The notes under the pieces were generated by a model, which was not told the DNA's origin, made no database searches, and saw only the letters and a program-made list of their open reading frames with translations. The translations under genes and the position numbers were made by a program. From IMG/VR virus record IMGVR_UViG_3300029915_000005: a stretch of 64,000 nt of DNA; one strand, written 5' to 3'. Positions 1 through 64,000 of this stretch are shown one piece after another. This DNA comes from a virus. The number at the start of each line of letters is the position of its first letter. Position 1 is the first letter of the stretch.

Positions 1-2
1 AT

Positions 3-3000
3 ACTGGTGATAATTTATCAATCTATGAAATTCCAAATACCACTGGTTCTTTTATTCCTGCAACACCCACCAAACTTGGATTATCTGCTGCGTATGTTCC
101 GCAAATTTATGTAGATAATACATATCAAATTCCTCGTAATGTTTTACAAGGTCACGATGGTAGCATAACTGAATGCTTCAATGATTATCGTGATAATCTT
201 TTATTGGATTATGAAATAAGAGTTTACAATAACTTAAAGGTTAATAATCAATTATTAACTGATATCATACAAACACATGTTCCTCAAAATGGTAGATTCA
301 GAAATGAATTAGCATATGATTTTTCTCCGTATTCTCCTTCTGAACAATTAACTATTTCTCAAAGAATGTTTTTTGAATGGGCAGCACAATATAATATAAA
401 TTATACCAATTTCTACGATGCCAATAATATGTTTACTTGGAATTGGAGTAGTAGTTTAGATAAATTTTCAGATAGCCAACCATTATTGGGATACTGGCGC
501 GGAATTTATAATTGGTTTTATGATAGCGAAAATCCAAATACTCGACCATGGGAAATGTTAAACATCTCTGTAAAACCAGCTTGGTGGGATTCAATTTATG
601 GACCAGGCCCATATACTGGAGGAAACTTAATTCTATGGAACGATATTGCAAATGGAATTATAAGAAATCCATCAGGAATAACAACAAGCAGTTATGGTAT
701 TAGATATTATAATACCAATTCAGTTTTATCAGTTATACCTGTTGATTCATATGGAATTCTATTAAATCCAAATCAAAGTATTATTGGGACTTATAATGAT
801 TCTGCTGCTGAAAATAGTTTTGTTTTTGGCGACAGCGGCCCTGTCGAAACTGCTTGGAAGCGCAGCAGTATATACCCATTTTCAAAGTTAAGATCAAAAA
901 TTTTACAAAATCCTTTGTTCATGCTTGGCACTTTATGGGATACCAATAATTATCTTCCAACAGTTGAATTAAATCAATTTAGATTTCAAAATGGATTATT
1001 GGGAAGCATTAAACAAGTTGCACTTAATAGTGTAGATAATAATGGATTGGCTCAAATAAATAGTATTCTTAATTATTCAATTGAATATCTTAGAAATGAA
1101 GGAAAAGATCCTTCTTTACTAAGAACTGCCATCGATAATACTAATGTAAATCTTGTATATAATTTGGGGGGATATGCAGACGCAAATAATTTGACTGTGT
1201 TAGCAACTCCAAATAACCCAAATGACGTTGGAGCTGCTGAATTAATTTCCAATGAGGATTACTCTCTTTTCCTAAATGAAAGTTCTCCAGTTGGTGTTCT
1301 AACATATAGTGGTATAATAATTACAACGGCTGCAAATGGGCAAGGATATCAAATTTCTGGGTATGATAAGGGAAATCCATATTTTATGATATATCCTGCG
1401 CTATCATTTGTTTCTGGACCAACTATTGGCATATCTCCAAATTTATTTACTTACCCCAAACAGTTTGATTCTAACCCTAGCATAGTCTCATATAACACTA
1501 TCTTTGGGACACAACAAGAAGTAATTAATTTTATTGCTGGCTATGAACAATTTTTAATTTCCAATGGGCTAAATTTTAATACAAATCCAACTCAAGATAA
1601 AATTGATTATGCTGCTGCTGCTTTGCAATTTGTTAAGTGGAGTTTAGTAAATTGGAACAATTCTCAAAATATATCACTAATTATAAATCCAGCAGCTTCT
1701 ATCATAGAATATGATGCATTAACTGGAACATTACATGATTTAACTGATTCAACTTCTAGCTTATTATTGGATGTAAATGGAAACATTATTGATGGAAAAT
1801 ATTTAGATGTTTTTAGAGACATAAACACAGTAACTATTACTCATCAAGGTGGAGGAGTATTTTCTTGCATTCGTGCAAATATTATAAATTATGAACATAG
1901 ATTTACAATTAACAATATATCTTCGTTTAATGATACTATCTATGATCCAATAACTGGAAATAGACAATTGCGTTTGAAAATATCTGGACAAAAAACTGCA
2001 AATTGGACTGGTTCATTAGATTTTCCAGGATTTTTGATTTGCACAAATCAAGTCAATCTTTGGAATCCAAATCAAGATTATTTGATTGGGTCTATCGTTC
2101 AATGGAAAAATTCAAATTATGTAGCTACAACAAATATTATTGGATCATCAACTTTTCAATATTCACAATTTAGTTTAATAACTACAAAATTTACAAATTC
2201 TATTTTACCAAATCTCTCATTAAAAGCGACTGATTATAGTCACGCGTATGATCCAAATTACCGTCCATATATTAATGATTTGGTTTCTCTTCGCAATAAT
2301 ACTATTGGTTATATTGAGAGAGATTGGCTTAATTCTTTGAATATTGATTTGTCAGCGCAATCTAATTTTTATAGAGGATGGATTAAAGAAAAAGGAACTC
2401 TAAATTCATTGAACAGTTATAGTAGAGGATCTACTCCTGGATTAAATACGCAAGTTATTCTTAATGAAGAATACGCTATGAAAGTTGGAGAGTATGGTTC
2501 AGATAGTAGAACTGGATATGGAGAAGTGAGTTTGCCGCCTACTGTAAATTCTCAAAATCCATTAGTTATTTCTTTTGTATCTTCTCCCAATTCTGAAGAC
2601 ACTACAACAACTCAAATAGTTCCTTTTAATTTATATGAAAAATCTATAAATTGGACCAACGATTTTATTCAAAATTTTGGGAATTTAAAAGCAACCACTT
2701 CTTCATTTGAATCTGCTGGTCCTGTTATTCCTAGCAGATTAATAACTCAATCTTATCAAAATATTCCTGGTTTTGAAAAATCAGATGAAGATTCATTATT
2801 TTTTTCTAATGTGCAAACTCTGATAAACAGCACATCTCAAAATAGTATTATAAAAATAGCTGAAAATAATGGTTCTTTTTGGTTAGAAACAAACCAAATA
2901 TCTGCTGGCCCAAATCAGTGGGATATTATTACTTTTTCTCCTGCAATCACTAATATTTTATCTATAACTCAACTTAACCCACAAACATTAAGTTTTAATT

Positions 3001-6000
3001 TAACATCAAATATAAATGCGATTATTAATAGCGTTATCATTATCGATCATGTTGATCCATCTGCAAACATATCAATACAAGGATCTTTTATAGTTTCAGA
3101 TTATTTCTTGCAAAATGGTTACGCAAATTTAATTGTTGCCACTAGCAATAATATATTAAATGGAAATATTATCACTTATAATCCTGCATGGAATTCAACT
3201 TCGATCTATACAAGCAAAAGTTTGCGAAGCAATTCTATTGCAGAAAGCAATATTTCATTATCAGATACTACTCGATATGTGGATAAAGATAACATTACTT
3301 GGGCTGAATATGAATTAATTGCTCCATATACTAATCAAATAACTTATCCAGATGTTGCTTTTCAATTACCAATTACGTCTGTTGCGTATGATGATATTAA
3401 TCAACTATTATGGTCTGGAAAACCTTCAGCTATAGGAAATAATGGATTAGTAGAACTTAGACAATTGACTGAAAATATATCTTCCACTGATATTTTGGTA
3501 TCTGTTATTGGTGGAAGTGTCTATGATATTGAAACTATTAGGCCAGATACTGCTCTTCTTGGATCAGCAGTAGTGTGCGCTAACGGATTTGCTGTAGCAA
3601 CAGCAACCAGTTCTAATGCTACTGCTAATATTAATAATATTGGTCAAATATATATTATCAAAAATAATACAAATGGATTATACCCAGAAATAACTCAAAT
3701 TCTTAGCGCAGACGCTGTTCCAGCGATATATTTAAATGGTGCAAATTTTGGAAAGAATTTAGCCATAAGCGATGATGGAAATTGGCTGTATGTAGTTATT
3801 GATAATTTTGATGGTACAGGACATGGGGGAATCAATGCGTATCAATTAAAAACTAACGCTAATGCTTCTTCATATACATTGGCAGAGCCTCCAAATAATA
3901 CATTAATTAAAGTTACTACACCAATCTTTAATGCTGATTCGTACAGCATTACTGTAACAGTGTCAGTTCCAAACGAAATACCAATTATATTAATACCTCA
4001 TATGGATTATTCTGTTAATCCTTTCGACCCAACTGATATTTTCTTATTTGGAAATCCAATTCCGAATATTGTGGGTACTACTGTTTCTGTCGAAGGTCTT
4101 TCTCAATATTATGCTTGGGTTGATACATTGGTAACTCCGTTGGGATCAAATACCAATTTCGGAGCGTCAATATCTTGTGATGCAACTGGAGAAGTAATAA
4201 CAGTTGGAGCACCTGATTATAATAATGGTGCAGTTATTATATACAGAAGAATTATTGAAAACTTATATAATCCGACAACTGGTGTATACACTCAAACATT
4301 TCCATCGCTAAATTCATTAAAATTTGAGTTATCTCAAATTTTGAACGCACCAAATTCATATGATTCTCAATTTGGTGCTTCTGTTGCTATCCAAAATAAT
4401 CAATTATTGGTGGGAAGTCCTAATAGCACAATAAATAATAAACTCAATAAAGGAGTTATATATTGCTATTCATTAGACACCCAAGTTCAAACTCAAAAAA
4501 ATGTACCAGTAGCAAATTTAACTTTTCCAATTTTACCTTTTAGAATTAATAATTGGATAACAACAAATACCTCTTTGGATATTTCATCATTACTAACAAA
4601 TATAAATTCATTATCTAATTATTCTGGAGTTACAGCGACTCTAATAAATTCAAATATTATATTGACTATAAATGAGACGTTGCATACTTCAGGTTTGACT
4701 CCAGCTTTAATTTTTTGGAATATAGATTCTCCATTATTTAATAATGGACCATTATTCAGTGAATTCACATTAACAAATACTTTATATTCAAATTCAATTA
4801 ACTCCACCAATTTTGGTCAAAATATAAAATGGATTGCATCTGACTTATTCGGAGAAATTGAAAATATTGGATTTAATCAAGTAAATACCCCTGATTCCAC
4901 TGATGGCACTTACTATGATGGCGGAAATACTAATTTCAATGAAACAACCAATCAATATTCTCAGAATTTAAAAATTTATCAAGTTTTGAAATCCAATCGA
5001 TCTTGGATACATTCAAATTCTGATTTGTTGCAACCAATTGTTGTTTTTACAAAAACAATATCTGGTATAAACTATCCATCTATAATATATGCCGCAGATA
5101 TTACAAATCTGTTTGTGATAGATAGTAACAATCCAACAAAATCAGTTGAAGTATTTAACAATGAAAATTTTGCTCATGGCTGGACTGTAGCAACCGCTCA
5201 AGAATTTCCAATTGATTCTACTAGCATCAGTAGAGCATGGATTTATGATTCTATTACAAATATTAAACTTTCTGATTTAGAAATAGTTGATTTAAATGCT
5301 GGAATTTTACCAGGAGCAATTGCCAGCGATCTGGATTTTATTTGTGATAATGATCCTGCTAATTATAATACACAAAAATGGAATCCTGGAACATTATATA
5401 ATATGGGAGATAGAGTTATATACAATAACCAATTGTATGCAGCATTATTTTCTGGAAAAAGTGGCAGCATATTTAATTCTTCTTTATGGGAATTATTGAG
5501 TCTTCAAAAAACATTTGAAGCTTTTGGTCCATCTTTATGGGGATCGCACCAAAAAGGCATGACATGGTTCAAAACTAATAATTTAAAAACTGTAAATGCA
5601 CAATTGGGAAATATATCTGAACGCGCTGCAAATTGGAATACTTGGTTTCCAAATTCAAATATTGAAGTTTATGAATGGGTTACAAGCTCTGTTCCTCCCA
5701 ATTCATATATATCCAATGACACAAATGGATTCATCATAGATATTAATTGCCCATATACATTTGATAATTCAACAAAAATATATGGCTTCTGGGTTTATAA
5801 TAAATCCATACCTGGTTCTTTGCATACAGTTTCTACCAATCAGCTTATATCATCATTATCTGATATTCAAAATTCTGGAATTCCCATGATTACTGCTATT
5901 GATAATAATGTTATATCTATTTGGAATATCAATCAATTTATTTCCAATAATACAGCAATTCTCCACATAGATTATGTTGTGGCAAATGGAAATAATCAAT

Positions 6001-9000
6001 TACATAATGAATTCGCCCTTATCAGCAATGATGGGAAAAAATCTTGGTATAAAACTCCAATCTATTCTAAATTCATTGATAGTTTGAGTGGCATGACTGA
6101 TTTAAATCAATTAGTACCAGATATTACTTTACCAATAAATCAGCAAACAGGAATATTAATAAATCCTCAACAATCTATTTTTGTTGATAGAATACAAGCA
6201 GCAAATATATATTTTACTGTAATAAATCAGAACTTATCAAATTTGGCAGTCGCATCATCATCAGTTATTTCTTTATTAAGTGCATCTGATCCTATTCCAA
6301 CTACTGGATTTTTGCAACAAATTCCAGACAGAGATGTTTTGAATGAATTAAATATTAATGATTATCCAGAACATTATAAAATTTTATTGACTACTGATGA
6401 TCTTCTATCTCCTGCTGGATGGTCAATAGTAGAAGCTATTAATGGAAATTGGGAATTTTTTAAAGTACAATTATATAATTTAACCAATAACTGGAAATAT
6501 GCTGATTGGTTTTCTTCAAACTATGTAAAGTCTACTCCAATGTTTGTTTTGAATAATATTGGAGAACTACCAAGCATAGTATACAATATAAATGATATTA
6601 TTCAGATTAATACCAATGGAAATAACAATAAAATAATTTATAAAGTTCTTTCCAATGAGTTAAATCCTGATATTTTGGAGTTAAATCCTATATTTATTCA
6701 AAACGGAACCATTCAATTTTTGTCGAATATTTATGATTTTGGATTTGACATTGACGCATTTGATACTACTCCTTTTGATGATGATCCATACATTGAACTT
6801 CGTATGATTACTCAAATACTAAATGATTATATTTTAACTGGAAGCAAAGATTTAACAACAGCAGCCGACGATGCATTTTATGCAGTGTTACAATATGTCA
6901 TTCATGAAAATAAAAATCTTGATTGGTTATTTAAAACTAGTTTTATTACTGTCAATTACATTAATAGAAATTTAAATATTCAAGGATCATATGAACCTGA
7001 TAATCAATCTATTATTGAAGACTTTGTAAATGAATCTACTCCTTTTCATACTCGTATCAGAGCATTTTATGATACTTACACTGCCAATGATTATGGAAAC
7101 ATTGGAACTGTAGATTTTGATTTGCCAGCACAGTATGATGAAAATTATGCCAATATTGTATTAAATTACAGCGATAATGTAAAACCAAACGGATTATTGC
7201 AATTAAGTCAATTTGGCCAAAATGTTGGAATGGCTGCTGATTTTGATTCTTTTTATATTACATCAACTGGCATTCCTATTATTTCTCAAAGTAATGATAG
7301 TATATCACAAGATTGGATTTTTGGATTTAAACAGCATGTGTATTCTGATTCTATTAATTTTAATACTGTTCCCAATAACATTGGGCCTATTGCTTCTGCA
7401 ATAGACGGTGTGCCATTCTACAGCGCAAATAGTGGAATTATGGAAACATTATACCAAACTGGAAACTTAATAAATTCACAAACATTTACAATTAATACTG
7501 TATGGCTAGATCAACAAAATAATATAGATACTGGTATAGGGCTACCAAATGAATTGGGAATTTGCCAATATCTATCAGATCCTTATTTATTATATAATAA
7601 AAATGTTTTAACACATAGTCCATTACTAGGATATGCTTGGGACGGAGTTCCTATATATGGTCCTTATGGATATGTAGAAAATAATGGAGACGGCGGAATT
7701 TTTATTAACACTAGCAGTTATAAGTTATTAACTACTCCTAGATTAGATAAAACTGGATTTTCAATTGTTAATGGTTTGCAATTGGCAAATTATAATATGC
7801 CAACTGGAGAATATATTGAAGATTATGAATATGTTCCTGGTTTTGGTAGTCTTGATCAAAATAATGGAAGATATTGCACAACACCAGAATATCCATTAGG
7901 AACATATGCATACTTTATTTCTGTCGATTCAATTTTTCTAAAACCAGTATATCCATATGTAATTGGGCCAACTTATTACGGAATTCCTTATGGATTAAAA
8001 TATTCATATGTTAATGGTATTAGTACACCAGTTTATCAAAATGGAAAAGTTGCTCTGCCTCAAATTAATATAGCAAATAGTGCCAATTTCATTAGAACAC
8101 CAGATGGTTCTGTTAGTTCTGATTCTTTAACTTTACAGAAACCAATTTATGCTCCTTGGAATGATAATTATATTAACAATAGTCAGTTGATTAGGCATCT
8201 CAATACCACAATAAGATTTGATAGAGTTAATAAAGAAATTGAATATTTAACTGCAAACACATCTTATCCAGCCAAAGAAGTATTATTTAATTCAAATTCT
8301 GGAATATTTATGCAATCGTTAGTTGCCAATGCCAACAGCGCAAATATTATAGATGCAAATATTTGGGGAGTAGCAAATTCAATGGCAATTGCAACTTCTA
8401 CAGCAATGAACCGAATAACAGCAGAATATTCGCCGTCTTCCAACATGTTTGCCAATCAAGCAAGATTACTAATGGACGGTATTGATTATTCTGGTGTAAT
8501 AGTAAAAAATGAAAATTTTGTTGATTCATATTCTGTTCCAACAGGTTCATTGTTTGATTTAGATGATTCTTTTGCAGCAAACACTTCATTAAATATTTCT
8601 TGGAGGCCAGGATTGATTACCAGTTCTGCATTATCCAGCGAAGTTTATAGATTTGGTAACTCATCTGGAGCATTCAATACCAAAACTAAACAATATATAT
8701 CTGCAAATTTAATGAGTGATGATATTTCTGCTCTGAGTATCAATTCTAGTAATTTTACATTGGAATTTTTCGTTAACTTCAGCAATTTAAATGCTGGCAA
8801 TATCATGGTTATGGTAGATACGAGAGATTATTACTATTCCCCATCTGGCTTAGTAATATATAAAAATAATGGCAATCTTTGTTTGGGATCAAATACTTCC
8901 ATGCCATTGTTATCATATAATTTACCACCATTACCACAAAATGAATGGCAATTTATTACTGCACAAGGATATACTACTAATATTAATGGAAATCTTTCTA

Positions 9001-9443
9001 GCAATCTATACATGTATTTGAATGGGCAATTAATAAATAGTATAATGCAATATTACAATTTTTCCGATTCAAATTTAACTTTAGGTGCTGATGTTATTGG
9101 AGGGAATGTATGTTGTGGATATATGGACGAAATCAGATTAACCAAAAATATTAATCGTTATGATTATAATGCTATAAATATTAATGTTCCATCCAGTCCA
9201 TTTCCAAGAGAGAATGATCCATATCTTAATATAATAGATACTCCTTTGTTGTTTGGATTTGAATCTTTTAATAATGAAGGTCCAGCGTCAATAACATTTA
9301 ATTCAATTAATTCGCAAACATTAATTAATGATTTATCATGGAATACTAAAACTCTAGAGCTTGTAAACTATAATGCTGGAAATGTTATTGTAGATTCTTC
9401 TCTAATAAACAATCAAAATTTTTCCGTAAAACTAAATCAATAG
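3..9443 (+). CDS. Giant virion structural protein (baseplate-wedge-like), 5'-truncated by the window; FG-GAP-like repeats, YHYH-like domain, C-terminal LamG/ConA-like domain
   Basis: The frame of the 204..9443 ORF is open back to position 3, so the true start is upstream. FGASISCD/FGASVAI and VGAP/VGSP repeats; HSPLLGYAWDGVPIYGPYG...LDQNNGRYCTTPEYPLGTYAYF; FTLEFFV...GYMDEIRLTK; sits in a structural cluster. Confidence 0.75.
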   Translation, partial: TGDNLSIYEIPNTTGSFIPATPTKLGLSAAYVPQIYVDNTYQIPRNVLQGHDGSITECFNDYRDNLLLDYEIRVYNNLKVNNQLLTDIIQTHVPQNGRFRNELAYDFSPYSPSEQLTISQRMFFEWAAQYNINYTNFYDANNMFTWNWSSSLDKFSDSQPLLGYWRGIYNWFYDSENPNTRPWEMLNISVKPAWWDSIYGPGPYTGGNLILWNDIANGIIRNPSGITTSSYGIRYYNTNSVLSVIPVDSYGILLNPNQSIIGTYNDSAAENSFVFGDSGPVETAWKRSSIYPFSKLRSKILQNPLFMLGTLWDTNNYLPTVELNQFRFQNGLLGSIKQVALNSVDNNGLAQINSILNYSIEYLRNEGKDPSLLRTAIDNTNVNLVYNLGGYADANNLTVLATPNNPNDVGAAELISNEDYSLFLNESSPVGVLTYSGIIITTAANGQGYQISGYDKGNPYFMIYPALSFVSGPTIGISPNLFTYPKQFDSNPSIVSYNTIFGTQQEVINFIAGYEQFLISNGLNFNTNPTQDKIDYAAAALQFVKWSLVNWNNSQNISLIINPAASIIEYDALTGTLHDLTDSTSSLLLDVNGNIIDGKYLDVFRDINTVTITHQGGGVFSCIRANIINYEHRFTINNISSFNDTIYDPITGNRQLRLKISGQKTANWTGSLDFPGFLICTNQVNLWNPNQDYLIGSIVQWKNSNYVATTNIIGSSTFQYSQFSLITTKFTNSILPNLSLKATDYSHAYDPNYRPYINDLVSLRNNTIGYIERDWLNSLNIDLSAQSNFYRGWIKEKGTLNSLNSYSRGSTPGLNTQVILNEEYAMKVGEYGSDSRTGYGEVSLPPTVNSQNPLVISFVSSPNSEDTTTTQIVPFNLYEKSINWTNDFIQNFGNLKATTSSFESAGPVIPSRLITQSYQNIPGFEKSDEDSLFFSNVQTLINSTSQNSIIKIAENNGSFWLETNQISAGPNQWDIITFSPAITNILSITQLNPQTLSFNLTSNINAIINSVIIIDHVDPSANISIQGSFIVSDYFLQNGYANLIVATSNNILNGNIITYNPAWNSTSIYTSKSLRSNSIAESNISLSDTTRYVDKDNITWAEYELIAPYTNQITYPDVAFQLPITSVAYDDINQLLWSGKPSAIGNNGLVELRQLTENISSTDILVSVIGGSVYDIETIRPDTALLGSAVVCANGFAVATATSSNATANINNIGQIYIIKNNTNGLYPEITQILSADAVPAIYLNGANFGKNLAISDDGNWLYVVIDNFDGTGHGGINAYQLKTNANASSYTLAEPPNNTLIKVTTPIFNADSYSITVTVSVPNEIPIILIPHMDYSVNPFDPTDIFLFGNPIPNIVGTTVSVEGLSQYYAWVDTLVTPLGSNTNFGASISCDATGEVITVGAPDYNNGAVIIYRRIIENLYNPTTGVYTQTFPSLNSLKFELSQILNAPNSYDSQFGASVAIQNNQLLVGSPNSTINNKLNKGVIYCYSLDTQVQTQKNVPVANLTFPILPFRINNWITTNTSLDISSLLTNINSLSNYSGVTATLINSNIILTINETLHTSGLTPALIFWNIDSPLFNNGPLFSEFTLTNTLYSNSINSTNFGQNIKWIASDLFGEIENIGFNQVNTPDSTDGTYYDGGNTNFNETTNQYSQNLKIYQVLKSNRSWIHSNSDLLQPIVVFTKTISGINYPSIIYAADITNLFVIDSNNPTKSVEVFNNENFAHGWTVATAQEFPIDSTSISRAWIYDSITNIKLSDLEIVDLNAGILPGAIASDLDFICDNDPANYNTQKWNPGTLYNMGDRVIYNNQLYAALFSGKSGSIFNSSLWELLSLQKTFEAFGPSLWGSHQKGMTWFKTNNLKTVNAQLGNISERAANWNTWFPNSNIEVYEWVTSSVPPNSYISNDTNGFIIDINCPYTFDNSTKIYGFWVYNKSIPGSLHTVSTNQLISSLSDIQNSGIPMITAIDNNVISIWNINQFISNNTAILHIDYVVANGNNQLHNEFALISNDGKKSWYKTPIYSKFIDSLSGMTDLNQLVPDITLPINQQTGILINPQQSIFVDRIQAANIYFTVINQNLSNLAVASSSVISLLSASDPIPTTGFLQQIPDRDVLNELNINDYPEHYKILLTTDDLLSPAGWSIVEAINGNWEFFKVQLYNLTNNWKYADWFSSNYVKSTPMFVLNNIGELPSIVYNINDIIQINTNGNNNKIIYKVLSNELNPDILELNPIFIQNGTIQFLSNIYDFGFDIDAFDTTPFDDDPYIELRMITQILNDYILTGSKDLTTAADDAFYAVLQYVIHENKNLDWLFKTSFITVNYINRNLNIQGSYEPDNQSIIEDFVNESTPFHTRIRAFYDTYTANDYGNIGTVDFDLPAQYDENYANIVLNYSDNVKPNGLLQLSQFGQNVGMAADFDSFYITSTGIPIISQSNDSISQDWIFGFKQHVYSDSINFNTVPNNIGPIASAIDGVPFYSANSGIMETLYQTGNLINSQTFTINTVWLDQQNNIDTGIGLPNELGICQYLSDPYLLYNKNVLTHSPLLGYAWDGVPIYGPYGYVENNGDGGIFINTSSYKLLTTPRLDKTGFSIVNGLQLANYNMPTGEYIEDYEYVPGFGSLDQNNGRYCTTPEYPLGTYAYFISVDSIFLKPVYPYVIGPTYYGIPYGLKYSYVNGISTPVYQNGKVALPQINIANSANFIRTPDGSVSSDSLTLQKPIYAPWNDNYINNSQLIRHLNTTIRFDRVNKEIEYLTANTSYPAKEVLFNSNSGIFMQSLVANANSANIIDANIWGVANSMAIATSTAMNRITAEYSPSSNMFANQARLLMDGIDYSGVIVKNENFVDSYSVPTGSLFDLDDSFAANTSLNISWRPGLITSSALSSEVYRFGNSSGAFNTKTKQYISANLMSDDISALSINSSNFTLEFFVNFSNLNAGNIMVMVDTRDYYYSPSGLVIYKNNGNLCLGSNTSMPLLSYNLPPLPQNEWQFITAQGYTTNINGNLSSNLYMYLNGQLINSIMQYYNFSDSNLTLGADVIGGNVCCGYMDEIRLTKNINRYDYNAININVPSSPFPRENDPYLNIIDTPLLFGFESFNNEGPASITFNSINSQTLINDLSWNTKTLELVNYNAGNVIVDSSLINNQNFSVKLNQ

Positions 9444-9451
9444 GAATAAAC

Positions 9452-10903
9452 ATGAGCACACCAGGATATATTCGGGCTGCTGGGGACCAAAATTATAATT
9501 TTGGAAATAATGATTTCACTGTGGAATTTTTTGCAAGTACTATAAGCAATAACTATCCTCAGACATTATTTGAAATTTCAAATAATGAATCTTTTGCAGC
9601 CAATAATTATAATCAAACTCGTTTTATAACAGCTATAGAAAATGGCAATATCAATTCTTATGCTTTACAAACTAATAACAATTCTTTATTATTTTCCATA
9701 AATGGTAATGAATTTTCTCCAAATGTTACTCACTTTATAAGTGCAGAAAGAAAGAACAATAAATTTTATCTGTTTTTGGATGGAGTTTCTCAAAGTCAAC
9801 CCGTTAATGCTGCTATTCCAATTCCTGCACAATATATTATAAATAACTCGAATAGTATGCAATTACCAAGAATAAACAGCTCAGCATTGATTACAATAGG
9901 TGCTGATAAAAATGGGGCAAATACTTTCATTGGAAGTTTTGGAGATTTTAGAGTAACCAATGGAATTGCGCGTCATGTAAGAGAATCACAAGTACAAAAC
10001 AAAATCACCAGTGAATTTACTGATATTGTCTTAGGAACTAGAGCAGAAGATATCAATATTGCTGGAGGAAATTTTATAGATAGTATATCAAGTCATTATC
10101 CAGAAGAATTGGTGCCAGGGCAAATGTTTGATGCTTTAAACATATCTGTGTATCAAAATTCAAATTGCGCAAATTTAAGTTCCAATATAGCTAATATTCA
10201 AGCAATAACAACAAATACACCAAATCCATCATTTAATGCAAATTCAGTATTGCTTGGTTTTAGAATATTTAAAGATACAATAGAGATTGGACCAATTGGA
10301 GAATATAATTTTAACACTGAAAATTCTCTAGGAATCTTTCCAGTTCCATGGTCGTCGATATCTTCTGATTCTGGAACTGTATCAATAAATGGAAATATTA
10401 TTGATTCTTCTCTATGGAATATACAAGCCAATAAATTATATTTATATGTTACTGCTCCATTAAATAGCAATATACAAATTATTGCAACTGGACCAACTTC
10501 GTATTATAGTATTGGTGCCAATGCCATAACCACGTTATCTAAAAATTTATATTCAACTGATTCTCTAATTTCAGCGAGTAATGTGGCTGGATTTATAACT
10601 CCAAACCCTTTAACAAACACCCGCGGAAAATTGTTTATTAATGGAGAATGTATAACTTATCTATATATTGATAGAATTGGAAATACTTTATCAGGATTAA
10701 GAAGAGGAGTTAATGGAACAGGAGTTCCAAATATATACATAGCCAATGCTAATATTCAAGTTATAAGTGCATCATATGATCGGGAACTTCCTGGCAATCC
10801 AGGAGAATTTATTTGGTATAATAATTCAAATTCAAATTTGGCTGCTACCAATTCTAATATTTCAAATTTTTTAATTAATCAAGGGACTATTCCTCCAGTA
10901 TAA
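9452..10903 (+). CDS. Virion structural protein with N-terminal LamG/ConA-like domain
   Basis: DFTVEFF...FIGSFGDFRVTNGIARH LamG-type pattern; PEELVPG and GECITY...LRRGVNGT segments typical of large-phage baseplate proteins. Confidence 0.6.
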   Translation: MSTPGYIRAAGDQNYNFGNNDFTVEFFASTISNNYPQTLFEISNNESFAANNYNQTRFITAIENGNINSYALQTNNNSLLFSINGNEFSPNVTHFISAERKNNKFYLFLDGVSQSQPVNAAIPIPAQYIINNSNSMQLPRINSSALITIGADKNGANTFIGSFGDFRVTNGIARHVRESQVQNKITSEFTDIVLGTRAEDINIAGGNFIDSISSHYPEELVPGQMFDALNISVYQNSNCANLSSNIANIQAITTNTPNPSFNANSVLLGFRIFKDTIEIGPIGEYNFNTENSLGIFPVPWSSISSDSGTVSINGNIIDSSLWNIQANKLYLYVTAPLNSNIQIIATGPTSYYSIGANAITTLSKNLYSTDSLISASNVAGFITPNPLTNTRGKLFINGECITYLYIDRIGNTLSGLRRGVNGTGVPNIYIANANIQVISASYDRELPGNPGEFIWYNNSNSNLAATNSNISNFLINQGTIPPV

Positions 10904-10911
10904 ATACATAT

Positions 10912-11046
10912 ATGAATATGAAACCTGATGAATTTCCAGCAATATCTGTTACTGAACATTTAAAAATTAAAGTAACTGAAAAAAATAGTAACTCATCAAT
11001 TATAACTGAAAAAGTTTGCCTTAACAAGAGAGTGAAAAATGAATAA
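10912..11046 (+). CDS. Small structural-module protein, 44 aa (MNMKPDEF...HLKIK...LNKRVKNE), not in the ORF track
   Basis: ATG 5 nt after TAAATA (10901-10906); HLKI resembles HVKI at the N-terminus of the next gene; stop overlaps the next start. Confidence 0.55.
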   Translation: MNMKPDEFPAISVTEHLKIKVTEKNSNSSIITEKVCLNKRVKNE

Positions 11047-11644
11047 ACAAATACCAATGAGTTTTGGTCATGTTAAAATTACAGATGCAATAACTAATGA
11101 AATTTTAGTTGAAAAAACCAACGCTATAAATTTTGAAAATTTATCTGTTGCTATTGCTCAAAGTTTATTATCAGGACCATTAAATGCAACTTCTGGTCCT
11201 GGATTTATTTATACTATGGCTTTTGGAAACGGAGGAACAACAGTTAGTAATACAGGAATTATAATATATAATTCACCAAATACTATCGGAAGTTCAGCAA
11301 CGTTATATAATGAAACTTATAGCAAAGTTATCAATAATTATTTTTCATCTAATTTGGATCCTATCAATAATAACATTGTTTATAATCACATTCCTGGAAA
11401 AGCATATACTGATATTGTAGTTTCTTGTCAATTAGATTATAATGAACCATCTGGGCAAACTGCGTTTGATAATGCAAGTAGTTTAAATAGTAGTCAATTT
11501 TCTTTTGATGAAATAGGACTTGTTAGCTTTAACGGGCAACTGTTGACTCATTGCATTTATTCTCCTGTGTTAAAAAGCGCCAATAGATTATACAATATTA
11601 CTTACACACTAAGAATTTCAACATTATCTTCATTAATCGCGTAA
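11039..11644 (+). CDS. Putative baseplate/tail structural protein
   Basis: MAFGNGG and FDEIGL...PVLKSANR...ITYTLRI motifs; between structural genes. Confidence 0.55.
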   Translation: MNKQIPMSFGHVKITDAITNEILVEKTNAINFENLSVAIAQSLLSGPLNATSGPGFIYTMAFGNGGTTVSNTGIIIYNSPNTIGSSATLYNETYSKVINNYFSSNLDPINNNIVYNHIPGKAYTDIVVSCQLDYNEPSGQTAFDNASSLNSSQFSFDEIGLVSFNGQLLTHCIYSPVLKSANRLYNITYTLRISTLSSLIA

Positions 11645-11654
11645 GGATTTAAAT

Positions 11655-13253
11655 ATGGCATATGAAATTTTAAAAACTAATGGAACAGTATTAACATCAA
11701 TCCCAGATGGTCAATTGGTATCTTCTTATGGCGGATTAACTCTAATGGGCCACAAATATCCTGCCATCGGTACTATATTAAATACTGACTTGGTTCATAT
11801 TGTAGAAAATTTTGCAAGCACTACTCCTCCAACAAATCCATTAATTGGTCAATTATGGTATGATAGTGTTTCAAATACTATTAATTTTTGGAATGGTAAC
11901 GAATTTAATTCCATTAGTGTGATTACCAGCGCAGAAACCGCTCCACTAAGTCCAATAGGAGGAGATGAATGGTTTAACACTATAACTAATCAACTTTATA
12001 TTTGGTCTGGAAATCAATGGATTCTTGTCGGCCCACCAGGAGCATCTGGTGGTGGGACTGAAGGTTTGGTAGTTCAATCCATTAATGTAAATGGTAATCA
12101 AATTTATTATATTGAATTATATGCAAATAATCAATTATTAGGTATTATATCAACTGAAGAAATATTACAACCAGGAATTGATGGTTTTGGGAATATTAGA
12201 CCTGGTTTAAATTTTGTAATTTCACCAACTTTAGGATTGGCTTCTGGTGGTATTTTTAACATAAATGAACTAACTATTGGAGATTCTGATCAAATTGATA
12301 TAACTTTAGATTCTAAAGATAATTTGGTTCTTGCTTTAAATGAAAATAATAATGGTGGCAATATTCTGATTGCTGCTACAAATGGAAACACTCCTTCAGA
12401 AATTTCTTCATTAATTGGAACTGTTTATGTTAATAATTTAGTAGCAATTGGAAGTTTATCAGGGAATGTGCCTGGGGCAGACGGCCATATATTATTCAAT
12501 AACCATGGTATAACTGATGCTTTATTAAATTTATATGCTTCAACTGATCGATCCAGTATAAATATTCCAACTATATTAAATGTAAATAATATTAATGCCA
12601 ATAGCGAAATAATTAATGGTCCATTATCTGTTTCTGGTAGTTCAACAACAAATACATTGACTGTTAATCTAACTGCAAATATTTCTACTTTAGATGTTAC
12701 TGGAACTACCACAACATCAACATTAGATGTTACTGGAACCACCACAACATCAACATTAGATGTTACTGGAAATGCTACAATTGTGGGACCAGCATCTTTT
12801 CAACATCCTGTTACATTTAATTATTCATCTGCAAATGCTTTCATTCTTCCGCCATCTGCTGGTATAATTGGGCAAGCAGTTACTTCAAATGGAAACGGAA
12901 CTACTTCTTGGAGTAATATAGCTGGAGCAAAGTCTTTATCTCCATCATCAACTTCATTTACTGGAACTAATACCACTGGATCAGTGGCAGGTTACCAAAT
13001 ATTACCTGGTGGATTAATTTTGCAATGGGGGACTGTTACTGGAAGTGGCGGATTCAGCACGCCAAACGGAAGTTTTAATTATTTAATTGCTTTTCCTAAT
13101 ACAGTACTATCAGTAATTGGATCTATTTTATCAGCAAGTCAAGATGGATTTGTGATGTTTTCTTCTTATTCTTCTTCTGCGGCCAATTTTAAACTTCATT
13201 TTGACGCTGATATATCAGGATGGACTTTCAATTGGTTTGCAGTAGGATTCTAA
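11655..13253 (+). CDS. Tail fibre / receptor-binding protein
   Basis: N-terminal ENFA...PLIGQLWYD motif; TLDVTGTTTTS repeats; C-terminal GYQILPGGLILQWG...FPN...WFAVG fibre-tip domain. Confidence 0.7.
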   Translation: MAYEILKTNGTVLTSIPDGQLVSSYGGLTLMGHKYPAIGTILNTDLVHIVENFASTTPPTNPLIGQLWYDSVSNTINFWNGNEFNSISVITSAETAPLSPIGGDEWFNTITNQLYIWSGNQWILVGPPGASGGGTEGLVVQSINVNGNQIYYIELYANNQLLGIISTEEILQPGIDGFGNIRPGLNFVISPTLGLASGGIFNINELTIGDSDQIDITLDSKDNLVLALNENNNGGNILIAATNGNTPSEISSLIGTVYVNNLVAIGSLSGNVPGADGHILFNNHGITDALLNLYASTDRSSINIPTILNVNNINANSEIINGPLSVSGSSTTNTLTVNLTANISTLDVTGTTTTSTLDVTGTTTTSTLDVTGNATIVGPASFQHPVTFNYSSANAFILPPSAGIIGQAVTSNGNGTTSWSNIAGAKSLSPSSTSFTGTNTTGSVAGYQILPGGLILQWGTVTGSGGFSTPNGSFNYLIAFPNTVLSVIGSILSASQDGFVMFSSYSSSAANFKLHFDADISGWTFNWFAVGF

Positions 13254-13254
13254 A

Positions 13255-13848
13255 ATGAAAATATTTGAAGTAATTGATCCTTTAAATTTCAACTCGATAA
13301 AAGAATTTATAGAAATCAATTGCTCAGATATACTTAAATTTTATAAAGAAACTGGAAATATGCTATATCGAGGCATAAAAAACAATAAACCATATTTAAT
13401 TAACAATCCTGTTAAATATAGAACACCAGTAGATACTCCTGTGAACATTCAATATATAGTAGATGTGAAACTTGAGGCAGCAGGATTTACAGCATTAAGA
13501 TCAAACAGCATTTTTTGTTTTGGAAATTCTTATAATCCCAAATTTTATGGTAGAGTATATATGGTTTTTCCTTTCAATGGTTTTTCATATACTTGGTCTT
13601 TAAAAATTAAAGATTTATATGACGACTATGCTAGTGTATCTATGTTTTCAGGTAAAGCAATTAAAGATATGGAAAATATGTCTCCAAAAGAAGTCGTTGA
13701 TATTTTTGATTTTGTTTCAACAAATTTAAAAACTGCTTGTAATACTCCCAATGAAATACTAATTCATGGAAAATGTTTATTAGTAAACGCTGAATTATAT
13801 GAAAATAAAATAAATAAATTTATCTCTTTTTATTATTATCCCAATTAA
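13255..13848 (+). CDS. ADP-ribosyltransferase-like protein, paralogue 1 (leader MKIFEV)
   Basis: LYRG...GFTALRSNSIFC...YGRVYMVFP...NEILIHG; clearly paralogous to 29514, 30629, 31225, 32021. Fold is inferred from motifs. Confidence 0.5.
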   Translation: MKIFEVIDPLNFNSIKEFIEINCSDILKFYKETGNMLYRGIKNNKPYLINNPVKYRTPVDTPVNIQYIVDVKLEAAGFTALRSNSIFCFGNSYNPKFYGRVYMVFPFNGFSYTWSLKIKDLYDDYASVSMFSGKAIKDMENMSPKEVVDIFDFVSTNLKTACNTPNEILIHGKCLLVNAELYENKINKFISFYYYPN

Positions 13849-13853
13849 TTATC

Positions 13854-13882
13854 TTGACATCTTTATAAAAATAAACTATAAT
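13854..13882 (+). promoter_or_regulatory. sigma70-type promoter TTGACA-N17-TATAAT
   Basis: Perfect consensus; ATG at 13889 follows 6 nt after the -10 box. Confidence 0.8.
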
Positions 13883-13888
13883 TAAAGC

Positions 13889-15196
13889 ATGATTAAATTT
13901 GTATCAGCGTTGTGTGGATCAGGAAAGACAGAATTTGCATTAAATCTGTCAAAAGAACTCATTAAAAAGAAAATGAGAGTTCTTTTCGTTTGTCCATCCC
14001 TCGAATTACAAAATGAAATATCTAAAAGATTAAATAATACACCACATCGTATTATAAATTATAAAAATACGATTGCTGGCCAAGGAGTAGTAGGATCAAT
14101 TGAAAAATATCTGCGACGACCAGCAAAATATGAAATTTTAATTATTACTCATGCTTCATTTAAATCCATTTCTCATTTTCCAAATAAAAAAAATTGGACT
14201 GTATTTATAGACGAAGAGACAGAAATTTTTGATTTTATGTCTTTTAATTCTTGCGATGCAGCAAATTATGGGTATGGCAATGATCTAATTGAAGATATGT
14301 TAAAAATAAGCACATTCTCTTTAAATGAAGGCGGATTTACGTCAATACAACCCAAATCATTATCCAAATCAGATAAAGGTTATTTAAAATCAATTTCATA
14401 TGGCGGGAAAGATAGTACATATGTATATCCTCCATTTCAAAAATTTATTCAGCATTTATTAAATCCAAATATGGCACTATATGGCGATACTACAACAATG
14501 GTTGCTTTTCGTTTTGGAGACACAAATGCAGAAATGTGGGCTGAATTAGATACTAATATTTTTGAGGATTTCGCTGATTTATATTTAATGGGAGCAGAGA
14601 TTCAAAGAAGCAAATTGGCTGCATATTTAAATTTAAAAGGAATTAAAACTGAAAATTTATTAATATCAAAAAGGTTTGAAACTCACGATCAACCTATTAT
14701 AATTAAATGGATGACAACACATTCTCCATGGAGCAAAAATTATTATAATGAACCAAATAAAATTGAATCCACAGTTACTAATTTTGAATTATATGACATG
14801 TTGGTTGGTTTAACCATTGGAGAAGAAGAAATACTAGTGCAAAATAATATTGGAAATCCATTTAAGCATATAAAAAATATGATTCAAATGAATTTTGAGA
14901 TTAAGGGATTAAATAAATATAATAATTATGCTCACTATGCTGAGTCAGGTGCTTACAATGTCCCGCCAGCTTGCAATAAAAAAATGACAGATTTGGGTTT
15001 TGATATGGAAGAATTGCAGTTGCATCATGCATTATCTCACGCATATCAAGGATTTCTTAGGTCGAGTATTAGGAATAATATATTTTTAAATAATATTATG
15101 TTTCTTCCAACTGAGCAAATGGCAATGAATATGAGAAATATATATTTTCCCAATGCTGCTGTCTCACAAATAGAGGGAGCAAAATATTTTTTTTAA
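13889..15196 (+). CDS. SF2-like helicase / possible origin-binding protein
   Basis: Walker A ALCGSGKT, motif Ia FVCPSLEL, IITHA, Walker B FIDEE; adjacent to the long non-coding repeat region. Confidence 0.6.
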   Translation: MIKFVSALCGSGKTEFALNLSKELIKKKMRVLFVCPSLELQNEISKRLNNTPHRIINYKNTIAGQGVVGSIEKYLRRPAKYEILIITHASFKSISHFPNKKNWTVFIDEETEIFDFMSFNSCDAANYGYGNDLIEDMLKISTFSLNEGGFTSIQPKSLSKSDKGYLKSISYGGKDSTYVYPPFQKFIQHLLNPNMALYGDTTTMVAFRFGDTNAEMWAELDTNIFEDFADLYLMGAEIQRSKLAAYLNLKGIKTENLLISKRFETHDQPIIIKWMTTHSPWSKNYYNEPNKIESTVTNFELYDMLVGLTIGEEEILVQNNIGNPFKHIKNMIQMNFEIKGLNKYNNYAHYAESGAYNVPPACNKKMTDLGFDMEELQLHHALSHAYQGFLRSSIRNNIFLNNIMFLPTEQMAMNMRNIYFPNAAVSQIEGAKYFF

Positions 15197-15259
15197 TGTA
15201 TAGCAATTTTGATGTTTAGGTAGTATAAATAGAATTAATATGGAAGATACATGGCAAGT

Positions 15260-15367
15260 AACAATTACTTTTATGGCTTAAATTATGGTGAAGTAAACAA
15301 TTACTTTTATGGCTTAAATTATGGTGAAGTAAACAATTACTTTTATGGCTTAAATTATGGTGAAGTA
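15260..15367. repeat. Three perfect tandem copies of a 36-bp unit (aacaattacttttatggcttaaattatggtgaagta)
   Basis: Units at 15260-15295, 15296-15331, 15332-15367; no spacers. Confidence 0.95.
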
Positions 15368-15899
15368 AACATGGCGAAATAATACAATTTGAGTAATAAA
15401 AGTAATCGACTTTCAAACTATGTCTTTTTAGTTTCGATTTCAGTGGTAAAGAATTACTAGGCGGGTCCAACCTTCAATAGTAGCTATCATGGCTTGAGTA
15501 AAGTGACAGAATAGAGTGGGAAAGAACATAAGATAATCTTCAATAACCCACAAAAATATATAATGTTAATGAGAACTGTTATATATTTTGCGCTGTTAGT
15601 AAAATTATTAATATAAGTCGTAATACAGGCTTTGAGGGATACAGGATAGCCATCCCAAAATTCAAAGAAGATACGCTGGGTTTATACACAAAAAGTGTCC
15701 AGTTTATAATGCAAATAGTATTATAAGACGGTTGTAATATCAGTGATCGTTGTGGAGTTTGAAATATTAAAATTCTCATATAATATATTATTTTGATATA
15801 TTATTTTTCCGCAAAAGACGCCCAATGGCGTTCTTGTCTTTAAATAAATCTAAATTTTTAAAGCGTTTTATTAAAAAATAATCATTATTAAAAAATTAT

Positions 15900-16240
15900 T
15901 GAGTGCGTAAGCACGAAATAATTTTATTTATAATTAGTATTTTTTGTAGGCGAACAGAGCGAAGCGAATGTTCGCTCTACGACAAAATTAAATATATAAA
16001 CTCTAAAAATAAATAGTGTTCTTAAAAAGAAAGAACTGGCCATAATTATATCTCTAATTCAAGAGATTAAATATTTGTTTATATAAATGTTGGTATTATT
16101 TTTCTTGGACTTCGGCTTCGCCCTGTATTGCTTCGCAATACAGACAAAGGCTAAAGGAATTAACTCGTTTTTCCTTGGGCTCGTGTCGCTCCGCTCCACT
16201 GCGCCAGTCAAAACTCGTTTATTGGTTTGCTTCGCCCCAT
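15900..16240. other. Cluster of GC-rich palindromes and GCGAAGC-type mini-hairpins; candidate replication origin
   Basis: GTGCGTAAGCAC 15903-15914; GCGAAGC 15959-15965; GCTTCGC at 16115, 16130 (inside CTGTATTGCTTCGCAATACAG) and 16229; GCTCCGC 16188. Confidence 0.5.
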
Positions 16241-16291
16241 TTCTTTTTTTGAAGAACCAAAGGTTTATTCTTTTTTTGTATAAATACTTAT

Positions 16292-16753
16292 ATGGAAATA
16301 GATATATTAGATACTGGTCATTGGATTGCCCCATGGAAATTTGATGTAAATAAATTTGTTGGATTTCAATATAGAATTACTCAAATCTCTACAAATAGAC
16401 AATATATCGGCAAAAAATTTTTTTATTCTATAACAAGAAAAATAGTCAAAAACAAAAAAAATAGAAAAAAAATAATTAAAGAATCAAATTGGAAAAACTA
16501 TTGCGGGTCGTGTAAGTGGCTTCTATCTGAAATAGAAAAGTGTGGAAAAGAAGATTTTATATTTCAAATAGAATCATTGTGTGAATCTCGATCAAATCTT
16601 GCATGGAGAGAAGTAGAACGATTAGTTAAAGAAAATGTGTTGAGAGAGAAATTACAAGATGGGAGTCCAAAGTACTTTAACGGAATCATTCCGCCAGTAA
16701 AATTTAAAATTTGTGAAGAAACCCAAAATGAAAAGGAATATAAAATTGATTAA
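16292..16753 (+). CDS. GIY-YIG family nuclease
   Basis: GFQYRIT...RQYIGKK...ESNWKNYCGS; TAAATA 5 nt upstream. Confidence 0.7.
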   Translation: MEIDILDTGHWIAPWKFDVNKFVGFQYRITQISTNRQYIGKKFFYSITRKIVKNKKNRKKIIKESNWKNYCGSCKWLLSEIEKCGKEDFIFQIESLCESRSNLAWREVERLVKENVLREKLQDGSPKYFNGIIPPVKFKICEETQNEKEYKID

Positions 16754-16769
16754 AACGAGGTAAATTCTA

Positions 16770-17390
16770 ATGGCTATTTCAAATTCAACCCCACTATTAA
16801 ATAGCCAATTAAAAAGTGCTTATCGAATATTGGCCAAAGAATGCCATCCAGATGTTAATCCAAATGATCCTGAAGCGACTGAAAAATTTCAAAAATTACA
16901 AGAAAAATATAAAGATTGTTTGCAAGCCATTATTCAAAATAAAAAAATATATTGTGTAACAGTTATTATATCTTTACAAGATTCTATTTTGGGTTGTGAC
17001 AGATATTTTTCATCTAATGATGAAAAACGTAGATTCATATTAAAAATTCCACCTGGAATTATCAGCAATGACACTATAAAATATAGAAATATTCAGATGG
17101 AAGAAAATTCTTTAAGTGTTTTGGAAGTTAAAGTTATCGTTGACTTTCCACCAAACTACTTATATAAGAATGGAAAATTATTTAGGTCTCTATCAATTCC
17201 TTTTTGGAAATTGTTTTTCGGTGGAGAAAAAGTTTTTAATGGTCCAGATAATGCGAGAATCAGAGTCGTAATTCCACCCAAAACAAAATCTGGAACATTA
17301 TTCTATATCCCAAATGAAGGATTGCTGGATAAATTAACCAAAAAAAGAGAAATTTTATATATTAGAATTAAATCTTCAATATTTTGTTGA
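16770..17390 (+). CDS. DnaJ/CbpA-like co-chaperone
   Basis: LKSAYRILAKECHPDVN (HPD J-domain motif); C-terminal IPPG / IPPKT...GL DnaJ_C-like segments. Confidence 0.8.
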   Translation: MAISNSTPLLNSQLKSAYRILAKECHPDVNPNDPEATEKFQKLQEKYKDCLQAIIQNKKIYCVTVIISLQDSILGCDRYFSSNDEKRRFILKIPPGIISNDTIKYRNIQMEENSLSVLEVKVIVDFPPNYLYKNGKLFRSLSIPFWKLFFGGEKVFNGPDNARIRVVIPPKTKSGTLFYIPNEGLLDKLTKKREILYIRIKSSIFC

Positions 17391-17461
17391 CAATCACGCT
17401 ATATTTTGTTGACAATCGCGCCAAACAATGATAATATCTAAATATATCGAAAGGACAAAAC

Positions 17462-19714
17462 ATGCCAGAATTTAATAATCAATCATTTTTAATTAAGAAT
17501 ATCATTGATATGAGTTTTCAGTTGGCTATTGGTTTAAATCAAACCACTATCACTTCTGAACATATTTTATATATAGCAATTCAAAATTCTAAAGTAAAAG
17601 AATTTTTTAATAATCAAGGTATTGAAACTCAAAGTTTATTAAATGATATTTTTAATTACATCAAATCTCAATCCCATTTATTGAAAAATCAAATTTTTAA
17701 TGAAAATCCAGACGTTATGACTGGTCAAATTACTGCATCAGTTCAAATGATCATTGTTAATGCTGCAACTGACGCCCGAAAAAATAATCGTGAAATTTCA
17801 CATTATGATATATTTAACAATATTTTGAAAAATACTGAATCATATGCCAGTTATTTTATGACAAAATATGGAATTGATGAGGAAATGATTAAAAAAATGA
17901 ATGATGCTGTTGATATTAATAAATCAGCTTTGGATGAATTTTGTATTAATCTTAACGAAAAAGTAAAAAAGAATTATGATGTTCTTATTGGCAGAGAGAC
18001 AGAATTGTTCAGTATTGCTCATACTTTGGCAAAAAAGAAGAAGAGCAATGTTTTAATGATTGGCGATCCTGGAGTGGGAAAGTCGCAGATTGTGGAAGGT
18101 TTGGCACACAATATTAATATTGGAAAAGTACCCAAAATTCTAAAAGATAAGATTATTTTTAGTTTGGATGTGGGTGGTGTGCTGGCTGGTTGCAGATATC
18201 GCGGAGATTTTGAAGAAAAAATCAAAAATATTATTTCAGAATTAGTTGCAAATCCAAAAGCTATTTTATTTGTAGACGAAGCTCATCAGATGGATGCTGG
18301 TGAAGGAAAGAGTCAATCAGGTGTTGGTTTTTCAGCAATGTTGAAGCCAGAACTTTCTCGCGGAAACATTAAAGTTCTAGCAGCGACTACATGGGAAGGA
18401 TACCGTCAAACATTTGAAAAAGATTCTGCTTTGATGCGCAGATTTAGGGTTCTGAATATCGATGAGCCTTCTCATGAAGAAACTATTTTGATTCTTAATG
18501 GCAATAAACTTTCCATGGAGAAATTTCATCATTGCAAAATTAATCAAGATGCAATTAAAGCAGCCGTTGAATTAACTGGAAGATATCAAACTGATAGAAA
18601 ATTTCCAGATAAAGCAATTGATGTTATTGATAGCGCGTGCGCAAGAACTCAAGTTTTATCATTAAAAAATAAAATTGTTAATAGAGAATCTATAGTTGCT
18701 GAAGTTTCAGAAATCACTGGGATTCATATTAAAGATACTGATACAAAAACTTCAATGGATATTTTGACAATTGGAAGTATATTAAAAAATAAAGTATTTC
18801 ATCAAGATAACGCTATTGATTCTGTATCTGAAGGCTTGATTATTGCTCAATCTGGTCTGCGTGATCCAAATAAACCAATTGGAAGTTATGTATTTACTGG
18901 TCCTTCTGGCGTAGGAAAAACATTTCTCGCCAAGCAAATCGCTGCTCATATGAATATGTCATTACTTAAATATGATATGAGTGAATTTCAAGAAAAGCAT
19001 ACTCTTGCTCGTTTGATTGGAGCACCTCCTGGATATGTAGGGTTTGGTGATGGCGGGACAGGCGAAGGTCAACTTATTAATGATATTATCAAACATCCGA
19101 ATTCAGTAATTTTGTTCGATGAAATGGAAAAAGCACATCCTGATATTTTTACTATTCTTCTCCAATTATTAGATGATGGCAAAATTACAGGAACAACTGG
19201 AAAAGTAGCTGATTGCAGAAATTCAATTGTGGTAATGTGCAGCAATCTTGGCTCTAAAGAAAGTGAAAAATTGAATTTAGGATTCAATACCAATAATAGT
19301 GGAAAGAGTGAAACTTCAAAAGCAGTTGATTCATTTATGTTAACAGAACTTCGTGGAAGAATCACTGGTATTGTTGAATTTAACAAATTGGACGATATTA
19401 GCCTTCGTAGAATAGTTAATGAAAGAATTTTAGATATTGAATCTTTATTAAAGGATAAGAGCATTAAGCTCATCCCCAGTGAAAATTTAATAGATCATAT
19501 TCTTTCACTAAATACTGATAGTCAATATGGTGCTCGAAAGATTGCAAAAATTGTTGATTCAACAATTAAGTATCCTTTAAGCGTAAAATTATTAAATGGC
19601 GATATATCTAATAATTCAAATGTTCATTTGGATTGGTGTAATAATGTTTTAACTGTAAATCATTCTATTTCTACTGTTAAAATAATGAAAAAAGTTGCCC
19701 AACCAACAATTTAG
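17462..19714 (+). CDS. clpA: ClpA-like Hsp100 AAA+ ATPase
   Basis: Two AAA modules (GDPGVGKS/FVDEAH; GPSGVGKT/LFDEMEKAH), RLIGAPPGYVG pore loop, LGF docking loop, no ClpB middle coiled coil; TTGACA at 17409. Confidence 0.9.
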   Translation: MPEFNNQSFLIKNIIDMSFQLAIGLNQTTITSEHILYIAIQNSKVKEFFNNQGIETQSLLNDIFNYIKSQSHLLKNQIFNENPDVMTGQITASVQMIIVNAATDARKNNREISHYDIFNNILKNTESYASYFMTKYGIDEEMIKKMNDAVDINKSALDEFCINLNEKVKKNYDVLIGRETELFSIAHTLAKKKKSNVLMIGDPGVGKSQIVEGLAHNINIGKVPKILKDKIIFSLDVGGVLAGCRYRGDFEEKIKNIISELVANPKAILFVDEAHQMDAGEGKSQSGVGFSAMLKPELSRGNIKVLAATTWEGYRQTFEKDSALMRRFRVLNIDEPSHEETILILNGNKLSMEKFHHCKINQDAIKAAVELTGRYQTDRKFPDKAIDVIDSACARTQVLSLKNKIVNRESIVAEVSEITGIHIKDTDTKTSMDILTIGSILKNKVFHQDNAIDSVSEGLIIAQSGLRDPNKPIGSYVFTGPSGVGKTFLAKQIAAHMNMSLLKYDMSEFQEKHTLARLIGAPPGYVGFGDGGTGEGQLINDIIKHPNSVILFDEMEKAHPDIFTILLQLLDDGKITGTTGKVADCRNSIVVMCSNLGSKESEKLNLGFNTNNSGKSETSKAVDSFMLTELRGRITGIVEFNKLDDISLRRIVNERILDIESLLKDKSIKLIPSENLIDHILSLNTDSQYGARKIAKIVDSTIKYPLSVKLLNGDISNNSNVHLDWCNNVLTVNHSISTVKIMKKVAQPTI

Positions 19715-19722
19715 GAGAATTT

Positions 19723-19893
19723 ATGGCAAGAATACATACGACTAAAATAGTGCTATCTTTGAGTACTATTTTGAAAGATAAAGAATCAGAGCCAGAAGAA
19801 ATGATATCTGTTGGAAAATTGATAACTCTTTTGGAAGCAGTTGAAGCAATAATTGACGATCAAAAAATTATTGTGGAAATGATAGCGGAATAA
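19723..19893 (+). CDS. Hypothetical protein, 56 aa (MARIHTTKIV...), not in the ORF track
   Basis: AGGAG RBS upstream; fills the gap between clpA and the next gene. Confidence 0.6.
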   Translation: MARIHTTKIVLSLSTILKDKESEPEEMISVGKLITLLEAVEAIIDDQKIIVEMIAE

Positions 19894-19895
19894 TT

Positions 19896-20327
19896 ATGAC
19901 GGATTTTGGCAATGTGTTGATTTCAGGGTTGGATTATGATGGGGGTATTGGTACTAATACCACCAAAGTATCTAATTTTATTTCTCATCCAGTAAAAGGT
20001 GCAGGGTTAGTTAATAGATCAAATGGGCAACACACAATTCAAATTATTGCATCTAATCTTACTGCAAATGTTGCAATTGAAGCAACATTAAATAAATATC
20101 CAAATATTGGTCCTTGGATTCCAGTAGAATTGGTTAGTGGGATGGATGGAAGTTCTGTAAGTAATTTAGTATTTGATTACACTCCATTAGTTCCAGGTAT
20201 TCAAGAATCTGGCAAGCCTGTAGTCACAAATAAGTTTTTTACAATTACTGGCCAATATGCGTGGTTAAGAGCTAATGTAAGCAATATGAGTCATGGAATT
20301 ATTCAAAGCATAAAACTTAGTTTTTAG
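19896..20327 (+). CDS. Hypothetical protein
   Basis: 143-aa ORF tightly packed in the operon. Confidence 0.6.
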   Translation: MTDFGNVLISGLDYDGGIGTNTTKVSNFISHPVKGAGLVNRSNGQHTIQIIASNLTANVAIEATLNKYPNIGPWIPVELVSGMDGSSVSNLVFDYTPLVPGIQESGKPVVTNKFFTITGQYAWLRANVSNMSHGIIQSIKLSF

Positions 20328-20336
20328 TTATTTTAC

Positions 20337-20373
20337 AAAAGATAAGTTAAGAAAAATCTTGACTTATCTTTTT
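20337..20373. terminator. Putative rho-independent terminator
   Basis: aaaagataagttaaga-aaaa-tcttgacttatcttttt inverted repeat with T tail. Confidence 0.55.
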
Positions 20374-20393
20374 GTTTGTGTTTAAATAAATGT

Positions 20394-20690
20394 ATGAATG
20401 TTGATATCATACAAAAAATTTCTGAAGCAAAAAATAAATTTAGAATTTTGAAAGATTGGATTATTATTCCCAACGATGAAGGAATATATTCTGGGCAAAT
20501 TTGCATAAATGAAAAGAAAAGAGTGGCAGAATTATTTCTGTGGATTAAAGATGATAATCCACCAGATGATTTTTATATACATGAAATGCTTCATGTTGCT
20601 TTTAAAGCTTTAAAAGCATTACCTAGAAAAAACAAATATGATGCTGAAGAAGAGCTAGTGCAAGATATTTGTAAAATTATATTAACTTGA
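20394..20690 (+). CDS. Small HExxH metallopeptidase-like protein
   Basis: YIHEMLH...EE; start moved to the ATG 5 nt after TAAATA (20383-20388). Confidence 0.5.
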   Translation: MNVDIIQKISEAKNKFRILKDWIIIPNDEGIYSGQICINEKKRVAELFLWIKDDNPPDDFYIHEMLHVAFKALKALPRKNKYDAEEELVQDICKIILT

Positions 20691-20697
20691 GGAAATT

Positions 20698-21243
20698 ATG
20701 AATAAACAAGAAATTGAAGCATATAAAAATGTTAGAGAAATAGCTGTAAAATTAACCACAGGACAGTTAATTCCTAATAATTGGCGTAAAATTCTTACTT
20801 ATGCAGATGAAGTAATGAGTTGTGGAGAATTTACAACAAATGAAGATCATAAACATGTTTATCACTGTGATATAGATTCTCCAATATCAGGTATACCAGT
20901 TTGTAATTGTGGAGAAACATACAAATACTCAGTAAAAGATGAAATAGGATTGATGGAACAATCTTCAACAGAATCAGAATCATTTAATAAGCAATTATCA
21001 AGATTGCTGAATAAATTTAGTTTAGAAAATACCTCCAACACACCTGATTTTATGTTAGCTGAATATTTGATCGATTGCTTAGTAGCGTACAATAAAATAT
21101 CAGTTTGGAACTATAAATGGCATTCAGTTGATGGTGTTCCGAAGAATGAAAGAGATGAAGGGCCATGCTTAGATAGACCATATAGTTCTAAGACAAAATA
21201 TAAAGAAGCACAAGAAATTTGTGATTTCTTAGATAGAAAATAA
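20698..21243 (+). CDS. Hypothetical protein
   Basis: 181-aa ORF with GAGG RBS. Confidence 0.6.
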   Translation: MNKQEIEAYKNVREIAVKLTTGQLIPNNWRKILTYADEVMSCGEFTTNEDHKHVYHCDIDSPISGIPVCNCGETYKYSVKDEIGLMEQSSTESESFNKQLSRLLNKFSLENTSNTPDFMLAEYLIDCLVAYNKISVWNYKWHSVDGVPKNERDEGPCLDRPYSSKTKYKEAQEICDFLDRK

Positions 21244-21707
21244 TGAAAATAATATTTTTAGATATTGATGGTGTTTTGGTTATAACATCTGATTTTAAAG
21301 ATCGTGTTGGCAAATCAATGGTTGCTGACGAAAATTGCATCAAACAATTAAATAAGATAACAGAAGAAACTAAAGCAAAAATAGTTATCACTAGCTCTTG
21401 GAAATATTGTGGTCAACAAGAACTTTCTCTAATAATGAAATATTGGGGAATAACAGGTAAAGTTATTGGTTTGGCACCAGAGTTAAGTTCACATTGGGAA
21501 GAAGGAAAAGAATTTCATGCTGTTGATCGTGGTTTGGAAGTTCAACAATTTTTAGATATTAAAAAAGATGTAAAATCTTTTGTCATTATTGATGATTTTG
21601 ATATAAATCATTTAAAGTGTCATTTGATTAAAACAGAATTTAAAACAGGGCTAACAAAAGAATTGGCGAAAAAAGCAATTGAAATGTTGAAAGGAAACGA
21701 TGAATAA
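21243..21707 (+). CDS. HAD-superfamily protein (RNA-repair-type HAD domain)
   Basis: IFLDIDGVL, IVITSSW, RGLEV, FVIIDD, GLT motifs. Confidence 0.75.
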   Translation: MKIIFLDIDGVLVITSDFKDRVGKSMVADENCIKQLNKITEETKAKIVITSSWKYCGQQELSLIMKYWGITGKVIGLAPELSSHWEEGKEFHAVDRGLEVQQFLDIKKDVKSFVIIDDFDINHLKCHLIKTEFKTGLTKELAKKAIEMLKGNDE

Positions 21708-22080
21708 AGCAAGCGAGATATTTTGGGATGCTTTTGTAGATGGTGGCAGTATCGCCACTGAATGTTCTTGTGGGAGAACTCATTTTTCTTATTCAGAAGA
21801 TAATGATTGGGAAGAAAATGAATTGGAAGAACTTCTGGAAAAGCAGAAAGAATATCCAGATAAATATATTGGAACAGAAGATGATTGTGTGGCAGTCGCC
21901 ATGATTCAAGGAAATCCAGTTTGTTACAATTGCCCTTGTAATATCGCTGCAAAATATGAAAATTTTATTCTCCAACACGAAACAGAAATAATCAAATACT
22001 TTAAAATTAAAGCCTCTAAAGAATGGGCTAAAGCAACAAAATCTCAATCAGAATTGCAAAGTTTAGAATTGTTTAAGTAA
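21700..22080 (+). CDS. Hypothetical Cys-containing protein
   Basis: CSCGRTH and CYNCPC; overlaps the previous stop. Confidence 0.55.
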   Translation: MNKASEIFWDAFVDGGSIATECSCGRTHFSYSEDNDWEENELEELLEKQKEYPDKYIGTEDDCVAVAMIQGNPVCYNCPCNIAAKYENFILQHETEIIKYFKIKASKEWAKATKSQSELQSLELFK

Positions 22081-22083
22081 ATT

Positions 22084-22995
22084 ATGAAAGAAAATAATAC
22101 AAATCAATTTTATGTTTATCAATATATTAGAAAGAATGATTCTAAAAATGGATTAGCTGGAACTCCTTATTATATTGGTAAAGGAAAAAATAATAGAGCA
22201 TATCAAAGAGTGCATGGTAATAATGTTTCAGTTCCAACAGAACTATTCAGAATTCAAATAATTTCAGAAAATTTAACTGAAGAAGCAGCTTTTCAATTAG
22301 AAATTGAATTAATTAAAAAATATGGCAGGATAGATAAAAGAAATGGTTGTTTACAAAATAGAACATCTGGAGGAATGGGGTTTAAAGGAAAAATAAATTC
22401 ACCAAAATGTAGAAAGTTAATTTCAGAAAACAATTTAGGAACAATTGTAATAAGTAATGAAAAAACGAAAATATGCAAACGAATTAAACCAGAAAATTTA
22501 AAAATATATATGCAAAGAGGATTTAAACTTGGATATTTGAAAGAAAGTTCAGAAATTCGATCTAAAGCGTTAAAAGGAAAAAATATATGGACATCAAAAC
22601 AACTTTGGATTACTAATGGCTATATTGAAAAATTAATTAAATCAGAAAATAAAGAAGAATTTTTAAATAATAATTTTAAGTTGGGTAGATTGAAAAATTC
22701 AGAAGAAACTATTATTAAAAAATCAAATAATCAGAAAAATAAACGATGGGTTAGAAACGATAAAGAAGAAAAATTGGTTAATTTGGTTGAATATGAAACA
22801 TATTTATTGAATGGTTATATTAAAGGAAGATTTGCAATGAGAGAAGATACAAAGAAAAAGAAATCAATTATTACGCATACCAAACGATGGGTTAATGATG
22901 AAATTACAAATTTTTATATTAATGAATCATTAGTACCAGAATTCATTAATAAAGGATATAAATTAGGAATGATACATAAGGATAAAAATAAATGA
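22084..22995 (+). CDS. GIY-YIG homing endonuclease with repeated C-terminal DNA-binding modules
   Basis: FYVYQY...YYIGKG..RA...E..LI...N...GG; repeats of (K)RWV/ITNG...GF/YxxG. Confidence 0.8.
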   Translation: MKENNTNQFYVYQYIRKNDSKNGLAGTPYYIGKGKNNRAYQRVHGNNVSVPTELFRIQIISENLTEEAAFQLEIELIKKYGRIDKRNGCLQNRTSGGMGFKGKINSPKCRKLISENNLGTIVISNEKTKICKRIKPENLKIYMQRGFKLGYLKESSEIRSKALKGKNIWTSKQLWITNGYIEKLIKSENKEEFLNNNFKLGRLKNSEETIIKKSNNQKNKRWVRNDKEEKLVNLVEYETYLLNGYIKGRFAMREDTKKKKSIITHTKRWVNDEITNFYINESLVPEFINKGYKLGMIHKDKNK

Positions 22996-23879
22996 ATATA
23001 ACTCAAGAACAAATAGAGTTCTTACGCAAAGAACACATTCAATTTGCTATTCCATGTTTTGCGGGACTTGTTCATGAAGTAGTAATGACAAGTTTGATTA
23101 AGTTTGTAATTTATGCTCAAAGAATTGGTTTGCCGTTTAGTATTGACACAATGACAAACGAATCATTAATTACACGAGCTAGAAATCATTTGGTTGCAAA
23201 ATTTTTGGAAAATTCCGCAGCAACGAGGCTCATGTTTATTGACAGCGATATTGGGTTTGAACCAGAACATATTTTTAAATTAATATTACATGATAAAGAT
23301 TTAGTTGGAGGACTTTACCCAAAGAAAACTCTCCCCCCAGATTTTGTAGTTAACTGTAATCCAGAATGTGTGGATGAAAATGGACAAATAAAAGTGGCTG
23401 ATGGTATGATACCAGTTAGTAGATTAGGAACAGGATTCATGTTAATTAAACGAGAAGTTTTTAATAAGATGATGGTTGCATATCCACAAACAAAATTTAC
23501 CAACAATATTGGTCTTGATCCAAAGTATAACAAATATTGTTATGCTCTGTTTGATTGTGCTATTAGCCCTGATACTATGGAATATCTATCAGAGGATTGG
23601 CTTTTTTCGGCTAGGTATAGAGCAATTGGTGGTGAAATTTTTGCTGATCCAACAATTAGATTAAATCACTGTGGAACATTTACATTTCCTGGTGATCCAA
23701 CTGCTCTTTATAATTCAATGGGACTTTCAATAGAAACAAATCCACAGTTAAACCCAAAAATAGCAGTTAGGCCTGACGAAACAAAACACAAAGATTCTAT
23801 GTTAGCCATTAAACCAAATATGGAAGCATTAACTGAATATGAGGCTAAAAAGAAAGAAATTAATATTGAAATTAAATAA
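22992..23879 (+). CDS. GT-A fold glycosyltransferase-like protein
   Basis: NESLITRARN, LMFIDSD, GGLYPKK, GTGFMLIKR, YLSEDW, HCG. Confidence 0.7.
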   Translation: MNITQEQIEFLRKEHIQFAIPCFAGLVHEVVMTSLIKFVIYAQRIGLPFSIDTMTNESLITRARNHLVAKFLENSAATRLMFIDSDIGFEPEHIFKLILHDKDLVGGLYPKKTLPPDFVVNCNPECVDENGQIKVADGMIPVSRLGTGFMLIKREVFNKMMVAYPQTKFTNNIGLDPKYNKYCYALFDCAISPDTMEYLSEDWLFSARYRAIGGEIFADPTIRLNHCGTFTFPGDPTALYNSMGLSIETNPQLNPKIAVRPDETKHKDSMLAIKPNMEALTEYEAKKKEINIEIK

Positions 23880-23902
23880 TTGTATTATGAGATACATAAC
23901 TT

Positions 23903-24118
23903 ATGAATATTTGCGCTGTCAGTAATAAAATTCCATTTACTTATCTTGTAACTCAAAAATCAACAGGAAAAAGATATTATGAATCAAAATATGGAAAAAA
24001 TTGTCATCCATCTGATATTGGAACAAAATATTTTACTTCGAGTAAAGAAATTAAAAAATTTAATATTTCTCCCAAAACTGTTAGAAATATAGTTAAAATA
24101 AAAACTTGGAAATATTGA
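23903..24118 (+). pseudogene. Internally deleted GIY-YIG endonuclease remnant
   Basis: PFTYLV...KRYYES...CHPSD...YFTSSK N-terminal part joined directly to an HTH-like tail (FNISPKTVRNIVKIKTWK); only 71 aa. Confidence 0.55.
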
Positions 24119-24129
24119 TAAATATCAAT

Positions 24130-24654
24130 ATGAGACTATATGAAATTAAAGAAGATCAAAAAATATACATTGATTTGGATGGAGTGCTTGTAGATTGTGT
24201 AAAAGCTGCCTCTGATTTCAATAATATTGATGTTCAAGATTTTATAGATTCTGGATATCATAATAAGTATTGGAAAAATTTTGTGGATCATGCAGATATT
24301 AAAAAAGAATTTACTAATATGGCTTGGGAAAGCAATGGTAAAAAAATATATCATTGGTTTACTCAGAGAGACATTCCAGTTACCATCTTAACTAGACCAG
24401 TTGGAGAACCACATACTAATGATTGTATTGCAGGTAAAAAATTATGGTTGAAAAAACATAATTTGGATATTCCTGTTATTTTTGAGAGAGATAAAGAAAA
24501 ATATGCTGGTGATGGTAATATTCTTATAGATGATGATAGTAGAAATATTGATGCGTGGAATAAAGCTGGTGGGGTGGGAATTCTCTATAAAAATGACAAA
24601 TATGAAGATGTAATTAAGAAATTGAATAAATTATTACAAAGCCACCCAATTTGA
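24130..24654 (+). CDS. 5'(3')-deoxyribonucleotidase-like HAD hydrolase (leader MRLYEI)
   Basis: IYIDLDGVLVD, ILT, GKKLWL, ILIDD...W..AGG; start set at the ATG 5 nt after TAAATA. Confidence 0.75.
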   Translation: MRLYEIKEDQKIYIDLDGVLVDCVKAASDFNNIDVQDFIDSGYHNKYWKNFVDHADIKKEFTNMAWESNGKKIYHWFTQRDIPVTILTRPVGEPHTNDCIAGKKLWLKKHNLDIPVIFERDKEKYAGDGNILIDDDSRNIDAWNKAGGVGILYKNDKYEDVIKKLNKLLQSHPI

Positions 24655-24669
24655 GTGGTTTTTCTTTTT
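24638..24669 (+). terminator. Putative rho-independent terminator
   Basis: aaagccacccaatttgagtggttttt hairpin plus T run. Confidence 0.5.
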
Positions 24670-24691
24670 GAATTAAATTATAAATATAAGT

Positions 24692-25210
24692 ATGAAGATT
24701 AATGAAGTCATTATCGATAATGAAAATGGATTAGGAGGAGTTTCATATAATCAAGAAATTGATTATCTTGGTCTTAGAGTGCTAATGTATCCATCCACAT
24801 TTTTAAGCCTAGCATATTATAGAAGTCGAAACGATTTAGGAAATGTTGACTATATAAAAAATTATATTAAAAATGGTGGGACTATTGGCGCTCCATTCCT
24901 TCAAATAAGTATTCCTAATAGATGGGAGAATGATGATTATTCTATTCCATCCATAGTTATTGGTCATGAAGGAAGAAATAGAATGATGGCACTCGATGAA
25001 CTTCAAGATGAAGGATTAGAACCTGATGTGCCAGTTGAAACTCATTTATTGTTTTATAAATATAGAGCCAGGCATTTAAAACCAGAATGGATAATACAAT
25101 TAAATAAACAACTTTATAATCAAAATACAGAATATGAATATCATTCTGGAGAAGTGGCTTATACAGATAGCCCTATAACCAAAGGGCCATTGTTTAAGGT
25201 TGTAAATTAG
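24692..25210 (+). CDS. ParB/Srx-like domain protein (leader MKINEV)
   Basis: APFLQI...VIGHEGRNRMMAL resembles the ParB/Srx (D/E)GxxR motif; TAAATA 5 nt upstream. Confidence 0.45.
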   Translation: MKINEVIIDNENGLGGVSYNQEIDYLGLRVLMYPSTFLSLAYYRSRNDLGNVDYIKNYIKNGGTIGAPFLQISIPNRWENDDYSIPSIVIGHEGRNRMMALDELQDEGLEPDVPVETHLLFYKYRARHLKPEWIIQLNKQLYNQNTEYEYHSGEVAYTDSPITKGPLFKVVN

Positions 25211-26100
25211 ATATAAAAGATTTTACTAAATTATCAATATTTTCTTTATTCCAATATGGAATTATTAATAATGGAATATTATTAATATTACAATAATTAT
25301 ATTTTATATAATCATTTTTCTTAGTAGATTCAAAATATTTTTGAAAAATAGGTTCATAATGTTGTTTTCCTTGGTATTCAATTAATCCTATAATTTTATT
25401 ATTTTTAATAATCCCTATATCAAAAGGTAATGGATATTTATTTTTGCATAATGTAATTCTTATTTGTTCATCAAATTCTATTGGTAATGATTCCAACGTT
25501 TTTATAATTTTTAATTCTCCAGAACTTCTTTTACATTTTGGACATTTTCTTCCCATTAAGTGTTTATTTGGGCTTTGCCAAAAAGAGCCATGCTTCTTAC
25601 ATATTATTTCAACTTTTTGGCGTGAAGTTAAATAATTTACATTATCATAAATAAATTCATTTTTGTGTATGATAATAGCTTTTGTTATAAATTCTTTTGT
25701 ATTGCTTGTTTTTGTTTTAGAAATACTGTTAAATCCACATTGTGGACAACCAATTTTTTGTAAATGCACGCCGGGGGCTTGTTTAAAAATTCCATGTTCC
25801 TTACATTTTATATCCATTTTCTTTTTGGCGTTGTAATAAGTTTTAGAAATATAAGAATATTTAAAATTATGAATAATATTTGCAGAGTTAACAAATTCTG
25901 TAAATGTTCTATTAAATCCACAGCATTTTGGGCAACCATTTCCTGATAAATGTGCATGAGAAGATTGCAAAAATTCTCCATGAATTGGGCAAATAATTAT
26001 TAATTTGTTTTTTGCATTAATGTATATAGATTTACTATAATTATATTTAAAATTATGAATTTGATTTTGATATAAAATATGCAGTAGTATAAATAGTCAT
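25194..26100 (-). pseudogene. Zn-repeat (CxxHG...CxxC) + Vsr/PD-(D/E)XK-type endonuclease, frameshifted near its 5' end
   Basis: GGAGG RBS and ATG at 26100 (MTIYTTAYFISKSNS*); the homologous frame resumes at about 26060 (IHNFKYNYSKSIY...CPIHGEFLQ) and runs into the track ORF 25194..25970; C-terminal LPFD...IEYQGKQHY. Confidence 0.7.
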
Positions 26101-26170
26101 AGCTGAATGACCTCCAGTGGTCTTTAGAGCGAGTAGATGTCGAAATCATCGTGACTCGCATTTGTATTTA
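26088..26170 (+). ncRNA. Two-hairpin structured element, copy 1 (candidate antisense sRNA)
   Basis: TATAAATA, CTGAATGACC-loop-GGTCTTTAG, GCGAGT-A-GATG-loop-CATC-GTG-ACTCGC, opposing TATTTA; same layout at 46540 and 59093. Confidence 0.6.
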
Positions 26171-26193
26171 TATGAAAAAGAATAAATATAAGT

Positions 26194-29100
26194 ATGAGAT
26201 TACAAAATTTGTTTGAAGAAAAAATAAAACAAACAACTGCAACAATTTTTAGCGGTGGGTTTCACCCATTCCTTCCACAACATTTATATTGCTGGGAATA
26301 TTTGATTTCAAAATTTCCAAATGCACATCATTATATAGCTTCCACTAATAATATAAGTGAGCGACCATTTTCATTTAAGCAAAAACAATTTTTAGCAGTG
26401 CAAGCTGGCATACCTAAAAATGGATTTGTACAAGTAACAAGTCCTTATAAAGCATTGGAGATAACTAGTAAATATGATTCAAACAATACTATTGTTATAT
26501 TTGGTTTAAGTGAAAAAGATGCAGAAAGACTCGGACCAACGATAAAGAAAGATGGGACCCTGTCATTTTTACTACCATATCCTGGGCCTTCTACTCCACT
26601 AGAAACTTTGAATAAACATGCATATTATGTAATTATTCCTGTCCATAAGTATAGAGTTTTGGGACAAGAGATAACCTCTGCTTCTCAAATAAGAAAGATG
26701 TATACTTCTTCTAATGAAAGCGATAGATATACTATTATTCGAGAATTATATCCAAATTCTATGAAAGTTGGAGAGATTAAAAAAATATTTGATCAAGTTT
26801 TGCTTGCTCCAATAAATGAAGATATATATGACGTGATTTATAGACCAAAAAACGTTTATAATATAGAAGCGAATGAATATCCAGAATTTATGTTAGATGG
26901 GGATGTTCAACGTATGATATATGATTTGCACCAACAGGAAGAGATTGATGCTGGCTCTGATATTTGGGATAGAATGGATAGTGTCTGGTATAAGTTACAA
27001 AATGTTTCTATAAAAAAATTAGATAACATAAATGATTTAGATGAAGATGATGACCAATATTCTGATGAAATAACTCCTTTTCCTCCAATAGTATTAACAA
27101 AAAGAGGGGAAATATTAGATGGATTTCATAGGACTATTTCTGCTAAAATTCGTGGTGATAAAACAATTAGAGCATATGTTCCTTGCAAAAAACCAATTAA
27201 TGAATCTAAAGCTGGATTAGAATATAAATTAAAACTTGGAAACAAAAAATCTGTAATAGATTCAAGTGGCTGGCTATTTCCAGATAAAACTTTTGTTCCA
27301 CTTGTTCCAGGAACAACTCACGAAACAATGGCTACAAGATTGGGATATAATGGTTATGAAGGAATATATAAAATTGGATGTGTAAGAGTTTCCCGTCCAA
27401 TTTATGCTCCGGGTAAAATTTATATAGAAACAATACAAAAATTGAGTGATAGTACTTATAAGCTAATTATGAATATTATTCATAGAATAAAAGTGGATGT
27501 TAAAATAGATGTTACTGTTGGATCAGGTAATGGATATTTTCAACATTATAAATGGGATTTCAAAGATAGACAATTGCATAAAACAAATTTTTATGAGTCA
27601 GTTATAAATGAAGAACCTGATTTTAATTATACAAAATTTAATAATAGAGATGAAGAGCTTTCAAGATTAAAATTTGATTATTCAGTAATACCCAGTAATA
27701 ATGACGGAATTGGTGGATTTTGGATAATTGTAAATAACTCCTCTGGTGTTAGTGTGGCAGATATTGATTTGGTGGAAGTTAATTCAAAAACATTAGTAAT
27801 TTCTTTTATTAGAATTAATTTAAAATGGAAAGGTACTGGACTTGGGCAAATTCTGTATGACAAAGCGATTAAAAAAGCCAAACAATTAGGATATAAATAT
27901 TTTCGATCAGATACTGATAGATCAGCGGCTGCTGAAAAAGCGTGGAAAAGATTGGCAGCAAGATATACAGTTAAGTACAAAGAAGGCAAAGAATTTAATA
28001 AAGGGTATTATGAAATTGATCTAAGTAAAGTTCAATTAAAAGAATCATTTGATTATTCCTATAGAGCTAAATTATTTCAACTTAGACCACAAATGATTAA
28101 AGCTGCACAAAAAATATATGATAAATGGGAAGGAGGAGAAGTTGGTTTGTGTGATAGTATTGCAGAGTCAATTTCTGATTGTGTATTAAAAAATATAAAG
28201 AATATTGATTCATACGTGGTTGGCCATAAAAATCCAAAATTGCATGAACTTCATTTTTGGGTAAGAGTAGATTTTAATAATGGAGAAAAATATTATGATA
28301 TTGACTTACCATTTGGAAAATATGAAAGATATGATAATAAAAAACATTATTTTGTAAAAATACCAAATGTAAAATTTCAATTAAATGATTTATTAATATA
28401 TCAATCATCTTTAAATTATAATAAAGCTCCTTGGGAAATAAGAAATAGTTATACTCCACATAAATCAGATAGTTATTTTATCAGCGAATCTATTGCACAA
28501 GAAGTTATAAAAGTTGGTAAAAGCAATGATGAAATTATAAAATTAATCAAAGAAGCTACAAAATATAAATTATATGTTCCTACATTTACAGCGCAAAAAG
28601 AATTTGGTTGGATATTACAAACAGGAAATAAAGGTAAAATAAGTAAAATGGCTATGATGTATGTTAACAACATGCCTGTCGCTTGGATCATTTATTGGAA
28701 ACATGGAAGTTTTATGTCTGACTCTAATCCAAGAACAGAAAATGACAAATATTGGAGATTTACTAAAAAAGAATTTAGAAATATAGGTTATTATCATAAA
28801 TTAAAAAAAGCTTTATGGAATATAATTAATGAGGCACCAGATTTTGGCTACAAAAGTTTTAATGATAGAGATGAAGATATAAGCAAATTAAAGTGGGAAA
28901 TTGATAAAAGACCATTTAAAGATTGGAATAGTGATGAGGAACACCTAGGAATAATAATTAGGGCAAGAAATCCAGAAACTAATGAAGTAGAAGGTTTTAT
29001 AACTTCTAATGAGATAACCAAGAAAACATTAAAAATTTCAAGAAGTCAATTAACATCTAATCATAATTGGCAATCGACTGGTCTTGGACAAATGTTATAT

Positions 29101-29211
29101 GATAAACTTATTAACGTTGCAAAAGAATTAGGTTTTGATTATGTAGACAGTGATTATATTTTATCTGTGGATGCTAGAAAAGCTCTGAAAGATATCCAGT
29201 GCAAAAATTAA
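26194..29211 (+). CDS. Polyprotein 1: HIGH-type nucleotidyltransferase-like, ParB/Srx-like, unknown, GNAT, papain/transglutaminase-like, GNAT-like, GNAT
   Basis: FSGGFHPFLPQH...SASQIR; PPIVL...LDGFHR; WKGTGLGQILY; GLCD...HFWV...YDID; FRNIG; WQSTGLGQMLY; domains separated by INE/LKE/ISE; TAAATA 5 nt upstream. Confidence 0.65.
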   Translation: MRLQNLFEEKIKQTTATIFSGGFHPFLPQHLYCWEYLISKFPNAHHYIASTNNISERPFSFKQKQFLAVQAGIPKNGFVQVTSPYKALEITSKYDSNNTIVIFGLSEKDAERLGPTIKKDGTLSFLLPYPGPSTPLETLNKHAYYVIIPVHKYRVLGQEITSASQIRKMYTSSNESDRYTIIRELYPNSMKVGEIKKIFDQVLLAPINEDIYDVIYRPKNVYNIEANEYPEFMLDGDVQRMIYDLHQQEEIDAGSDIWDRMDSVWYKLQNVSIKKLDNINDLDEDDDQYSDEITPFPPIVLTKRGEILDGFHRTISAKIRGDKTIRAYVPCKKPINESKAGLEYKLKLGNKKSVIDSSGWLFPDKTFVPLVPGTTHETMATRLGYNGYEGIYKIGCVRVSRPIYAPGKIYIETIQKLSDSTYKLIMNIIHRIKVDVKIDVTVGSGNGYFQHYKWDFKDRQLHKTNFYESVINEEPDFNYTKFNNRDEELSRLKFDYSVIPSNNDGIGGFWIIVNNSSGVSVADIDLVEVNSKTLVISFIRINLKWKGTGLGQILYDKAIKKAKQLGYKYFRSDTDRSAAAEKAWKRLAARYTVKYKEGKEFNKGYYEIDLSKVQLKESFDYSYRAKLFQLRPQMIKAAQKIYDKWEGGEVGLCDSIAESISDCVLKNIKNIDSYVVGHKNPKLHELHFWVRVDFNNGEKYYDIDLPFGKYERYDNKKHYFVKIPNVKFQLNDLLIYQSSLNYNKAPWEIRNSYTPHKSDSYFISESIAQEVIKVGKSNDEIIKLIKEATKYKLYVPTFTAQKEFGWILQTGNKGKISKMAMMYVNNMPVAWIIYWKHGSFMSDSNPRTENDKYWRFTKKEFRNIGYYHKLKKALWNIINEAPDFGYKSFNDRDEDISKLKWEIDKRPFKDWNSDEEHLGIIIRARNPETNEVEGFITSNEITKKTLKISRSQLTSNHNWQSTGLGQMLYDKLINVAKELGFDYVDSDYILSVDARKALKDIQCKN

Positions 29212-29254
29212 AGCATGATGGAGAAAATTATTTAAGTATTGAATTGAGTAAAAT

Positions 29255-29524
29255 ATGAGAATAAGCGAAGTTAACAATTCGACGTTAGATATAACTAAAT
29301 TGAAGTGGAAAGGAGAACTTCAAAAGAAATCGTATCAATTGAGAGTTAGCGGAGAAGGATATGGCGAAGTTGGTATGTTTTTAACAACCAATAATAAAAA
29401 TGATTGGAAAATTTTTTATGTATTTGTAGATAATGATTGGAAGAATACAAATTTGAAACATATGATGTATGTAAAAATGAAAGAAATTGCTAAAAAATAC
29501 GGAGCAAAATTACATGCTGCTTAA
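29255..29524 (+). CDS. Short GNAT-like protein (leader MRISEV)
   Basis: DITKLKW...VFVDNDWKNTNL...MY...AKKYG matches the GNAT domains of the upstream polyprotein. Confidence 0.45.
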   Translation: MRISEVNNSTLDITKLKWKGELQKKSYQLRVSGEGYGEVGMFLTTNNKNDWKIFYVFVDNDWKNTNLKHMMYVKMKEIAKKYGAKLHAA

Positions 29525-30191
29525 TGAATTTGACAAATCGAAAGGTTTTTCAGCTTATGTAAAAGAAGATGAGACTAAAATTTTAATATTCTTAAATAAG
29601 CATTGCAGTGAAATTATGTCTTTGTATAGAGAATATGGAAAAGTATTGTATCGCGGCATCACACGATATTTTGGCAGTAATATATATAATTTCAAAGATG
29701 GAGATGTATTTTTCGGAAAATCCCCATCTGATAGACACCCAATAGATATACCATCTTCAGTACAGAAGCAAATAGATAGTAAATTACAAAAAAGTGGGTT
29801 TGAAGCATTAAGATCAAACAGCATTTTTTGTTGTTCTTCTAAACTATCAGCGCAAAAATATGGTGACCTACATATTATATTTCCATTGGATGGATTTTCA
29901 TATACATGGTGTAATACTGCTATTGATTTATATGACGAATATGTAAGAGCTTTGACTCCCACTCCTTGGGGTGAGACACCATCACAAGAAGATATTAATA
30001 AAGCAGAAATATTTAAAGAAAATTTATATAAGCTTTCTTCAACTGATTTTATTAGAGATTATGGTTTCAAGAATACAGATTTAACTCATGCAATTATTAG
30101 AAATAATGAAATTTTAATTCATGGTGACTATATCGCAATGAGCGAGAAATTAGGAAATAAAATAATATTTAGTAATAGGAGAAGTATATAA
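29514..30191 (+). CDS. ADP-ribosyltransferase-like paralogue 2 (leader MLLNEF)
   Basis: GGAG RBS at 29501; LYRG...LRSNSIFCCSS...AQKYG...NEILIHG. Confidence 0.5.
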   Translation: MLLNEFDKSKGFSAYVKEDETKILIFLNKHCSEIMSLYREYGKVLYRGITRYFGSNIYNFKDGDVFFGKSPSDRHPIDIPSSVQKQIDSKLQKSGFEALRSNSIFCCSSKLSAQKYGDLHIIFPLDGFSYTWCNTAIDLYDEYVRALTPTPWGETPSQEDINKAEIFKENLYKLSSTDFIRDYGFKNTDLTHAIIRNNEILIHGDYIAMSEKLGNKIIFSNRRSI

Positions 30192-30628
30192 TGAATAACT
30201 TAGAAATGAGTCTGAAAGTGGCGACTGCAACTGTTTTTCATTTAGGAATTAAATTTCATATTGGGCATTTTAATATAACTGGTCCAAGATTTTTCGAGTT
30301 ACATTTATTGCTTGAAAAAATATATCAAAATCTTGAAAGTAATTTTGACAGTATTGGTGAGCAACTTAGAGCATTGGATATATTTGTTCCATCGTCCGTA
30401 AATGAATTACTTAGTTTATCAGTTATAGAAGATTTTCAAGAAGTATTGCCAGCAAATGAAATGATTCATGAATTATTGATTGACAATGATAAATTATTGG
30501 AAATGCTAACTGAAGTTGATAAATTGGCAGTAAATCATATTGGTCTTCAAAATTATATTGAAGGATTAGCAGATCAACAAGAAAAGTTTGGTTGGTTTTT
30601 AAGAGCAACATTACAAGCAGTAAAATAA
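30191..30628 (+). CDS. dps: Dps-like ferritin family protein
   Basis: HFNITGPRFFELHLLLEKIY...DSIGEQLRAL...EKFGWFL Dps signature. Confidence 0.85.
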   Translation: MNNLEMSLKVATATVFHLGIKFHIGHFNITGPRFFELHLLLEKIYQNLESNFDSIGEQLRALDIFVPSSVNELLSLSVIEDFQEVLPANEMIHELLIDNDKLLEMLTEVDKLAVNHIGLQNYIEGLADQQEKFGWFLRATLQAVK

Positions 30629-31228
30629 ATGAAAATATGTGAACTACATATCGATGCTTCTGCTTTTGAACAGCAAGGATTAATTCTTAAAAAAGCTTTG
30701 GAAGAAGTGTCAGTATTATGCTCAGAATTTTTAAAATTTTATGAAGAAGCTGGACCAATGTATCATGGATTTCAATCAGCACCAAGTAATATTTTTGTAG
30801 GGGAACCACATACAGATAGAAAACCATTATCGCTTACTTATAAAGAACAATATGAGATAGATAAAAAATTATCATTGGCAGGATTTCATCAATTGCGTGG
30901 CAATAGTTTGTTCTGTATAGGAAATATTACAACAGCATCTGAGTATGGTGCAGTTTATCAAATTTTTCCAAAGAATGGTTTTAGATATACTTGGAGTGAT
31001 TTTTGCGATTTAGTTACAGATATAAGATATACAGAAATGATGTATGATCTTCATTCTTTAAGTCCCAATGATTTTGCTGATAAGTATGAATTTAGGGAAA
31101 ATATGGGATTATCATTGGCTTTACAACAAGGAAAAGAAATATATCTTGGTGGAGAATTTATTGCAATATCAGAATTAATGGTAACTAGACATTCAAATAC
31201 ATATTTACAGTGGACAAAAACTTTATGA
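30629..31228 (+). CDS. ADP-ribosyltransferase-like paralogue 3 (leader MKICEL)
   Basis: MYHG...LRGNSLFC...ASEYGAVYQIFP...KEIYLGG. Confidence 0.5.
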   Translation: MKICELHIDASAFEQQGLILKKALEEVSVLCSEFLKFYEEAGPMYHGFQSAPSNIFVGEPHTDRKPLSLTYKEQYEIDKKLSLAGFHQLRGNSLFCIGNITTASEYGAVYQIFPKNGFRYTWSDFCDLVTDIRYTEMMYDLHSLSPNDFADKYEFRENMGLSLALQQGKEIYLGGEFIAISELMVTRHSNTYLQWTKTL

Positions 31229-32040
31229 AAATAAACGAAATCAGTAAAAAAATAAAGATTGGAATGCATCCCTCAAATGAGCCAGAAGATAAAATTGTTC
31301 AGTTCATTAAGAAAAACTGTTCTCAAATTGTAAAAGTTTATGAAAACAGTCATAGTAATTTTTTATTCAGTGGGAAAGAGTCTTATAGTGATGTATTTTT
31401 TGGCAAACCTATTAATAATAGAGCACCACTGGGAACAGACCGCAAGATCAATAATAAATTAAATAGTGTTCTAAGACAAGTTGGATTTAAAGCACGACGA
31501 GATAATAGTATTTTTACTACTTCTATGGAAGTTACAGCGCAGGAATATGGCAAAGTATATATAATTTTTCCATTGAATGGTTTTGACTATTCGTGGTGTG
31601 CTCTTGCTGAAGATTTAACTATGGAGTTTGATATTGGCGAAAAAAAATATAGTGTCTCCAGAGAGAATAATGAATTTTACAATGATTTGATTACATTGCT
31701 GCCACAAGAGTTTGTTCAAAAATATCATTTTAAAAATAATGAAGGATTTGAATATGCATTGACAAATGGATTTGAAATTTTGATACACGGAAGTTATGTT
31801 GCAATTAGCGAAGAATCTTCTTTATTAGAAATAATATTACCATTTTATAGATTTAATGAAGATAACGATTTAGAAGAATCAGCATCGTGCGGATCAACTA
31901 GTTCTGGATCGATTGCAACTGTCAACGGAACAAACACTCCTCCATCTGGGCAATTTTTTGGTGGAGATCCTAATAGTTCAGTATATGGAAAAATTAAGAG
32001 AAATCGTAGGAGAAGAAAGAATGCTACTCCGAGAGTTTGA
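31225..32040 (+). CDS. ADP-ribosyltransferase-like paralogue 4 (leader MKINEI) with C-terminal Ser/Gly-rich basic tail
   Basis: LFSG...RRDNSIFTTS...AQEYG...FEILIHG, then LEE-SASCGSTSSGSIA...RNRRRRK. Confidence 0.5.
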   Translation: MKINEISKKIKIGMHPSNEPEDKIVQFIKKNCSQIVKVYENSHSNFLFSGKESYSDVFFGKPINNRAPLGTDRKINNKLNSVLRQVGFKARRDNSIFTTSMEVTAQEYGKVYIIFPLNGFDYSWCALAEDLTMEFDIGEKKYSVSRENNEFYNDLITLLPQEFVQKYHFKNNEGFEYALTNGFEILIHGSYVAISEESSLLEIILPFYRFNEDNDLEESASCGSTSSGSIATVNGTNTPPSGQFFGGDPNSSVYGKIKRNRRRRKNATPRV

Positions 32041-32908
32041 TTTGGATATGTCAAAACTAAGTTCAGGAGATGTTAAAGAAATCAATGCTAATGTTGAATC
32101 TTTATCTCTATGGATAAAAGATCATTGTTCAGAATTTTTGAAAATGAAAGGAGCAAATGATCTCGTTCGAGGTGTTAGAGAAAACTCACCAAGTATTTTT
32201 ATGGGATATCCAAGAAAAAATAGAAGAAGTATTGAAGGAGAAATATCTACTGAGCTTACTAAAATAGTAGACAAATATATGCAAATGACTGGTTTTACTG
32301 CTCTTCGAGGAAATAGTTTATTTTGTAATAGTGATCCTGAAATGGCTGAACCATGGGGTGAATTATATGTCATATTCCCTATAAATGGATTTACTTTTGC
32401 GTATAGTAAACGACATACTTGTTGTTCAGGGGCAAGTTATATATTTCCAACAGAAGCTATTGACGAAAATTTACGCACATATGTAGACCAAATTTCTGAT
32501 TTTTGGAATCGTAAAAAATACGATGTCCATGGATATTCAGAAAATATAAAAAAATTTTTAAAATATTGGTATACTCTTAATGAGTTTTATTCCAAAAAAG
32601 TAAATTATTTTAATATTACTACAGTAATAAGAAATATTATTAAGACGTACAATTCTTTTACTAACGACGAAAAGGTTATGTTATCTGGTTCAGTAGTTGA
32701 TCGTGCAATTATTGATCTTGGAAGAGAATTGAAACAGTTAGGAACAGATGAAATAATTGCTAAAAAATTCATAGTAAACAATAAATTGACCAATAAAAAT
32801 TTGAAATGGGCTTTAGAAAATAGCTATGATGTGTGGATTCACGGAGCATATATTGCCATTGACAGAGAATTATATATACATAATTTTGATTTATTTGAAA
32901 AACTATAA
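32021..32908 (+). CDS. ADP-ribosyltransferase-like paralogue 5 (leader MLLREF)
   Basis: AGGAG RBS; LVRG...LRGNSLFCNS...WGELYVIFP...YDVWIHG, with a ~100-aa insertion. Confidence 0.5.
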   Translation: MLLREFDLDMSKLSSGDVKEINANVESLSLWIKDHCSEFLKMKGANDLVRGVRENSPSIFMGYPRKNRRSIEGEISTELTKIVDKYMQMTGFTALRGNSLFCNSDPEMAEPWGELYVIFPINGFTFAYSKRHTCCSGASYIFPTEAIDENLRTYVDQISDFWNRKKYDVHGYSENIKKFLKYWYTLNEFYSKKVNYFNITTVIRNIIKTYNSFTNDEKVMLSGSVVDRAIIDLGRELKQLGTDEIIAKKFIVNNKLTNKNLKWALENSYDVWIHGAYIAIDRELYIHNFDLFEKL

Positions 32909-32941
32909 ATACTAAAGAGAATAAATTATTGGAGTAACTAT

Positions 32942-35900
32942 ATGAAAAAGAAATCATTATTGGGATCAACAAAACCATACAGAAATCCAAAGTGGCTTGG
33001 CCCACAAGATAAAGTTGACAATCTTGGCCCAATTCTTGGAGCAAAACCAAAAAAATCAAAAGTTTTGAGCACAAAATTCATGGGATGCAGCAAAAATATG
33101 ACTAATAAAAATATCATTGCGGAAAATAATAAATATTCATCAAATGAAAAAGCACAACTGGCTGCTGTTCGACGAGATGGTTATGCAATTGAATGGATTG
33201 ACAATCCAAGCGAAGCTGTGCAAATGGCTGCTGTTAAACAAAATGGTTATGCAATTGGATACATCAGCAAGCCAAGCGAAGCTGTGCAAATGGCTGCTAT
33301 TCAACGAAATTATCGTGCAATTGAATACATCGACAAACCAAGCGAAGCTGTGCAAATGGCTGCTGTTCGACAAGATGGTTGGGCAATTGAATACATCGAC
33401 AATCCAAGCGAAGCTGTGCAACTTGCTGCTGTTCAACAAAATGGTCGTGCAATTCAATTCATAAAAAAGCCAACAATTAATGTCAAATTAATGGCTAAAT
33501 CAAAAGTTTTGAGCACGAAATTTCAAGGTTGTTCCATAGATCGCTCCAATAGCAATATTATTTCTGAATATAAAGATGATTATAATCCATCCAATGAAGA
33601 ATGGCTTAAAAATGAAATTGATTACGCCTATGAAATTTTTAATAATGAGGAATTTCCAAGAGTGGACAGAGAAGAAGCTCATCGAAGAATAAAGCTTTTA
33701 AATGCTGAAGCAAAAAAGAAAGGATATATTGATAAGTGGAATAAAGAAGCGCAAGAAGAAGCAGAAAAGACTCATATTAAACCAGAACTTTTAGATGTTC
33801 TTGATGATGTACGAGGCTATATTCATCACGGGAAAACTATAAACAAAGCTGATAGTAATATGTTACATAGTATGGGAATTAGTGAAGCTGTAAACAAATA
33901 TCCAATTTCTGCCAGAATAAATCCAAGATCATTAAAAAAATTATCTTTGTTGGGGCCAGAAGATAAACTTGGATTTGGAGCAGGATTAATAACAATCACT
34001 AATAAAGTATATATTGCAGCATGGCATTCAGAAATTCGTGCAAAACGTGGTTATGATATTTGTAGATTAAGTGAAGGAGCAATTAGAATTAGACAGGGTG
34101 GTTGGGATTGCGGAGATAATACAATAATTGAGTTTGGAAAATATGATGATGACACAATTTATAGACTTAAACAAATAATTCCATATGTTACTTCTCCAAC
34201 AAATAAATTTAAATTAGAGTGTGATGCTCGTGGAATAAATAATGATCATTTATATGTGACTGGAAATAAAGAATATATTATGGCAGAATTGGAAGAATGG
34301 TTAACTCCAAGACAAAAAGTTCCACTTCCAGGAAGTGTTATGGCATTTCATATGCAAGAATCAAAAGAAACTCCAAAATTAACATATAGAGAGTTTGCAA
34401 ACGCAAGCAAAGCAAAGAATAAGAAGTGCCCAACTTGTGAAAGCGAATTTAAGAATGTTCACTCAGCGAATCAAAAATATTGTTCCTCGGATTGTGAAGT
34501 GAAAGGAGAGACAGTTAAAAAATTACAAGAAGCGTTTGATAAATCAATAATAAGAAAAGCTGGATTTATTCCTTATTATTTTGATAACTTTGGAAAACTC
34601 AGAATGATGTTTGTTATGAGCAGTGATCCAACTTATGGCGGAAGCAAGTGGATGATAGCTAAAGGGCATATCGATGGAAAAGAAACAGATTTACAAGCTG
34701 CTTTACGAGAAGGAAACGAAGAGTGTGGGGTTAAGCAGTCAAATATTAAATTTATTAAACTTGGGTGGAAAGGTTTAATAAAAGGTTACACAGAATCTTC
34801 TGAAATGACAATTTATATTGGAGAAGTTAAAGACCCAGTTGATTTTGATAAACCAGGTAACGAAATAAAAGCTGTTAAATGGATAACTCCAGAAGAATTT
34901 AATTCGATTGGAAGAAATAGTCAAAAATTTATTGTTGAAGCATGTGTAAACAAAATTGGAGATAAAATGCGATTTTCTGAAATAAAAGAATCAAGAAAAT
35001 TTACAGTTTATAAAGATGGTGGTTTTTATGGCCCAAAATATGAATATGGATACATAGGAGTTCAAGACGAAGATGGGCATGATATGACTTATATTGGAAA
35101 GAAAAGTGTTCCCAATATGAATATACAGCAAGCAATATCAGCCCTTAAACAACAATTTCCAGGATGTGAAGTGAAAATTAAACTATCAAAAATATCTGAA
35201 GGTATGCTCAATGGACTAACTGTTATGTCTCTCGATCAATTTTTGGATGGCGAAAATCCAGAAGAAACTGAATTGGAAGACGAGATGTTGGGAGAAGCTG
35301 GAGAATTTGGTCTTGGTTCTAAATATCGAAACGCAAGTCATAAAGAAATGCAGGATTATCTTGATAGAACAGTATTCAAGAAGAAAAATAAACTTGATCC
35401 ATACACTATGCCATATATTCACCCAAGCAATGTAAAAAAGAATGCAGATGGTTCAGTTCCTATTATTGATGAAAATGGCGATAAGTATGATCTTGATGCT
35501 TTAAGAGATGCTATTACTAAAAGACCTAGTGGCTTACTTAAACAGAATGAGAAGATGAAACACAGTAATGGTACTGCCACAGTTTATTATAATGTTGGTT
35601 TGCCAGCATTAAAAGGATTGTCAGTTAATGAAGAAACAGGAGAATTTGTAGTTGTTGATACTTGCCCTGGTGCAGGTATTTGCAAAAATTATTGTTTCGC
35701 AATGAAAGGAAGCTATATTATGTTTCCTGGAGTTAGCATGAAGTCTGCGCAAACATTAAATTATTTATTGAATGATCCAGAAGGATTTAAAGCAGAATTA
35801 ATTGGTGAAATTTCAAAAGCAATCGCTAAATGGGATAATTTTACAGATAAAGATTTTAATAAAGGAGATGTTGAAGTTTCAATAAGGTGGCATGATTCAG

Positions 35901-36403
35901 GAGACTTCTTCAGTCCTGAATATATGGATATGGCTTGGGATGTTGCTAGAGAATTCCCAAATAATTTGTTTTATGCTTACACCAAAATAGCTGATGTTGC
36001 AAATTCAGAGGACAAGCCAGATAATTTTGTAATTAATTTTAGTGCTGGTGCATCTTCAACGCAAAGCAATTTAGTTAATATAAGTGCAGTTAAACATAGC
36101 CAAGTAGTGCCCAAAGATTTATTCTATGATTTAATTGCACGCAAAGGTATTAAGCTTATTAAAAATGCAGCAGGAGCCACACAATTTAGAGGTCCAGAAG
36201 AATGGAATGAATTAAAAGATAGATTGGCTGAAAAATATGATATAGATGTTGATACTATTTTAAGTTATGATGAATTTGTGGAAAAGAAGATGAATAAAAC
36301 GCTCGGCACTAAACCAAAATGGAATGTTACAGTTCTTCCTGGAGAAGGAGACGTTTCAGCAACAGATCCTACAGTAAAAGGTACATACTTAATGTTTCAC
36401 TAA
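32942..36403 (+). CDS. Polyprotein 2: DUF4116-like repeats, unknown domains, Zn ribbon, Nudix hydrolase, Gp88-like Cys-cluster domain
   Basis: AAVxxNGxAIxxI repeats; CPTC...CSSDC; Nudix box KGHIDGKETDLQAALREGNEECG; TCPGAGICKNYCFA...IRWHDSGDF...FYAYTK; TATAAATA at 32904. Confidence 0.65.
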   Translation: MKKKSLLGSTKPYRNPKWLGPQDKVDNLGPILGAKPKKSKVLSTKFMGCSKNMTNKNIIAENNKYSSNEKAQLAAVRRDGYAIEWIDNPSEAVQMAAVKQNGYAIGYISKPSEAVQMAAIQRNYRAIEYIDKPSEAVQMAAVRQDGWAIEYIDNPSEAVQLAAVQQNGRAIQFIKKPTINVKLMAKSKVLSTKFQGCSIDRSNSNIISEYKDDYNPSNEEWLKNEIDYAYEIFNNEEFPRVDREEAHRRIKLLNAEAKKKGYIDKWNKEAQEEAEKTHIKPELLDVLDDVRGYIHHGKTINKADSNMLHSMGISEAVNKYPISARINPRSLKKLSLLGPEDKLGFGAGLITITNKVYIAAWHSEIRAKRGYDICRLSEGAIRIRQGGWDCGDNTIIEFGKYDDDTIYRLKQIIPYVTSPTNKFKLECDARGINNDHLYVTGNKEYIMAELEEWLTPRQKVPLPGSVMAFHMQESKETPKLTYREFANASKAKNKKCPTCESEFKNVHSANQKYCSSDCEVKGETVKKLQEAFDKSIIRKAGFIPYYFDNFGKLRMMFVMSSDPTYGGSKWMIAKGHIDGKETDLQAALREGNEECGVKQSNIKFIKLGWKGLIKGYTESSEMTIYIGEVKDPVDFDKPGNEIKAVKWITPEEFNSIGRNSQKFIVEACVNKIGDKMRFSEIKESRKFTVYKDGGFYGPKYEYGYIGVQDEDGHDMTYIGKKSVPNMNIQQAISALKQQFPGCEVKIKLSKISEGMLNGLTVMSLDQFLDGENPEETELEDEMLGEAGEFGLGSKYRNASHKEMQDYLDRTVFKKKNKLDPYTMPYIHPSNVKKNADGSVPIIDENGDKYDLDALRDAITKRPSGLLKQNEKMKHSNGTATVYYNVGLPALKGLSVNEETGEFVVVDTCPGAGICKNYCFAMKGSYIMFPGVSMKSAQTLNYLLNDPEGFKAELIGEISKAIAKWDNFTDKDFNKGDVEVSIRWHDSGDFFSPEYMDMAWDVAREFPNNLFYAYTKIADVANSEDKPDNFVINFSAGASSTQSNLVNISAVKHSQVVPKDLFYDLIARKGIKLIKNAAGATQFRGPEEWNELKDRLAEKYDIDVDTILSYDEFVEKKMNKTLGTKPKWNVTVLPGEGDVSATDPTVKGTYLMFH

Positions 36404-36411
36404 GGAAAAAT

Positions 36412-37025
36412 ATGAGACTAGATGAATATTCAAAACCAAGAGTTCCTGTAAAAGTTTTTAAAGTAGTTGATGATGAAGTTCGTACTTCATCATCTTCATT
36501 GAATATGGACCAAAAATTAGAAAAACTTGGTTGGGAATTTTTTAACGGAGGGTCTTTTGCAGCAGTATATACAAATCCTAAAAAACCATATATTCTAAAA
36601 ATCAATAAACAACCGGATAAAGCTTATGCTTATTATGTGTCAATAATAAGAAAATTGCATAATAAACATTTTCCAAAAATAAGTGATTTGAAATTTATAG
36701 AAGTTAATGGTGGTCGATATTACATATATCTTATTGAGAAATTACATAAGGCAAAATATGGAGTAGCAATAGCTAGTAGACTAGATTTTATTATGAATAA
36801 TTATGAAATTCCTCTGAAAAAATAGAGCAAGATTATTATAGATTATATGATACAAAAGCAGGATTTGAATATTTTGAAAAACATCTTGATTTATTTAAAG
36901 CTGCACAAATTATTGGAAAAAATAAAGAAACAAGTAATGTGCCAGGATTATTTTTTGATATGCATTCTGGAAATATTATGCAGAGAAAAGACGGAACAAT
37001 TGTTATAACTGATCCATACTTCTAA
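36412..37025 (+). pseudogene. T7 gp0.7-like protein kinase, paralogue A (leader MRLDEY), split by a -1 frameshift
   Basis: GGSFAAVY...YILKIN...FPKI...YLIEKL stops at TAG 36823-36825; the -1 frame from 36822 continues to DMHSGNIMQRKDGTIVITDPYF*. Confidence 0.75.
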
Positions 37026-37033
37026 GGATAACT

Positions 37034-37624
37034 ATGAATTTAAATGAATTATACAAACCGAAAATATCTAAAGATATTGATAATGAAATAAATTATCATT
37101 TCAATTATGGCGCTGGAAATACTCAGCAACTAAGAAATCGTCTTAAAAAATTTGGATGGATATATTTAGATGAAGGAGTTTATAGTTCAGTTTGGGGAAA
37201 TGTTAAAAAATCTTATATTCTTAAAATAAATAAAGTTCCTGATAGAGCATTCGATCATTATGTTAATATAATTAAGAAAAGTAAAAATCCTCATTTTCCA
37301 AAAATAAGTGATATGAGAGAAATAGCTATTGGACCTAAAATTTATTGTGCTTATTTAATTGAAAAATTATTTAAAATTCCTGGCCATTTTGTTGGTGATA
37401 ATTACTCAACTTTTTTCAATACAATTATTAATGCGGATCCAAAATATTCAATTTCTAAACTGTTTAATAACCATATTCCTACCATATTTAAAAAACAACC
37501 AAAACTAGTTGATGCATTATGCATAGTTGGTTCTGAACACAATAACTATTTTATTGATATGCATTCTGGAAATATTATGCAAAGAAAAGATGGAACAATT
37601 GTTATAACTGATCCTTATGCATAA
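37034..37624 (+). CDS. T7 gp0.7-like protein kinase, paralogue B (leader MNLNEL)
   Basis: EGVYSSVW, YILKIN, FPKI, YLIEKL, DMHSGNIM, ITDP. Confidence 0.75.
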   Translation: MNLNELYKPKISKDIDNEINYHFNYGAGNTQQLRNRLKKFGWIYLDEGVYSSVWGNVKKSYILKINKVPDRAFDHYVNIIKKSKNPHFPKISDMREIAIGPKIYCAYLIEKLFKIPGHFVGDNYSTFFNTIINADPKYSISKLFNNHIPTIFKKQPKLVDALCIVGSEHNNYFIDMHSGNIMQRKDGTIVITDPYA

Positions 37625-37673
37625 TTTTTATTAACTCTTTAATATCTTTTAACTTTCCATATAATAATCGATA

Positions 37674-37835
37674 TCAATTTTTGGTTCTATTTCGTTTATT
37701 CTCATTATTCCACCACAATGAATGATCACTCGTGTCTGGTTTACCAATGTACTCTAAATTTATTTCAACTTCTCCAGACGGTCTTTCTGGATATTCTCTA
37801 ATGAGATTCCATTTTGGAATTTCATCGATTTTCAT
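37674..37835 (-). CDS. Short leader-bearing ORF, 53 aa (MKIDEIPKW...)
   Basis: Start overlaps the end of the upstream minus-strand gene and has the same MKIDEI leader. Confidence 0.4.
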   Translation of the reverse strand: MKIDEIPKWNLIREYPERPSGEVEINLEYIGKPDTSDHSLWWNNENKRNRTKN

Positions 37836-38628
37836 TTCTTATTTTCTCCAGCCAATCCAGATAATTCATCATAGGATTTCGTATATACCATGCCAATGTT
37901 TTATAATCTCTAAATTTCGTTTTAAATAAATCCTCTTTCAAGCTTGGAAATGTATTGTTCACTTCTATATTCATTCCTGGAATTTTATGCTTTCTATAAT
38001 ACACCAATTCTTTGGCAGCTTTTCCAACATATTTTTTAAGAAAAGTTCCAATATTAATTAAATAATATTCATCACAATCAAAAATTAATTCATTTTTAGT
38101 AAAATTCTTGGGAAGTCCTTCTCTATATGTAGATGCCATAGATGCTGGAATTCTTCTATCATCTGTCATATGCCCCATATTTCCTGTAATTATCATTCCA
38201 TATTTGTCTGCATCTTCTCCAGCGACAGTATTACCACCAATATCAACCACTACTGGACTCCAAACAACTTTATAATTCTCTGTAGGAACAAAAATTCTAG
38301 CTTGGCCATGAAACAAATATAATTCGCTTGGAGTGATCATAGTACAAAAAGTTGGATTTTTTATGTCCAATTTTTTCATTATATCTGTAAGAGAACTTGC
38401 AAACATTCCTTTTGCGTTATATTCAAAATTTTTATTTTCATGATTGGTAACTTTGATAATAGGAGTTTCTGGTGTTGTAGCATTAAATGCTCTATATATT
38501 AAAGGATAATTTCCCATTCTATCGCAAAAACCTGCAACAATATTTGCACGGGCTCTAATATGCTGAATTTCAGCAGCATGTATAACAGCTTCTTCTAATT
38601 TCTCTTTTGTTATTTCATCGATTTTCAT
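37822..38628 (-). CDS. Divergent ADP-ribosyltransferase-like protein (leader MKIDEI); minus strand, mislabelled + in the track
   Basis: cat at 38626-38628 and tca at 37822-37824 show the minus strand; LIYRA...TFCT...HG..RIFVP...VVWS...NELIF parallels the ART-like family. Confidence 0.45.
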   Translation of the reverse strand: MKIDEITKEKLEEAVIHAAEIQHIRARANIVAGFCDRMGNYPLIYRAFNATTPETPIIKVTNHENKNFEYNAKGMFASSLTDIMKKLDIKNPTFCTMITPSELYLFHGQARIFVPTENYKVVWSPVVVDIGGNTVAGEDADKYGMIITGNMGHMTDDRRIPASMASTYREGLPKNFTKNELIFDCDEYYLINIGTFLKKYVGKAAKELVYYRKHKIPGMNIEVNNTFPSLKEDLFKTKFRDYKTLAWYIRNPMMNYLDWLEKIRNENR

Positions 38629-38640
38629 TATATTTTCCCA

Positions 38641-39231
38641 TCAGCTTGCATAAGGATCAGTTATAACAATTGTTCCGTCTTTTCTCTGCATAATATTGCC
38701 GCCATGCATGTCATTGGAAATATATGGATTTTTGATATTGTGTTTAAATTTTCCAATAATTCTGAGTGCTGTAACTAATTCTGGATTTTGTTTTAAATAA
38801 TCAAGTTGCGTATGAGATGTATTAAAAAATGTTAGTGATGAATATGGACAATCTATTATTTCACTAAAAACATTAGCTAAATGTTTCATTTCAGAACGTA
38901 CATCATCTAATTTCTCAATAAGATATATGTAATATCGACCACCATTAACTTCTATAAATTTCAAATCACTTATTTTTGGAAAATGTTTATTGTTATATTT
39001 CTTTATTAAAGATACATATTGTGCATACGCAGTATCTTGTCTATCATTAACTTTTAACACATAAGATTTTTTTGGATTTGAATATACTGTACTATAATAA
39101 CCAGCCCCTAGAAGAGTCCAACCCAATTTTTTTAATTTGCCTTCTATGGTATATTTATCAGTACTGCGATCAAACACAATTTTAGAAAATTTGGCTGGTA
39201 TTCTCGTTTTTGAATATTCGTCTAGTTTCAT
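38641..39231 (-). CDS. T7 gp0.7-like protein kinase, paralogue A' (leader MKLDEY)
   Basis: GAGYYSTVY, YVLKVN, FPKI, YLIEKL, DMHGGNIM, ITDP. Confidence 0.75.
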   Translation of the reverse strand: MKLDEYSKTRIPAKFSKIVFDRSTDKYTIEGKLKKLGWTLLGAGYYSTVYSNPKKSYVLKVNDRQDTAYAQYVSLIKKYNNKHFPKISDLKFIEVNGGRYYIYLIEKLDDVRSEMKHLANVFSEIIDCPYSSLTFFNTSHTQLDYLKQNPELVTALRIIGKFKHNIKNPYISNDMHGGNIMQRKDGTIVITDPYAS

Positions 39232-39841
39232 TATAACCCCCAATGTATGGATCAGTTATTACAATTGTTCCATCTTTTCTTTGCATAAAATTTTCGTCAT
39301 GCAAATCAATCCTAAAAAATGGTTTAGATTCATAGCTAACTATACGCAATGCTTTAATTAATTTTGGTTGTTTTTTGAATATTTCAGGAATTGCTCCATA
39401 CTCTTCAATTAGTGATTCTAAAGGTTTTTCTTCCATATTAAGATTAATTACAAAATTGAACATAGATGCATAATCTTCAGCAGTAGCTCTATTTGGAAAT
39501 TCCTCTAATTTTTCAATTAAATATGCATAATAACTTCTTCCTGTAATAAATATTTGTCTTCTATCACTAATTTTTGGAAAATGTGGATTTCTACTTCCTT
39601 TAATAACAGAAACATAATGATCAAATCCAGGATCTGGTATTTTATTTATTTTAAGGATATATGATTTTTTGGGATTACTCCAAACCGAACTATAAACACC
39701 GGATCCTTCCAATTTCCAACCAAATTTTTCAAGTTGATTTTTTAAATATGGAATATTAAGAGGATTATTGAAAAGATGATTCGTTATAGCATAAGTTGCG
39801 CTCTTAGATATTTTCGGTTTGTAGAATTCATTTATAAGCAT
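39182..39841 (-). CDS. T7 gp0.7-like protein kinase, paralogue B' (leader MLINEF)
   Basis: GSGVYSSVW, YILKIN, DLHDENFM, ITDP; minus-strand TAAATA (39847-39852) 5 nt before the ATG. Confidence 0.75.
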   Translation of the reverse strand: MLINEFYKPKISKSATYAITNHLFNNPLNIPYLKNQLEKFGWKLEGSGVYSSVWSNPKKSYILKINKIPDPGFDHYVSVIKGSRNPHFPKISDRRQIFITGRSYYAYLIEKLEEFPNRATAEDYASMFNFVINLNMEEKPLESLIEEYGAIPEIFKKQPKLIKALRIVSYESKPFFRIDLHDENFMQRKDGTIVITDPYIGGYNETRRIFKNENTSQIF

Positions 39842-39924
39842 ATAAGTATTTATTGCTTTAATAAATATTATTGCTATTAAACACGACTCATGATACAATT
39901 AATTATAAACAAAGGAGCATTAAT

Positions 39925-40185
39925 ATGGCATTGACACAAGCATTAGGACCAGCAGAAATTCAAAGATTGAAAGATTTGGTATATGAAGGAGTTAAAGTAA
40001 AAGAGGAAGTGGAATCATTAAATGAAGGCATGAATGAAACAGTTAAAGCCATTTCAGAGGAACTTCAGATTCCAGCGAAGCTGTTAAAGACTGCTATTAC
40101 AGTGGCTCATAAAGGTAATTTTAAAGATCACGAAGAAGATTTAAAAGATTTGGAAGCTATTCTTACAGCTATTGGACGCAAATAA
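39925..40185 (+). CDS. Small dsDNA-binding protein-like (T4 DsbA/GapR-like)
   Basis: AAGGAG RBS; 86-aa helical protein (LNEGMNETVKAISEELQIPAKLLKTAI) upstream of the polymerase. Confidence 0.5.
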   Translation: MALTQALGPAEIQRLKDLVYEGVKVKEEVESLNEGMNETVKAISEELQIPAKLLKTAITVAHKGNFKDHEEDLKDLEAILTAIGRK

Positions 40186-40200
40186 TACGGAAACTTAATA

Positions 40201-41349
40201 ATGCGGGCAAATACCACAGCGATCTTTATAAAAAAATCAAATATTGCTCATAATAGTAAATTTGGTTATCAAAAATCAGTATATATTAATAATAATACTA
40301 ATATATGCGTTATTTGCCCAATTCACGGAGATTTATTGGTTAATCCAGCAAATCATATGAAAGGTCATGACTGTTTTGAATGTTCTAAAAATAATCGTCC
40401 CAGAAAATCAGTAGACGAATTTATTACTTTTTGTAATTCTTTATATAACAATAAATATGATTATTCTAAAGTTACAGAAACATATTCTATTATTAGAAAT
40501 AAAGTATGTATAATATGCCTCATTCATGGAGAATTTTGGATTACTGCTGATAGTCATAAACATGGCCATGGTTGTATTCAATGTTCTAATAAACTTGGTG
40601 GAATTTTACGGCTAAAAACACTAGAACAATTTATTAAATATGCAAATAAAATTCACAATTTTAGATATGATTATTCAAAATCTATATATCTCGGTGATAA
40701 AGCTAATATAGAAATTATTTGTAAAACTCATGGAAGTTTCTGGCAAACTCCTAATAATCATTTAGCTGGAGAAAATTGCTTAGAGTGTGGGAGAGAATCT
40801 ACTAGTGATAAATTGAGAGGGAATATAGTTGATATTATCAATAGAGCAAATATAGTACATAATTTCAGATATCAGTATAATTTAATCAATGAATATAAAA
40901 AATTCAGTCAAAAAGTTAAAATAATATGTCCTGATCATGGAGTCTTTGTTCAAACAATTGGCAGTCATTTATCTGGAAATGGGTGCCAAAATTGTAAATT
41001 ATCTAATGGGGAATTATTGATTAGAAATTATTTAAAGACTAATAATATTAGCTTTAATTCGCAAATAAAATTTAATGATTGCAAGAATATAAAAAGTTTA
41101 CCATTTGATTTTGGTTTAAGAAATAAAGATAACAAATTAATAGCACTTATAGAATTTCAAGGTGGCCAGCATTACAAATCTATAGAATTGTTTGGTGGAG
41201 AAATAACATTTAAAAATCAACAAAGAAATGATCAAATAAAATTTGATTTTTGTTTTAATAATAAAATTCCTTTGTTATGTATTCCTTATTGGAAGCAAAA
41301 GACTATTAATAAAATACTCGACGAATTTATTCTAACTTTAAAATTTTAA
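40201..41349 (+). CDS. Zn-repeat + Vsr/PD-(D/E)XK-type free-standing endonuclease
   Basis: Four ICxxHG...HxxGxxCxxC repeats; LPFDF...IEFQGGQHY...IPLLCIPYW. Confidence 0.75.
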   Translation: MRANTTAIFIKKSNIAHNSKFGYQKSVYINNNTNICVICPIHGDLLVNPANHMKGHDCFECSKNNRPRKSVDEFITFCNSLYNNKYDYSKVTETYSIIRNKVCIICLIHGEFWITADSHKHGHGCIQCSNKLGGILRLKTLEQFIKYANKIHNFRYDYSKSIYLGDKANIEIICKTHGSFWQTPNNHLAGENCLECGRESTSDKLRGNIVDIINRANIVHNFRYQYNLINEYKKFSQKVKIICPDHGVFVQTIGSHLSGNGCQNCKLSNGELLIRNYLKTNNISFNSQIKFNDCKNIKSLPFDFGLRNKDNKLIALIEFQGGQHYKSIELFGGEITFKNQQRNDQIKFDFCFNNKIPLLCIPYWKQKTINKILDEFILTLKF

Positions 41350-41397
41350 TAATTTATTTATCTTTACTTTAAATAAAATATAAGGTATAATTTTACT

Positions 41398-44067
41398 ATG
41401 TCATATATATCAGCAATACAAAACAAAAAAACTAATTGCATAGATGTTGCGGAGAGAGTTAATGGAAAAAGGATATTTAATACATATCCTGTGGATTATT
41501 CTTTTTATATAGATGATCCAAATGGAAATCACAAAACAATTTATAATACTCCTGTAACTAAGATAATTCCGAAATCTAGTAGTGAATTTTATAAAGAACT
41601 TGCTATTTTAAAAGGAAAAAAACTTTGGGAGAGCGATCTAAATTTAGTTTTTAAATGTCTTTCTTCTAATTATAAAAGCAAACCAGCGCCAGATTTAAAT
41701 ATTTGCTTTATTGATATTGAATGCGATTTTGATCAAGAAAAAAGCGGTTATGCTCCAATTGAAGATCCTTTTAATATAATAACATCAATTACTTTGAAAT
41801 TAGAATGGTTAAATCAATTAGTTACATTGGCAGTTCCACCTAAAACAATTTCATTTGAAAAAGCACAAAAAATAGCTGAGAAATTTGAAAATACTTTTGT
41901 TTTTGAATCTGAAATTGAAATGCTCAACACAACATTGGATTTAATTCAAGATGCTGATATTTTGAGTGGTTGGAATTCTGAAGGATTTGACTTACCGTAT
42001 TTGATTAATCGAGTTGCCAGAATTATGAGCATCAACGATACGAGAAGATTTTGTTTTTGGAATGAAAAACCCAAAGCATCAAAAGTAGAAAAATATGGAA
42101 AAGAAATTAACACGTATGAGTTAGTTGGAAGAGTTCATATTGATCTTTTGGATTTATATAGAAAATATACATATGAAGAGCGCCACAGTTATAGTTTAAA
42201 TGCCATTGCTGAATATGAATTAGGAAAAAGTAAAACTGTTTATTCTGGTTCGTTGGATTCATTATATAATAATGATTTTGAAAAATTTATCGAATATAAT
42301 AGGCAAGATGTAATTCTTTTATCAGAATTAGAAGAAAAATTAAAATTCATTTTATTATTAAATGAAGTGGCGCATGACACAACAACTTTATTGCCAACTT
42401 GTTTGGGGACTGTTGCGACTTTTGATCAAGCAGTTGTTAATAGGGCTCATGAATTAGGATTGGTTGTTCCAAATAAAGGGAAATATATTGGTTCAAGTGA
42501 AGATCGTGGAATTGTTGGGGCTTATGTAGCTGATCCTAAAGTTGGAATGCACGAATGGATTGGGGTAATTGATATTAATAGTCTGTATCCCTCTGCATTG
42601 CGGGCAATGAATATGGGAATTGAAACCATTGTTGGCCAGTTACGTCCAGTTATAACAGATAATTATATTCAAGATAAATTTAAGAAAGTTTCAAATATGA
42701 CCTATGCTCATGCTTGGGAAGAACAATTTAGTTCTCTGGAATATCAAGCAGTAATGGACCAAAAATCAGGAATAGATATTACTATTGATTGGGAAGATTC
42801 AGGAAAAAGCGATACTATAACAGCAAAACAATGTTATGATTTGATTTTCAATAGTGATCAAAAATGGATGTTAAGCGCAAATGGTACAATTTTTACATAT
42901 GAAAGAGATGCTATAGTTCCAGGTCTTTTCGCTCACTGGTATAAAATTAGAAAAGAATATCAAAAAATTAAAGCAGAGTCAATCGTTCCAAGCGAAAAAA
43001 TATATTATGATAGATTGCAACATGTAAAAAAAATTCAACTTAATTCTGGATATGGGGCAATATCTAACCCAGCATCTAGATTTAGTGATAATAGGGTTGG
43101 ACAAAGTATTACGTTATCTGGTAGAACAATTTGTAAACATATGAATTCTTTTATTAATGAATGTATAACTGGAGAGTATAATTATAAAGGTGATGCAATA
43201 TGCTACGCTGATACTGATTCAAGCAATTTTTCAGCATGGCCAATAATGAAACCATTAGTTGCTGCTGGCCATACAGAGTGGAATAAAGAAATAGCAGTGC
43301 AACTTTATTTGGCAATTGGAGATAAAGTAAATGAATCATTCCAATCATTTATGGAGAAAGCATTTAATTGTCCAGAAAAATATGGGTCTTTAATTAAAGC
43401 AGTATGTGAATCTGTTGGTTATCGCGGAATTTATATGACAAAAAAACGTTATGCAATTTTAAATATGTTTAAAGATGGAAACTGGTATGATGATGACCAT
43501 CTTAAACTAAAAGCAATGGGATTGGATTTAAGACGTAGCGATACTCCAGAGATTTGCCAAAAATTTCTTACTGAAATTCTTTTAGATTTGCTGAAAGATG
43601 GCAGTGAAGAAATACTAATTCAAAAAATTAATAATTTTAGAAACAAATTTAAGAATTTGCCATTATGGGAACAAGGTACACCAAAGAGAGTCAATAATTT
43701 GACGATGTATACTGCTCAAGTTAAATCAGGAAAAGGAAGCAGAGTCCCAGGTCATGCAAGAGCAGCGATAAATTGGAATAATTTACGGGAAATGAATAAT
43801 GATAATATCCATACTCGCATAACAGATGGAATGAAATGTGTGGTAGTTCAGCTTAAAAATAATATTTTGGGGATGACTTCTGTAGCATATCCCATTGATG
43901 AAGCTCATTTGCCTGATTGGTTTACTAAACTTCCTATTGATTCTGATTCTGCGTTAGCTTCAGTGGTTGATAAAAAAATAGAAAATCTTCTTGGAAAACT
44001 ACCAAGTTGGGAAAGAATTAAAAAAGCAACTCAGCAACACACTACTTTTGAGGATTTCTTTTCATAA
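41398..44067 (+). CDS. Family B DNA polymerase (T4 gp43-like)
   Basis: Exo motifs FIDIECD, GWNSEGFD, YNRQD; pol motifs DINSLYPS, KIQLNSGYG, YADTDS, KKRYA. Confidence 0.95.
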   Translation: MSYISAIQNKKTNCIDVAERVNGKRIFNTYPVDYSFYIDDPNGNHKTIYNTPVTKIIPKSSSEFYKELAILKGKKLWESDLNLVFKCLSSNYKSKPAPDLNICFIDIECDFDQEKSGYAPIEDPFNIITSITLKLEWLNQLVTLAVPPKTISFEKAQKIAEKFENTFVFESEIEMLNTTLDLIQDADILSGWNSEGFDLPYLINRVARIMSINDTRRFCFWNEKPKASKVEKYGKEINTYELVGRVHIDLLDLYRKYTYEERHSYSLNAIAEYELGKSKTVYSGSLDSLYNNDFEKFIEYNRQDVILLSELEEKLKFILLLNEVAHDTTTLLPTCLGTVATFDQAVVNRAHELGLVVPNKGKYIGSSEDRGIVGAYVADPKVGMHEWIGVIDINSLYPSALRAMNMGIETIVGQLRPVITDNYIQDKFKKVSNMTYAHAWEEQFSSLEYQAVMDQKSGIDITIDWEDSGKSDTITAKQCYDLIFNSDQKWMLSANGTIFTYERDAIVPGLFAHWYKIRKEYQKIKAESIVPSEKIYYDRLQHVKKIQLNSGYGAISNPASRFSDNRVGQSITLSGRTICKHMNSFINECITGEYNYKGDAICYADTDSSNFSAWPIMKPLVAAGHTEWNKEIAVQLYLAIGDKVNESFQSFMEKAFNCPEKYGSLIKAVCESVGYRGIYMTKKRYAILNMFKDGNWYDDDHLKLKAMGLDLRRSDTPEICQKFLTEILLDLLKDGSEEILIQKINNFRNKFKNLPLWEQGTPKRVNNLTMYTAQVKSGKGSRVPGHARAAINWNNLREMNNDNIHTRITDGMKCVVVQLKNNILGMTSVAYPIDEAHLPDWFTKLPIDSDSALASVVDKKIENLLGKLPSWERIKKATQQHTTFEDFFS

Positions 44068-44072
44068 TTTCA

Positions 44073-44101
44073 TTGACATTTCTGCCAAATAAACATATAA
44101 T
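44073..44101 (+). promoter_or_regulatory. sigma70-type promoter TTGACA-N17-TATAAT
   Basis: Perfect consensus upstream of the 44140 gene. Confidence 0.8.
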
Positions 44102-44139
44102 TAAAACATAGAATTTATATAAATAATAAAGGAAAAATT

Positions 44140-44862
44140 ATGATTGATGCATTAAAAGAAATATTGGAATATACAAATGGTTTGGGTTTTCTCGAACTAG
44201 TTAAAGTTACAGGGACTGATACAACAACTGAATTAAATAGCATTGCTGCTGATCAATCAGTGGTTTTGAATTCACAATTTATTAAACCAGTTTCTGAATT
44301 GGAAGGTGTTTTTGGGTTGCATGACCTTGGTAGATTGAACACAATTCTATCCATTCCTGAATATAAATCAAATGCATTTATTCAGATAACTAAAACAAAT
44401 GATGTTCCAGTTGGAATTTCATTTCAAAATGCTAATCGAGATTTCAGAAATGACTATCGATTTATGAGCAAAGAAGTAATTGAAACTCAAATTCCCACAA
44501 AAATTAGAAAGAATATCAATTGGGATGTTTCTTTTGTTCCGACGCAGAATGCTATTCAGAAATTAAAATTTCAGTCGCAAGCAGCAGGTGCTACAGAAGG
44601 GACATTTAATGCTAAGGTTGACAAGAATAATTTGTATTTTTCAATTGGCGATCATAGTACTCATACTGGCGAATTTGTATTTTCTTCTGGTATTCCTGGA
44701 AAACTAAATACTCCCCGAGATTGGCCACTTTCTCACGTTCAAGGGATTTTGAATCTCACTGGCGACAAAGTTATGAAGATTTCAGATGCTGGTGCAATGC
44801 AAATTACAGTAACGAGCGGTTTGGCAGTCCATCAATACACAATTCTTGCATCTTGCAAGTAA
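44140..44862 (+). CDS. Putative sliding clamp (gp45-like)
   Basis: 240 aa, directly after the polymerase; FGLHDL..L and YRFM patterns; the polymerase ends in a clamp-binding-like FEDFF. Confidence 0.6.
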   Translation: MIDALKEILEYTNGLGFLELVKVTGTDTTTELNSIAADQSVVLNSQFIKPVSELEGVFGLHDLGRLNTILSIPEYKSNAFIQITKTNDVPVGISFQNANRDFRNDYRFMSKEVIETQIPTKIRKNINWDVSFVPTQNAIQKLKFQSQAAGATEGTFNAKVDKNNLYFSIGDHSTHTGEFVFSSGIPGKLNTPRDWPLSHVQGILNLTGDKVMKISDAGAMQITVTSGLAVHQYTILASCK

Positions 44863-44922
44863 ATGAGGTAACTATGGAACTACTTGTATTGGGATCCAAA
44901 AGATAGTAACTAGGAGAATATT

Positions 44923-46443
44923 TTGAATCAGGAAAAATTACCGCAGCATGATATGTGGCAAGAACAACTTGATTCAAATGGATTGAGTAAATGGGCAGCA
45001 TATCTTCCATCAGTGAGTAATTATTTCAGTGCATTTGTTGGACGACAAAGAGCTATGCAAAAGCACTTTGTCGATCCAGCAAGAATTCCTATTAATTTTG
45101 AAAATGGCATTGAAGGTCTTAATTGGACTAATAAGAATTTAGGATATTTTTATTATAAACCAAATCTTTTTAGTGCTGGTAATGCAAATTTAGATATTAA
45201 TAAATATGATTCTAAAGAATTAATGTTGCGAGATAGAGATAAAAAACAGAGTTTTGTTCTGGCAGATTCTGGTGGATTCCAAATAGCAAAGGGTAGTTGG
45301 GAAGCAGATTGGAAGGACATAAACTGCCCCAAAGCTAAAGAAAAGAGAGAGAAAGTTTTATCTTGGATGGAAGCTTATGCAGATTATGGTATTATTTTAG
45401 ATATTCCTTCATGGACTTGCTCTTCAGAAAAAAGCAGAAAAGCAACAGGAATTAATTCTATTAATGATGCAACTGTTGCAACTTTGATTAATAATGAGTA
45501 TTTTATAAAAAATAGGACTGGAGAATGCAAACTACTTAATGTTCTTCAAGGAAGTAATCATACTGAATCTGATAATTGGTATGGTATTATGAAGAAATTT
45601 TGCGATCCAAAACAATATAGCAATCATTTTGATGGTTGGTCGTTCGCAAGTCAAAATGCTTGGGAACCGCATTTGGCATTGAAAAGATTGGTTGATTGCC
45701 GATTTGATGGATTATTAGAACCTGGAGTTCATGATTGGGTGCATTTTCTTGGAAATTCTGATTTAGAATGGTCTTTGTTGCTGTCAGATATTCAAAGATC
45801 AATTAGAAAATATCACAATCCCAAATTAACAATTAGTTATGATTGTGCCACGCCGTTTTTAACGGCTGGATTTGGCGGAATATATTATGATACTATAGGT
45901 AAAGATAAAGATCATTGGACTTTTTCAGTTGCTAAAGGAATCGAAGGTAAAAAATATTCAACTGACTATCGATCATTAAAAGAGGTTGGAGAACAAGATG
46001 GTTATTATTCTAAGTTTGAAGATAGCCCAATTAGTGCAAGACTTAAAATTAGTGATGTGTGTTTTCACGGACCAAAATCACTAAATAAATCAGGAAAAGT
46101 ATCTAAAAATAGTTGGGACTCATTTTCATATGCTTTAATTCAAGCACACAATGTTTGGGAGCATATTGAAACTATACATTGTGCAAATAAAAAATATGAT
46201 AGTGGTATTTTTCCAGCAGTAATGACTACTTTAACCAGTAATAAAAAAAATGGGTCCATTCTTTATTATGATAAATTATTTTGTAGTGATATCATAGACA
46301 GTATTTTTCAAACAAGTCATTATGATGAAGCTATGAAATTAATAGATGATTATGATCGATATTGGATGTGCTTTCGTGGTCGTGGGAAGTGCGGATTAAA
46401 ATCTAAAAATTCACAAACTACTTTTAATAAGATATTTTATTAA
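44923..46443 (+). CDS. TGT-fold transglycosylase, DpdA-like (7-deazaguanine DNA insertion)
   Basis: LADSGGFQI, ILDIP, LNVLQG, HFLG, SYD motifs of TGT-family enzymes; between replication genes and folE/queE; GGAG RBS with TTG start. Confidence 0.75.
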   Translation: MNQEKLPQHDMWQEQLDSNGLSKWAAYLPSVSNYFSAFVGRQRAMQKHFVDPARIPINFENGIEGLNWTNKNLGYFYYKPNLFSAGNANLDINKYDSKELMLRDRDKKQSFVLADSGGFQIAKGSWEADWKDINCPKAKEKREKVLSWMEAYADYGIILDIPSWTCSSEKSRKATGINSINDATVATLINNEYFIKNRTGECKLLNVLQGSNHTESDNWYGIMKKFCDPKQYSNHFDGWSFASQNAWEPHLALKRLVDCRFDGLLEPGVHDWVHFLGNSDLEWSLLLSDIQRSIRKYHNPKLTISYDCATPFLTAGFGGIYYDTIGKDKDHWTFSVAKGIEGKKYSTDYRSLKEVGEQDGYYSKFEDSPISARLKISDVCFHGPKSLNKSGKVSKNSWDSFSYALIQAHNVWEHIETIHCANKKYDSGIFPAVMTTLTSNKKNGSILYYDKLFCSDIIDSIFQTSHYDEAMKLIDDYDRYWMCFRGRGKCGLKSKNSQTTFNKIFY

Positions 46444-46552
46444 AAAATTTCTTAATACGTTTTTCTATTTTATTTTTATTACAATAAGAAATGATTAATA
46501 TTGGAATTTTATTGGCTCTTTCTATGAAATATTCCGTTGTATAAATAAACAT
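46424..46552 (-). pseudogene. Miniature (42-aa) internally deleted Zn-repeat endonuclease
   Basis: MFIYTTEYFIERANKI joined to PILIISYCNKNKIEKRIKKFF, i.e. the N- and C-termini of the 25194/40201 family. Confidence 0.65.
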
Positions 46553-46619
46553 ATGCTGATGTTCTCCTATCGAACGTTAGAGTCAGTAGATGTTCTCGCA
46601 TCGTGGCTGGCATTATTTA
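46540..46619 (+). ncRNA. Two-hairpin structured element, copy 2
   Basis: TATAAATA; CTGATGTTC-tcctatc-GAACGTTAG; GTCAGT-A-GATG-ttctcg-CATC-GTG-GCTGGC; TATTTA. Confidence 0.6.
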
Positions 46620-46672
46620 TGCTTGACTTTGATAAGTTTCTTTGATAATATTAGATATAAGGAAAAATAATA

Positions 46673-47347
46673 ATGAGCGAAGGAAAAGCTGATCCATTGT
46701 TGGGAATGATTATTAAAAAAATTCTGCAAGAAAAAGGTGTGGAAACTCCTACGTCAGATTCTTCTATTTTTAATAGTGATTATCAAAAAATTGAATCAAT
46801 AGAAATAAATTTTCGTAATATAATGAAGATGTTGAACTTAGATTTATCTGATGATAGTTTGAAAGAAACTCCCAGAAGATTTGCTAAAATGTTAGTGTAT
46901 GAAACAATGTGGGGATTGGACTATAATAATTTTCCAAAATGTACAACTGTCGAAAATAGGATGCTATATGACGAAATGGTAACAGTAAAAGATATAACAG
47001 TTCATTCAGTTTGTGAACATCATTTCCAAAATTTTGATGGATATGCAACCATTGCTTATATACCACATAATAAGATTTTGGGATTGAGTAAATTTCCTAG
47101 AATTGTTGATTTCTTTTCTAGAAGACCACAAATTCAAGAGAGATTAACAGAACAAATATTTTATGCTCTTAACTACATTTTAGAAACAGACAATATTGCT
47201 GTAGCAATAAATGCAGAGCATTCATGTGTTCGCAATCGCGGTATTCGTGACCAAAATAGTAGTACCATTACTTCTAGACTGGGTGGAGTATTTAAAGAGA
47301 ACCCTAGCGCTAAAGCAGAATTTATGGCATTTTTTAATTCTAAATAA
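46673..47347 (+). CDS. folE: GTP cyclohydrolase I
   Basis: ETPRRFAKM, SVCEHHF, GLSKFPRIV, RPQIQERLT, HSCVRNRG. Confidence 0.95.
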   Translation: MSEGKADPLLGMIIKKILQEKGVETPTSDSSIFNSDYQKIESIEINFRNIMKMLNLDLSDDSLKETPRRFAKMLVYETMWGLDYNNFPKCTTVENRMLYDEMVTVKDITVHSVCEHHFQNFDGYATIAYIPHNKILGLSKFPRIVDFFSRRPQIQERLTEQIFYALNYILETDNIAVAINAEHSCVRNRGIRDQNSSTITSRLGGVFKENPSAKAEFMAFFNSK

Positions 47348-47411
47348 ATGCTTGACTGATAGCAAAGACTATCTGGTGGAGGCAATCACATTAAATCGTG
47401 ATGTCCTAAAT

Positions 47412-47440
47412 AAAAGGGAATGAGTAACACATTCCCTTTT
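47412..47440. terminator. Putative terminator
   Basis: aaaagggaatg-agtaaca-cattcccttttt-type inverted repeat after folE. Confidence 0.55.
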
Positions 47441-47459
47441 AATTGGAGAAAATATAGTT

Positions 47460-47624
47460 ATGTATCATACTTTGTATTATTTGTTTTCTAAACCAGCCAA
47501 AGGAGTAAGTTTATGGACTGCATTTTGGTGTCGTTTAAAAGGGCATTCGTGTGGAGTTATTTTGTTTACTAGCAATTTTGAACCAGATATGCGTTGTAAA
47601 AATTGCAATGATGATTTAGGATAA
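47460..47624 (+). CDS. Small Cys/His protein, 54 aa (WCRLKGH...CKNC), not in the ORF track
   Basis: GGAG RBS; fills the intergenic gap. Confidence 0.5.
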   Translation: MYHTLYYLFSKPAKGVSLWTAFWCRLKGHSCGVILFTSNFEPDMRCKNCNDDLG

Positions 47625-47627
47625 ATT

Positions 47628-47987
47628 ATGTTGAATGAAAAATTTAATCTAAAAAACGATCTGAAAAATAGTGCATATATAAAAGAGAAAATTAAAGATG
47701 ATAATTATGCTCAAAATTTATATGCTGCATTAATATGCAAATGGCAACCATTGGATATTGAGTCTATATTAGTTGGTGAATATTGGTCAACTTCATGGAG
47801 AGGTTCAGGATCAGTGGTTGCTGAATTGAGAGATTGCGGCGAAACTTATATAAATTATTATTGTTCTGGAATGGGTTCTGACGACATTATTAAATTACGA
47901 TATCCAAAGTTTGTTAATGAAGAAGTGGTTACTGATGAAATTAGAACTGATTTATTAAAGCTGGGATGGAAGCAACTAAAGGATTAA
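47628..47987 (+). CDS. Hypothetical phage protein
   Basis: YAQNLYAAL...SWRGSG...YYCSG...DLLKLGW; packed in the operon. Confidence 0.6.
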   Translation: MLNEKFNLKNDLKNSAYIKEKIKDDNYAQNLYAALICKWQPLDIESILVGEYWSTSWRGSGSVVAELRDCGETYINYYCSGMGSDDIIKLRYPKFVNEEVVTDEIRTDLLKLGWKQLKD

Positions 47988-47988
47988 T

Positions 47989-48387
47989 ATGACAAGTTGG
48001 CATTTTGGTGGTAATTGTTACTTTAAATATCGTTCAGGATCGATTTATTTAATTGATCGACCATGGTGGTTAGCATTGGTTGTATGGTTCAGTGATGAAA
48101 TTCTTGGAAGAATATGCGATTTATTGATGTGTATTCCTCTTCCCAAATATGGAAGAATAGTAGAGCAAGGCCAAGTTTTCACGATTAAAGAATATTATGG
48201 AACAGTTGGTGATTTATTCCATATTTATATTCATGATCCAGTATTTACTTGGTGTTGGACACATAAAAAGAAAAAAGAAATTATAGTTGACGTTGGATAT
48301 GATAAATTAAAAGAATTATTCAATGACTATGATGGCAAGTATTTTAAAGATATAGAAGATAGACATAAGGAATATGATGGCAATTAA
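47989..48387 (+). CDS. Hypothetical protein
   Basis: 132-aa ORF packed in the operon. Confidence 0.55.
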   Translation: MTSWHFGGNCYFKYRSGSIYLIDRPWWLALVVWFSDEILGRICDLLMCIPLPKYGRIVEQGQVFTIKEYYGTVGDLFHIYIHDPVFTWCWTHKKKKEIIVDVGYDKLKELFNDYDGKYFKDIEDRHKEYDGN

Positions 48388-49243
48388 AATAGCAGAAATT
48401 TTTGGTGGTAATAAAAAAGGTGGAACAATTCAAGGCGAAGGATATAGTGGAACTCCTAGTGTATTCGTTCGTGTTTTTGGGTGCAACAAAACTTGTGCTG
48501 GATTTAATATGCCACTGGGAGAAAAAAGCACAGAAAGATTTCAAGTTGATCCAACCAAATATACTGATTTTAAGCAATTACCAATATTAAATTTTGGATG
48601 CGATTCTTACAGTTCTTGGGACCCTCGTTTTAAAGATTTAAGTCCAGAACAAACCATAGAACAAATAGTTGATAGAATTCAAAATTTGCTTAGAGATGGA
48701 AAATTCAATCAGGATTGCCATTTGATTTTAACTGGCGGAGAACCCTTACTTGGATGGCAAAAGCAGTATCCAGAGTTATTAAAAGAAATTTATAATAGAA
48801 ATATGAATCTCACTGATCTTACTTTTGAAACTAACGGAACAAAGAAAATTTCCAGTGAATTAAGAAGAGGATTATGTGATTGCTATAATTTTCATCATTT
48901 AAATACATTATTTTCAGTTAGTGCAAAATTGCCTTGTTCTGGAGAAACTTGGGAATCATCTATTTTACCAGAAGTAGTGATGGATTATACAACTATTCCA
49001 GGAAGTAAAGTTTATTTGAAATTTGTGGTTTCTAATGATGAAGATTTGAATGATGTAAAACAAGCAGAAAAAGAATATAGAGATGCTGGATTCAAAGGAT
49101 CTATATATTTGATGGCAGAAGGATCAAATAATGTAAATAATTCTCATAATGCTACAAAAGTAGCAGAAATGGCAATTGAAAATGGTTATAGATATTCACC
49201 AAGATTACAATGTTCTTTGTGGAATAACAAGTGGGGATTTTGA
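48374..49243 (+). CDS. queE: 7-carboxy-7-deazaguanine synthase (radical SAM)
   Basis: EIF...TIQGEG..G.PSVFVRVFGCNKTC, GCDSY, LTGGEPLL, FETNGT, YSPRLQ. Confidence 0.9.
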   Translation: MMAIKIAEIFGGNKKGGTIQGEGYSGTPSVFVRVFGCNKTCAGFNMPLGEKSTERFQVDPTKYTDFKQLPILNFGCDSYSSWDPRFKDLSPEQTIEQIVDRIQNLLRDGKFNQDCHLILTGGEPLLGWQKQYPELLKEIYNRNMNLTDLTFETNGTKKISSELRRGLCDCYNFHHLNTLFSVSAKLPCSGETWESSILPEVVMDYTTIPGSKVYLKFVVSNDEDLNDVKQAEKEYRDAGFKGSIYLMAEGSNNVNNSHNATKVAEMAIENGYRYSPRLQCSLWNNKWGF

Positions 49244-49320
49244 TTAATGCAAACATTGTAATGAGAACACAATAAAAGATGATGGATATAATTTAATAAC
49301 TAAGGGGAAATAATAGAAAT

Positions 49321-49527
49321 ATGGACGAAATTAAATTAGTGACTCTTGAAGAATGGAACAAGATGCCCCCAAAAACACAAGGCTATGTGTTTTATATGCA
49401 AGCTGAATGGCCAGAAAGTGAATTAAAATCAAAATCTAATCCATATGAGAAAAAATCAAAAGAATTTAATTTATTTGAAGAAGGCGAAGAAAGAGCTTAT
49501 ATTGATGTATTGGATATGGAGGAATAA
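49321..49527 (+). CDS. Hypothetical protein
   Basis: 68-aa ORF abutting the next gene. Confidence 0.5.
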   Translation: MDEIKLVTLEEWNKMPPKTQGYVFYMQAEWPESELKSKSNPYEKKSKEFNLFEEGEERAYIDVLDMEE

Positions 49528-49881
49528 ATGAATTTTATAAAGAAATTTTTTGAAAGAAGAAAATCTAGAAAAGAACAAAAATCAGCGAAAGAAACTGCGA
49601 CACTAAATCATGAGCCATGGGTTGATATAATTGGATTTAATATCGATCCTAATAATTTATCGGATGGCGCATTTGATTTAGATTGGAATGATGTATTTCT
49701 GGCCAAATTAGTAAAAGCTGGATATAGGGGAAGAAACGATCATGCAATAGTAGAACAATGGTTTAATGATATTTGTAGATCAGTTATTACTGAAGAATAT
49801 GAGCAAGAAACTGCTGACCCAGATAAAAGAAAAATTATCAAAAGAAAGCAATTAGAAGATGGCAGAACTGAACATTCATAA
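49528..49881 (+). CDS. Hypothetical phage protein
   Basis: GGAGG RBS; EPWV...GAFDLDWN..F...GY...IVEQWF. Confidence 0.6.
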   Translation: MNFIKKFFERRKSRKEQKSAKETATLNHEPWVDIIGFNIDPNNLSDGAFDLDWNDVFLAKLVKAGYRGRNDHAIVEQWFNDICRSVITEEYEQETADPDKRKIIKRKQLEDGRTEHS

Positions 49882-49889
49882 AGGAAATA

Positions 49890-50339
49890 ATGAAAATAAT
49901 TATTATTGTTATGTCAATAATGTTATTCTTAGCATTGGGAATTTTCATACAATTTTATGTGGGAATTATTCCAAATAAAAAAACTGATTTATTGCCAGAT
50001 AATCCAACAATTGTAAGCATAAATGGAAAACAATGGTATATATGGAACGTAGATGATTTAGGTCAAGGATTTTTCGATCATCTAAAAGATAGAAAAGCAG
50101 TAGCAGCTACAGATTGTGAAAATTTTCAAATAATATATTCATATACTTTGGGTCATAGGGATTTGAGAAATACATTATGGCATGAAATTTTTCATGCTGG
50201 AGCTTGCCCGCATGATGCTTCTTATTGGAACAGCAAGAGTGATAAAGATGAAGAGCACGAAGGAATACAACATCTTGCAGATTTTATAGAAAATTTCACA
50301 AGAGCAAATCCAGAATTTACGAAATGGGAGATGCAATGA
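49890..50339 (+). CDS. Membrane-anchored HExxH protein
   Basis: N-terminal hydrophobic helix; TLWHEIFHA...EEHE. Confidence 0.5.
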   Translation: MKIIIIVMSIMLFLALGIFIQFYVGIIPNKKTDLLPDNPTIVSINGKQWYIWNVDDLGQGFFDHLKDRKAVAATDCENFQIIYSYTLGHRDLRNTLWHEIFHAGACPHDASYWNSKSDKDEEHEGIQHLADFIENFTRANPEFTKWEMQ

Positions 50340-50508
50340 ATACATTAAGAAATATTATTCTTATATAAGATTTGGGTGCAAAGTGCATGAACATCATTTT
50401 ATTCATGCTGGTTCTAATACTTTCAGGTGTGATATTAAATGATGTATTGCTTTGTATTGTGAGCAAAATTGGACTTAATTTCTTGACAAGGATAAAGGAT
50501 CATAGTTT

Positions 50509-51495
50509 ATGAATAAATTTTTATTGATCGATAGTAATCATCTCTTGCATCGGGTAAAACATATGATTAAAGGTACGCCAGAAGAAATAGTTGGCATGTC
50601 TTTACATATGCTATTTGCGAGTATTGGTAAAATTTGGCGGGTTCGATCTGGTACACATTTAGTGTTCTCATTTGATGGCAACAGTTGGAGAAAAAGTGTA
50701 TATCCCCCATATAAAAGAAATAGAGCAGAAGCTAAAAAAAAATGTACTCCAAAAGAGCAAGAATTAGATCAATTGTTTTTTGATGCTTTTGATATTTTTC
50801 AGAAATTTATTACAGAAAAAACCAACTGCACAGTATTATATAATCCTATTTTGGAAACAGACGATAATTTTTCAGGTTTCATTCAGGCACACCCAAATGA
50901 CTATCATATTATTGTAAGCAGCGATAAAGATTTTGAACAATTGCTTGCACCCAATGTAATTATGTATAACGGAATTGCAGACCAAACAATAACAACTCAA
51001 GGAGTGTTTGATTATAAAGGAAATGTAGTTAAAGATAAAAAGACCAATCTTCCAAAAGTTCCCCCAGACCCAGAATGGTCAGTATTTGAGAAAGCAGTTC
51101 GTGGGTGTACTACTGATAACATATTCAGTAGTTTTCCAGGAATTCGAGAAAAAGGAAGCAAAACAAAAGTTGGTTTGCGAGAAGCATTTGAAGATAGATA
51201 TAAACAAGGATTTGCATGGTCCTCAATGATGATGACGAGATGGCTAGATCATAATGGAATTGAACACAAAGTTTTGGATGATTATAATAGGAATGTTGGA
51301 TTGGTTAATCTTACTATGCAACCAGATCATATTAAAGAATTAATATTTGAGACTATTGCTGATGCGTGCGTTCCAAAGAATCGTTCGAGTATTGGAATAT
51401 TTTTTCTAAAGTTTTGCGGAAAATACGAACTAACCAAAATTAGCGATCAAGCAAATTATTTTTCGCAATTATTGAGTGCTTCATATCCAGAATAA
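50509..51495 (+). CDS. T4 RNase H-like 5'-3' exonuclease / flap endonuclease
   Basis: LLIDSN, FDGNSWRK..YPPYKRNR, ETDD, IVSSDKDFEQL, RG...DNI...PG. Confidence 0.9.
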   Translation: MNKFLLIDSNHLLHRVKHMIKGTPEEIVGMSLHMLFASIGKIWRVRSGTHLVFSFDGNSWRKSVYPPYKRNRAEAKKKCTPKEQELDQLFFDAFDIFQKFITEKTNCTVLYNPILETDDNFSGFIQAHPNDYHIIVSSDKDFEQLLAPNVIMYNGIADQTITTQGVFDYKGNVVKDKKTNLPKVPPDPEWSVFEKAVRGCTTDNIFSSFPGIREKGSKTKVGLREAFEDRYKQGFAWSSMMMTRWLDHNGIEHKVLDDYNRNVGLVNLTMQPDHIKELIFETIADACVPKNRSSIGIFFLKFCGKYELTKISDQANYFSQLLSASYPE

Positions 51496-51499
51496 ATAA

Positions 51500-51880
51500 T
51501 TGATGCTAACAAAACTACAATGGGAAGTAAAAATATATCAAGACTATCGTGATATTTATAAAATGGAACTTCCTATTTTAGATAATTTAAGTTGGTGGAT
51601 TAAAGGAAAAGGAATGCATCTAACAGCAGATGGATTTTTTAGATTTAATCAAGTAAAAATAGAATTTTATAAATTTGAAATAGATTATAATACTATATGG
51701 TCTGGATCAATAGTATTGGGATTGGCAAAAATGCCTTGCCCATATTATTGTGATCATAATAAAAATCAAAAGTCTTCTCTATTATATATAGTCGAACAAC
51801 AATATGCTGTTTTATTGAAAATGTTAGATTTGGACTTAAATACTTTTACAAAGGAATTTATTAAAAATGAAATCGTTTAG
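51500..51880 (+). CDS. Hypothetical protein
   Basis: GMHLTADGF...MPCPYY; packed in the operon. Confidence 0.55.
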   Translation: MMLTKLQWEVKIYQDYRDIYKMELPILDNLSWWIKGKGMHLTADGFFRFNQVKIEFYKFEIDYNTIWSGSIVLGLAKMPCPYYCDHNKNQKSSLLYIVEQQYAVLLKMLDLDLNTFTKEFIKNEIV

Positions 51881-52361
51881 TGATTTTTATAAAATAATGG
51901 AAGCAGCAGAAAAAAAGAAAGGAACATACTCTTCTTTCCAGTTGAATAGTGAAAGTAGAAAAAAATTGCATGATTGGTTGGAAACCAATAAAATAGAAAA
52001 TTTGGTCGATCTAGATGAATATCATGTTACAGTTACTTATTCTCGAAAAGCTGTTCCAGAAATTTATGATATAAAACCAAAATTGCCAATAAAAGTAAAA
52101 GCTATTGGTTGGGAAGTTTTTGGTGATTTGTTGGTGCTAAAATTGGAAAAAGATAAATTAATTGGAATTTATTCCCAATCTATAGAATTAGGAGCAGAAT
52201 CAGATTATGATGAATATATTCCTCATGTTTCTGTGGCCAAAAAATATACAGGAGAAGTTCCAAAGACATATCCAAAATTTTATATTACGTTGAATGAATT
52301 TAAAGTTGAAGAATTAGATTTTGATTTTAGTTATTCATTTTCAGAGGATGAAAAAGAATAA
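51867..52361 (+). CDS. 2H phosphodiesterase, Acb1 / T4 gp57B-like
   Basis: Two HxT/S motifs (YHVTVTYSR, YIPHVSVA), GTYS near the N-terminus, GAESDYDEY. Confidence 0.75.
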   Translation: MKSFSDFYKIMEAAEKKKGTYSSFQLNSESRKKLHDWLETNKIENLVDLDEYHVTVTYSRKAVPEIYDIKPKLPIKVKAIGWEVFGDLLVLKLEKDKLIGIYSQSIELGAESDYDEYIPHVSVAKKYTGEVPKTYPKFYITLNEFKVEELDFDFSYSFSEDEKE

Positions 52362-53005
52362 TGGAAGATTGGAAATCAACCCCGATTTATATAACTAATT
52401 TTAATAATCTGGAAAGAGGATTTAGAAAATTGGTTAATTGGCTTTGGGACGCAGGTATGACAAATATTGCTGTGATTGATAATGCATCAACATGGGAACC
52501 ATTGCTTTGTTATTACAAAACATCAGGATTGAATATTATCAATAGAACTTCCAATCTTGGCCATGATGCATTTTGGAAACTTAATATAGTTCAAAATACA
52601 AGATTTATAGTAACTGATCCTGATGTTGTTCCAGATGCAAATTGTCCAGCAGATTTGGTAAGAAAAATGCACGAAGTTGCTGATAGATATGCTCCTGCAA
52701 AAGTTGGCCCTGGATTACGAATAGATAATCTTCCAGATCATTATCATAGAAAACAATTAATGTTGGACAGTGAAGTAAATTATTGGACTAGAAAAACTGC
52801 TGATAATGATTCTTACTTTGCTCTTATAGATACAACTTTTGCTTTATATAATCCAGGATGGGGAATTTGGCCATCAGCGACACACATAAGGCTTGATTTT
52901 CCATATGTTATGGAGCACTTGCCATGGTATGAAGATAGCAATGCAATTAATGAAGAACGAGATTTTTATAAAAGAACAGCATTGCCAGGAATTAGCAATG
53001 CATAA
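52361..53005 (+). CDS. Glycosyltransferase family 2-like protein
   Basis: IYITNFN, VIDNAST, NLGH, VTDPDV, IDTTFALY, HLPWY. Confidence 0.7.
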   Translation: MEDWKSTPIYITNFNNLERGFRKLVNWLWDAGMTNIAVIDNASTWEPLLCYYKTSGLNIINRTSNLGHDAFWKLNIVQNTRFIVTDPDVVPDANCPADLVRKMHEVADRYAPAKVGPGLRIDNLPDHYHRKQLMLDSEVNYWTRKTADNDSYFALIDTTFALYNPGWGIWPSATHIRLDFPYVMEHLPWYEDSNAINEERDFYKRTALPGISNA

Positions 53006-53015
53006 CGGAGATTGA

Positions 53016-53510
53016 ATGAGAATCACTAAATTATTTAATTATACACAAACATCTGATCCATATGCAACACATATGAATATGTTATCTGCTATGGGAGATG
53101 ATGTAAAGAGTATTTTGGAGTTAGGCGCTGGCAGATATAGTACTGGAATGTTTTTGAATCGTGAATTATTTCCACTTTTGAAAAAATTGGTAACTGTTGA
53201 AAATGATCCAAATTGGGCTGCTGTTGCAAAAGTTGAAGATAGCAGACATACTATGATTGTAGTTCCAGAACCAATAGAAACATTTTTGGATTCTTTGGAT
53301 TTAGAATTGTTTGATCTAATTTTTGTAGATAATTCTACTTCTGGTGATCGTAGATGTGATACTATAAAATATATCTCAGAAAAAGTTAAGCAGCCATTAG
53401 TAGTAATGCACGATTTTCAAGTTCCTTCTTATGCGGCTGCTGCGAAAGCATTTAAGCATATCATTGTAGACAATCGACAAGAACCATACACAGCTTTGGG
53501 ATGGAATTAG
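53016..53510 (+). CDS. Class I SAM-dependent methyltransferase-like protein
   Basis: ILELGAGRYST, TVEND, FDLIFVD, VVMHD. Confidence 0.7.
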   Translation: MRITKLFNYTQTSDPYATHMNMLSAMGDDVKSILELGAGRYSTGMFLNRELFPLLKKLVTVENDPNWAAVAKVEDSRHTMIVVPEPIETFLDSLDLELFDLIFVDNSTSGDRRCDTIKYISEKVKQPLVVMHDFQVPSYAAAAKAFKHIIVDNRQEPYTALGWN

Positions 53511-53519
53511 GAGGAAATA

Positions 53520-54041
53520 ATGCACAGATCAGCATTGATAAGTGGAAAAAAGTTTTTTGATAAGTACGTTCAATCAGGAACCATTGTTGAAATAGGAAGC
53601 CAAGAAGTGGTTCCAGCACAAGGATCGTTACGACAAGTGGCATCTCCAAATTGCAAATATATTGGTCTTGACTGTTCTGCTGGAATTGGCGTAGATATTG
53701 TCACAGATGATTCATATGTATTGCCATTGGAAAATAATTATGCAGATGTAGTAGTGTCGTCTTCAGCATTTGAGCATATGGAACTTTTTTGGGTTATGTT
53801 TTTAGAAATGGCAAGAGTAGTAAAAAGTGGTGGATATATTTATATCAATTCGCCGAGTAATGGTTATGTTCATCGGCATCCAGTGGATTGCTGGAGATTT
53901 TATCCAGATGCAGGAAATGCATTGACCAAATGGGCTGTTAGAAATGGTTATGATCTGGAATTAGTTGAAACATATATTGGTGCTCCAGATGAAGATATCG
54001 CTCATTGGGAAGATTGGGTAAGTATTTGGAAGAAGAAATAA
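53520..54041 (+). CDS. Class I SAM-dependent methyltransferase
   Basis: VEIGS, YIGLD...GVDIV, DVVVSSSAFEH, RVVKSGG, HRHPVDCWRF. Confidence 0.8.
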   Translation: MHRSALISGKKFFDKYVQSGTIVEIGSQEVVPAQGSLRQVASPNCKYIGLDCSAGIGVDIVTDDSYVLPLENNYADVVVSSSAFEHMELFWVMFLEMARVVKSGGYIYINSPSNGYVHRHPVDCWRFYPDAGNALTKWAVRNGYDLELVETYIGAPDEDIAHWEDWVSIWKKK

Positions 54042-54070
54042 AATACCGCACAATTTGCGGTATTTTATTT
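54036..54070. terminator. Bidirectional rho-independent terminator
   Basis: aaataaaataccgca-caatt-tgcggtattttattt, 15-bp perfect stem between convergent genes. Confidence 0.8.
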
Positions 54071-54107
54071 CTTCTTCCAATTTAGTATATGTAAATTGAT
54101 TTCTCTT

Positions 54108-54383
54108 TTAATACTTCACGAAAATTGTCCAATTCTTCTGTGCCATAGCATTCCCAAGAAACAGAAAATCACATCTATTTTGTGCATCCCAACTCCATCT
54201 ATCAGCAATATATTTTGTTTCTATCAACCCATATTTGTAGTAATTATAAGTGGGTCCATCATTTTTATCAATAATTTGAGATGAACGAATTGCTTTAATT
54301 ACATTGATCTTGTTAATCATTGGAACCGTCCAACGCAACGTTACATTTAAATTATCTCTGCAAAGAATACGCATCATTGCCAT
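54108..54383 (-). CDS. Small protein with L7/L12 C-terminal-like motif (possibly truncated)
   Basis: NKINVIKAIR...GLIETKYIAD resembles KIxxIKxxR...GLxEAKxxVD. Confidence 0.35.
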   Translation of the reverse strand: MAMMRILCRDNLNVTLRWTVPMINKINVIKAIRSSQIIDKNDGPTYNYYKYGLIETKYIADRWSWDAQNRCDFLFLGNAMAQKNWTIFVKY

Positions 54384-54614
54384 TCCTGATGCATCCCCTA
54401 GACATGCATCTATATTATTGAATAATTCTGACGCAAGATTGGGTCCATATGCATTTTTAAAACAGACCTCATTTTTAAACCAGATTCAACAATACAGTTA
54501 AGCTGGCTTTCGTCAATTCTGGATGATTTTCGCGCATGTAAAAATATTATCAAACTTTGGAATAAAATCAACATAAATATTGACAAATAAATTTATTTAG
54601 GATATTCTTTATAT

Positions 54615-55382
54615 ATGAATGAAAAAGAACAACTAGCTGCTGTTCAACAAAATGGTTGGGCAATTGAATACATCAGAAATCCAAGCGAAGCTGTGCAACT
54701 GGCTGCTGTTCAACAAAATGGTTGTGCAATTTACCACATCAGCAAGCCAAGCGAAGCTGTGCAACTGGCTGCTGTTCAACAAAATGGTTGTGCAATTGAA
54801 TACATCAGAAATCCAAGCAAAGCTGTGCAACTAGCTGCTGTTCAACAAAATGGTTGGGCAATTGAATACATCAGAAATCCAAGCGAAGCTGTGCAACTAG
54901 CTGCTGTTCAACAAAATGGTTATGCAATTGAATACATCAGAAATCCAAGCGAAGCTGTGCAACTGGCTGCTGTTCAACAAAATGGTTATGCAATTCGAGG
55001 CATCAGCAAGCCAAGCGAAGCTGTGCAACTGGCTGCTGTTCAACGAAATGGTTGGGCAATTGAATACATCAGAAATCCAAGCGAAGCTGTGCAACTAGCT
55101 GCTGTTCAACAAAATGGTTGTGCAATTTACCACATCAGCAAGCCAAGCGAAGCTGTGCAACTGGCTGCTGTTCAACAAAATGGTTGTGCAATTAAATACA
55201 TCAGGAATCCAAGCGAAGCTGTGCAACTGGCTGCTGTTCAAGAAGATGGTTGGGCAATTTGCTACATCGACAAGCCAAGCGAAGCTGTGCAACTGGCTGC
55301 TATTCAACGAAATTATCAGGCAATTCAACACATAAAAAAGCCAACAATTAATGTCAAATTAATGGCTAAATTGCTGTCTTAA
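54615..55382 (+). CDS. DUF4116-like tandem-repeat protein (11 x 22 aa)
   Basis: 66-nt tandem repeats encoding QLAAVQQNGxAIxxIxxPSEAV; promoter TTGACA(54580)-N17-TATTCT, ATG 6 nt later. Confidence 0.8.
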   Translation: MNEKEQLAAVQQNGWAIEYIRNPSEAVQLAAVQQNGCAIYHISKPSEAVQLAAVQQNGCAIEYIRNPSKAVQLAAVQQNGWAIEYIRNPSEAVQLAAVQQNGYAIEYIRNPSEAVQLAAVQQNGYAIRGISKPSEAVQLAAVQRNGWAIEYIRNPSEAVQLAAVQQNGCAIYHISKPSEAVQLAAVQQNGCAIKYIRNPSEAVQLAAVQEDGWAICYIDKPSEAVQLAAIQRNYQAIQHIKKPTINVKLMAKLLS

Positions 55383-55442
55383 AATATTCAAAACAAAGCA
55401 CTTATTGTTAACAAATAAATTTATTTAGGATATTTTTTATAT

Positions 55443-55682
55443 ATGAATGAAAAAGCACAAATGGCTGCTGTTCAACAAAATGGTTATGCAATTGAATACA
55501 TCAGCAAGCCAAGCAAAGCTGTGCAAATGGCTGCTGTTCAACGAAATTATCGTGCAATTCAATACATCGACAAGCCAAGCAAAGCTGTGCAAATGGCTGC
55601 TGTTCAACAAAATGGTTGGGCAATTGAATATATAAAAAATCCAACAGAAACAGCAAAATTGGCATCAAAAAGAAACTCTTGA
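55443..55682 (+). CDS. Short DUF4116-like repeat protein (3 repeats), tandem duplicate
   Basis: Same repeats; the upstream ~35 bp is nearly identical to that of 54615. Confidence 0.7.
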   Translation: MNEKAQMAAVQQNGYAIEYISKPSKAVQMAAVQRNYRAIQYIDKPSKAVQMAAVQQNGWAIEYIKNPTETAKLASKRNS

Positions 55683-55914
55683 CAATCATCCCAAACTTTG
55701 TTATGCTATATTTGTAGTCGAAAGGACATGAAATGCGTAATCTTTACAACAGTGTTGGAGTCTGGTATTTGACAAACGTTTTTCCAACTGTTCTACAAAT
55801 CAGTCTATCCTTTTAAAATCAACAACTTAGCCTGTGGAAAAGAAAAGCTTGACAAACAACCCAAACATTGATACCATTAAAGAGTAGCAAAAATACGAAA
55901 GGATAACACAAAAA

Positions 55915-57105
55915 ATGGCAAAGATTGACACAACTGCATCGTACACGCTGAATGAATTGGTTCCTCTGATCAAGCGATGCTTGAAGAAACAGCGCCCGCT
56001 TTTTCTGTGGTCTGGTCCTGGAATTGGCAAGTCGTCAGTTATAGCGCAAATTGCCAAGCTTCTTGGTGGAATTTCTATTGATCTTCGTTTGAGTCAGATG
56101 CAGCAATCTGATCTCATTGGTATTCCATATTTAAATCCAACTGCAAATAACGGTGCTGGCGCTATGCGCTGGGCGCCTGACGAGCGTATGCCGACTGCTG
56201 AATTTGCTGCTGAGTATCCAATTGTCATTTTGTTTTTGGACGAAATGAATAGTGCTGCTCCTGCTGTGCAAGCTTCTGCATATCAGTTGGTTCAAGACCG
56301 AGCTGCTGGAACGTATAAGCTTCCTGACAATGTGGTTATTGTCGCCGCTGGAAATCGTGAGACAGACCGCGGAGTAACTTTCCGTATGCCTTCTCCGCTT
56401 GCAAATCGTTTTGTTCACTTTCAAGTTAAGCCTGATTTTGATTCTTGGTTGGATTGGGCTTTGAGCGAAAATATCAATCCTGATGTTGTTGCTTTTTTGT
56501 CAACCTTCAAAGACAAGTTGTATGAGTTTGATCCTACGAGCGCTGATAAGTCTTTTCCGACTCCGCGTAGTTGGGAATTTGTAAGCCAGCTTATCACTAC
56601 TGATAAAGATGAAGCTTCTCTGTCAGATAGTGTAATTCGAGATTTGGTTGCATCTGCTGTTGGTTCTGGTACCGCTACATCGTTCATGGCGTATATGAAG
56701 ATTGGCAAGACTCTTCCACATCCTGCTGATATTCTGTCTGGTAAAGTGACAGAGATTAAGACAACTGAAATCAGCGCACATTATCAGATCATTATGAGCA
56801 TGTTGTACGAGTTGCGTAATTTTTGGTTTGATCACAGCGATGGGACTGGTGTTATGGAAAAGGTAGCAGATCGCCAAGTTGAAAAGCGTGATTGGCGCAC
56901 GGACAAGCCATATTTGAAGACTTGGGCTACAATGCTTGAGAATTTTAACAATTTTGTTCTTACGCAAGTGAAGACTGAAGTTGGAATTATGGCAGTTCGT
57001 ATGGCTTTCAAGAATTACAATTTCATGAAGTCTATGCCAATGACCAATTTGAAGTCTTGGACCAAGATCGCAGAGCAGTGGGGAAAGTTTATCTTCTCTG
57101 CTTAA
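55915..57105 (+). CDS. MoxR-like AAA+ ATPase
   Basis: SGPGIGKS, IDLRLSQ, LFLDEMN, AAGNR, PLANRF, TPRSWE; promoter TTGACA(55849)-N17-TACCAT. Confidence 0.85.
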   Translation: MAKIDTTASYTLNELVPLIKRCLKKQRPLFLWSGPGIGKSSVIAQIAKLLGGISIDLRLSQMQQSDLIGIPYLNPTANNGAGAMRWAPDERMPTAEFAAEYPIVILFLDEMNSAAPAVQASAYQLVQDRAAGTYKLPDNVVIVAAGNRETDRGVTFRMPSPLANRFVHFQVKPDFDSWLDWALSENINPDVVAFLSTFKDKLYEFDPTSADKSFPTPRSWEFVSQLITTDKDEASLSDSVIRDLVASAVGSGTATSFMAYMKIGKTLPHPADILSGKVTEIKTTEISAHYQIIMSMLYELRNFWFDHSDGTGVMEKVADRQVEKRDWRTDKPYLKTWATMLENFNNFVLTQVKTEVGIMAVRMAFKNYNFMKSMPMTNLKSWTKIAEQWGKFIFSA

Positions 57106-57113
57106 TCAAACCA

Positions 57114-57156
57114 AAAACCAGAAATTTGACAGTCCAATAGTCAAATTTCTGGTTTT
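57114..57156 (+). terminator. Putative terminator
   Basis: aaaaccagaaatttgac-N9-gtcaaatttctggtttt inverted repeat. Confidence 0.65.
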
Positions 57157-57363
57157 TAACTTGTTGATTCTAAAGGGACAAAATTGGCTAAATTGCCCTA
57201 TAACCCGCTCTAAGCCCCTCAGACATGTCCAAGTGCCATAAAGCAAATAATATTGCTTAAAAGGCATTTTTAAGCTCTTTGTTTTGTGTTTGTTACAAAT
57301 TGTTGATTGCAAAGCACTTATTTTCTTATTGACATTTAACTTGAAAGCGAGTAATATTTAACT

Positions 57364-58740
57364 ATGGCAAACACATTAAACAAGAATCAATCTCCAGAAA
57401 AGCTTGGTCGTATTACTGATCAACCAATTCCGCATGAGTTGGCAGTTCGTGTTGCAGACAAGATCACGCAGGCTCGGGTAAGTATGTTGTTCAATCAGCA
57501 ATTTTTTGGAACAATCGCAATGCGCATGGAACTAATGCCTGCTGATAAATGGTTGCCAACCATGGCAGTTGACGGCAAGTATATGTATTATAATCATAAT
57601 TTTGTTGATGAATTGTTTCAAGACGAGCTGATTTTTGTGGTATCTCATGAAGTTCTTCATTTGGTTTATGACCATTTGGGAAGAAATGAGTTTCGTGACC
57701 GTCAGCTTTACAATATTGCTGCTGATTATGTCGTGAATGATGAATTGATCTTGGCTAAAGTTGGAAAATTTCCAACTCATAAAATCCAGAAAAAGGACTC
57801 TTATGGTTCGATGCGAACAGTCGAAGAGCCAATTGGTTTGCATGATGTAAAATATCGTGACTGGAACAGCGAGAAAGTCTATGACGATCTTTTGCAACAG
57901 CAGGAGAAAAATGGCTCTGGCAAGGGTAAAAATTCTGATGGTAGTGGAACTATGAATGGTCAGGGTTTAAGCGAATTGCTTGATAAGTTGCTGGATGAGC
58001 ATATTTCTCCTGGTGCTGGAAAAGATGGAGAACCGTCAAAGTCTGATGGAAAAGCGAGTGCAGATGGTCCTGCGACATTTGGAGATGAAGAACGCAAGCA
58101 ATTGAAAGCAGAGTTGACGGACCAGATTGTAAATTTGGCCAAGTCTTGTAATCCTGGAAATTTGCCGTCTGGTGTTCAAAGAATTATTGAACAAATGACA
58201 GCACCAAAGATGGATTGGAGAGCATTATTGCAGTCCAATCTCGATAGCATTCTTCCTATTGACTATAACTATATGAAAATTAGTAGAAAGAGTACTCATC
58301 TCAATGTAATTCTTCCTGGGATTGTCAATGATCAGTTGCTGAATATCGCAGTTGCAATTGATATGTCAGGAAGTATTGGAGAGAAAGAAGCTGCTGAATT
58401 TTTGAGTGAAATCAATGGAATTATGGGACAATACCAATCCTATGAAATTTTGGTTTTTTGTTTTGATACCAAGTGTTATAATCAACAGATATATTCTTCA
58501 GATAATGGAGAAAATATTAATACATATGTTCCAATGGGCGGCGGTGGAACTGATGGTTCCTGCATTTTTGAGTATTTGAAAAATGAAGGAATTGAGCCAA
58601 TGAAACTTGTGGTTTTCACTGATGGTTATGTTGGAAACTGGGGCGATGAATTCTATTGTCCGACAATTTGGTGCATCAAGGGAAGTAAAGAAGTTCCTCC
58701 ATTTGGACAGGTAGCTTATTTGGATGATCAAATGAACTAA
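57364..58740 (+). CDS. DUF2201-like metallopeptidase + vWA domain protein
   Basis: TMAVDG, HEVLH, NIAADYVVN; vWA AIDMSGSI, GGGGTD, VFTDGY; partner of the MoxR ATPase. Confidence 0.85.
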   Translation: MANTLNKNQSPEKLGRITDQPIPHELAVRVADKITQARVSMLFNQQFFGTIAMRMELMPADKWLPTMAVDGKYMYYNHNFVDELFQDELIFVVSHEVLHLVYDHLGRNEFRDRQLYNIAADYVVNDELILAKVGKFPTHKIQKKDSYGSMRTVEEPIGLHDVKYRDWNSEKVYDDLLQQQEKNGSGKGKNSDGSGTMNGQGLSELLDKLLDEHISPGAGKDGEPSKSDGKASADGPATFGDEERKQLKAELTDQIVNLAKSCNPGNLPSGVQRIIEQMTAPKMDWRALLQSNLDSILPIDYNYMKISRKSTHLNVILPGIVNDQLLNIAVAIDMSGSIGEKEAAEFLSEINGIMGQYQSYEILVFCFDTKCYNQQIYSSDNGENINTYVPMGGGGTDGSCIFEYLKNEGIEPMKLVVFTDGYVGNWGDEFYCPTIWCIKGSKEVPPFGQVAYLDDQMN

Positions 58741-58761
58741 TTTTTGAAATATTGAATTAGA

Positions 58762-58800
58762 AATAAAAAATCCACTCTAAATTAGAGTGGATTTTTTATT
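58762..58800. terminator. Bidirectional terminator
   Basis: aataaaaaatccactctaa-a-ttagagtggattttttatt perfect palindrome. Confidence 0.75.
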
Positions 58801-59105
58801 TCTTGGTTGTGTAATAAGGCAGAAAACATTTTAGCTTTAATTTTTCCTTCAAACATTTTGGTAAGTAGATGATGGCAAATAAAATGTTCTTTGGCAGTAA
58901 GAAAAACTTGATTTTCTTTTATTTTGGGATGTACTAATCCGAAAGATTTTGGAATTATGTGATGAGACTCGATATAGCCAAGTGTGGATTTGACAATTTT
59001 TTTATTTGTTCCACGAAAAATTGCTTTAGAACAAATATTGATATAAATTTTAGTATATTTGTTAAATATAGCAATATTTTGAATTTGAGATATATAAATA
59101 GACAT
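58782..59105 (-). pseudogene. HNH homing endonuclease, probably C-terminally truncated
   Basis: YIESHHIIPKS...ENQVFLTAKEHFICHHLL; ends inside the terminator palindrome with no DNA-binding tail. Confidence 0.65.
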
Positions 59106-59170
59106 ATGCTGGTGTCCTATGAGACATTAGAATTGGTGGGTGATCTTAACACCGCGACCAATAATATTTA
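59093..59170 (+). ncRNA. Two-hairpin structured element, copy 3
   Basis: TATAAATA; CTGGTGTC-ctatga-GACATTAG; ATTGGT-G-GGTG-loop-CACC-GCG-ACCAAT; TATTTA. Confidence 0.6.
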
Positions 59171-59254
59171 TCTTGACAAAATATAATTTATGCTCTAATA
59201 TTAAAGATATACAAGTTTAGAAAAGATAAATAAACACAGGAGAAACAAAACAAT

Positions 59255-59863
59255 ATGAGCAATAATATTTGCAAGCACGTTGGATTACATAATGCCAAGA
59301 AAATTTTAATTTTATGGAATAAAGTTCCTGGAGAATCTCATATGGCATTGGTTCTATTCGCTGATAAGATTCCCGCAGCATATTCTGAATTGGTTCATAA
59401 AACATTGGTAAGTGAAGCTGGGCAAAAAGCAAAAAATTTCGCAGATGCATTGAATGAAGTAAAGTTGCCTGACGGAAGAAATTTACTTAATGCTTTGCAC
59501 ACTGAATCGCATATTAAAAAAGTTCAAACGAATCAGACATTTGTTACACCTGACTCAATTAACAAGATTAAGTTAAATGAACTCAATGATATGATGGATA
59601 AAATTGAAGAAGGCGGGGATGCTAAGAAAAAATTAGAAGATTTAGATTTATATAAAGGAATGAATAAAAGAAAACGACGAAATGGGCTGTCAACCACTCC
59701 CAGTGATTTAGATATTTCTGATAAAAAGATGGTGGTAGCCTTGCAAGAGCAAGTCAAGCAATTGACTGGTGCTGTAGAAGCATTACTTGTTGAAGTTAGA
59801 CAATTGAAAGGGGACAGATCAGAACCTGCTTCAGTTGCTCCCAAAACACGAAAAATAATTTAA
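59255..59863 (+). CDS. Hypothetical phage protein
   Basis: AGGAG RBS; KHVG...VPGE...; C-terminal coiled coil. Confidence 0.6.
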   Translation: MSNNICKHVGLHNAKKILILWNKVPGESHMALVLFADKIPAAYSELVHKTLVSEAGQKAKNFADALNEVKLPDGRNLLNALHTESHIKKVQTNQTFVTPDSINKIKLNELNDMMDKIEEGGDAKKKLEDLDLYKGMNKRKRRNGLSTTPSDLDISDKKMVVALQEQVKQLTGAVEALLVEVRQLKGDRSEPASVAPKTRKII

Positions 59864-59873
59864 GCACAAATTA

Positions 59874-59903
59874 AAAAAGCCCAGCAAATTTGCTGGGCTT
59901 TTT
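59874..59903. terminator. Bidirectional terminator
   Basis: aaaaagcccagc-aaattt-gctgggcttttt between convergent genes. Confidence 0.85.
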
Positions 59904-59905
59904 AT

Positions 59906-60928
59906 TTAAATTATTGGCATTCCAAATTTTTTACTAGTTTCTATGTTTTCTTGAATGATTTTAGATATAGATTCCCTCTCAAAAGCTGTAAGATAATAAG
60001 CTTCAGAATATGAAATACTCCCACGCATATACCATATTAACTTTAATAACTCAGCCTTAATATTTTTTGTTTCTGAATTCATCTTTTCAAGCATTTCAAT
60101 AATTTCAGATTCAAACGCAGTGATAAGTTTATTTCTAAATTGAGTACAAAAATCTAAATCAATTGGCACTGATAATTGTTCTTGACATTTGGAACAAGTT
60201 ATTTCTACATTTGGCAAATAGCATTGCTTAATTGATTCTGCAATATAACTACTAATTTCATTTTGAGATTGAATATCAAGTTGTTTGAACCATTCTTGAA
60301 TATGATATTGAGAAGTAACTGTATTATTTGATTTAGAAATAATAATTTTATTTATAGATTGTGAATGAAATGAGTACAATAAATTTTTTTGTTGTGCAAT
60401 TAATGAAATTAATATTTCTTCATATCCTTCTATTGAATTTAATTTGGATATTTGATAAATTTGTTTTCTTAATTTAAAATCAGCAATTGAAAATATATTG
60501 AATTGTTTATATGTTGGTGGACTAAAATATATAATTAGATCATTCATTATTAATGGAGTAAACCACTTGTTGGCTGATAAAGAATTTATATATGAAGATA
60601 AATTAATTTCGTAAGGATCTTGAAAAGAACATTTGGGACAAGTAATTAATAATTCAACTTTCATACCAGTTGTTGCAATTTTTATATTTGCCAATATTTG
60701 TTGAATATCACAAATTAACAAATTTTCAGGCTCAATAATTTCAGGACAGCAATTTTTAATTATTTCTTCAGTTGCTTTTCCAGACAATAAAGCGTCTGGT
60801 GTTCTTAAAGTAAATTCATCCAATATAACCATCGAGTGAACAGAAATTTGCTTAGTGTTTCCAGTTATGGAATCACTAAGCAAATTTGTATAAAGTTTTG
60901 GTCGATTAAATGATATTTTGTTTTGCAT
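59906..60928 (-). CDS. Baseplate hub protein-like (T4 gp26-like) with C-terminal extension
   Basis: DEFTLRTPDALLSG, CCP.I, DI..IL..IKIAT.G, CPKC and CSKC; WYMRGSISY tail. Confidence 0.6.
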   Translation of the reverse strand: MQNKISFNRPKLYTNLLSDSITGNTKQISVHSMVILDEFTLRTPDALLSGKATEEIIKNCCPEIIEPENLLICDIQQILANIKIATTGMKVELLITCPKCSFQDPYEINLSSYINSLSANKWFTPLIMNDLIIYFSPPTYKQFNIFSIADFKLRKQIYQISKLNSIEGYEEILISLIAQQKNLLYSFHSQSINKIIISKSNNTVTSQYHIQEWFKQLDIQSQNEISSYIAESIKQCYLPNVEITCSKCQEQLSVPIDLDFCTQFRNKLITAFESEIIEMLEKMNSETKNIKAELLKLIWYMRGSISYSEAYYLTAFERESISKIIQENIETSKKFGMPII

Positions 60929-61862
60929 TTTGCTCTGGAAGAAATGAAGATCCCATAAATGTTATTTCAGCTTGCCATTCAGGTGGCGCACCAGCTTTTA
61001 ATTCGTCTAAGGTGCTATGTTGAAGTGGTATTGAAAAAGCATATTTTTTTCTTTGTGCTTCCAAATGATCACGAATAGCATTAAAAAATTCAATATCCAT
61101 TCCACGAATAATTTGATTAATTTGCTTTTCATCTTGAGGAGTGGAAGATGTGAGAGAAACAATTGTGTTATTATTGGAATCAATTAGTTCAAGAGTTTTA
61201 ATACTGTCACATACTAAATTTATTGCAGTATTGGATAATTGATTTATACTATCAGTGAATAATTTTTCATCTTTAATATTTTCATTTGAATCAAAATTTT
61301 TTGTTAATGCTTTTTTCTGCTGGCTAATATCTTTAGAAATATTAAATAAATATTTTAGTGAAATTGGATAAATTGTAAGTGATATTTTTTGCCCATCTTC
61401 GCTTTCTATGATAATAGAATCATCCCATTTATCTTTTCGTGATAAAAGTTCACACAAAAAAGTTGTTAATGATATTTTAAGTGTTCTTACTAATTTAGTA
61501 TTTGGTACTGAGACATTTAATTCAAAATCATCTCCATAACTGGCCAATCTTATAGCTAACAAAATAGTATCTACATCAATATTTGGTATATTTTCAGGAT
61601 TCAATATTCCAGGTAGGCATTCTTTGATTAGATCATATGTAGATTTTCCAGAAAGACTAATATCTCCTGCCCTAAATTTTATATCAGCATCAGCAGTCAT
61701 GGCAAATACTGACAAACTTCCATCTTTATCTAAAGATAGACTATTTTCTGGATACCATTGTCCTTTGCTTGGAAGAAATAATGATAATTTCTTTTTTCTA
61801 AAAAAAGAAGTAAGCGGATTTATTTCTGGAGTTTCATTATTTGATGAAGTAATTGTTTTCAT
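60906..61862 (-). CDS. Baseplate hub protein-like (T4 gp26-like)
   Basis: NPL..FFR..KL...LPSKG.WYP, VFAMTADAD, DVDTILLAIRLASYG. Confidence 0.65.
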   Translation of the reverse strand: MKTITSSNNETPEINPLTSFFRKKKLSLFLPSKGQWYPENSLSLDKDGSLSVFAMTADADIKFRAGDISLSGKSTYDLIKECLPGILNPENIPNIDVDTILLAIRLASYGDDFELNVSVPNTKLVRTLKISLTTFLCELLSRKDKWDDSIIIESEDGQKISLTIYPISLKYLFNISKDISQQKKALTKNFDSNENIKDEKLFTDSINQLSNTAINLVCDSIKTLELIDSNNNTIVSLTSSTPQDEKQINQIIRGMDIEFFNAIRDHLEAQRKKYAFSIPLQHSTLDELKAGAPPEWQAEITFMGSSFLPEQNAKQNII

Positions 61863-61877
61863 TGTAAACCTCTGAAG

Positions 61878-61896
61878 TATTTATGTGAGCTAAATA
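61878..61896. promoter_or_regulatory. Back-to-back late-type TAAATA promoters
   Basis: TATTTA at 61878-61883 and TAAATA at 61891-61896 between divergent structural genes. Confidence 0.55.
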
Positions 61897-61926
61897 CATA
61901 AGAATATAATTTTTTAATGGTGATAA

Positions 61927-64000
61927 ATGGCAACAGTAAGAATAGTTTCTAAGGGCAATACGCTGGATGGGTCAGAACTCGACAATATTGCGTCTGAGGA
62001 GACACTGTTAGCATTGCTTGAGCAATTGAAAATTATTAATGGCGGAGCTTCAGAAATTAAAAAAGAATCAACAAAAACAAAAACAAATACTGATAAGCAT
62101 TTTGACTTACTGGGGAAAGTAATTGGTAAAAATAAAGCAGATACAGTTCAACACATATTTAATGCAATTAAAGGAGTTGGGGCTGGCGAGGCTGGTAGTG
62201 CGGGTGGCTTGATAGCTAAAATTGCTCCAGAATTGGCTGTTATGACTGCTTTTATTGCTGTATTGGACGTAGCAAAAAATACATTTTTTGGATTAGTTAA
62301 TACTTCAGCATTATTGGTTAAATCATTTGTTGATGGCCAGTCATCGTTGTCTGATTATACCAAAGCTTTAGCAGCAGGAACACAGCATATTTTGATTATT
62401 GGCACATTGGTTGGTCTTTTTTCTAAAGGAATAGAAATTATTGATTCTTGGAATAATAAGTTATATGAACTTAACACTGTTGGTGCTGGATTTAATAATA
62501 GTCTTATTGAAATGAGACAGCGTGCGGCTGATGCTGGCTTATCGTTAGAAGATTACTCCAAAATAATTATCGCAAACAAAGATAATTTTGCTACTTTTGG
62601 TTCCATAATGAATGGAGTTAATACTTATAATAAAATAGCCACTATTTCTATGAGAGATTATACAGATCAATTAGCTAATATGGGTATTTCTTTATCGCAG
62701 TATCAAGAAGAGTTACCAGGGGTATTATCTCTTTTCGGGGCATCTATGAAAGCTCATGGGGCAAGTGATAAACAATTAGCTTCTAGCGCCATTGAATTGA
62801 CCAGTCAATTTGATGCAATGGCAAAATTAACAGGAAAAACTCGTGAACAGCAAGTGGCTGATATGCAAAAATTAACTGCTGACGCTGCTTGGAAATTAAA
62901 ATTATCTGAAATGAGCGATTCAGAAAGAACACAAGAACTTGCAGCATTAAATGAAGTAAATTCAACAATGGGAGCAACTGCTGCTGAATTATACAAAATG
63001 AAAGTTCTTGGTATTGTTCCATTAGGGAAAGAAATGCAAATATTAATGGCAACTGTTCCTGGATTAGATAGACAATTTACAGAAATGTCTCAATTAGCAG
63101 CACAAGGAAAACTTCTTCCTGGAGAAATGGATAGAAGAATTGCTGAAATGGTTGGTTCAGGCTTACGCGCTGGTAAAGGATTGGAACAAATTCTTAAAGC
63201 AGCCACATCAGGTATCGGAGGAACACCAGAAACTATTGCAAAGATTCAAAGTGAATTAATGGCTAATAGCCAATCATTTCTTGATAAAAATGGTGTTTTT
63301 AATGAAGAATTATTTAGACAAAATCTTGCAACTGTAAGAGCACAAGCTGATAAAGAAGATGGAATTCGCAAATCATTGGCTGAGTGGAATTCATCAGTTA
63401 AACTATTGCAAGATTTTTTCTTTCAAAAAATATTACAACCAATAATGTATAAACTTGCCCCAATTATATCGAATATAGTTAAAAAATTTGAAGCCAAGCA
63501 AGGATCTTTACAAGGATTGATAGATGGAGTAGTTAATATTGTTGTTGGATTTGTTGGTATTGTTGGAAGTATTGTATCATTCGTAATGAATAATTGGGGG
63601 TTGATTAAAATTATTTTTGATGTATTGTTGGTTTTGGGTGTAGCATTCTTAGGAGCGGTTATTGGCATAACACTGGCTGCTGTAGGATTGAGTATAGCTC
63701 TTGCGCCTGCTGCACTAATAACTGGTGCTCTTCTTGGCGGGTTAGTTGCATTAGTTGCATTGTTGGCGTCTATCGGGCTTATTAGTATGCCAACATTACC
63801 ATCAGTTGCAGGGATTACTAGCGCAAAAATTCCATCAATGCCAAAGCTATCTTCAATGGAAAATGCTACTTCAGAAAATACATCAGTTTTTCAACCACCA
63901 ACTAATGTTCAATCAATAACAAGTGAAAACTCTTCATCAACTATAGGATCAAAATTGGATGATCATTATGCCATTTTACAACAAATAAGAGATTCAATAC
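61927..64000 (+). CDS. Tape-measure-like protein, 3'-truncated by the window (not in the ORF track)
   Basis: Open frame from ATG 61927 (MATVRI...ASEETLLALL) to the window end; helical Ala/Gly-rich with a long hydrophobic stretch at about 63520-63790; next to hub genes. Confidence 0.7.
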   Translation, partial: MATVRIVSKGNTLDGSELDNIASEETLLALLEQLKIINGGASEIKKESTKTKTNTDKHFDLLGKVIGKNKADTVQHIFNAIKGVGAGEAGSAGGLIAKIAPELAVMTAFIAVLDVAKNTFFGLVNTSALLVKSFVDGQSSLSDYTKALAAGTQHILIIGTLVGLFSKGIEIIDSWNNKLYELNTVGAGFNNSLIEMRQRAADAGLSLEDYSKIIIANKDNFATFGSIMNGVNTYNKIATISMRDYTDQLANMGISLSQYQEELPGVLSLFGASMKAHGASDKQLASSAIELTSQFDAMAKLTGKTREQQVADMQKLTADAAWKLKLSEMSDSERTQELAALNEVNSTMGATAAELYKMKVLGIVPLGKEMQILMATVPGLDRQFTEMSQLAAQGKLLPGEMDRRIAEMVGSGLRAGKGLEQILKAATSGIGGTPETIAKIQSELMANSQSFLDKNGVFNEELFRQNLATVRAQADKEDGIRKSLAEWNSSVKLLQDFFFQKILQPIMYKLAPIISNIVKKFEAKQGSLQGLIDGVVNIVVGFVGIVGSIVSFVMNNWGLIKIIFDVLLVLGVAFLGAVIGITLAAVGLSIALAPAALITGALLGGLVALVALLASIGLISMPTLPSVAGITSAKIPSMPKLSSMENATSENTSVFQPPTNVQSITSENSSSTIGSKLDDHYAILQQIRDSI

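Follow-up and report, generated by a model that had tools for sequence, protein, structure and literature searches.

A shared N-terminal motif as a candidate capsid-targeting tag on an enzyme island of an uncultured giant phage

Packaged proteins in described phages and the island studied here

In phage T4, short N-terminal peptides are carried by non-essential head cargo (Mullaney and Black, 1996; PMC5694885). Alt, a packaged ADP-ribosyltransferase, is processed at ITE-6 and loses MELITE, while the internal proteins bear CTS propeptides of 10-20 residues (PMC5694885), those of IPI-III being removed by the prohead protease gp21. The peptides end in (I/L)-x-E, as in MELITE of Alt and MAKINE of gp24; moreover, in the T4 record (I/L)-x-E is found near the start of gp24, gp67, gp68, gp21 and gp22, at residue 6 or 9. 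In the phiKZ-like giant phages (SPN3US, phiKZ, 201phi2-1) many head-internal proteins are likewise cut after Glu by a homologous prohead protease, and a role in targeting is assumed for their propeptides (PMC5694885). Their motif is A/S/G-x-E, the propeptides mostly exceed 100 residues and the cargo consists mainly of vRNAP subunits and paralogous inner-body proteins. Two other systems bear on the enzymes rather than on the signal. The protein kinase gp0.7 of T7 is an early gene product, made following infection. The polyvalent proteins of phages and conjugative elements, reportedly described by Iyer, Burroughs, Anand, de Souza and Aravind in 2017, share with the loci studied here a domain repertoire (ART-PolyVal, GNAT, Nudix, JAB, metallopeptidase) that fits the idea of effectors delivered with DNA.

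The stretch of DNA analysed here (the window, 64,000 nt) comes from an uncultured, giant, T4-related phage and contains an island of small enzyme genes with a common N-terminal motif. As in T4, the peptide is short and ends in (I/L)-x-E, the genes appear to be late and a possible ADP-ribosyltransferase fold (family A) is among the carriers. The motif differs from the T4 CTS sequence, with its Glu at residue 5, or 8 in a variant, and has many more carriers, known here from genes: at least 14 in the window and, in relatives, 38 sequence clusters; T7-type kinases and a nucleotidase are among the carriers. All documented T4 propeptides are longer than the five residues that would be removed here. 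In contrast to the phiKZ-like cargo, the carriers are small enzymes, and, unlike the giant fusions of the polyvalent type, they are mostly separate proteins, each with its own tag; the polyvalent type is a better fit for the 1005-aa and 1153-aa multidomain proteins of the island. The kinases (family B) match PF27024 and phrog_15752 and share with gp0.7 a protein-kinase fold with HxGN and DP motifs, but they are short (196-219 aa), multi-copy, tagged and apparently late.

We read M-[KR]-[IL]-x-E-[ILFV] as a portable T4-type capsid-targeting and prohead-protease tag, routing an enzyme kit to the phage head, with a probability of about 0.6. If so, this phage would carry a ready-made set of enzymes pre-loaded in its head.

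The tag in the window

Every ATG in the window that opens an ORF of 40 aa or more was scanned with the pattern M-[KRLN]-[IL]-x-E-[ILVFYM]. Fourteen ORFs of at least 53 aa were found to open with M-[KRLN]-[IL]-x-E-hydrophobic, ten on the plus and four on the minus strand (Table 1); 13 of them lie within the island (24130-39841), the start at 13255 being the single outlier. The earlier note had counted 15 such ORFs; the remaining one, MRINEI at 37705(-), is a stub of just 18 aa that overlaps the 53-aa ORF. Ten of the tagged-start proteins were looked up in JGI, ENA and Logan, and each has an independently made gene call that is identical in every letter. The motif opens 13 of 64 called genes in the window, versus 1 of 293 internal Met (Fisher p 8e-10), and it is far from equally common off the island, with 12 of 17 island genes tagged versus 1 of 47 in the remaining window (p 2e-8). 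As the note had stated for replication, queuosine-pathway and chaperone genes, none of those inspected bears the tag, which is absent from the ClpB-like, DnaJ, PolB, GTP cyclohydrolase I, radical-SAM, exonuclease and baseplate genes.

Table 1. Features of the window discussed in the text; the N-terminus is given where reported
Coordinates	Strand	Feature	Length (aa)	N-terminus	Remarks
13255..13848	+	family-A paralogue, tagged	197	MKIFEV	outside island; phrog_11975 E 1e-34
24118..24132	+	ATAAATA-N5-ATG box			late-promoter-like; abuts 24130 start
24130..24654	+	HAD-type 5'-3' deoxyribonucleotidase, tagged	174	MRLYEI	phrog_2643 E 5.5e-21, match from residue 8
24679..24694	+	TATAAATA-N5-ATG box			ahead of 24692
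24692..25210	+	tagged protein	172	MKINEV	without family match
25194..25970	-	untagged ORF			weak treble-clef zinc-finger match (DUF4379)
26182..26196	+	ATAAATA-N5-ATG box			ahead of 26194
26194..29211	+	multidomain protein, variant tag	1005	MRLQNLFE	GNAT domain
29255..29524	+	tagged protein	89	MRISEV	resembles residues 890-980 of 1005-aa protein
29514..30191	+	family-A paralogue, tagged	225	MLLNEF	modelled member; pLDDT 88.5, residues 1-11 below 50
30191..30628	+	ferritin/Dps-like protein, untagged		MNNLEM	Ferritin E 7.5e-11
30629..31228	+	family-A paralogue, tagged	199	MKICEL	
31225..32040	+	family-A paralogue, tagged	271	MKINEI	
32021..32908	+	family-A paralogue, tagged	295	MLLREF	length counted from MLLREF
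32942..36403	+	polyvalent-type protein, untagged	1153	MKKKSL	DUF4116, Nudix and GP88 domains
36412..37023	+	T7-type kinase, tagged, frameshifted	137	MRLDEY	137-aa N-terminal ORF; C-terminal half (..DMHSGNIMQRKDGTIVITDPYF) in other frame
37034..37624	+	T7-type protein kinase, tagged	196	MNLNEL	PF27024, marked faint
37674..37835	-	tagged ORF	53	MKIDEI	overlaps 18-aa MRINEI stub at 37705
37822..38628	-	tagged protein	268	MKIDEI	no convincing family match
38641..39231	-	T7-type protein kinase, tagged	196	MKLDEY	PF27024 Phage_T7_kinase
39182..39841	-	T7-type protein kinase, tagged	219	MLINEF	modelled member; phrog_15752 E 1.5e-12
39839..39853	-	ATAAATA-N5-ATG box			ahead of minus-strand unit starting 39841

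The carriers had been described as unrelated or paralogous; in fact nine of the 14, which the note counted as independent cases, are paralogues from two families, the T7-type kinases and the weakly ART-like family A, the tag being found also on the deoxyribonucleotidase and on proteins of unknown family. The motif could thus have come down as the ancestral N-terminus in a few expanded families, with chance likeness in the rest and no common function, the more so as most loci of the census described below were retrieved through these same families. This is very unlikely, since the enrichment persists at p about 5e-10 with paralogues collapsed to 7 groups and the tag is borne by 38 sequence clusters in relatives, as well as, in variant form, by eight unrelated groups of virion proteins in a cultured phage. 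Moreover, M1, I/L3, E5 and a hydrophobic residue 6 are retained throughout the five family-A paralogues, although most of their pairwise BLAST alignments begin past the tag, at residues 11-36.

The kinases and the nucleotidase announced among the tagged proteins were both recovered. There are four T7-type kinases, one of them frameshifted, whose 137-aa call is identical in four JGI samples; in the nucleotidase the tag lies ahead of the DxDGVL strand, and a weak NT5C match was found besides. The predicted fold points weakly to an ART-like nature of family A, one member of which (32021) is called in some gene callers as a 307-aa protein starting 12 codons upstream. As for the GNATs, the domain could be shown in the window for the 1005-aa protein only, under the variant start MRLQNLFEE given in the note, with L-x-E at residues 6-8 in the style of Agrobacterium phage Atu_ph07; [PVI]-I-N-E sites occur inside this protein as well, and two of these lie directly ahead of paralogous units. 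The Nudix domain does not belong to the tagged set, its protein lacking the motif. The minus-strand ORF at 25194..25970 is probably an inserted endonuclease-type gene and not cargo.

Late-promoter-like boxes and conservation of the peptide

By the geometry of T4-type late promoters, an ATAAATA placed 5 nt before the ATG would let transcription begin on the A of that codon or right beside it. This arrangement precedes four unit-first genes (24130, 24692, 26194 and 39841(-)) and occurs 10 times in the window versus 1.5 expected. The box postulated before the first genes of the units thus holds as ATAAATA-N5-ATG, but not as the bare TATAAATA, which is not enriched in the window (23 versus 16 expected). 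Late transcription of the tagged genes, with the first of each unit directly behind such a box, would be the first step of head loading.

These same boxes, lying exactly 5 nt before the ATG of four tagged genes in a genome of 30% G+C where AAA is the commonest second codon, raise the question of whether the common start is a feature of translation initiation or of the mRNA (A/T-rich early codons or leaderless late mRNAs), the likeness of the peptides being a by-product. We consider this very unlikely: most tagged genes are operon-internal, behind ordinary GGAG/AGGA sites, and neighbours in the same AT-rich genome lack the tag, even a SegE-like gene that likewise starts behind ATAAATA-N5. Furthermore, the codons at tag positions 3 and 6 are diverse while the amino-acid class holds, position 2, left free in the search pattern, is K/R in 80% of cases, and the tag is kept in kinase homologues of 24-28% identity on unrelated contigs, as in one of 27% identity that begins MRLTEL (contig L013). 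The K/R bias, the varied codons and the persistence in distant homologues suggest that the tag is under selection at the amino-acid level.

The census covered 88 related IMG/VR metagenomic loci, retrieved through families A and B, and yielded 172 unique tagged ORFs of 60-1569 aa in the 38 clusters, those of the two families being inflated by this retrieval. The domains on these ORFs include ART-PolyVal, NT5C, JAB, metallopeptidase, cytidylyltransferase, GNAT and GP88, and the profile matches of tagged proteins start downstream of the tag. In the AlphaFold models the bodies of both families reach a pLDDT of 88-89, with residues 1-11 below 50 in family A and residues 1-10 at a mean of 60 in family B (39841(-), pLDDT 88.7, 114 kinase matches); the tag is thus predicted to sit in a low-confidence N-terminal overhang, outside the folded domains.

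Protease, capsid and virion data from relatives

A prohead protease had been proposed as the partner of the tag. One Peptidase_S77 (T4 gp21) gene is present in each of the five large relatives, so that the gp21 type was found in all relatives examined, and also in PA5oct; the protease and head genes of the phage studied lie outside the window. Atu_ph07 carries homologues of T4 gp21 (gp204; Table S3, PMC6102473) and gp23. In the capsid proteins of four large relatives and of Atu_ph07, L-x-E stands directly ahead of the conserved mature N-terminus, the corresponding T4 gp23 cut site lying between LTE and AEIGG.

Among cultured phages, Atu_ph07 alone has homologues of family A. They are encoded in tandem (gp53-63), give BLAST E values as low as 3e-23 and share the conserved N-terminus M-[KR]-W-x-Q-L-[TN]-E (M-[KR]-W-x-Q-L-x-E more generally). 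The members of this array were detected in virions, and it falls within the cluster of virion proteins CDS 31-76 (Attai et al., 2018, PMC6102473). Comparable tags also open gp43, 199, 381, 407, 408, 482, 483, 548, 561 and 672. With tag patterns defined post hoc, after viewing the data, 18 of 18 annotated genes with such a tag appear in the published virion ESI-MS/MS list (Table S5, PMC6102473; Attai et al., 2018) versus 131 of 714 overall (p 2e-14); counted as the 8 unrelated groups into which their sequences fall, p is about 1e-6. Some of the 131 are contaminants, as the preparation was PEG-purified and also held ribonucleotide reductase, topoisomerase, ssDNA-binding protein and terminase (PMC6102473). 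The Atu_ph07 tag differs from that of the window in having W at 3, Q or D at 5 and Glu at 8, so the cut site would differ between homologues if cleavage follows Glu. The plain six-residue pattern is a poor predictor of virion presence in Atu_ph07, and small paralogues starting MTIDEF or ME/DL-x-E-L, of 82-104 aa and hard for mass spectrometry, are absent from the virion list. Searching with tblastn gave no Atu_ph07 homologue of the T7-type kinase, and the words 'paralog' and 'prohead' had no match in the main text of the Atu_ph07 paper (PMC6102473), where mention of the tag and family was not found. In PA5oct, three of six motif-bearing ORFs checked carry an ESI-MS/MS note.

Since virion mass spectrometry cannot separate head-internal proteins from other particle parts or co-purifying complexes, the tag might instead mark proteins for the virion or late assembly rather than as ejected head cargo, being a docking peptide for tail, baseplate, whisker or chaperone/Clp, or a regulatory peptide; the enzymes would then never reach the next host. 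In line with such a role, the island has genes for ClpB-like and DnaJ proteins 5-7 kb upstream, and Atu_ph07 encodes seven Clp-family proteins. It is nevertheless rather unlikely, because the motif conforms to the (I/L)-x-E rule for proteases of the T4 family and resembles the N-termini of core and cargo proteins in T4. Moreover, kinases, a nucleotidase and ART-type domains are hardly plausible as building blocks of a tail, and T4 Alt is a precedent for a packaged ADP-ribosyltransferase.

A T4-style head-loading signal is the most likely explanation since the start is shared by about 14 proteins and the variant carriers in the only cultured relative are all virion proteins; its T4-type form is favoured by the gp21-type protease of the relatives, the L-x-E of their capsid proteins, the loss of MELITE from Alt and the 18 of 18 in Atu_ph07. 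The head-routing idea of the earlier note is indirectly strengthened by the conservation of the tag on dozens of unrelated families throughout a phage clade, its place outside the fold, the Atu_ph07 virion proteome, the protease and the capsid L-x-E, while cleavage after Glu, head-internal location, core binding, ejection and action on the host are what we infer for the tagged proteins. The short N-terminus would be amphipathic, with a basic position 2, hydrophobic 3 and 6 and acidic 5, and through it the proteins may bind the assembling prohead core. The gp21-type protease would probably trim them after the Glu of (I/L)-x-E, and the trimmed proteins would remain in the head and exit with the DNA. 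The predicted cargo comprises the four T7 gp0.7-type kinases, including the frameshifted copy, the five possibly ART-fold paralogues and the deoxyribonucleotidase, together with the GNAT-bearing multidomain protein under its variant tag and several proteins of unknown family. For this phage the evidence comes from sequence and relatives, the virion data being those of Atu_ph07.

A common N-terminus in the island and its relatives

All ATG codons that open a reading frame of 40 codons or more in the window were scanned for the tag, the short N-terminus M-[KRLN]-[IL]-x-E-[ILVFYM]. Fourteen starts match this pattern, 13 of them within 24130-39841, the island in which nearly all tagged genes sit, and one at 13255. 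The earlier note had counted 15 tagged ORFs; 14 of these are recovered by the scan, while the MRINEI start belongs to a stub of 18 amino acids at 37705(-). The variant start MRLQNLFE described there does open an ORF of 1005 amino acids. Moreover, the motif is enriched at N-termini, 13 of 64 called genes starting with it whereas of the 293 internal methionines one does so (p 8e-10), and the replication and chaperone genes are indeed untagged, as confirmed for the ClpB-like, DnaJ, DNA polymerase B and exonuclease genes. When the internal rate pooled over four genomes (0.31%) is taken as reference the probability is about 2e-20, and it is still about 5e-10 with the paralogues collapsed to seven groups. 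The tagged starts are not the analyst's choice, since all ten tagged proteins looked up are present letter for letter among independent automatic gene calls. The short N-terminus is common to unrelated proteins, the 14 ORFs forming at least seven unrelated groups in the window. The sequence (I/L)-x-E is present in all cases, with I/L at residue 3 and E at residue 5 as fixed by the search definition, and L-x-E stands at residues 6-8 in two variants, MRLQNLFE in the window and M-R-W-x-Q-L-x-E in the cultured Agrobacterium phage Atu_ph07.

Two explanations dispense with a protein signal: the tag could be a translation artefact, such as a codon bias, or the product of plain paralogy, two families of paralogues (A, weakly ART-like, and B, T7-type kinases) being among its carriers. 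In the 88 related IMG/VR loci gathered through homologues of these families, as many as nine gene starts within 12 kb show the motif, and the 172 unique tagged ORFs (60-1569 amino acids) form 38 sequence clusters; beyond families A and B they include ART-PolyVal, NT5C, JAB, metallopeptidase, cytidylyltransferase, GNAT, GP88 and DUF4116 domains. Position 2, free in the search pattern, is Lys or Arg in 80%, residues 3 and 6 are encoded by a variety of codons, and the tag is kept on kinase homologues of just 24-28% identity on unrelated contigs (MRLTEL, MKITEI). In near-complete relatives 2-3% of genes are marked by the motif, a 7- to 25-fold excess over internal methionines. Furthermore, in both AlphaFold models (families A and B) the tag is a low-confidence N-terminal overhang ahead of the first helix, and profile matches begin downstream of it. 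Because of the number of clusters, the Lys/Arg bias, the codon diversity, the distant kinases, the enrichment in relatives and the unfolded position, both explanations are disfavoured, the translation artefact being very improbable and plain paralogy slightly more so. A report of this tag was not found in the literature on capsid targeting sequences in jumbo phages.

The proteins carrying the tag

The two paralogue families were delimited by all-against-all BLAST. For family A, the AlphaFold model is confident (pLDDT 88.5) and Foldseek gave no match in the PDB at E <= 1e-3. The earlier description of these proteins as ART-like enzymes is at most a possible one: the matches of a wide VIA-align search are ART-rich (Arr Z 4.5, diphtheria toxin 3.4, DarT 3.1, PARPs 2-3) but weak, and in a check of the ART R/H-S/Y-E triad the Arg of YRG varies among members. 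Family B is, by profile, predicted fold and motifs, a family of T7 gp0.7-type protein kinases, where the earlier note had spoken of kinases: PF27024 is recorded on identical proteins, phrog_15752 matches with E 1.5e-12, the model has a kinase fold matched by 114 kinase structures at E <= 1e-3, and the G-x-G, invariant Lys, HxGN and DP motifs, those of the catalytic loop included, are kept. The kinase gene at 36412 is frameshifted, its catalytic half (..DMHSGNIMQRKDGTIVITDPYF) lying in another frame and stopping just before 37034 (36412-37030); this is not a read error, since four independent JGI samples yield the same 137-amino-acid call, and the gene is either a pseudogene or a case of programmed frameshift.

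The tagged nucleotidase is likewise borne out, by its PHROGs profile and by the DxD motif in the first strand; its Pfam NT5C score is under the cut-off. The proteins at 24692, 29255 and 37822 have no Pfam or PHROGs match, and for the 268-amino-acid MKIDEI protein the ESM Atlas returned no usable hit (scores 0.78, TM < 0.4). As for the other cargo that had been proposed, a GNAT domain is present only in the 1005-amino-acid protein, which does bear the variant tag, and the Nudix must be struck from the list, as the 1153-amino-acid DUF4116-Nudix-GP88 protein has no tag. The ferritin-like protein of the island is also untagged.

Features of the island, its tagged genes and the late-promoter-like boxes (coordinates in the window)
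Feature	Coordinates	Strand	Remarks
Family A, five members	13255, 29514, 30629, 31225, 32021	+	phrog_11975, function unassigned there
Family B, T7 gp0.7-type protein kinase (predicted), four members	36412, 37034; 38641, 39182	+; -	
HAD-type 5'-3' deoxyribonucleotidase (NT5C)	24130	+	phrog_2643 E 5.5e-21; IDLDGVL at residues 14-20
Tagged proteins without family	24692, 29255; 37674, 37822	+; -	
1005-amino-acid GNAT protein	26194-29211		variant start MRLQNLFE
53-amino-acid MKIDEI ORF and overlapping MRINEI stub	37649-37835	-	
Treble-clef zinc-finger ORF	25194-26161	-	weak DUF4379 match
Acb1-family anti-CBASS phosphodiesterase	51867-52361		Pfam E 9.5e-21; start MKSFSDF
ATAAATA-N5-ATG sites	10900-10914, 16280-16294, 24118-24132, 24680-24694, 26182-26196, 46541-46555, 59094-59108; 39839-39853(-)		

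Internal sites of the type P-I-N-E, V-I-N-E, I-I-N-E and F-I-S-E are seen in the 1005-amino-acid GNAT protein, two of them directly preceding paralogous units (VINE|EPDFNYTKF and IINE|APDFGYKSF), and in the free-standing 89-amino-acid paralogue at 29255 MRISE lies a few residues ahead of the same domain. From their sequence, these internal sites are compatible with polyprotein cutting by the same protease. Where the plus- and minus-strand units converge, the 53-amino-acid ORF and the overlapping stub appear to be what is left of tagged genes that have decayed.

Proposed prohead cleavage and the virions of cultured phages

The capsid targeting sequence of T4 internal proteins is MKTYQEFIAE. The tag differs from it in sequence and is nearer to the starts of T4 Alt (MELITE) and gp24 (MAKINE). 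A gene for Peptidase_S77, the family of the T4 prohead protease gp21, is present once in each of the five large relatives and once in Pseudomonas phage PA5oct, and gp204 of Atu_ph07 is a gp21 homologue (PMC6102473, Table S3). Four relatives and Atu_ph07 have capsid proteins in which L-x-E directly precedes the conserved mature N-terminus, at the place equivalent to LTE|AEIGG in T4 gp23. The protease, scaffold and capsid proteins of these phages likewise open with an early L-x-E, as T4 gp21, gp22, gp24, gp67, gp68 and Alt have early starts of this type. In T4 the targeting propeptides of internal proteins are of 10-20 residues, and Alt, an ADP-ribosyltransferase that is packaged and then ejected, is shortened by exactly six residues, at ITE-6 (PMC5694885; PMC9958956).

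A link to particles is offered by Atu_ph07, the only cultured phage with family A homologues. The proteins of its gp53-gp63 tandem array start with M-[KR]-W-x-Q-L-[TN]-E (gp63 with MRLFQLLE), a layout that shares with the tag the basic residue at position 2 and large hydrophobic residues at 3 and 6 but has its Glu at residue 8, as in MRLQNLFE of the window. All of gp53-gp63 are listed in the virion ESI-MS/MS table, with 3-31 unique peptides each (PMC6102473, Table S5). The whole Atu_ph07 genome was then scanned for such starts, the ORFs being matched to the virion table by molecular weight, and the further carriers gp43, 199, 381, 407, 408, 482, 483, 548, 561 and 672 are all in the list. With patterns fixed after the array had been seen, 18 of 18 carriers, from eight unrelated sequence groups, are virion proteins, against an overall 131 of 714 (p 2e-14). 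PEG had been used to purify the preparation, in which a few replication enzymes were present as well. In CDS 31-76 its authors pointed to 29 virion proteins that had no explanation (PMC6102473); the terms 'paralog' and 'prohead' are absent from their main text. In PA5oct, an ESI-MS/MS note is attached to three of the six motif-bearing ORFs checked.

By analogy with T4, we consider it probable (about 60%) that the tag is a capsid-targeting and cleavage tag of T4 type that defines a set of packaged enzymes. In the chief rival reading, tagged proteins would be sent to the particle, or else to an assembly factor, and would not be delivered to the host; virion tables place the carriers in particles under either reading, and with the precedent of the ejected Alt this rival appears unlikely. 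If the tag acts in capsid targeting and cleavage, the mechanism would be as in T4, and the novelty would lie in the sequence of the tag, in the clade, in how many carriers there are and in the kinase cargo. A wider proposal, held tentatively and at somewhat less than even odds, is that an address code of 5-8 residues (M, basic, I/L/W, x, E/Q, hydrophobic; protease Glu at 5 or 8) may be in use throughout a large clade of T4-related jumbo phages, most of them uncultured, and be sufficient to load any protein. The injected set could then be read from sequence, and T7-type kinases, ART-like enzymes, nucleotidases and acetyltransferases would be pre-packaged for a takeover before phage gene expression. 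If the tag works as proposed, the proteins that a clade of giant phages brings into the cell could be listed from sequence only, a task for which cultured phages and the proteomics of their virions have so far been needed. T7 gp0.7-type kinases, in T7 made only after infection, could be delivered ready-made, and a very short natural tag would be available for loading foreign proteins into large capsids. Through the Atu_ph07 link the idea can be tested directly in a phage that grows in culture, and the 29 virion proteins of one gene cluster that had no explanation gain a likely function.

Two further observations concern tag-like starts and their cleavage. Arrays of paralogues of 82-104 amino acids starting with MTIDEF or M-[ED]-L-x-E-[LFY] are found at 305553-317167 of Atu_ph07; these small proteins lack the basic second residue, and the virion proteome contains none of them. 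A cut after Glu5 would expose I, L, F, V or Y in the window and the related loci; of these, L, F and Y are recognized by ClpS under the bacterial N-end rule, and Atu_ph07 encodes a ClpS. The variant tag of that phage would expose no such residues, and a connection with ClpS is speculation only.

Gene context and late-promoter-like boxes

The window (30% G+C) comes from an uncultured jumbo phage, and megablast of the island against cultured phages gave no close relative; an exact-match search for the window's DNA in IMG/VR and in the metagenome collection had no hit either. One AAA ATPase of the window shares 40% identity with the PA5oct homologue and about 31-39% with those of Atu_ph07-like phages, and proteins of the window recur on contigs as long as 161,839 bp from several JGI, ENA and Logan samples. 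The island is surrounded by genes for a ClpB-like ATPase, DnaJ, a SegE-type endonuclease, a family-B DNA polymerase, GTP cyclohydrolase I, a radical-SAM protein, a 5'-3' exonuclease, the Acb1 anti-CBASS protein, methyltransferases, a MoxR/VWA pair and T4-type baseplate proteins; from the ClpB-like to the baseplate genes, none carries the motif, Acb1 included.

The TAAATA box previously seen before the first genes of units stands in its fixed-spacing form, ATAAATA followed by exactly five bases and ATG (10 in the window vs 1.5 expected), whereas bare TATAAATA shows no enrichment, the window being AT-rich. The spaced box lies ahead of 24130, 24692, 26194 and 39841(-), and also ahead of the SegE-like gene at 16292; the remaining tagged genes sit within units, downstream of ordinary ribosome-binding sites. 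T4 late-promoter geometry would put the transcription start at or next to the ATG, and by this analogy the boxes would be late promoters giving leaderless late mRNAs. Between two of these boxes the plus-strand island is broken by the minus-strand zinc-finger ORF, which is probably a mobile endonuclease gene.

Follow-up and report, generated by a model that had tools for sequence, protein, structure and literature searches.

We analyzed a 64,000-nt stretch of the IMG/VR virus record IMGVR_UViG_3300029915_000005 (hereafter the window), which has 31% G+C and carries nearly all of its genes on the + strand. Among its products are a DNA polymerase of the T4 type, baseplate-hub proteins, a QueE-like enzyme, and several proteins resembling homing endonucleases; no tRNAs were found in it. 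The DNA polymerase shares 40-45% identity with its counterparts in jumbo phages of the T4 superfamily such as Atu_ph07, Phosso, and 121Q, and megablast of the window returned no cultured phage that is close at the DNA level. The T4-type late-promoter box TATAAATA stands directly upstream of several + genes in the window.

Three sites in the window carry an element that, read along the + strand, consists of a late box, the CAT that is the start codon of a minus-strand nuclease ORF, two hairpins, and a second late-type box on the minus strand (Table 1). The first-pass annotation had described this element from the letters alone, and all three sites read as it claimed: independent patterns for the left half and for hairpin 2 both match exactly three sites on the + strand of the window, where the expected number of matches to either pattern is 0.00 (100 shuffles), and a covariance model built without the promoter boxes recovers the three copies (E 5e-9 to 3e-11). 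The element is real; its stems vary in sequence among the copies with pairing intact in each, the loop of hairpin 1 holds the complement of the ribosome-binding site, and the + box is written in the first codons of the nuclease, next to its start codon (in copy 1, codons 2-5, read x-I-Y-T on the minus strand). The claim of facing late promoters held for the + boxes, but only copy 1 has a perfect TATAAATA on the minus strand, the boxes of copies 2 and 3 deviating from it. Fold energies of the + and the minus strand were -21.7 vs. -16.9 kcal/mol for copy 1, -21.2 vs. -7.6 kcal/mol for copy 2, and -19.2 vs. -14.1 kcal/mol for copy 3; the outer stem of copy 2 contains two U-G pairs that would be C-A mismatches if the opposite strand folded. 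A small ORF starting from the ATG in CATATGCTG of copies 2 and 3 was discarded, as that ATG is absent in copy 1 and in most family members.

Table 1 Features of the three copies of the element and their linked nuclease ORFs in the window
Feature	Position	Strand	Remarks
Copy 1 nuclease	25194-26100	-	Zn-finger homing-endonuclease family; phrog_559 3.8e-52, DUF4379; frameshifted after codon 15
Copy 1 + box TATAAATA	26088-26095	+	Predicted late-promoter box for the folded antisense RNA
Copy 1 nuclease start codon (CAT on + strand)	26098-26100	-	
Copy 1 covariance-model match	26101-26160	+	E 4.9e-9
Copy 1 hairpin 1	26103-26127	+	Invariant CUG/UAG base with G-U pair; CCUCC in loop
Copy 1 hairpin 2	26129-26159	+	6 bp, bulged G, A-U pair, bulged G, 4-bp GAUG/CAUC
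Copy 1 nuclease-side late box TATTTATA	26165-26172	-	Reads TATAAATA on minus strand
Copy 2 remnant ORF	46424-46552	-	42 aa (MFIYTTEYFIERANK...), copy-1 nuclease family
Copy 2 + box TATAAATA	46540-46547	+	Predicted, for antisense RNA
Copy 2 nuclease start codon CAT	46550-46552	-	
Copy 2 covariance-model match	46554-46612	+	E 1.9e-9
Copy 2 hairpin 1	46556-46580	+	
Copy 2 hairpin 2	46582-46611	+	Outer stem GUCAGU/GCUGGC
Copy 2 nuclease-side box TATTTATG	46614-46621	-	Minus strand reads CATAAATA
Copy 3 nuclease	58782-59105	-	107-aa HNH-type homing-endonuclease ORF (MSIY...); phrog_655 1.4e-20
Copy 3 + box TATAAATA	59093-59100	+	Predicted, for antisense RNA
Copy 3 nuclease start codon CAT	59103-59105	-	
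Copy 3 covariance-model match	59107-59163	+	E 3.1e-11
Copy 3 hairpin 1	59109-59130	+	
Copy 3 hairpin 2	59132-59162	+	AUUGGU/ACCAAU, G-C middle pair, GGUG/CACC
Copy 3 nuclease-side box TATTTATC	59165-59172	-	Minus strand reads GATAAATA

An uninterrupted ORF stands behind copy 3 only, and it is short, matching only positions 22-93 of the 343-position phrog_655 profile. At copy 1, the ORF opened by the start codon stops after 15 codons (MTIYTTAYFISKSNS) and the remainder of the gene continues in a different frame (a 258-aa ORF at 25194-25970), so that the gene is frameshifted; the remnant ORF of copy 2 overlaps the end of the upstream + gene. Of the three nucleases linked to the element in the window, those of copies 1 and 2 are thus broken with their modules intact, which fits recent decay and also a role that does not depend on the nuclease. 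On the + strand, at 40201-41349, lies a paralogue of the copy-1 nuclease that lacks the element and begins MRANTTAIFIKKSN (MRANTT) where copy 1 begins MTIYTTAYFISKSN (MTIYTT). The homology of the two proteins starts at codon 5, and the I-Y codons therefore belong to the element rather than to the protein family.

The three window elements are copies of a widespread, apparently undescribed cassette of ~85 bases that heads homing endonuclease genes in uncultured T4-like phages. In IMG/VR, 76 loci match the left-half pattern, which covers neither hairpin 2 nor the trailing TATTTA, and practically all of them carry both. A covariance model (R1) built from 46 distinct copies, promoter boxes left out, found additional copies that the pattern had missed, and a scan of JGI metagenome contigs added 79 loci, nearly all confirmed by R1, for a total of 141 distinct cores from the two sources. 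Individual genomes hold up to 14 copies (14 in a 360-kb phage genome, seven in a 236-kb one). Seven pattern matches in 596 Gb of bacterial and archaeal genomes were set aside as chance hits, as none of them passes the covariance model. Among cultured phages, blastn of one element gave no match, and the covariance model gave none in T4, Atu_ph07, 121Q, Phosso, or Vibrio phage 2.275.O, nor in the Synechococcus phages S-SRM01, MC09, S-N03, and B23; the same search found 1-14 copies in IMG/VR genomes, so the method works. The only match among the cultured phages searched is a divergent copy without the + box in Pseudoalteromonas phage vB_Psh_XG4. Rfam 15 returned no matches in the window at gathering thresholds, and seven element-bearing loci compared with it at E <= 1 returned tRNAs only. 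Hence the element belongs to a large family and, as the first-pass annotation had suspected, matches no named RNA family in Rfam 15.

Pair counts and RNAalifold give hairpin 1 eight pairs on an invariant CUG/UAG base that includes a G-U pair, and divide hairpin 2 into an outer stem of six pairs and an inner one of four, with a single covarying R-Y pair between them that has a bulged G before and after it. The middle pair occurs as G-C, A-U, or G-U and never as A-C. In the motif first described for hairpin 2, the R ahead of the inner stem pairs with the Y of GYG, and the hairpin is therefore 6 bp, bulge, one pair, bulge, and 4 bp. In the pattern-selected sample (n = 46), 98.3% of cells are paired and 222 carry changes on both sides of the pair, against ~58 in shuffles and 10-23 when the partners are slid. 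To remove ascertainment bias, we drew a second sample through the alignment of one GIY-YIG nuclease family and a box-less model; in this protein-selected sample (n = 52), 99.7% of cells are paired and 243 are double changes. Covariation in the larger alignments is thus strong for both hairpins.

A G-U pair on one strand is an A-C mismatch on the other, so the wobbles report on the strand that folds. The protein-selected sample has 108 G-U cells on the folded strand vs. three nonstandard ones, and the metagenome sample (n = 71) has 145 G-U cells vs. two A-C. Summed RNAfold energy is -865 for the folded strand vs. -630 for its complement, and the sense fold is the weaker one in 45 of 46 copies. 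With almost all G-U wobbles on one strand, the selected fold is antisense to the leader of the nuclease mRNA, the strand for which the three window copies had already spoken. The CUCC in the hairpin-1 loop is the complement of the Shine-Dalgarno sequence, and several nucleotides are invariant where pairing alone would not require it: both bulged G, the A that follows hairpin 2, and the motifs GCUG and UUAGA. Part of the Shine-Dalgarno sequence is base-paired in the sense leader too (its probability of being unpaired averages 0.41 and is <0.3 in 40% of copies), and some control in cis is possible.

Linkage of the element to nuclease genes was examined from the protein side. In one GIY-YIG family of homing endonuclease genes (HEGs), the element immediately precedes the start codon at 56 of 80 loci, antisense to the gene every time, and the ORFs that start at the CAT of the IMG/VR pattern loci include several GIY-YIG groups as well as HNH, Zn-finger, and NUMOD-bearing types, all beginning M-x-I-Y. 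The proposed association with antisense nuclease genes is borne out by these counts. That the linked nucleases are unrelated is true across the family; within the window, copies 1 and 2 are of one family (frameshifted in the former, a 42-aa remnant in the latter), and the HNH ORF of copy 3 is short. The element also moves with the gene. We compared relatives of the gene downstream of one cassette (L082) at 80 loci that are 95-100% identical, and the element is present in two and absent from 78. The L082 insert (1926-2486) comprises exactly the HEG and the element. It stops 1 nt past the minus-strand box, and partly duplicated target sequence flanks it; the module therefore lies within the mobile insert and is not a resident leader, in keeping with the portable unit first proposed. 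At the copy 3 locus, relatives of the DUF2201 neighbor are only ~40% identical and have different gene neighbors, so that an empty-site comparison there gave no information.

Relative to the neighboring genes, the unbiased sample (n = 46) contains 23 co-oriented and 23 inverted cassettes. No gene lies downstream of the + box in 23 of the 46, so the box is not there to serve a neighbor gene. The + box is kept in 24/25 co-oriented vs. 15/24 inverted cassettes (Fisher P = 0.005, relatedness ignored), and the HEG box is missing from 6/37 co-oriented vs. 1/54 inverted cassettes (P = 0.017, relatedness ignored), with the box-less copies falling in ~4-5 lineages. In co-oriented cassettes nothing else could transcribe the antisense strand; in inverted ones operon read-through could. 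The pattern of each box being lost mainly where read-through from a neighbor gene could replace its transcript is suggestive only; such decay is expected if both transcripts matter.

The element was said to lie between facing TAAATA boxes, and this is so, at fixed distances from the hairpins. In 42 of the 52 protein-selected copies, the 24 nt ahead of hairpin 1 contain a TAAATA (background 0.7% per search window), the box ending 5-8 nt ahead of the first paired base; the other 10 retain the fold and have a single-base variant of the box (TAAGTA or TATATA). On the nuclease side, TATTTA starts 3-6 nt after hairpin 2 in 49 of the 52, and the two boxes face each other across ~80 bp, each of them roughly 5-6 nt from the base of a hairpin. 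The distance from the + box to hairpin 1 is constant and the reading frame through it varies (M-x-I-Y, M-Y-L, M-x-x-I-Y), which makes the box a DNA-level signal. We accordingly rejected M-x-I-Y as a protein motif, the box being kept in other frames and the element-less paralogue lacking the motif. Homologues of gp55, the T4 late sigma factor, are present in all four near-complete carrier genomes (E 7e-26 to 5e-4), and none was found among the 40 window ORFs scanned. T4 late transcripts start ~6 nt after TATAAATA, and by this rule both RNAs would begin flush with a hairpin. The nine nucleotides after hairpin 2 are ~67% T; the same bases double as the other promoter, so that the U-rich tail, being its complement, is not independent evidence for termination. 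A simple consensus terminator scan, with a scanner that cannot handle a bulged stem, called none at the three window copies.

We consider it about an even call that the element is a portable cis-antisense brake on the nuclease, analogous to IS10 RNA-OUT, P22 sar, and CfrI of S-PM2. We infer that both boxes fire. The ~85-bp regulatory module would travel with a free-standing HEG that would be transcribed from the T4-type late box, its mRNA starting at the base of hairpin 2. The second late box, in HEG codons 2-5 on the opposite strand, would fire back over the leader, and the antisense RNA would begin 1-2 nt short of hairpin 1, beside the start codon. The predicted RNA consists of hairpin 1 with its anti-Shine-Dalgarno loop, one A, hairpin 2 with its two bulged G, and a U-rich tail as its putative end, and it would be fully complementary to the HEG 5' UTR. 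It would pair with the leader, probably loop to loop at first, and the pairing would block ribosome binding, expose the duplex to RNase III, or both, holding a potentially harmful nuclease at a low level; the facing promoters, ~80 bp apart, would add transcriptional interference. Against this reading count the late type of both boxes, which clouds its timing logic, the 10 of 52 copies in which the fold persists beside a mutated antisense box, the partial pairing of the Shine-Dalgarno sequence in the sense leader, and the intact modules next to broken HEGs in the window. The alternative offered by the first-pass annotation, a guide or recognition structure of a mobile unit, found no support.

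In IS10/Tn10 (RNA-OUT/RNA-IN) and P22 sar, face-to-face promoters lie a few tens of bp apart, and RNA-OUT and sar are short, stably folded countertranscripts against the ribosome-binding region of the mRNA of a mobile element or toxic gene, with the recognition sequence in a loop. Judged by its sequence, the module resembles them in its facing promoters, its selected stable fold, and the ribosome-site complement in its loop. It differs from them in having two hairpins with T4-type late boxes on both sides and in being common to unrelated nuclease families with up to 14 copies per genome, and it has no sequence or structural homology to them. Another analogue comes from the T4-like cyanophage S-PM2 (Millard et al. 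2010, in PMC2984593; AJ630128). Its CfrI is an antisense RNA, detected by experiment, whose start lies among the initial codons of F-CphI, a homing endonuclease gene, and which extends back across the leader of that gene. CfrI shares with the module an antisense course from the first HEG codons across the HEG leader and differs from it in being ~200-225 nt long and extending into psbA. The best covariance-model match in the 30 kb of S-PM2 searched, which include the locus, has E 1.1, so CfrI was rejected as a homologue and is, by sequence comparison, an analogue and not a relative.

Two other comparisons concern T4-like phages. For the late-promoter-driven HEGs I-TevI, mobE, and segB of T-even phages, a leader RNA structure masks the Shine-Dalgarno sequence (PMC3014915); these are folds of the sense mRNA, with the late promoter inside the hairpin, and they limit nuclease synthesis (PMC3014915). 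Our module likewise combines a late-promoter HEG with a leader structure that involves the Shine-Dalgarno sequence, but its selected fold is on the opposite strand, the sense Shine-Dalgarno is only partly paired, and the HEG box precedes both hairpins, at 3-6 nt from hairpin 2. PeSLs are small, repeated, mobile promoter plus stem-loop cassettes of T4-like phages for which modular shuffling has been proposed (PMC2839356, PMC4122927); they combine a sigma-70-like early promoter with a plain terminator stem-loop and have no tie to nuclease genes (PMC4122927). The module is also a small, repeated, mobile promoter plus stem-loop cassette in T4-type genomes; unlike PeSL, it has late boxes, two covarying bulged hairpins, and an overlap with the HEG start codon. 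A sigma-70-like site follows copies 2 and 3 and not copy 1, and lies outside the conserved core, which sets the module apart from PeSL.

The module might instead be a mobile promoter/terminator cassette that protects the genes of the host phage, in which the + box would restart late transcription after an inverted HEG insertion, hairpin 2 and the U-tract would end or insulate transcripts, and the repeats would promote modular shuffling as in PeSL. Every window copy, and roughly half to two thirds of the remaining ones, is inverted in a co-directional gene row, and in inverted copies a + gene begins 10-70 nt after the module. The L082 insert splits genes that are 18 nt apart in the empty sites and leaves no other late box ahead of the downstream gene. 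Also in line with such a cassette are the persistence of modules beside broken HEGs and the TTGAC(T/A)-N17-TAATAT right after copies 2 and 3, which gives a PeSL-like order of terminator and early promoter. However, half of the unbiased copies (23/46) keep box and fold with no gene after the + box, and losses of the + box concentrate in inverted cassettes, the very setting in which this model depends on it most. A strong terminator right behind its own promoter would moreover be self-defeating, and hairpin 1, the anti-Shine-Dalgarno loop, and the invariant bulged G are left unexplained. We regard both the protective and the terminating or shuffling parts of this explanation as unlikely.

It is improbable that the sense mRNA leader is the working molecule, with a stabilizing hairpin at its 5' end, a second hairpin masking the Shine-Dalgarno sequence, and an antisense look that is incidental. 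The minus-strand late box sets the 5' end of the mRNA flush with the sense counterpart of hairpin 2 (hairpin 2'), the Shine-Dalgarno is partly paired (mean unpaired probability 0.41; 40% of copies <0.3), and I-TevI, mobE, and segB provide documented cases of hairpins that block ribosome access (PMC3014915). Yet the wobbles lie almost only on the other strand (108 vs. 3 and 145 vs. 2), the invariant G-U of hairpin 1 would be an A-C mismatch in the mRNA, and in 45 of 46 copies the sense strand folds less stably. Furthermore, the late box is upstream of both hairpins and inside neither, and therefore the T-even device of late transcripts lacking one arm cannot work here. The folded strand might also serve another purpose, as a binding site for a phage or host protein or RNase, a processing signal, or a single-stranded DNA structure in recombination or homing, which we think quite unlikely. 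The invariant nucleotides listed above, which pairing alone does not require, speak for such a purpose, the bulges together with GCUG and UUAGA suggesting specific recognition, as does the retention of the fold where the antisense box has decayed and beside dead nucleases. Against it, no candidate partner emerged, the nuclease itself is an unlikely ligand because the HEG families differ, and promoters set tight at both hairpin bases argue for RNA rather than DNA. Bulges and conserved loops are, besides, typical of antisense RNAs such as CopA and RNA-OUT.

Returning to the antisense brake, its wider form would be a dedicated, self-contained antisense "governor" and, as such, a novel family of structured small RNAs in phages. 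Four or more unrelated families of homing endonucleases would have acquired it, and it would allow them to insert in either orientation. Each copy would silence its own gene only, because the stems have diverged while the fold has been kept, and the invariant bulged-G hairpin would be the part gripped by a common factor of phage or host, such as RNase III or an RNA chaperone. We put this wider form forward tentatively, as somewhat short of an even call. A side role, in which inverted insertions donate a late promoter to the downstream gene, is plausible and could explain why the modules of copies 1 and 2 have outlived their nucleases.

Large phages carry homing endonucleases as their chief selfish elements, which influence both competition between phages and the mosaic structure of genomes. 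To our knowledge, their restraint is known only for a few T-even cases, all of them sense-strand hairpins. The covariance model provides a sequence signature for finding mobile nuclease cassettes in metagenomes, and synonymous codon changes can abolish the antisense promoter, which makes for a clean, testable system. If the antisense reading is true, the module would join the very small number of structured regulatory RNAs described from T4-like phages, and a conserved, portable antisense RNA shared by unrelated nucleases would amount to a general, previously unrecognized layer of control.

Immediately behind the modules, sigma-70-like promoters are visible at copies 2 and 3, and comparable sites lie behind some of the IMG/VR copies outside the window (L022, L032, L040, and L065). 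At copies 2 and 3, the order of hairpin and early promoter resembles the PeSL (promoter-early/stem-loop) cassettes of T4-like phages. The gene 3′ of copy 1 (start 26194) has its own late box of the type found at several + strand genes, where exactly 5 nt separate TATAAATA (or AATAAATA) from the ATG. Given this gap, the T4 spacing rule predicts that the late mRNAs of these genes would be leaderless or almost so.

At L082, an IMG/VR locus (3300027759_004671) with a mapped insert of nuclease and module, the target intergenic sequence is degenerately duplicated on both sides of the nuclease cassette. The altered duplicate overlaps the nuclease C-terminus and probably destroys the cleavage site.

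The reading frame of the copy-1 nuclease is lost after codon 15 (25970-26100), a few bases near AAATTCATAAT being absent relative to a full-length paralogue; the gene could be a pseudogene, or the break could reflect recoding or an error in sequencing. The paralogue has neither the module nor the I-Y codons (early nuclease codons that overlap the + strand late box of the module), and 16 nt separate its start from the stop codon of the gene before it. Copy 2, with its gutted nuclease, is housed in a probable 7-deazaguanine DNA-modification cluster (44923-49243), which encodes a QueE-like radical SAM enzyme (phrog_2076) beside ORFs that, judged by eye only, resemble a DpdA-type transglycosylase and a GTP cyclohydrolase I. 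Elsewhere in the window, two of three paralogous ORFs that match the T7 gp0.7-like protein kinase family lie on the rarely used minus strand.

Features of the window and of loci L082 and L246
Feature	Coordinates	Strand	Detail
Late box, 5 nt, ATG	10899-10914	+	box/start spacing
Late box, 5 nt, ATG	16279-16294	+	box/start spacing
Late box, 5 nt, ATG	24679-24694	+	box/start spacing
Late box, 5 nt, ATG (gene after copy 1)	26181-26196	+	box/start spacing
TTGAC(T/A)-N17-TAATAT, 3′ of copy 2	46623-46651	towards downstream + gene	sigma-70-like
TTGAC(T/A)-N17-TAATAT, 3′ of copy 3	59173-59201	towards downstream + gene	sigma-70-like
Copy-1 nuclease paralogue	40201-41349	+	382 aa
T7 gp0.7-like kinase family ORF	37034-37624	+	family match, phrog_15752
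T7 gp0.7-like kinase family ORF	38641-39231	-	family match, phrog_15752
T7 gp0.7-like kinase family ORF	39182-39841	-	family match, phrog_15752
Single ORF	366-9443		3025 aa
L082 duplication, one side	1905-1930		AATATTAAGTTTTAATAGG
L082 duplication, other side	2483-2505		GGAATTAAGTTTTAATGG
Divergent module, L246	1440-1503 (PP712099 56143-56206)	-	vB_Psh_XG4

The sole copy found in a cultured phage, Pseudoalteromonas phage vB_Psh_XG4 (L246), is divergent, with UACAG where others have UUAGA and no TAAATA box on its antisense side. Laboratory work on the module could begin from this copy.

Follow-up and report, generated by a model that had tools for sequence, protein, structure and literature searches.

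A single gene of an uncultured T4-like phage raises the question of how a virus deploys a protein that strings together many unrelated enzymes. The protein, P0001, joins seven modules and is encoded in a window of 64,000 nt, the whole stretch analysed from the IMG/VR record IMGVR_UViG_3300029915_000005. Polyvalent proteins of phages and conjugative elements combine two to fifteen disparate conflict-type domains on one polypeptide, which is presumed to be delivered with the DNA (Iyer, Burroughs, Anand, de Souza, Aravind 2017, PMC5512222). Release of the domains is ascribed to peptidases built into the polypeptide; about 36% of members contain one, in most cases of the zincin-like metallopeptidase kind, and an assemblin-like peptidase occurs only as a rare C-terminal domain (PMC5512222). 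P0001 resembles these proteins in its fusion of unrelated GNAT, ParB-like and nucleotidyltransferase domains and in the extreme shuffling of its modules. It differs in that its joints and leader bear the tripeptide of a separately encoded prohead protease and that no embedded metallopeptidase was found; a search of P0001 at E up to 1 recovered no peptidase family. We suggest, with a probability of about 0.65, that P0001 serves a T4-like phage as a cargo polyprotein and is cut by the prohead protease. Because every joint carries the motif of this protease, the seven modules probably enter the head joined and are then cut apart into enzymes for injection.

The phage origin of P0001 is indicated by T4-type portal, protease and capsid genes on a contig matching the window. 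An identical protein is encoded on 9 metagenome contigs, and the contig was recovered from peat samples. A blastn search with the gene among 50,697 phage records gave no match, and neither did a scan of viral contigs. The layout of the locus is given in Table 1. A preliminary description, made from the letters of the window, had placed six tripeptides of the type [IL]-x-E at nucleotides 26812, 27196, 27604, 28036, 28480 and 28825, and all six were verified. It had also remarked that both clear GNAT modules open with INE-[EA]-PDF, which is the case. Two further sites were recognized, namely an N-terminal LFE and a FYE directly ahead of INE471.

Table 1. Features of the P0001 locus, with nucleotide positions in the window
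Feature	Positions	Strand	Description	End motif	Basis or context
Possible T4-type late promoter (weak)	26088..26095	+	TATAAATA box		about 100 nt upstream of start codon
Whole ORF, P0001	26194..29211	+	seven-module polyvalent-type protein, 1005 aa		single open frame
Leader	26194..26217	+	MRLQNLFE, 8 residues; candidate capsid-targeting propeptide with predicted cleavage site	LFE 6-8	relatives' starts, pLDDT
Module 1	26218..26820	+	residues 9-209, NMNAT/NadD-like HIGH nucleotidyltransferase	INE 207-209 (nt 26812-26820)	
Module 2	26821..27204	+	residues 210-337, sulfiredoxin/ParB-like, DGxHR motif	INE 335-337 (nt 27196-27204)	
Module 3	27205..27612	+	residues 338-473	tandem FYE 466-468 and INE 471-473 (nt 27604-27612)	
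Module 4	27613..28044	+	residues 474-617, GNAT acetyltransferase	LKE 615-617 (nt 28036-28044)	
Module 5	28045..28488	+	residues 618-765, conserved Cys-His-Asp	ISE 763-765 (nt 28480-28488)	
Module 6	28489..28833	+	residues 766-880, one relative only	INE 878-880 (nt 28825-28833)	
Module 7	28834..29208	+	residues 881-1005, second GNAT acetyltransferase, module 4 paralogue		pLDDT 87-95, module alignment

Four of the modules resemble known families. Module 1 had been called HIGH-type nucleotidyltransferase-like, and its Rossmann-like fold bears this out with VIA Z scores of 9.6-10.2 to NadD, NadM and NMNAT over residues 13-207 and a Foldseek E of 1e-4. The HxGH motif is degenerate and reads LPQH (in GGFHPFLPQH), with Leu for the first His and Gln for the Gly. 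A canonical H-x-G-H is found in 105/124 module 1 relatives. The SASQIR motif, at the place of S-x-T-x-x-R, is present in module 1. The activity of the module may be altered. The ParB/Srx-like label of module 2 agrees with an invariant PPIV..DG.HR and with fold matches by VIA. Residues 263-333 matched 6ky4 with Z 6.6 (67 residues at rmsd 2.6) and 6ryk with Z 6.5, both middling scores; a sequence profile of the module matched no PDB entry. Modules 4 and 7 are GNAT domains as described, with Z of about 12 and similarity to PF00583. For module 4, the Pfam E-value is 1.6e-8 and VIA aligned 119 residues (residues 486-616) at Z 12.7 and rmsd 2.6. The GNAT modules share a conserved W-x-GTGLGQ, which is of the acetyl-CoA-binding Q/R-x-x-G-x-G/A type.

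The remaining modules are less readily named. Module 3 is a confident fold (pLDDT 85-95) with the pattern GW...H...Y...G...W-DG, and no PDB sequence-profile match was better than E 0.1. It occurs in 12 proteins of the retrieved set including P0001, in one to four copies each, and most copies end in [FYLVM]-x-E followed by S. The papain/transglutaminase-like label of module 5 is compatible with the residues and the secondary structure. Cys653, His687 and Asp704 are invariant among 12 copies, and the model (pLDDT 85-98) sets Cys653 at a helix start and His687 and Asp704 on neighbouring strands. The label did not gain a fold match. Foldseek, VIA and Atlas yielded none for module 5 because GNAT domains filled their lists, and the missing match is not evidence of a new fold. 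An Atlas feature search returned unnamed viral clusters only, and a PDB profile search gave one weak match, 3f44, in which the Cys and His of the triad were unaligned. Module 6 had been called GNAT-like, and this label gained no support: hhalign against the GNAT module profile gave 0.2%, and the model, with pLDDT 31-57, is too poor for fold comparison. Its sole relative, P0021, ends in VNE followed by SPDF.

Counting the motif says little about its role. P0001 contains 15 [IL]-x-E tripeptides and about 10 are expected from composition, so the total is uninformative alone. The INE form is present 4 times, where 0.35 would be expected (Poisson p about 5e-4). The signal is the placement of the motif, not its number. 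In two AlphaFold models, six of seven motifs (LFE6, INE207, INE335, INE471, LKE615 and INE878) fall in coil where confidence drops locally, at the edge of a domain. Of these six, five are located between confident domains, and INE878 follows the badly modelled module 6. The pLDDT is 52 at residues 1-10, below 50 at residues 208-228, 334-336 and 870-883, about 59 or lower at residues 471-480, and dips to 64 at residues 615-617, in the coil at the end of module 4. Fold matches stop at the motifs as well: the NMNAT-like match covers residues 13-207, the Srx/ParB-like match 263-333 and the GNAT match 486-616. Other [ILVM]-x-E tripeptides of P0001 are mostly found within domains at pLDDT 75-97. The preliminary description had equated the motifs with domain boundaries and proposed structure prediction as a check on their location in linkers. 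In the models, the boundary position holds for five of its six motifs and for LFE6 as well. The seventh motif, ISE763, is in a predicted helix at pLDDT of about 61, within a low-confidence stretch adjoining module 6. That ISE763 marks a module boundary is suggested by homology to few relatives. The number of products is uncertain because the exposed extra motifs LDE282 and IKE785 could also be cleaved.

Comparison across relatives points to the joints as the places where modules are shuffled. The modules occur in shuffled order among 1648 representative relatives sharing them, and a retrieved set of 158 relatives was used for BLAST breakpoints. As in other polyvalent proteins, relatives also contain ART-PolyVal (PF18760), Pol-beta nucleotidyltransferase (PF18765), NUDIX, 2H phosphoesterase and Zeta-toxin-like kinase domains, whose order varies. 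An alignment of the full-length protein with 117 fragments (A1) was dropped, as only the module 1 fragments were placed correctly, and alignments A2 and A3 were used. The breakpoints cluster at residues 1-18, 199-216, 469-474, 613-624 and 877-882, which correspond to the leader and to the joints after residues 209, 473, 617 and 880, those with many relatives. The motif [ILVM]-x-E occupies P3-P1 directly before [SAE]PDF in 45/56 GNAT module starts, compared with a background of 1.7% per position. Downstream of module 1, the motif follows the last helix within 16 residues in 113/136 relatives (83%) and in 18% of random windows, with mostly S, G or A at P1'. Module 4 relatives terminate in ...DLxKV-x-LKE or at ...DLSKV. 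The relatives are mutually related, so these motif counts are non-independent.

Such conservation could also arise if P0001 were never cut. P0001 would then be a multidomain polyvalent protein whose whole chain acts in the cytoplasm or the virion, and hydrophobic-x-Glu would be a conserved module end or linker spread by duplication and shuffling. Some polyvalent proteins, including the N4 virion RNA polymerase and ArdC, are delivered unprocessed (PMC5512222), and the modest excess of [IL]-x-E in P0001 fits an uncut chain. Since the GNAT copies of P0001 are paralogous, INE-x-PDF could be inherited, and the motif before SPDF could indeed in part have been passed on together with the GNAT module. 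However, the motif also trails the unrelated modules 1, 2, 3, 5 and 6. At the GNAT starts of relatives, P2 is free to vary (N, K, F, S, T, L and others) and P3 and P1 are kept. The spacing between the end of module 1 and the motif ranges from 0 to 13 residues among relatives, and is thus unlike that of a structural element. We consider an uncut chain unlikely.

The start of the protein adds to the case for a cut cargo chain. P0001 opens with MRLQNLFE followed by E, and relatives open with M-x-[ILF]-x-x-[LIF]-F-E. Relatives that begin with a GNAT module carry a leader of 8-9 residues ending in FE or LE (e.g., MNLQELFE, MKLCELFE or MRIEEIFE), directly followed by [SAE]PDF. The GNAT module after such a leader begins at the same residue as the internal GNAT copies. 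N-terminal leaders ending in the same type of tripeptide as the joints are at odds with an uncut protein. Many module 1 relatives have no obvious N-terminal leader and nonetheless keep the downstream motif. In a crude test with a poor leader classifier, the presence of a leader was not significantly associated with that of the junction motif (Fisher p 0.32).

A protease of matching specificity appears to be encoded by the same phage. Contig L008 overlaps the window by 3725 nt with 100% identity and encodes a T4 portal, a Peptidase_S77 protease, a scaffold and a gp23-like capsid protein. The protease gene (L008:11819-12469) matches PF03420, and its product is similar to T4 gp21 (5JBL; E 1.5e-14), with its His and Ser aligned to Ala residues in the crystallised chain. 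We take these Ala positions to be the catalytic His and Ser of T4 gp21, mutated in the crystal construct. In the capsid protein, the four [ILVM]-x-E tripeptides are confined to residues 5-42 and the other 352 residues are free of them; residue 47 of this protein corresponds in the alignment to residue 16 of mature T4 gp23*. The scaffold contains 26 such tripeptides (7.2 per 100 aa), compared with 1.6-2.1 per 100 aa in DNA polymerase, a ClpB-like protein and P0001. The capsid and scaffold thus show the [ILVM]-x-E pattern expected of substrates of the S77 protease. Selection on this tripeptide as a protease site in the same phage also argues against its being a mere linker in an uncut P0001.

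The chain might instead be cut by other means, either by itself through the Cys-His-Asp module 5 or by another phage or host protease after delivery. The invariant Cys at a helix start with His and Asp on strands follows the order typical of papain- and transglutaminase-like hydrolases, and release by embedded peptidases is the published model for polyvalent proteins (PMC5512222). Module 5 is present in just 11/158 retrieved proteins (10 relatives and P0001), however, and the junction motif is family-wide. The fold of module 5 matched no peptidase, and P0001 showed no metallopeptidase domain of the zincin type. The junction motif also agrees with the tripeptide pattern in this phage's scaffold and capsid propeptide. 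Cleavage by a protease other than that of the prohead appears very improbable.

In a second lineage, the same joints are marked by another tripeptide. The giant relatives P0037, P0041, P0065 and P0079 and gp273 of Tunturi_5 show an Ala-ending tripeptide, mostly K-x-A, before the SPDF start, and KTA or KKA occurs in some N-terminal leaders of this lineage. Tunturi_5 is a jumbo phage and the K-x-A lineage is non-T4. No S77, S78 or ClpP family was found in Tunturi_5; the same S77 search did recover a Peptidase_S77 gene in the cultured Microcystis phage Mel-JY01. In the Mel-JY01 protein WWT39297.1, IIAE-GG links a module 1 homologue to a KxDG ligase-like part. The cleavage code may thus change with the lineage, as the tripeptide differs at the same joints. 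Replacement of the motif by K-x-A at the same place is a further observation that an uncut protein would not readily explain.

The preliminary description had read P0001 as a true polyprotein cut into separate enzymes by the head-maturation protease. This reading is supported by the coil sites, the shuffling at joints, the S77 gene, the capsid and scaffold pattern and the K-x-A lineage, and cleavage is predicted here from sequences and structure models. P0001 would be synthesized late as a single 116-kDa chain. The TATAAATA box upstream of the gene belongs to a set of 23 such boxes in the window against 16.4 expected, which is not a significant enrichment. The leader would direct the chain to the prohead core in the manner of T4 capsid-targeting sequences. 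The gp21-type Peptidase_S77 would then cleave behind the Glu of [ILVM]-x-E, both at the leader and at every linker that is exposed. Seven products of 13-23 kDa would result, an NMNAT-like, a sulfiredoxin/ParB-like, an unknown, a GNAT, a Cys-His-Asp hydrolase-like, another unknown and a second GNAT protein. The cut pieces would remain in the head, enter the host with the DNA and act early in infection. The NMNAT-like, GNAT, Srx/ParB-like and Cys-His-Asp modules are possible agents of host takeover early in infection or of counter-defence. Such an arrangement would allow one targeting signal to load many enzymes in fixed proportion, and modules could be swapped at the joints without disturbing folds.

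Several known systems share parts of this scheme. Head and ejection proteins of the giant phages phiKZ, 201phi2-1 and SPN3US are processed by proteases similar to gp21, whose sites are (S/A/G)-x-E or A-x-E. The likeness to P0001 lies in cleavage after Glu at a short motif, many processed head proteins, redundant sites and ejected substrates. Cuts in these phages mostly strip long propeptides, however, and are not described as separating shuffled enzyme modules. The preference for I, L, V or M at P3 in the P0001 phage is as in T4 and unlike phiKZ-type sites. In T4, gp21 recognizes a short motif and cleaves behind its Glu, and N-terminal capsid-targeting sequences, also short, direct proteins into the head, foreign ones like beta-galactosidase included (PMC9026906, PMC5694885). 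The T4 proteins IPI-III and Alt resemble P0001 in a short leader ending in hydrophobic-x-Glu and in the setting of a gp21-type protease, portal, scaffold and gp23-type capsid (PMC9026906, PMC5694885). The T4 internal proteins share with P0001 a presumed role as injected host-takeover or counter-defence enzymes. The T4 cargo consists of single proteins that shed a terminal propeptide (Alt at both ends), whereas P0001 is made of seven joined modules with predicted internal cuts. Polyproteins of eukaryotic RNA viruses are likewise one translation product with short motifs between folded units for a viral protease. There is no evolutionary link to these viruses, and the cuts in P0001 would occur inside an assembling capsid with cargo as the products.

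P0001 can be regarded as a variant of polyvalent proteins in which the junction-coded sites for a separate prohead protease would be the new element. A full-text literature search found no description of such sites in polyvalent proteins. If the cut cargo chain is correct, release of polyvalent domains would be explained by a prohead protease that acts in trans on a short junction code legible in the sequence. The rationale for the fusion might then be a single targeting signal, fixed proportions and pieces small enough for exit through the tail. A leader and joints matching the capsid propeptide and scaffold pattern would provide a genomic rule for recognizing packaged injected effectors in uncultured T4-like phages. 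Modules are shared with P0001 by at least 1648 representative protein clusters. Such proteins would also offer natural designs for filling T4-type capsids with several enzymes. More broadly, head-cargo polyproteins might form a general "beads on a string" system of shuffled effector modules on one chain, with joints and leader coded for the maturation protease of each lineage ([ILVM]-x-E in T4-like phages and K-x-A in Tunturi_5-like jumbo phages). The code, not an embedded peptidase, would then govern the release of polyvalent domains and could be read from genomes to predict injected effectors. We put forward this generalization tentatively, at slightly less than even odds.

The location of the gene is a point against the cut cargo chain. 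P0001 is encoded about 43 kb from the head genes, amid homing-endonuclease and other small genes. Leaders similar to that of P0001 are found in many genes of this neighbourhood.

P0001, the 1005-aa protein of interest, is a chain of seven modules (numbered 1-7 from the N-terminus) with flexible joints and a conserved joint code matching its leader. The same phage encodes a gp21-type protease, and its capsid propeptide and scaffold show this code as well. P0001 is encoded by one open frame of 1005 codons (window 26194-29211, plus strand). The preliminary description had listed six [IL]-x-E tripeptides by nucleotide, and all six were confirmed at these positions in P0001. Overall, [IL]-x-E occurs 15 times against ~10 expected from composition, and INE alone is present four times, with 0.35 expected (p ~5e-4). 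The [IL]-x-E total is no proof of anything given such a short motif and small excess, hence the placement of the motifs becomes the question.

Tripeptides of P0001 and head genes on L008, a metagenome contig overlapping the window end
Feature	Location	Remarks
INE	P0001 residues 207-209	
INE	P0001 residues 335-337	
INE	P0001 residues 471-473	
LKE	P0001 residues 615-617	
ISE	P0001 residues 763-765	
INE	P0001 residues 878-880	
LFE	P0001 residues 6-8	End of short N-terminal leader MRLQNLFE; addition to the six
FYE	P0001 residues 466-468	Just before INE471; addition to the six
T4-type portal with intein	L008:5663-8824 (~65.9-69.1 kb on window scale, past window end)	1053 aa; PF14890 Intein_splicing between two Portal_T4 matches
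Protein with long leader	L008:8864-9415	183 aa
Protein with long leader	L008:10001-10735	244 aa; C-terminal GNAT domain
Protein with long leader	L008:13346-14062	238 aa
Small core-like proteins	L008	
Peptidase_S77 protease	L008:11819-12469	
Scaffold-like protein	L008:14140-15225	
gp23-type capsid protein	L008:15241-16425	394 aa

P0001 was modelled as two halves (residues 1-480 and 460-1005) using the hand-checked alignments A2 and A3. In the first half, residues 11-203 (pLDDT 86-97, with the helix 192-203 as last element) and 339-465 (pLDDT 85-95) are confident and residues 235-330 are of moderate confidence. Residues 208-228 and 334-336 have pLDDT <50, and pLDDT falls to 59 over residues 471-480. 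The second half opens with 24 residues of pLDDT <50 (460-483) ahead of the first GNAT domain, dips to 64 in a coil at residues 613-620, is very confident in module 5 (85-98), drops below 50 at residues 791-868 and 870-883, and recovers in the last GNAT domain (87-95). The profiles thus place LFE6, INE207, INE335, INE471 and LKE615 in predicted flexible linkers bordering confident domains, and INE878 in a low-confidence linker before the confident last GNAT. The view that the sites separate domains is therefore supported by the models at these six, but not at ISE763, which falls into a weakly predicted helix (pLDDT ~61) adjoining module 6. Module 6 has one relative only and is poorly modelled; a boundary at ISE763 is suggested by where conservation ends in the module 5 alignment. 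Structure matches end at the same places as the sites, with NMN/NaMN adenylyltransferases spanning residues 13-207 (Z ~10), sulfiredoxin and ParB-like chains residues 263-333 (Z 6.5-6.6), and GNAT chains residues 486-616 (Z up to 12.7). Most of the other [ILVM]-x-E motifs (54, 105, 182, 192, 526, 656 and 683) lie within confident domains of the models. Two may be exposed, namely LDE282, which belongs to an acidic loop, and IKE785, which belongs to the poorly modelled module 6.

An exhaustive search recovered 1648 representative proteins with at least one module in common with P0001. The modules adjoin ART-PolyVal, NUDIX, Pol-beta nucleotidyltransferase, 2H phosphoesterase, kinase and zinc-ribbon modules in freely varying architectures, so that the family belongs to the polyvalent proteins as one of their branches (Iyer et al. 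2017, PMC5512222). Breakpoints in BLAST alignments of P0001 with 158 relatives cluster at residues 1-18, 199-216, 469-474, 613-624 and 877-882. In 113 of 136 relatives, [ILVM]-x-E occurs no more than 16 residues past the final helix of module 1; random windows drawn from these proteins contain it in 18% of cases. Its offset from the module end varies from 0 to 13 residues, P2 (the middle residue of the tripeptide) is free, and P1' (the residue just after the proposed cut) is mostly Ser, Gly or Ala. The motif occupies P3-P1 immediately before [SAE]-P-D-F at 45 of 56 GNAT module starts, against a background of 1.7% per position. Most copies of module 3 end in [FYLVM]-x-E followed by Ser, copies of module 5 end in ...Y[FY]-x-x-E or continue into LLE or VKE and then SPDF, and the sole relative of module 6 ends in VNE before SPDF. 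GNAT-first proteins start with a leader of 8-9 residues (MNLQELFE, MLLAELFE, MKLCELFE, MRIEEIFE and others), after which the module begins at exactly the same residue as in internal copies. Such a likeness of leader and joint is expected if one protease reads both; as a structural trait it would be difficult to account for, the folds being unrelated. As the proteins are kin, the joint-motif counts are not independent; the weight is on the free P2, the variable spacing and the return of the motif after unrelated modules, not on p-values. The GNAT start [SAE]PDFxYxxFNNRD (window 27613-27642 and 28834-28863) is more strongly conserved than any other part of the module, yet has low model confidence. 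This start may serve P'-side recognition or have a role after cleavage.

A second lineage has a different tripeptide at these joints. The GNAT module of the giant relatives P0037 (5005 aa), P0041 (2378 aa, on a 303-kb contig), P0065 and P0079 keeps its SPDF start and is preceded by KTA, KAA, KKA, KLA or VTA, not by hydrophobic-x-Glu (9 of 56 GNAT starts); these tripeptides all end in Ala and are mostly of the K-x-A type. K-x-A is found 54 times in P0037, twice the 27 expected (sd 5), and some N-terminal leaders of the lineage bear the tripeptide too (...DIKTA, ...LSKTA, ...FKKA). Tunturiibacter phage Tunturi_5 contributes another member, gp273 (1489 aa; locus L013:590-5059), which adjoins a minor head protein gene and has a leader ending in KKA and a GNAT joint with RVA before SPDF. 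These giant polyvalent proteins represent a non-T4 jumbo-phage lineage. Family searches for Peptidase_S77, S78 and ClpP found none in the 309-kb Tunturi_5 genome; the same S77 search, applied to the T4-like Microcystis phage Mel-JY01, did detect a Peptidase_S77. P0041 is immediately preceded by a Prok-JAB gene, and P0065 has a weak SprT-like match upstream. Mel-JY01, a cultured T4-like cyanophage with a Peptidase_S77 gene (locus L016), encodes a module-1 homologue followed by IIAE-GG and a part with a KxDG motif (WWT39297.1; locus L015:2926-4845). The KxDG motif is as in nucleotidyl-transferase ligases. The switch of the joint tripeptide with phage lineage next to an unchanged module argues for a processing signal and not for a part of the fold. 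P0001 could be an uncut multidomain protein with the tripeptides as inherited linker residues, in agreement with unprocessed polyvalent proteins being known. We consider this unlikely, since it leaves the lineage switch, the leader-joint likeness, the free P2 and the variable spacing unexplained.

Protein look-ups stepping out from the end of the window reached L008, which is 100% identical to the window across the 3725 nt in common (window coordinate = L008 coordinate + 60275). The L008 protease matches T4 gp21 (5JBL, E 1.5e-14) and has His and Ser at positions where the crystallised T4 chain has Ala. These positions are presumably the catalytic sites mutated in the crystal construct. The motif of the T4 protease is L/I-x-E. 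Cleavage by T4 gp21 follows the Glu of a short recognition sequence (PMC9026906, PMC5694885). Residue 47 of the capsid protein pairs in the alignment with residue 16 of mature T4 gp23*. All four [ILVM]-x-E motifs of the capsid protein (LLE5, LLE17, VLE32, LSE40) fall within residues 5-42, an N-terminal placement with a chance probability of (42/394)^4 ~1e-4, and the 352 residues after the first 42 contain none, with ~6 expected at polymerase density. The scaffold carries 26 motifs (7.2 per 100 residues) versus 1.6-2.1 per 100 in the DNA polymerase, the ClpB-like protein and P0001. This layout, read from the phage's own genes, matches the pattern known for T4, in which a gp21-type protease degrades the scaffold and removes the capsid propeptide, and the motif distribution in the capsid protein is a clean genomic readout of the site preference. 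Cutting of P0001 by its own module 5, or by another protease, appears less probable still than an uncut chain. Self-cleavage would be in line with the embedded peptidases of the published model, but just 11 of 158 retrieved proteins contain module 5 and the joint code is family-wide. A 283-aa ORF between the protease and scaffold-region genes (L008:12469-13320) breaks the T4 gene order and looks like a homing endonuclease by sequence.

We propose that the leader would bring the P0001 chain into the prohead core, like T4 capsid-targeting sequences, which load foreign proteins even as large as beta-galactosidase (PMC9026906). The protease would then take off the leader and cut every joint. The predicted products of ~13-23 kDa, similar in size to T4 internal proteins or somewhat larger, would remain in the head and get injected. 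With the modules fused, a single signal would suffice to load all seven enzymes in equal amounts, and modules would become exchangeable at joints, which fits the observed shuffling. The comparisons agree unusually well with one another, and cleavage inside the head is put forward as a proposal. Module 1 looks like an NAD-synthesis adenylyltransferase. Its nucleotide-binding motif GGFHPFLPQH (residues 21-30, window 26254-26283) lacks two residues of H-x-G-H, its first His and its Gly; the motif is canonical in 105 of 124 module-1 relatives. With LPQH in its place, the chemistry of module 1 may differ. The acetyl-CoA motif of the GNAT modules is intact and the Cys-His-Asp set of module 5 is conserved. 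Polyvalent proteins are the same kind of chain as P0001, but the proposed release mechanism differs; Iyer et al. 2017 (PMC5512222) refer to an assemblin-like peptidase solely as a rare domain at the C-terminus. T4 internal proteins and Alt follow the same leader and protease logic, but are single proteins. Processed head proteins of phiKZ-like phages are among the closest known things. A full-text literature search, with subscription papers mostly outside it, returned no description of polyvalent proteins with prohead-protease sites at joints, and an earlier account is possible.

Leaders of the M-x-[IL]-x-E type also open head-module proteins on L008. Around P0001 (window 22992-39243), ~10 ORFs begin with the M-[KRNL]-[IL]-x-E type (e.g., 24692, 29255, 30629, 37034 and 37822 minus), and in several longer ORF calls such a leader starts a few codons inside (24106, 29487, 31210 and 38641 minus). 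Three L008 head-module proteins have a common leader of 16-17 residues, MNL[TI]EE..KY..[VI].[NK]E, which is a second, longer type next to the one of 5-8 residues. Between a minus-strand DUF723 gene and P0001 lies a facing pair of TATAAATA boxes (26088 plus and 26165 minus; window 26088-26172). Genes for a DnaJ-like protein (206 aa) and a ClpB/AAA+ chaperone-like protein (750 aa) are adjacent at window 16770-19714, based on Pfam matches on the identical contig L001. An ORF of 3146 aa (window 3-9443), open at the window start, lies upstream of genes that match tail fibre and virion structural proteins.

Follow-up and report, generated by a model that had tools for sequence, protein, structure and literature searches.

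Five genes of the window (the whole 64,000-nucleotide stretch of DNA analysed here, from an uncultured T4-related phage) encode paralogues of a protein family which we propose, with a probability of about 0.6, to consist of head-packaged, probably protease-trimmed effector enzymes resembling T4 Alt and diversified between strands 4 and 5 of their fold. In this model, the proteins would be produced late and would carry at the N-terminus a short leader, with [I/L]-x-Glu at its end, which would direct them to the prohead; there, a head protease of the T4 type would probably remove it. The proteins would be stored in the capsid, then ejected into the host together with the DNA, and would ADP-ribosylate host targets with NAD+, as T4 Alt does. 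NAD+ use, ADP-ribosyl transfer, leader cleavage, packaging in the window phage, ejection and host targets are the parts of this model that we infer. Each copy would probably have a target of its own, since the variable insert adjoins the position of the catalytic Glu on ADP-ribosyltransferases (ARTs).

The five genes all lie on the + strand: copy 1 at 13255..13848 (197 aa), copy 2 at 29514..30191 (225 aa), copy 3 at 30629..31228 (199 aa), copy 4 at 31225..32040 (271 aa) and copy 5 at 32021..32908 (295 aa). Pairwise identity among them was 27–36%, copies 2–5 being 30–36% identical to copy 1. Each copy matched PHROG 11975 (phrog_11975, function unassigned there) with E values of 1e-21 to 1e-35. 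A profile built from the five copies and run against the 495 six-frame ORFs of the window recovered exactly these five (E 1e-77 to 1e-95), the next match reaching only E 0.41. In copy 1, whose numbering is used below, the predicted triad positions are R39, F87 (with R82-S-N84-S85 just before it) and E167, and the leader is MKIFE. Copy 2 carries the motifs LYRG, LRSNSIFC and NEILIHG behind the leader MLLNE. His occupies the first triad position in copy 3 (MYHG; leader MKICE) and Ser in copy 4 (leader MKINE), a rare state present in 3 of 169 family domains; copy 4 also has a basic, Ser/Gly-rich C-terminal tail. In copy 5 (leader MLLRE), Asp replaces the strand-5 Glu, as in 2/169 domains, and the variable region, which separates strands 4 and 5, is longer by about 100 residues. 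For these five copies the motifs are thus those described in a sequence-only reading of this DNA, the first position being R/R/H/S/R and the last E/E/E/E/D. Judged by these substitutions, copies 4 and 5 may be weakened or retargeted. The segment 29514–32908, given in the same reading as the site of the family, holds copies 2–5 and also an unrelated Dps/ferritin-like gene (30191..30628, + strand; PF00210, E 7.5e-11). A near-identity search of the DNA from 29000 to 33000 against phage records gave no match.

That reading had counted six paralogues, and the sixth, a protein encoded on the - strand (37822..38628, leader MKIDE), does not stand as a member. It reached only E 7.9 with the five-copy HMM among the six-frame ORFs of the window, did not match phrog_11975, and is devoid of the family-invariant Arg82 and Ser85. 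With hhalign, the probability was 2.7% (E 0.017) against a 19-sequence family profile and 38% (E 3.3e-4) against the 169-domain profile; the latter match covered 48 core columns with a score of 32, compared to a top score of 17.6 among 30 column shuffles. Its AlphaFold model, based on three sequences, was not usable (pLDDT 32.7), and the ESM Atlas returned chance-level rows only, with no link to the family. This borderline core match would make the protein a remote relative at best.

The family itself is large. It counts 6836 cluster representatives and up to 12 copies are present in a single genome, and despite these thousands of members no name for the family was found in Pfam, NCBIfam, PHROGs or UniProt. 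Conservation was counted over 169 family domains. R82, N84, S85 and P106 were each kept in all 169, R56 in 168, G40 in 162 and F87 in 165 (Y in 3), whereas Y98 was present in 141. Position 39 was R in 135 domains and H in 27, and E167 was kept in 167, the other two having Asp. These polar residues are near-invariant although overall identity in the family is only about 30%. The insertions show two hot spots, after residues 124 and 140, where inserts reach 157 and 99 residues, respectively. In the aligned sequences, the paralogues differ mainly in this hypervariable insert between the predicted strands 4 and 5.

The assignment to the ART fold had been made from motifs, and structure prediction followed by fold searching favours it. 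The AlphaFold model of copy 1 (pLDDT 82.6, pTM 0.82) shows six strands, at 38–41, 86–89, 100–106, 111–115, 168–171 and 174–178; ARTs have as their core a split sheet with six strands (PMC7955679). When this model was searched exhaustively against 48,161 PDB representatives, 49 chains reached Z >= 2. Judged by title, these were 35 ART-superfamily members, 3 unclear cases and 11 others, and in a repeat search the 15 best rows were all of the ART superfamily. The best match was BC2332 (SCOP class d.166.1.6, ADP-ribosylation superfamily), with 121–124 residues aligned at an rmsd of 3.7–4.0 and a Z of 6.2–6.5; for comparison, a best Z of 7–8 is usual for models lacking any clear match. With the copy 1 model, Foldseek gave no PDB match at E <= 0.001. 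In the ESM Atlas, which provides an independent model, the nearest named neighbours were DUF2441 and ART-PolyVal, both within the Pfam ART clan (PMC7955679). Sequence searches gave no support of this kind: the Pfam scan of the five copies showed no ART family at E <= 1, the NCBIfam scan no match for the family, and the family profile run against PDB sequences no ART and two chance-level matches only. PF10386 (DUF2441) sequences were sought in the genomes and none was found, and ADPrib_exo_Tox (PF03496) was present in 0/5 of Atu_ph07 and four related records; for both families the control genomes also gave 0, so that the second count is uninformative.

The motifs of the family occupy the places of the ART catalytic triad, namely strand 1, strand 2 and the front of strand 5, according to the secondary structure of the model. 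The Y-[R/H]-G motif sits in the strand 38–41, and the third position of the [R/H]-G-[S/T] motif of ART strand 1 (PMC7955679 Table 1) is not S/T in copy 1. The S83-N84-S85 segment is directly ahead of the strand 86–89, which contains F87, and E167 is directly ahead of the strand 168–171. Y98 lies 11 residues past F87, a spacing which resembles the Y-x10-Y of diphtheria toxin (DT) and PARP. The equivalent of the strand-2 triad residue would be either S-N-S or F87. The proposal that [R/H]-G, N-S-x-F and the late Glu form an ART triad is supported by their predicted locations, and the family domain is predicted to be a diverged ART fold.

The genomic context of the copies was then considered. Copy 1 begins 2 bases past the stop of a tail-fibre gene (11655..13253, + strand; Gp53-like_C, E 1.3e-11), in agreement with the earlier remark that one copy is directly behind such a gene. 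A related viral locus, L002, shows the same gene kinds as those around copy 1 (tail fibre, family gene and ResIII helicase). Copies 2–5 belong to a string of genes on the + strand headed by a 1005-aa multi-module protein with GNAT modules (26194..29211), the start of which is abutted by an ATAAATA-N5-ATG box resembling a T4 late promoter (26182..26196, + strand). Between 26194 and 36403 no terminator-like site was found on the + strand. A HIGH-type nucleotidyltransferase, suspected by eye at the N-terminus of the 1005-aa protein, was dropped, Pfam finding nothing there. The string continues with an 89-aa GNAT-like protein (29255..29524, + strand; leader MRISE), and directly 3' of the array is a 1153-aa multi-module protein with DUF4116 repeats, NUDIX and GP88 (32942..36403, + strand). 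DUF4116, NUDIX and GNAT were found fused to family domains in other proteins. Such fusions were at first read as pathway links; their joints resemble polyprotein linkers, so that co-packaging explains them at least equally well.

A start of the form M-x-[LIVM]-x-E was present in 115 of the 127 representatives with an N-terminal family domain, against a background of 9% for [LIVM]-x-E within any 12-residue stretch. In the window, the leader was carried by 10 of the 68 first-ATG ORFs, compared to 0.26 expected (P 1.6e-13), and the genes concerned included some unrelated to the family: kinases, a nucleotidase and the GNAT-like protein. No enrichment was seen for TATAAATA in the window (23 found and 16.4 expected). 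In a 2645-aa protein (P0018), each of the five family modules is preceded by [LV]-x-E-S, and the 1005-aa protein contains seven [LIVMF]-x-E-[SAG] sites versus 2.8 expected by shuffling; an [LIVMF]-x-E site near the start was found in only 11/41 internal family domains. The sites of the T4 head protease, gp21, follow an [L/I]-x-E pattern, which the family leader matches. The leader counts 5 residues in the window phage and 8 in Agrobacterium phage Atu_ph07, and the targeting propeptides of T4 internal proteins 10–19; gp21 also processes Alt, which is head-packaged in T4 (PMC9026906 section 2.6). A gp21-type protease (Peptidase_S77) was found in three of five related viral records and is also present in Atu_ph07 (PMC6102473 Table S3). 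By analogy with T4, the leader is probably trimmed by the head protease.

Atu_ph07, a cultured giant phage, possesses 12 family genes (gp53–63 and gp408), which were mapped by molecular weight, with an agreement within 0.01 kDa, to the published table of virion proteins. All 12 products had been detected by ESI-MS/MS in virion preparations, with 3–31 unique peptides and 12–47% coverage (PMC6102473 Table S5). By our count the table lists 140 proteins, and the Atu_ph07 record has 714 annotated features. The 41.4 kDa gp63 was most abundant in the gel band of the 30-kDa members, which would fit a proteolytic cut. It shows I-T-E at residues 117–119, just ahead of its family domain, which starts at 121. 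The sample was a PEG-purified stock and the same table includes some replication proteins (1–4 peptides); detection is therefore not in itself proof that a protein is packaged in the head. The presence of homologues in virion preparations nevertheless strengthens the analogy with T4 Alt drawn in the sequence-only reading, and suggests that the family proteins are probably enzymes which enter the host together with the DNA.

Other explanations of these observations can be envisaged. It is unlikely that the proteins are ART-fold enzymes acting on nucleic acid or small molecules, by DNA or RNA ADP-ribosylation (DarT), phosphate transfer (Tpt1/KptA) or NAD+ hydrolysis, yet several observations point in this direction. 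Structures of DarT, Arr and Tpt1 are among the nearest folds in the PDB searches, the three near-invariant arginines (39, 56 and 82) would suit phosphate binding, and storage would be beside the DNA. The Dps-like, DNA-binding gene of the array recurs beside family genes in four related viral loci, 6 of 150 ORFs scanned in the neighbourhoods encode NUDIX proteins, and NAMPT and an NMNAT-NUDIX gene lie within 3 kb in the locus L027. However, neither DarT nor Tpt1 showed similarity at the level of residues, these neighbours may stem from phage kinship or co-packaging and not from a common pathway, and the joint of a NUDIX fusion (P0158) is I-S-E-S, as in polyprotein linkers. Numerous paralogues with a hypervariable insert are a better fit for many protein targets. 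More doubtful is a non-catalytic head cargo: the family members would be internal proteins like T4 IPI–III and would use an ART-like scaffold only to bind or block proteins of the host's defences or signals derived from ADP-ribose. The retention of R56, R82, N84 and S85 in 168–169 of 169 domains, and of E167 in 167 with Asp in two, at about 30% identity, points to a conserved active or ligand site and not to a scaffold. Such a role would agree with the leader and the virion detection, as for T4 internal proteins, with the tandem, fast-diverging arrays typical of anti-defence cargo, and with the rare active-site substitutions of copies 4 and 5; ART-fold pseudoenzymes are known, PARP13 being one of them and among the structure-search matches.

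The least probable explanation is that the domain is not an ART, that its likeness is one common to alpha/beta proteins, and that the family provides structural parts of the virion such as fibre or whisker accessories. The low best Z and the absence of Foldseek matches would be expected in this case, copy 1 follows a tail-fibre gene, a family gene of L002 has the same kinds of gene around it, and Atu_ph07 bears hair-like fibres (PMC7824862). Nevertheless, 35/49 and 15/15 structure matches fall in one superfamily, the right residue types are on the right strands at three ART motif positions, the independent ESM Atlas model indicates the same families, and four of the five copies are away from fibre genes. 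Head-packaged, Alt-like effectors remain our preferred reading.

T4 Alt is a known case of a head-packaged ART, and a wider occurrence of such enzymes has been predicted in a survey which included Atu_ph07; none of four family accessions looked for occurs in the part of its supplement examined (PMC9503650). New here are the leader statistics, the leader on unrelated window genes and the virion link via the Atu_ph07 homologues. We suggest tentatively, and at somewhat less than even odds, that the family is a hitherto unrecognised major ART clade which supplies T4-related phages of large and jumbo size with a diversified set of ejected effectors, up to 12 paralogues in one genome, and that the leader M-[KR]-[IL]-x-E (5–8 residues) is a general address-and-cut tag, carried also by the kinases, the nucleotidase and the GNAT-like protein. 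If this were true of the tag, the proteins that such phages eject could be identified straight from their sequences. The leader offers a rule, open to test, that tells which proteins of a phage accompany the DNA, and it could tag foreign proteins for capsid loading, a use to which the T4 targeting sequence has already been put. If active, the proteins would represent a large untapped set of enzymes that modify their targets in the host as soon as infection begins, and the variable insert would provide a natural series for studies of target choice.

The family can be compared with four known systems. BC2332 of Bacillus cereus (PDB 2AUA), which we take to be a DUF2441 member, is the best structural match, and DUF2441 the closest of the named families in the ESM Atlas. 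The function of BC2332 is not known, although it gave matches with the active-site templates of diphtheria toxin and exotoxin A. Identity is only 9–12%, the window proteins have no PF10386 match, and BC2332 is bacterial, without leader, arrays or virion link. ART-PolyVal (PF18760) modules, the ART domains of phage polyvalent proteins, resemble the family, as predicted here, in their ART fold and in their predicted delivery together with the DNA; they often occur inside multi-module proteins and are weak structural neighbours (TM 0.39–0.50). They differ in showing no sequence match (the BFVD match reached only E 0.32), and the family consists mostly of stand-alone tandem genes with a leader each. 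With T4 Alt, the family shares T4-related phages as carriers and, by prediction, an ART-type fold; Alt is head-packaged and gp21-processed, and the family has homologues in virion preparations and a leader ending in [L/I]-x-E. No sequence relation to Alt is detectable, however, the Alt/VIP2 Pfam match being absent in all five copies. T4 Alt is an ART of the R-S-E kind, whereas the nearest folds of the family are of the H-Y-[EDQ] kind (BC2332, Arr, DT and PARP), and the family proteins are of about 200 aa, have a leader of 5–8 residues and number up to 12 in a genome. As compared to T4 IPI, IPII and IPIII, the window leader is shorter, at only 5 residues, and the cargo is an enzyme-like domain instead of a small basic protein. 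The two systems have in common a short conserved N-terminal segment, a propeptide in T4 and a putative one in the family, on otherwise unrelated proteins, and the leaders in Atu_ph07 follow M-[RK]-W-x-Q-L-x-E, a form similar to that of the T4 propeptide, in which positions 8 and 10 govern processing (PMC9026906).

The window encodes five paralogues of one family on the plus strand, at 13255–13848 (copy 1), 29514–30191 (copy 2), 30629–31228 (copy 3), 31225–32040 (copy 4) and 32021–32908 (copy 5). Copies 2–5 were 30–36% identical to copy 1, and all five matched phrog_11975, a group of unknown function, with E values of 1e-21 to 1e-35; none matched Pfam or NCBIfam. A five-copy profile run against the 495 six-frame ORFs of the window found only these copies, the next match having an E value of 0.41. 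The motifs described in the sequence-only reading were present in all five, with the residue states it had given for them (R/R/H/S/R at the first position, E/E/E/E/D at the last). The sixth paralogue that it had counted, at 37822–38628 on the minus strand, was not borne out: its HMM E value was 7.9, and it had no match to phrog_11975. Arg82 and Ser85, invariant in the family (copy 1 numbering), were missing from this protein, its AlphaFold model was unusable (pLDDT 32.7) and the ESM Atlas search yielded no link to the family. The hhalign probability was 2.7% against a 19-sequence family profile and 38% against a 169-domain profile (E = 3.3e-4, score 32, 48 core columns). As the latter score exceeded those of all 30 column shuffles (top score 17.6), a remote sequence kinship of its core to the family is possible.

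The family is large. Its profile, run against 1.84 billion cluster representatives, retrieved 6836 at E ≤ 0.001; of these, 4418 had an E value of 1e-10 or lower and 830 one of 1e-30 or lower. The 28 predicted viral structures matching in BFVD (E ≤ 0.001) were unnamed or uncharacterised phage proteins, save one labelled "chorismate mutase-like" and one "Zeta toxin domain". Tandem sets were common in 54 viral-contig loci, with a maximum of 8 family genes per 20 kb, and the 33 long representatives scanned included fusions of the family domain with DUF4116 (three proteins), GNAT (one) and NUDIX (one). The cultured Agrobacterium phage Atu_ph07 has 13 family-matching places in 12 genes, eleven of them consecutive (gp53–gp63) and one apart (gp408).

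A PEG-purified stock of Atu_ph07 has been analyzed by ESI-MS/MS (PMC6102473), and all 12 family genes appear in virion Table S5 of that paper (140 rows by our count; the phage record holds 714 annotated features). The unique peptides and coverage were 31 and 45.5% for gp53, 15 and 30.8% for gp54, 3 and 12.1% for gp55, 11 and 46.6% for gp56, 9 and 38.2% for gp57, 7 and 36.5% for gp58, 7 and 34.1% for gp59, 10 and 42.3% for gp60, 9 and 45.3% for gp61, 12 and 44.4% for gp62, 13 and 38.9% for gp63, and 6 and 24.8% for gp408. The gp numbers were matched to the genes of the record by order; computed molecular weights agreed with the table within 0.01 kDa for all listed members of gp53–gp69 and gp407–gp408 (gp66 is absent from it). 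Lysate carry-over is possible in this sample, since the table also contains a few replication proteins with 1–4 peptides each. The sequence M-[RK]-W-x-[QD]-L-x-E opens 11 of the 12 family proteins, and the N-terminus of gp63, MRLFQLLE, also ends in L-x-E. The 41.4 kDa gp63, with I-T-E at 117–119 and a domain starting at 121, peaked in gel band 8, as did the 30-kDa members, and the 87 kDa gp53 peaked in band 9. These patterns are compatible with proteolytic trimming, short of proof. Atu_ph07 has a homologue of gp21, the T4 head protease, in gp204 (PMC6102473 Table S3). A 778-aa Atu_ph07 protein is labelled "Zeta toxin domain-containing protein" in BFVD; we take it to be gp53 (1485–3821 of its locus, L056), which has the same length and also bears a family domain.

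The cleavage consensus of gp21 is [L/I]-x-E. The protease cuts Alt, the head-packaged ADP-ribosyltransferase (ART) of T4, and has a conforming "LIE" site of its own (PMC9026906, PMC9958956); T4 internal proteins carry capsid-targeting propeptides of 10–19 residues, in which residues 8 and 10 govern processing, and replacing the E by D in T4 prevents cleavage while targeting is retained (PMC9026906). In the window, a short leader, M-[KRLN]-[ILV]-x-E-hydrophobic, opens 14 gene starts: copies 1–5, the sixth protein, a 5'-nucleotidase, an unknown 172-aa protein, an 89-aa GNAT-like protein, a 53-aa ORF and four gp0.7-like kinase-type genes. Three more matches were internal methionines. Among first-ATG ORFs, 10 of 68 had the leader against 0.26 expected from its internal frequency (P = 1.6e-13). 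The kinase-type genes, at 36412–36825 (+), 37034–37624 (+), 38641–39231 (−) and 39182–39841 (−), flank the sixth gene; three of them encode paralogous T7 gp0.7-like kinases (phrog_15752), one is a 137-aa ORF with a similar N-terminus, and all may be further cargo. Across the family, M-x-[LIVM]-x-E opens 115 of the 127 listed representatives with an N-terminal domain (background of [LIVM]-x-E: 9% per 12-residue stretch). The leader lies outside the fold, because residues 1–6 of the copy 1 model have a pLDDT below 50 and a linker of variable length follows in the family alignment. The metagenomic protein P0018 (2645 aa) is a polyprotein form of the tandem gene array: an [LV]-x-E-S site (679, 1709, 1913, 2129 and 2372) stands before every one of its five family modules, which start at 685, 1719, 1919, 2156 and 2378, and the protein has 17 [LIVMF]-x-E-[SAG] sites in total. 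Only 11 of 41 internal family domains had an [LIVMF]-x-E site near their start, which counts against a general rule, and many others had a Lys-rich N-terminal extension in its place. A gp21-type peptidase (Peptidase_S77) was found in three of five related viral records; both records that lack it are 35–39% complete.

The window comes from an uncultured large phage related to T4. Its G+C content is 30.8%. Among its genes are those for a family-B DNA polymerase, several homing endonucleases and three virion components (a giant virion protein, a baseplate hub and a gp53-like tail fibre); a near-identity DNA search with 29000–33000 gave no close match among phage records. The GTP cyclohydrolase and QueE-like radical-SAM genes at 46673–47347 (+) and 48374–49243 (+) suggest 7-deazaguanine DNA modification. 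Copy 1 starts 2 bases after the tail-fibre gene, confirming the adjacency reported earlier, and in the related viral locus L002 a family gene is surrounded by genes of the same kinds. Copies 2–5 lie inside a tightly packed same-strand gene string (26194–36825), in which no terminator-like site was found on the plus strand and which is headed by an ATAAATA-N5-ATG box. This box occurred 10 times in the window (for example at 16280, 24118, 24680, 26182, 39853 (−), 46541 and 59094) against 1.5 expected, a count reached by none of 100 shuffles; plain TATAAATA was not enriched (23 against 16.4 expected). A T4-late-promoter-like box fixed 5 bases before start codons suggests near-leaderless late mRNAs.

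Of the giant genes flanking this string, one encodes a 1005-aa protein with GNAT modules and the other a DUF4116-NUDIX-GP88 protein of 1153 aa, both with more [LIVMF]-x-E-[SAG] sites than shuffled sequences (7 versus 2.8 and 9 versus 4.6, respectively). By eye, the N-terminus of the former (26194–26853 (+)) resembles a HIGH-type nucleotidyltransferase motif and a D-G-F-H-R further on resembles ParB, neither found by Pfam. The 5'-nucleotidase (NT5C-like) and 172-aa protein genes, at 24130–24654 (+) and 24692–25210 (+), both have the leader and the late-promoter-like box, and NT5C genes adjoin family genes also in L010 and L012. A Dps/ferritin-like gene (30191–30628 (+)) lies within the array, as others do within or beside arrays in L005, L010, L012 and L024; zeta-toxin-like P-loop kinase genes adjoin family genes in L023, L025 and L027. 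Among 150 of the 277 de-duplicated ORFs within 3 kb of family genes (loci L002–L028 only), there were 6 NUDIX, 4 ferritin/Dps, 3 zeta-toxin-like kinases, 2 NT5C, 1 GNAT, 1 NAMPT and 1 GP88. In the 318-kb contig L027, nicotinamide phosphoribosyltransferase and NMN-adenylyltransferase-NUDIX genes (6013–9629) have two family genes less than 3 kb away, placing NAD+ salvage beside putative NAD+ users. Co-packaging or common ancestry, instead of a common pathway, may account for the fusions and neighbour links.

The ART fold had been proposed from motifs, and structure prediction and fold search now support it on a predicted model. The AlphaFold2 model of copy 1, built on a 19-sequence alignment (pLDDT 82.6, pTM 0.82), has six strands (38–41, 86–89, 100–106, 111–115, 168–171 and 174–178). 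That the match arose by chance is the rival to be weighed here: Foldseek found nothing in the PDB at E ≤ 0.001, its top match being the Bacillus cereus protein BC2332 (2AUA, E = 0.036), and the structural Z-scores were modest (≤ 6.5), a level at which the alignment tool itself advises caution. Exhaustive alignment to 48,161 PDB representatives gave 49 chains at Z ≥ 2, by title 35 ART-superfamily, 3 unclear and 11 unrelated. BC2332 led (Z = 6.2), followed by Arr, a PE-like toxin, cholix toxin, exotoxin A, AvrPphF-ORF2, diphtheria toxin, DarT and CteC; tankyrases, PARPs, OspC3/CopC, Tpt1, TccC3, SopF and PltA also ranked below it. In a second-look search, all 15 of the matches listed belonged to the superfamily (BC2332, Z = 6.5). 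We favor the ART fold over chance because nearly all matches share one superfamily, despite the modest Z-scores. BC2332 itself is classed in the ADP-ribosylation superfamily (SCOP d.166.1.6; PMC3000352) and is matched by templates built on the active sites of diphtheria toxin, exotoxin A and cholix toxin (PMC3024214). The ESM Atlas model of copy 1 (pTM 0.82) had DUF2441 and ART-PolyVal as its nearest named neighbours (TM 0.39–0.50), both members of the Pfam ART clan (PMC7955679).

The motifs that define ARTs (PMC7955679, Table 1 and introduction) are R/H-G-S/T on strand 1, S-x-S or Y-x-x on strand 2 and, where strand 5 has its front edge, x-x-E. In the copy 1 model, strand 1 contains [R/H]39-G40, strand 2 contains F87 and is abutted by S-N-S (83–85), and E167 immediately precedes strand 5; by secondary-structure placement, S-N-S or F87 would be the candidate strand-2 equivalent. 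F87 and Y98 are 11 residues apart, a spacing that resembles the distance between two tyrosines in diphtheria toxin, exotoxin A and PARP. Over 169 listed domains (the five copies and 164 from 150 listed representatives and earlier matches), position 39 was R in 135, H in 27 and S in 3, and G40 was found in 162, R56 in 168, F87 in 165 (Y in 3 more), Y98 in 141 (F in 24 more) and E167 in 167 (D in 2 more), with R82, N84, S85 and P106 each in all 169. The Ser39 of copy 4 and the Asp167 of copy 5 are thus rare states (3 and 2 of the 169). Variation in length and sequence was concentrated between strands 4 and 5, where column entropy was highest, with inserts of up to 157 residues after residue 124 and up to 99 after residue 140; copy 5 is longer there by about 100 residues.

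The best-supported reading is that the family consists of head-packaged, probably protease-trimmed, putative ART-fold enzymes that are delivered together with the DNA and have diversified in an insert facing the target. Less likely rivals are chemistry directed at nucleic acid or NAD+, non-catalytic cargo and a chance fold match. Packaged phage ARTs are already a published concept (PMC7824862, PMC9503650). We found no description of the phrog_11975 family in the literature on BC2332, Atu_ph07, DUF2441 and ART-PolyVal, and the Atu_ph07 paper (PMC6102473) mentions neither ADP-ribosylation nor paralogues. A 2022 survey covered Atu_ph07 (PMC9503650); four family accessions were absent from the examined part of its supplement, the remainder of which could name them. 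On the favoured reading, the family members are functional counterparts of T4 Alt that belong to another branch of the ART superfamily.
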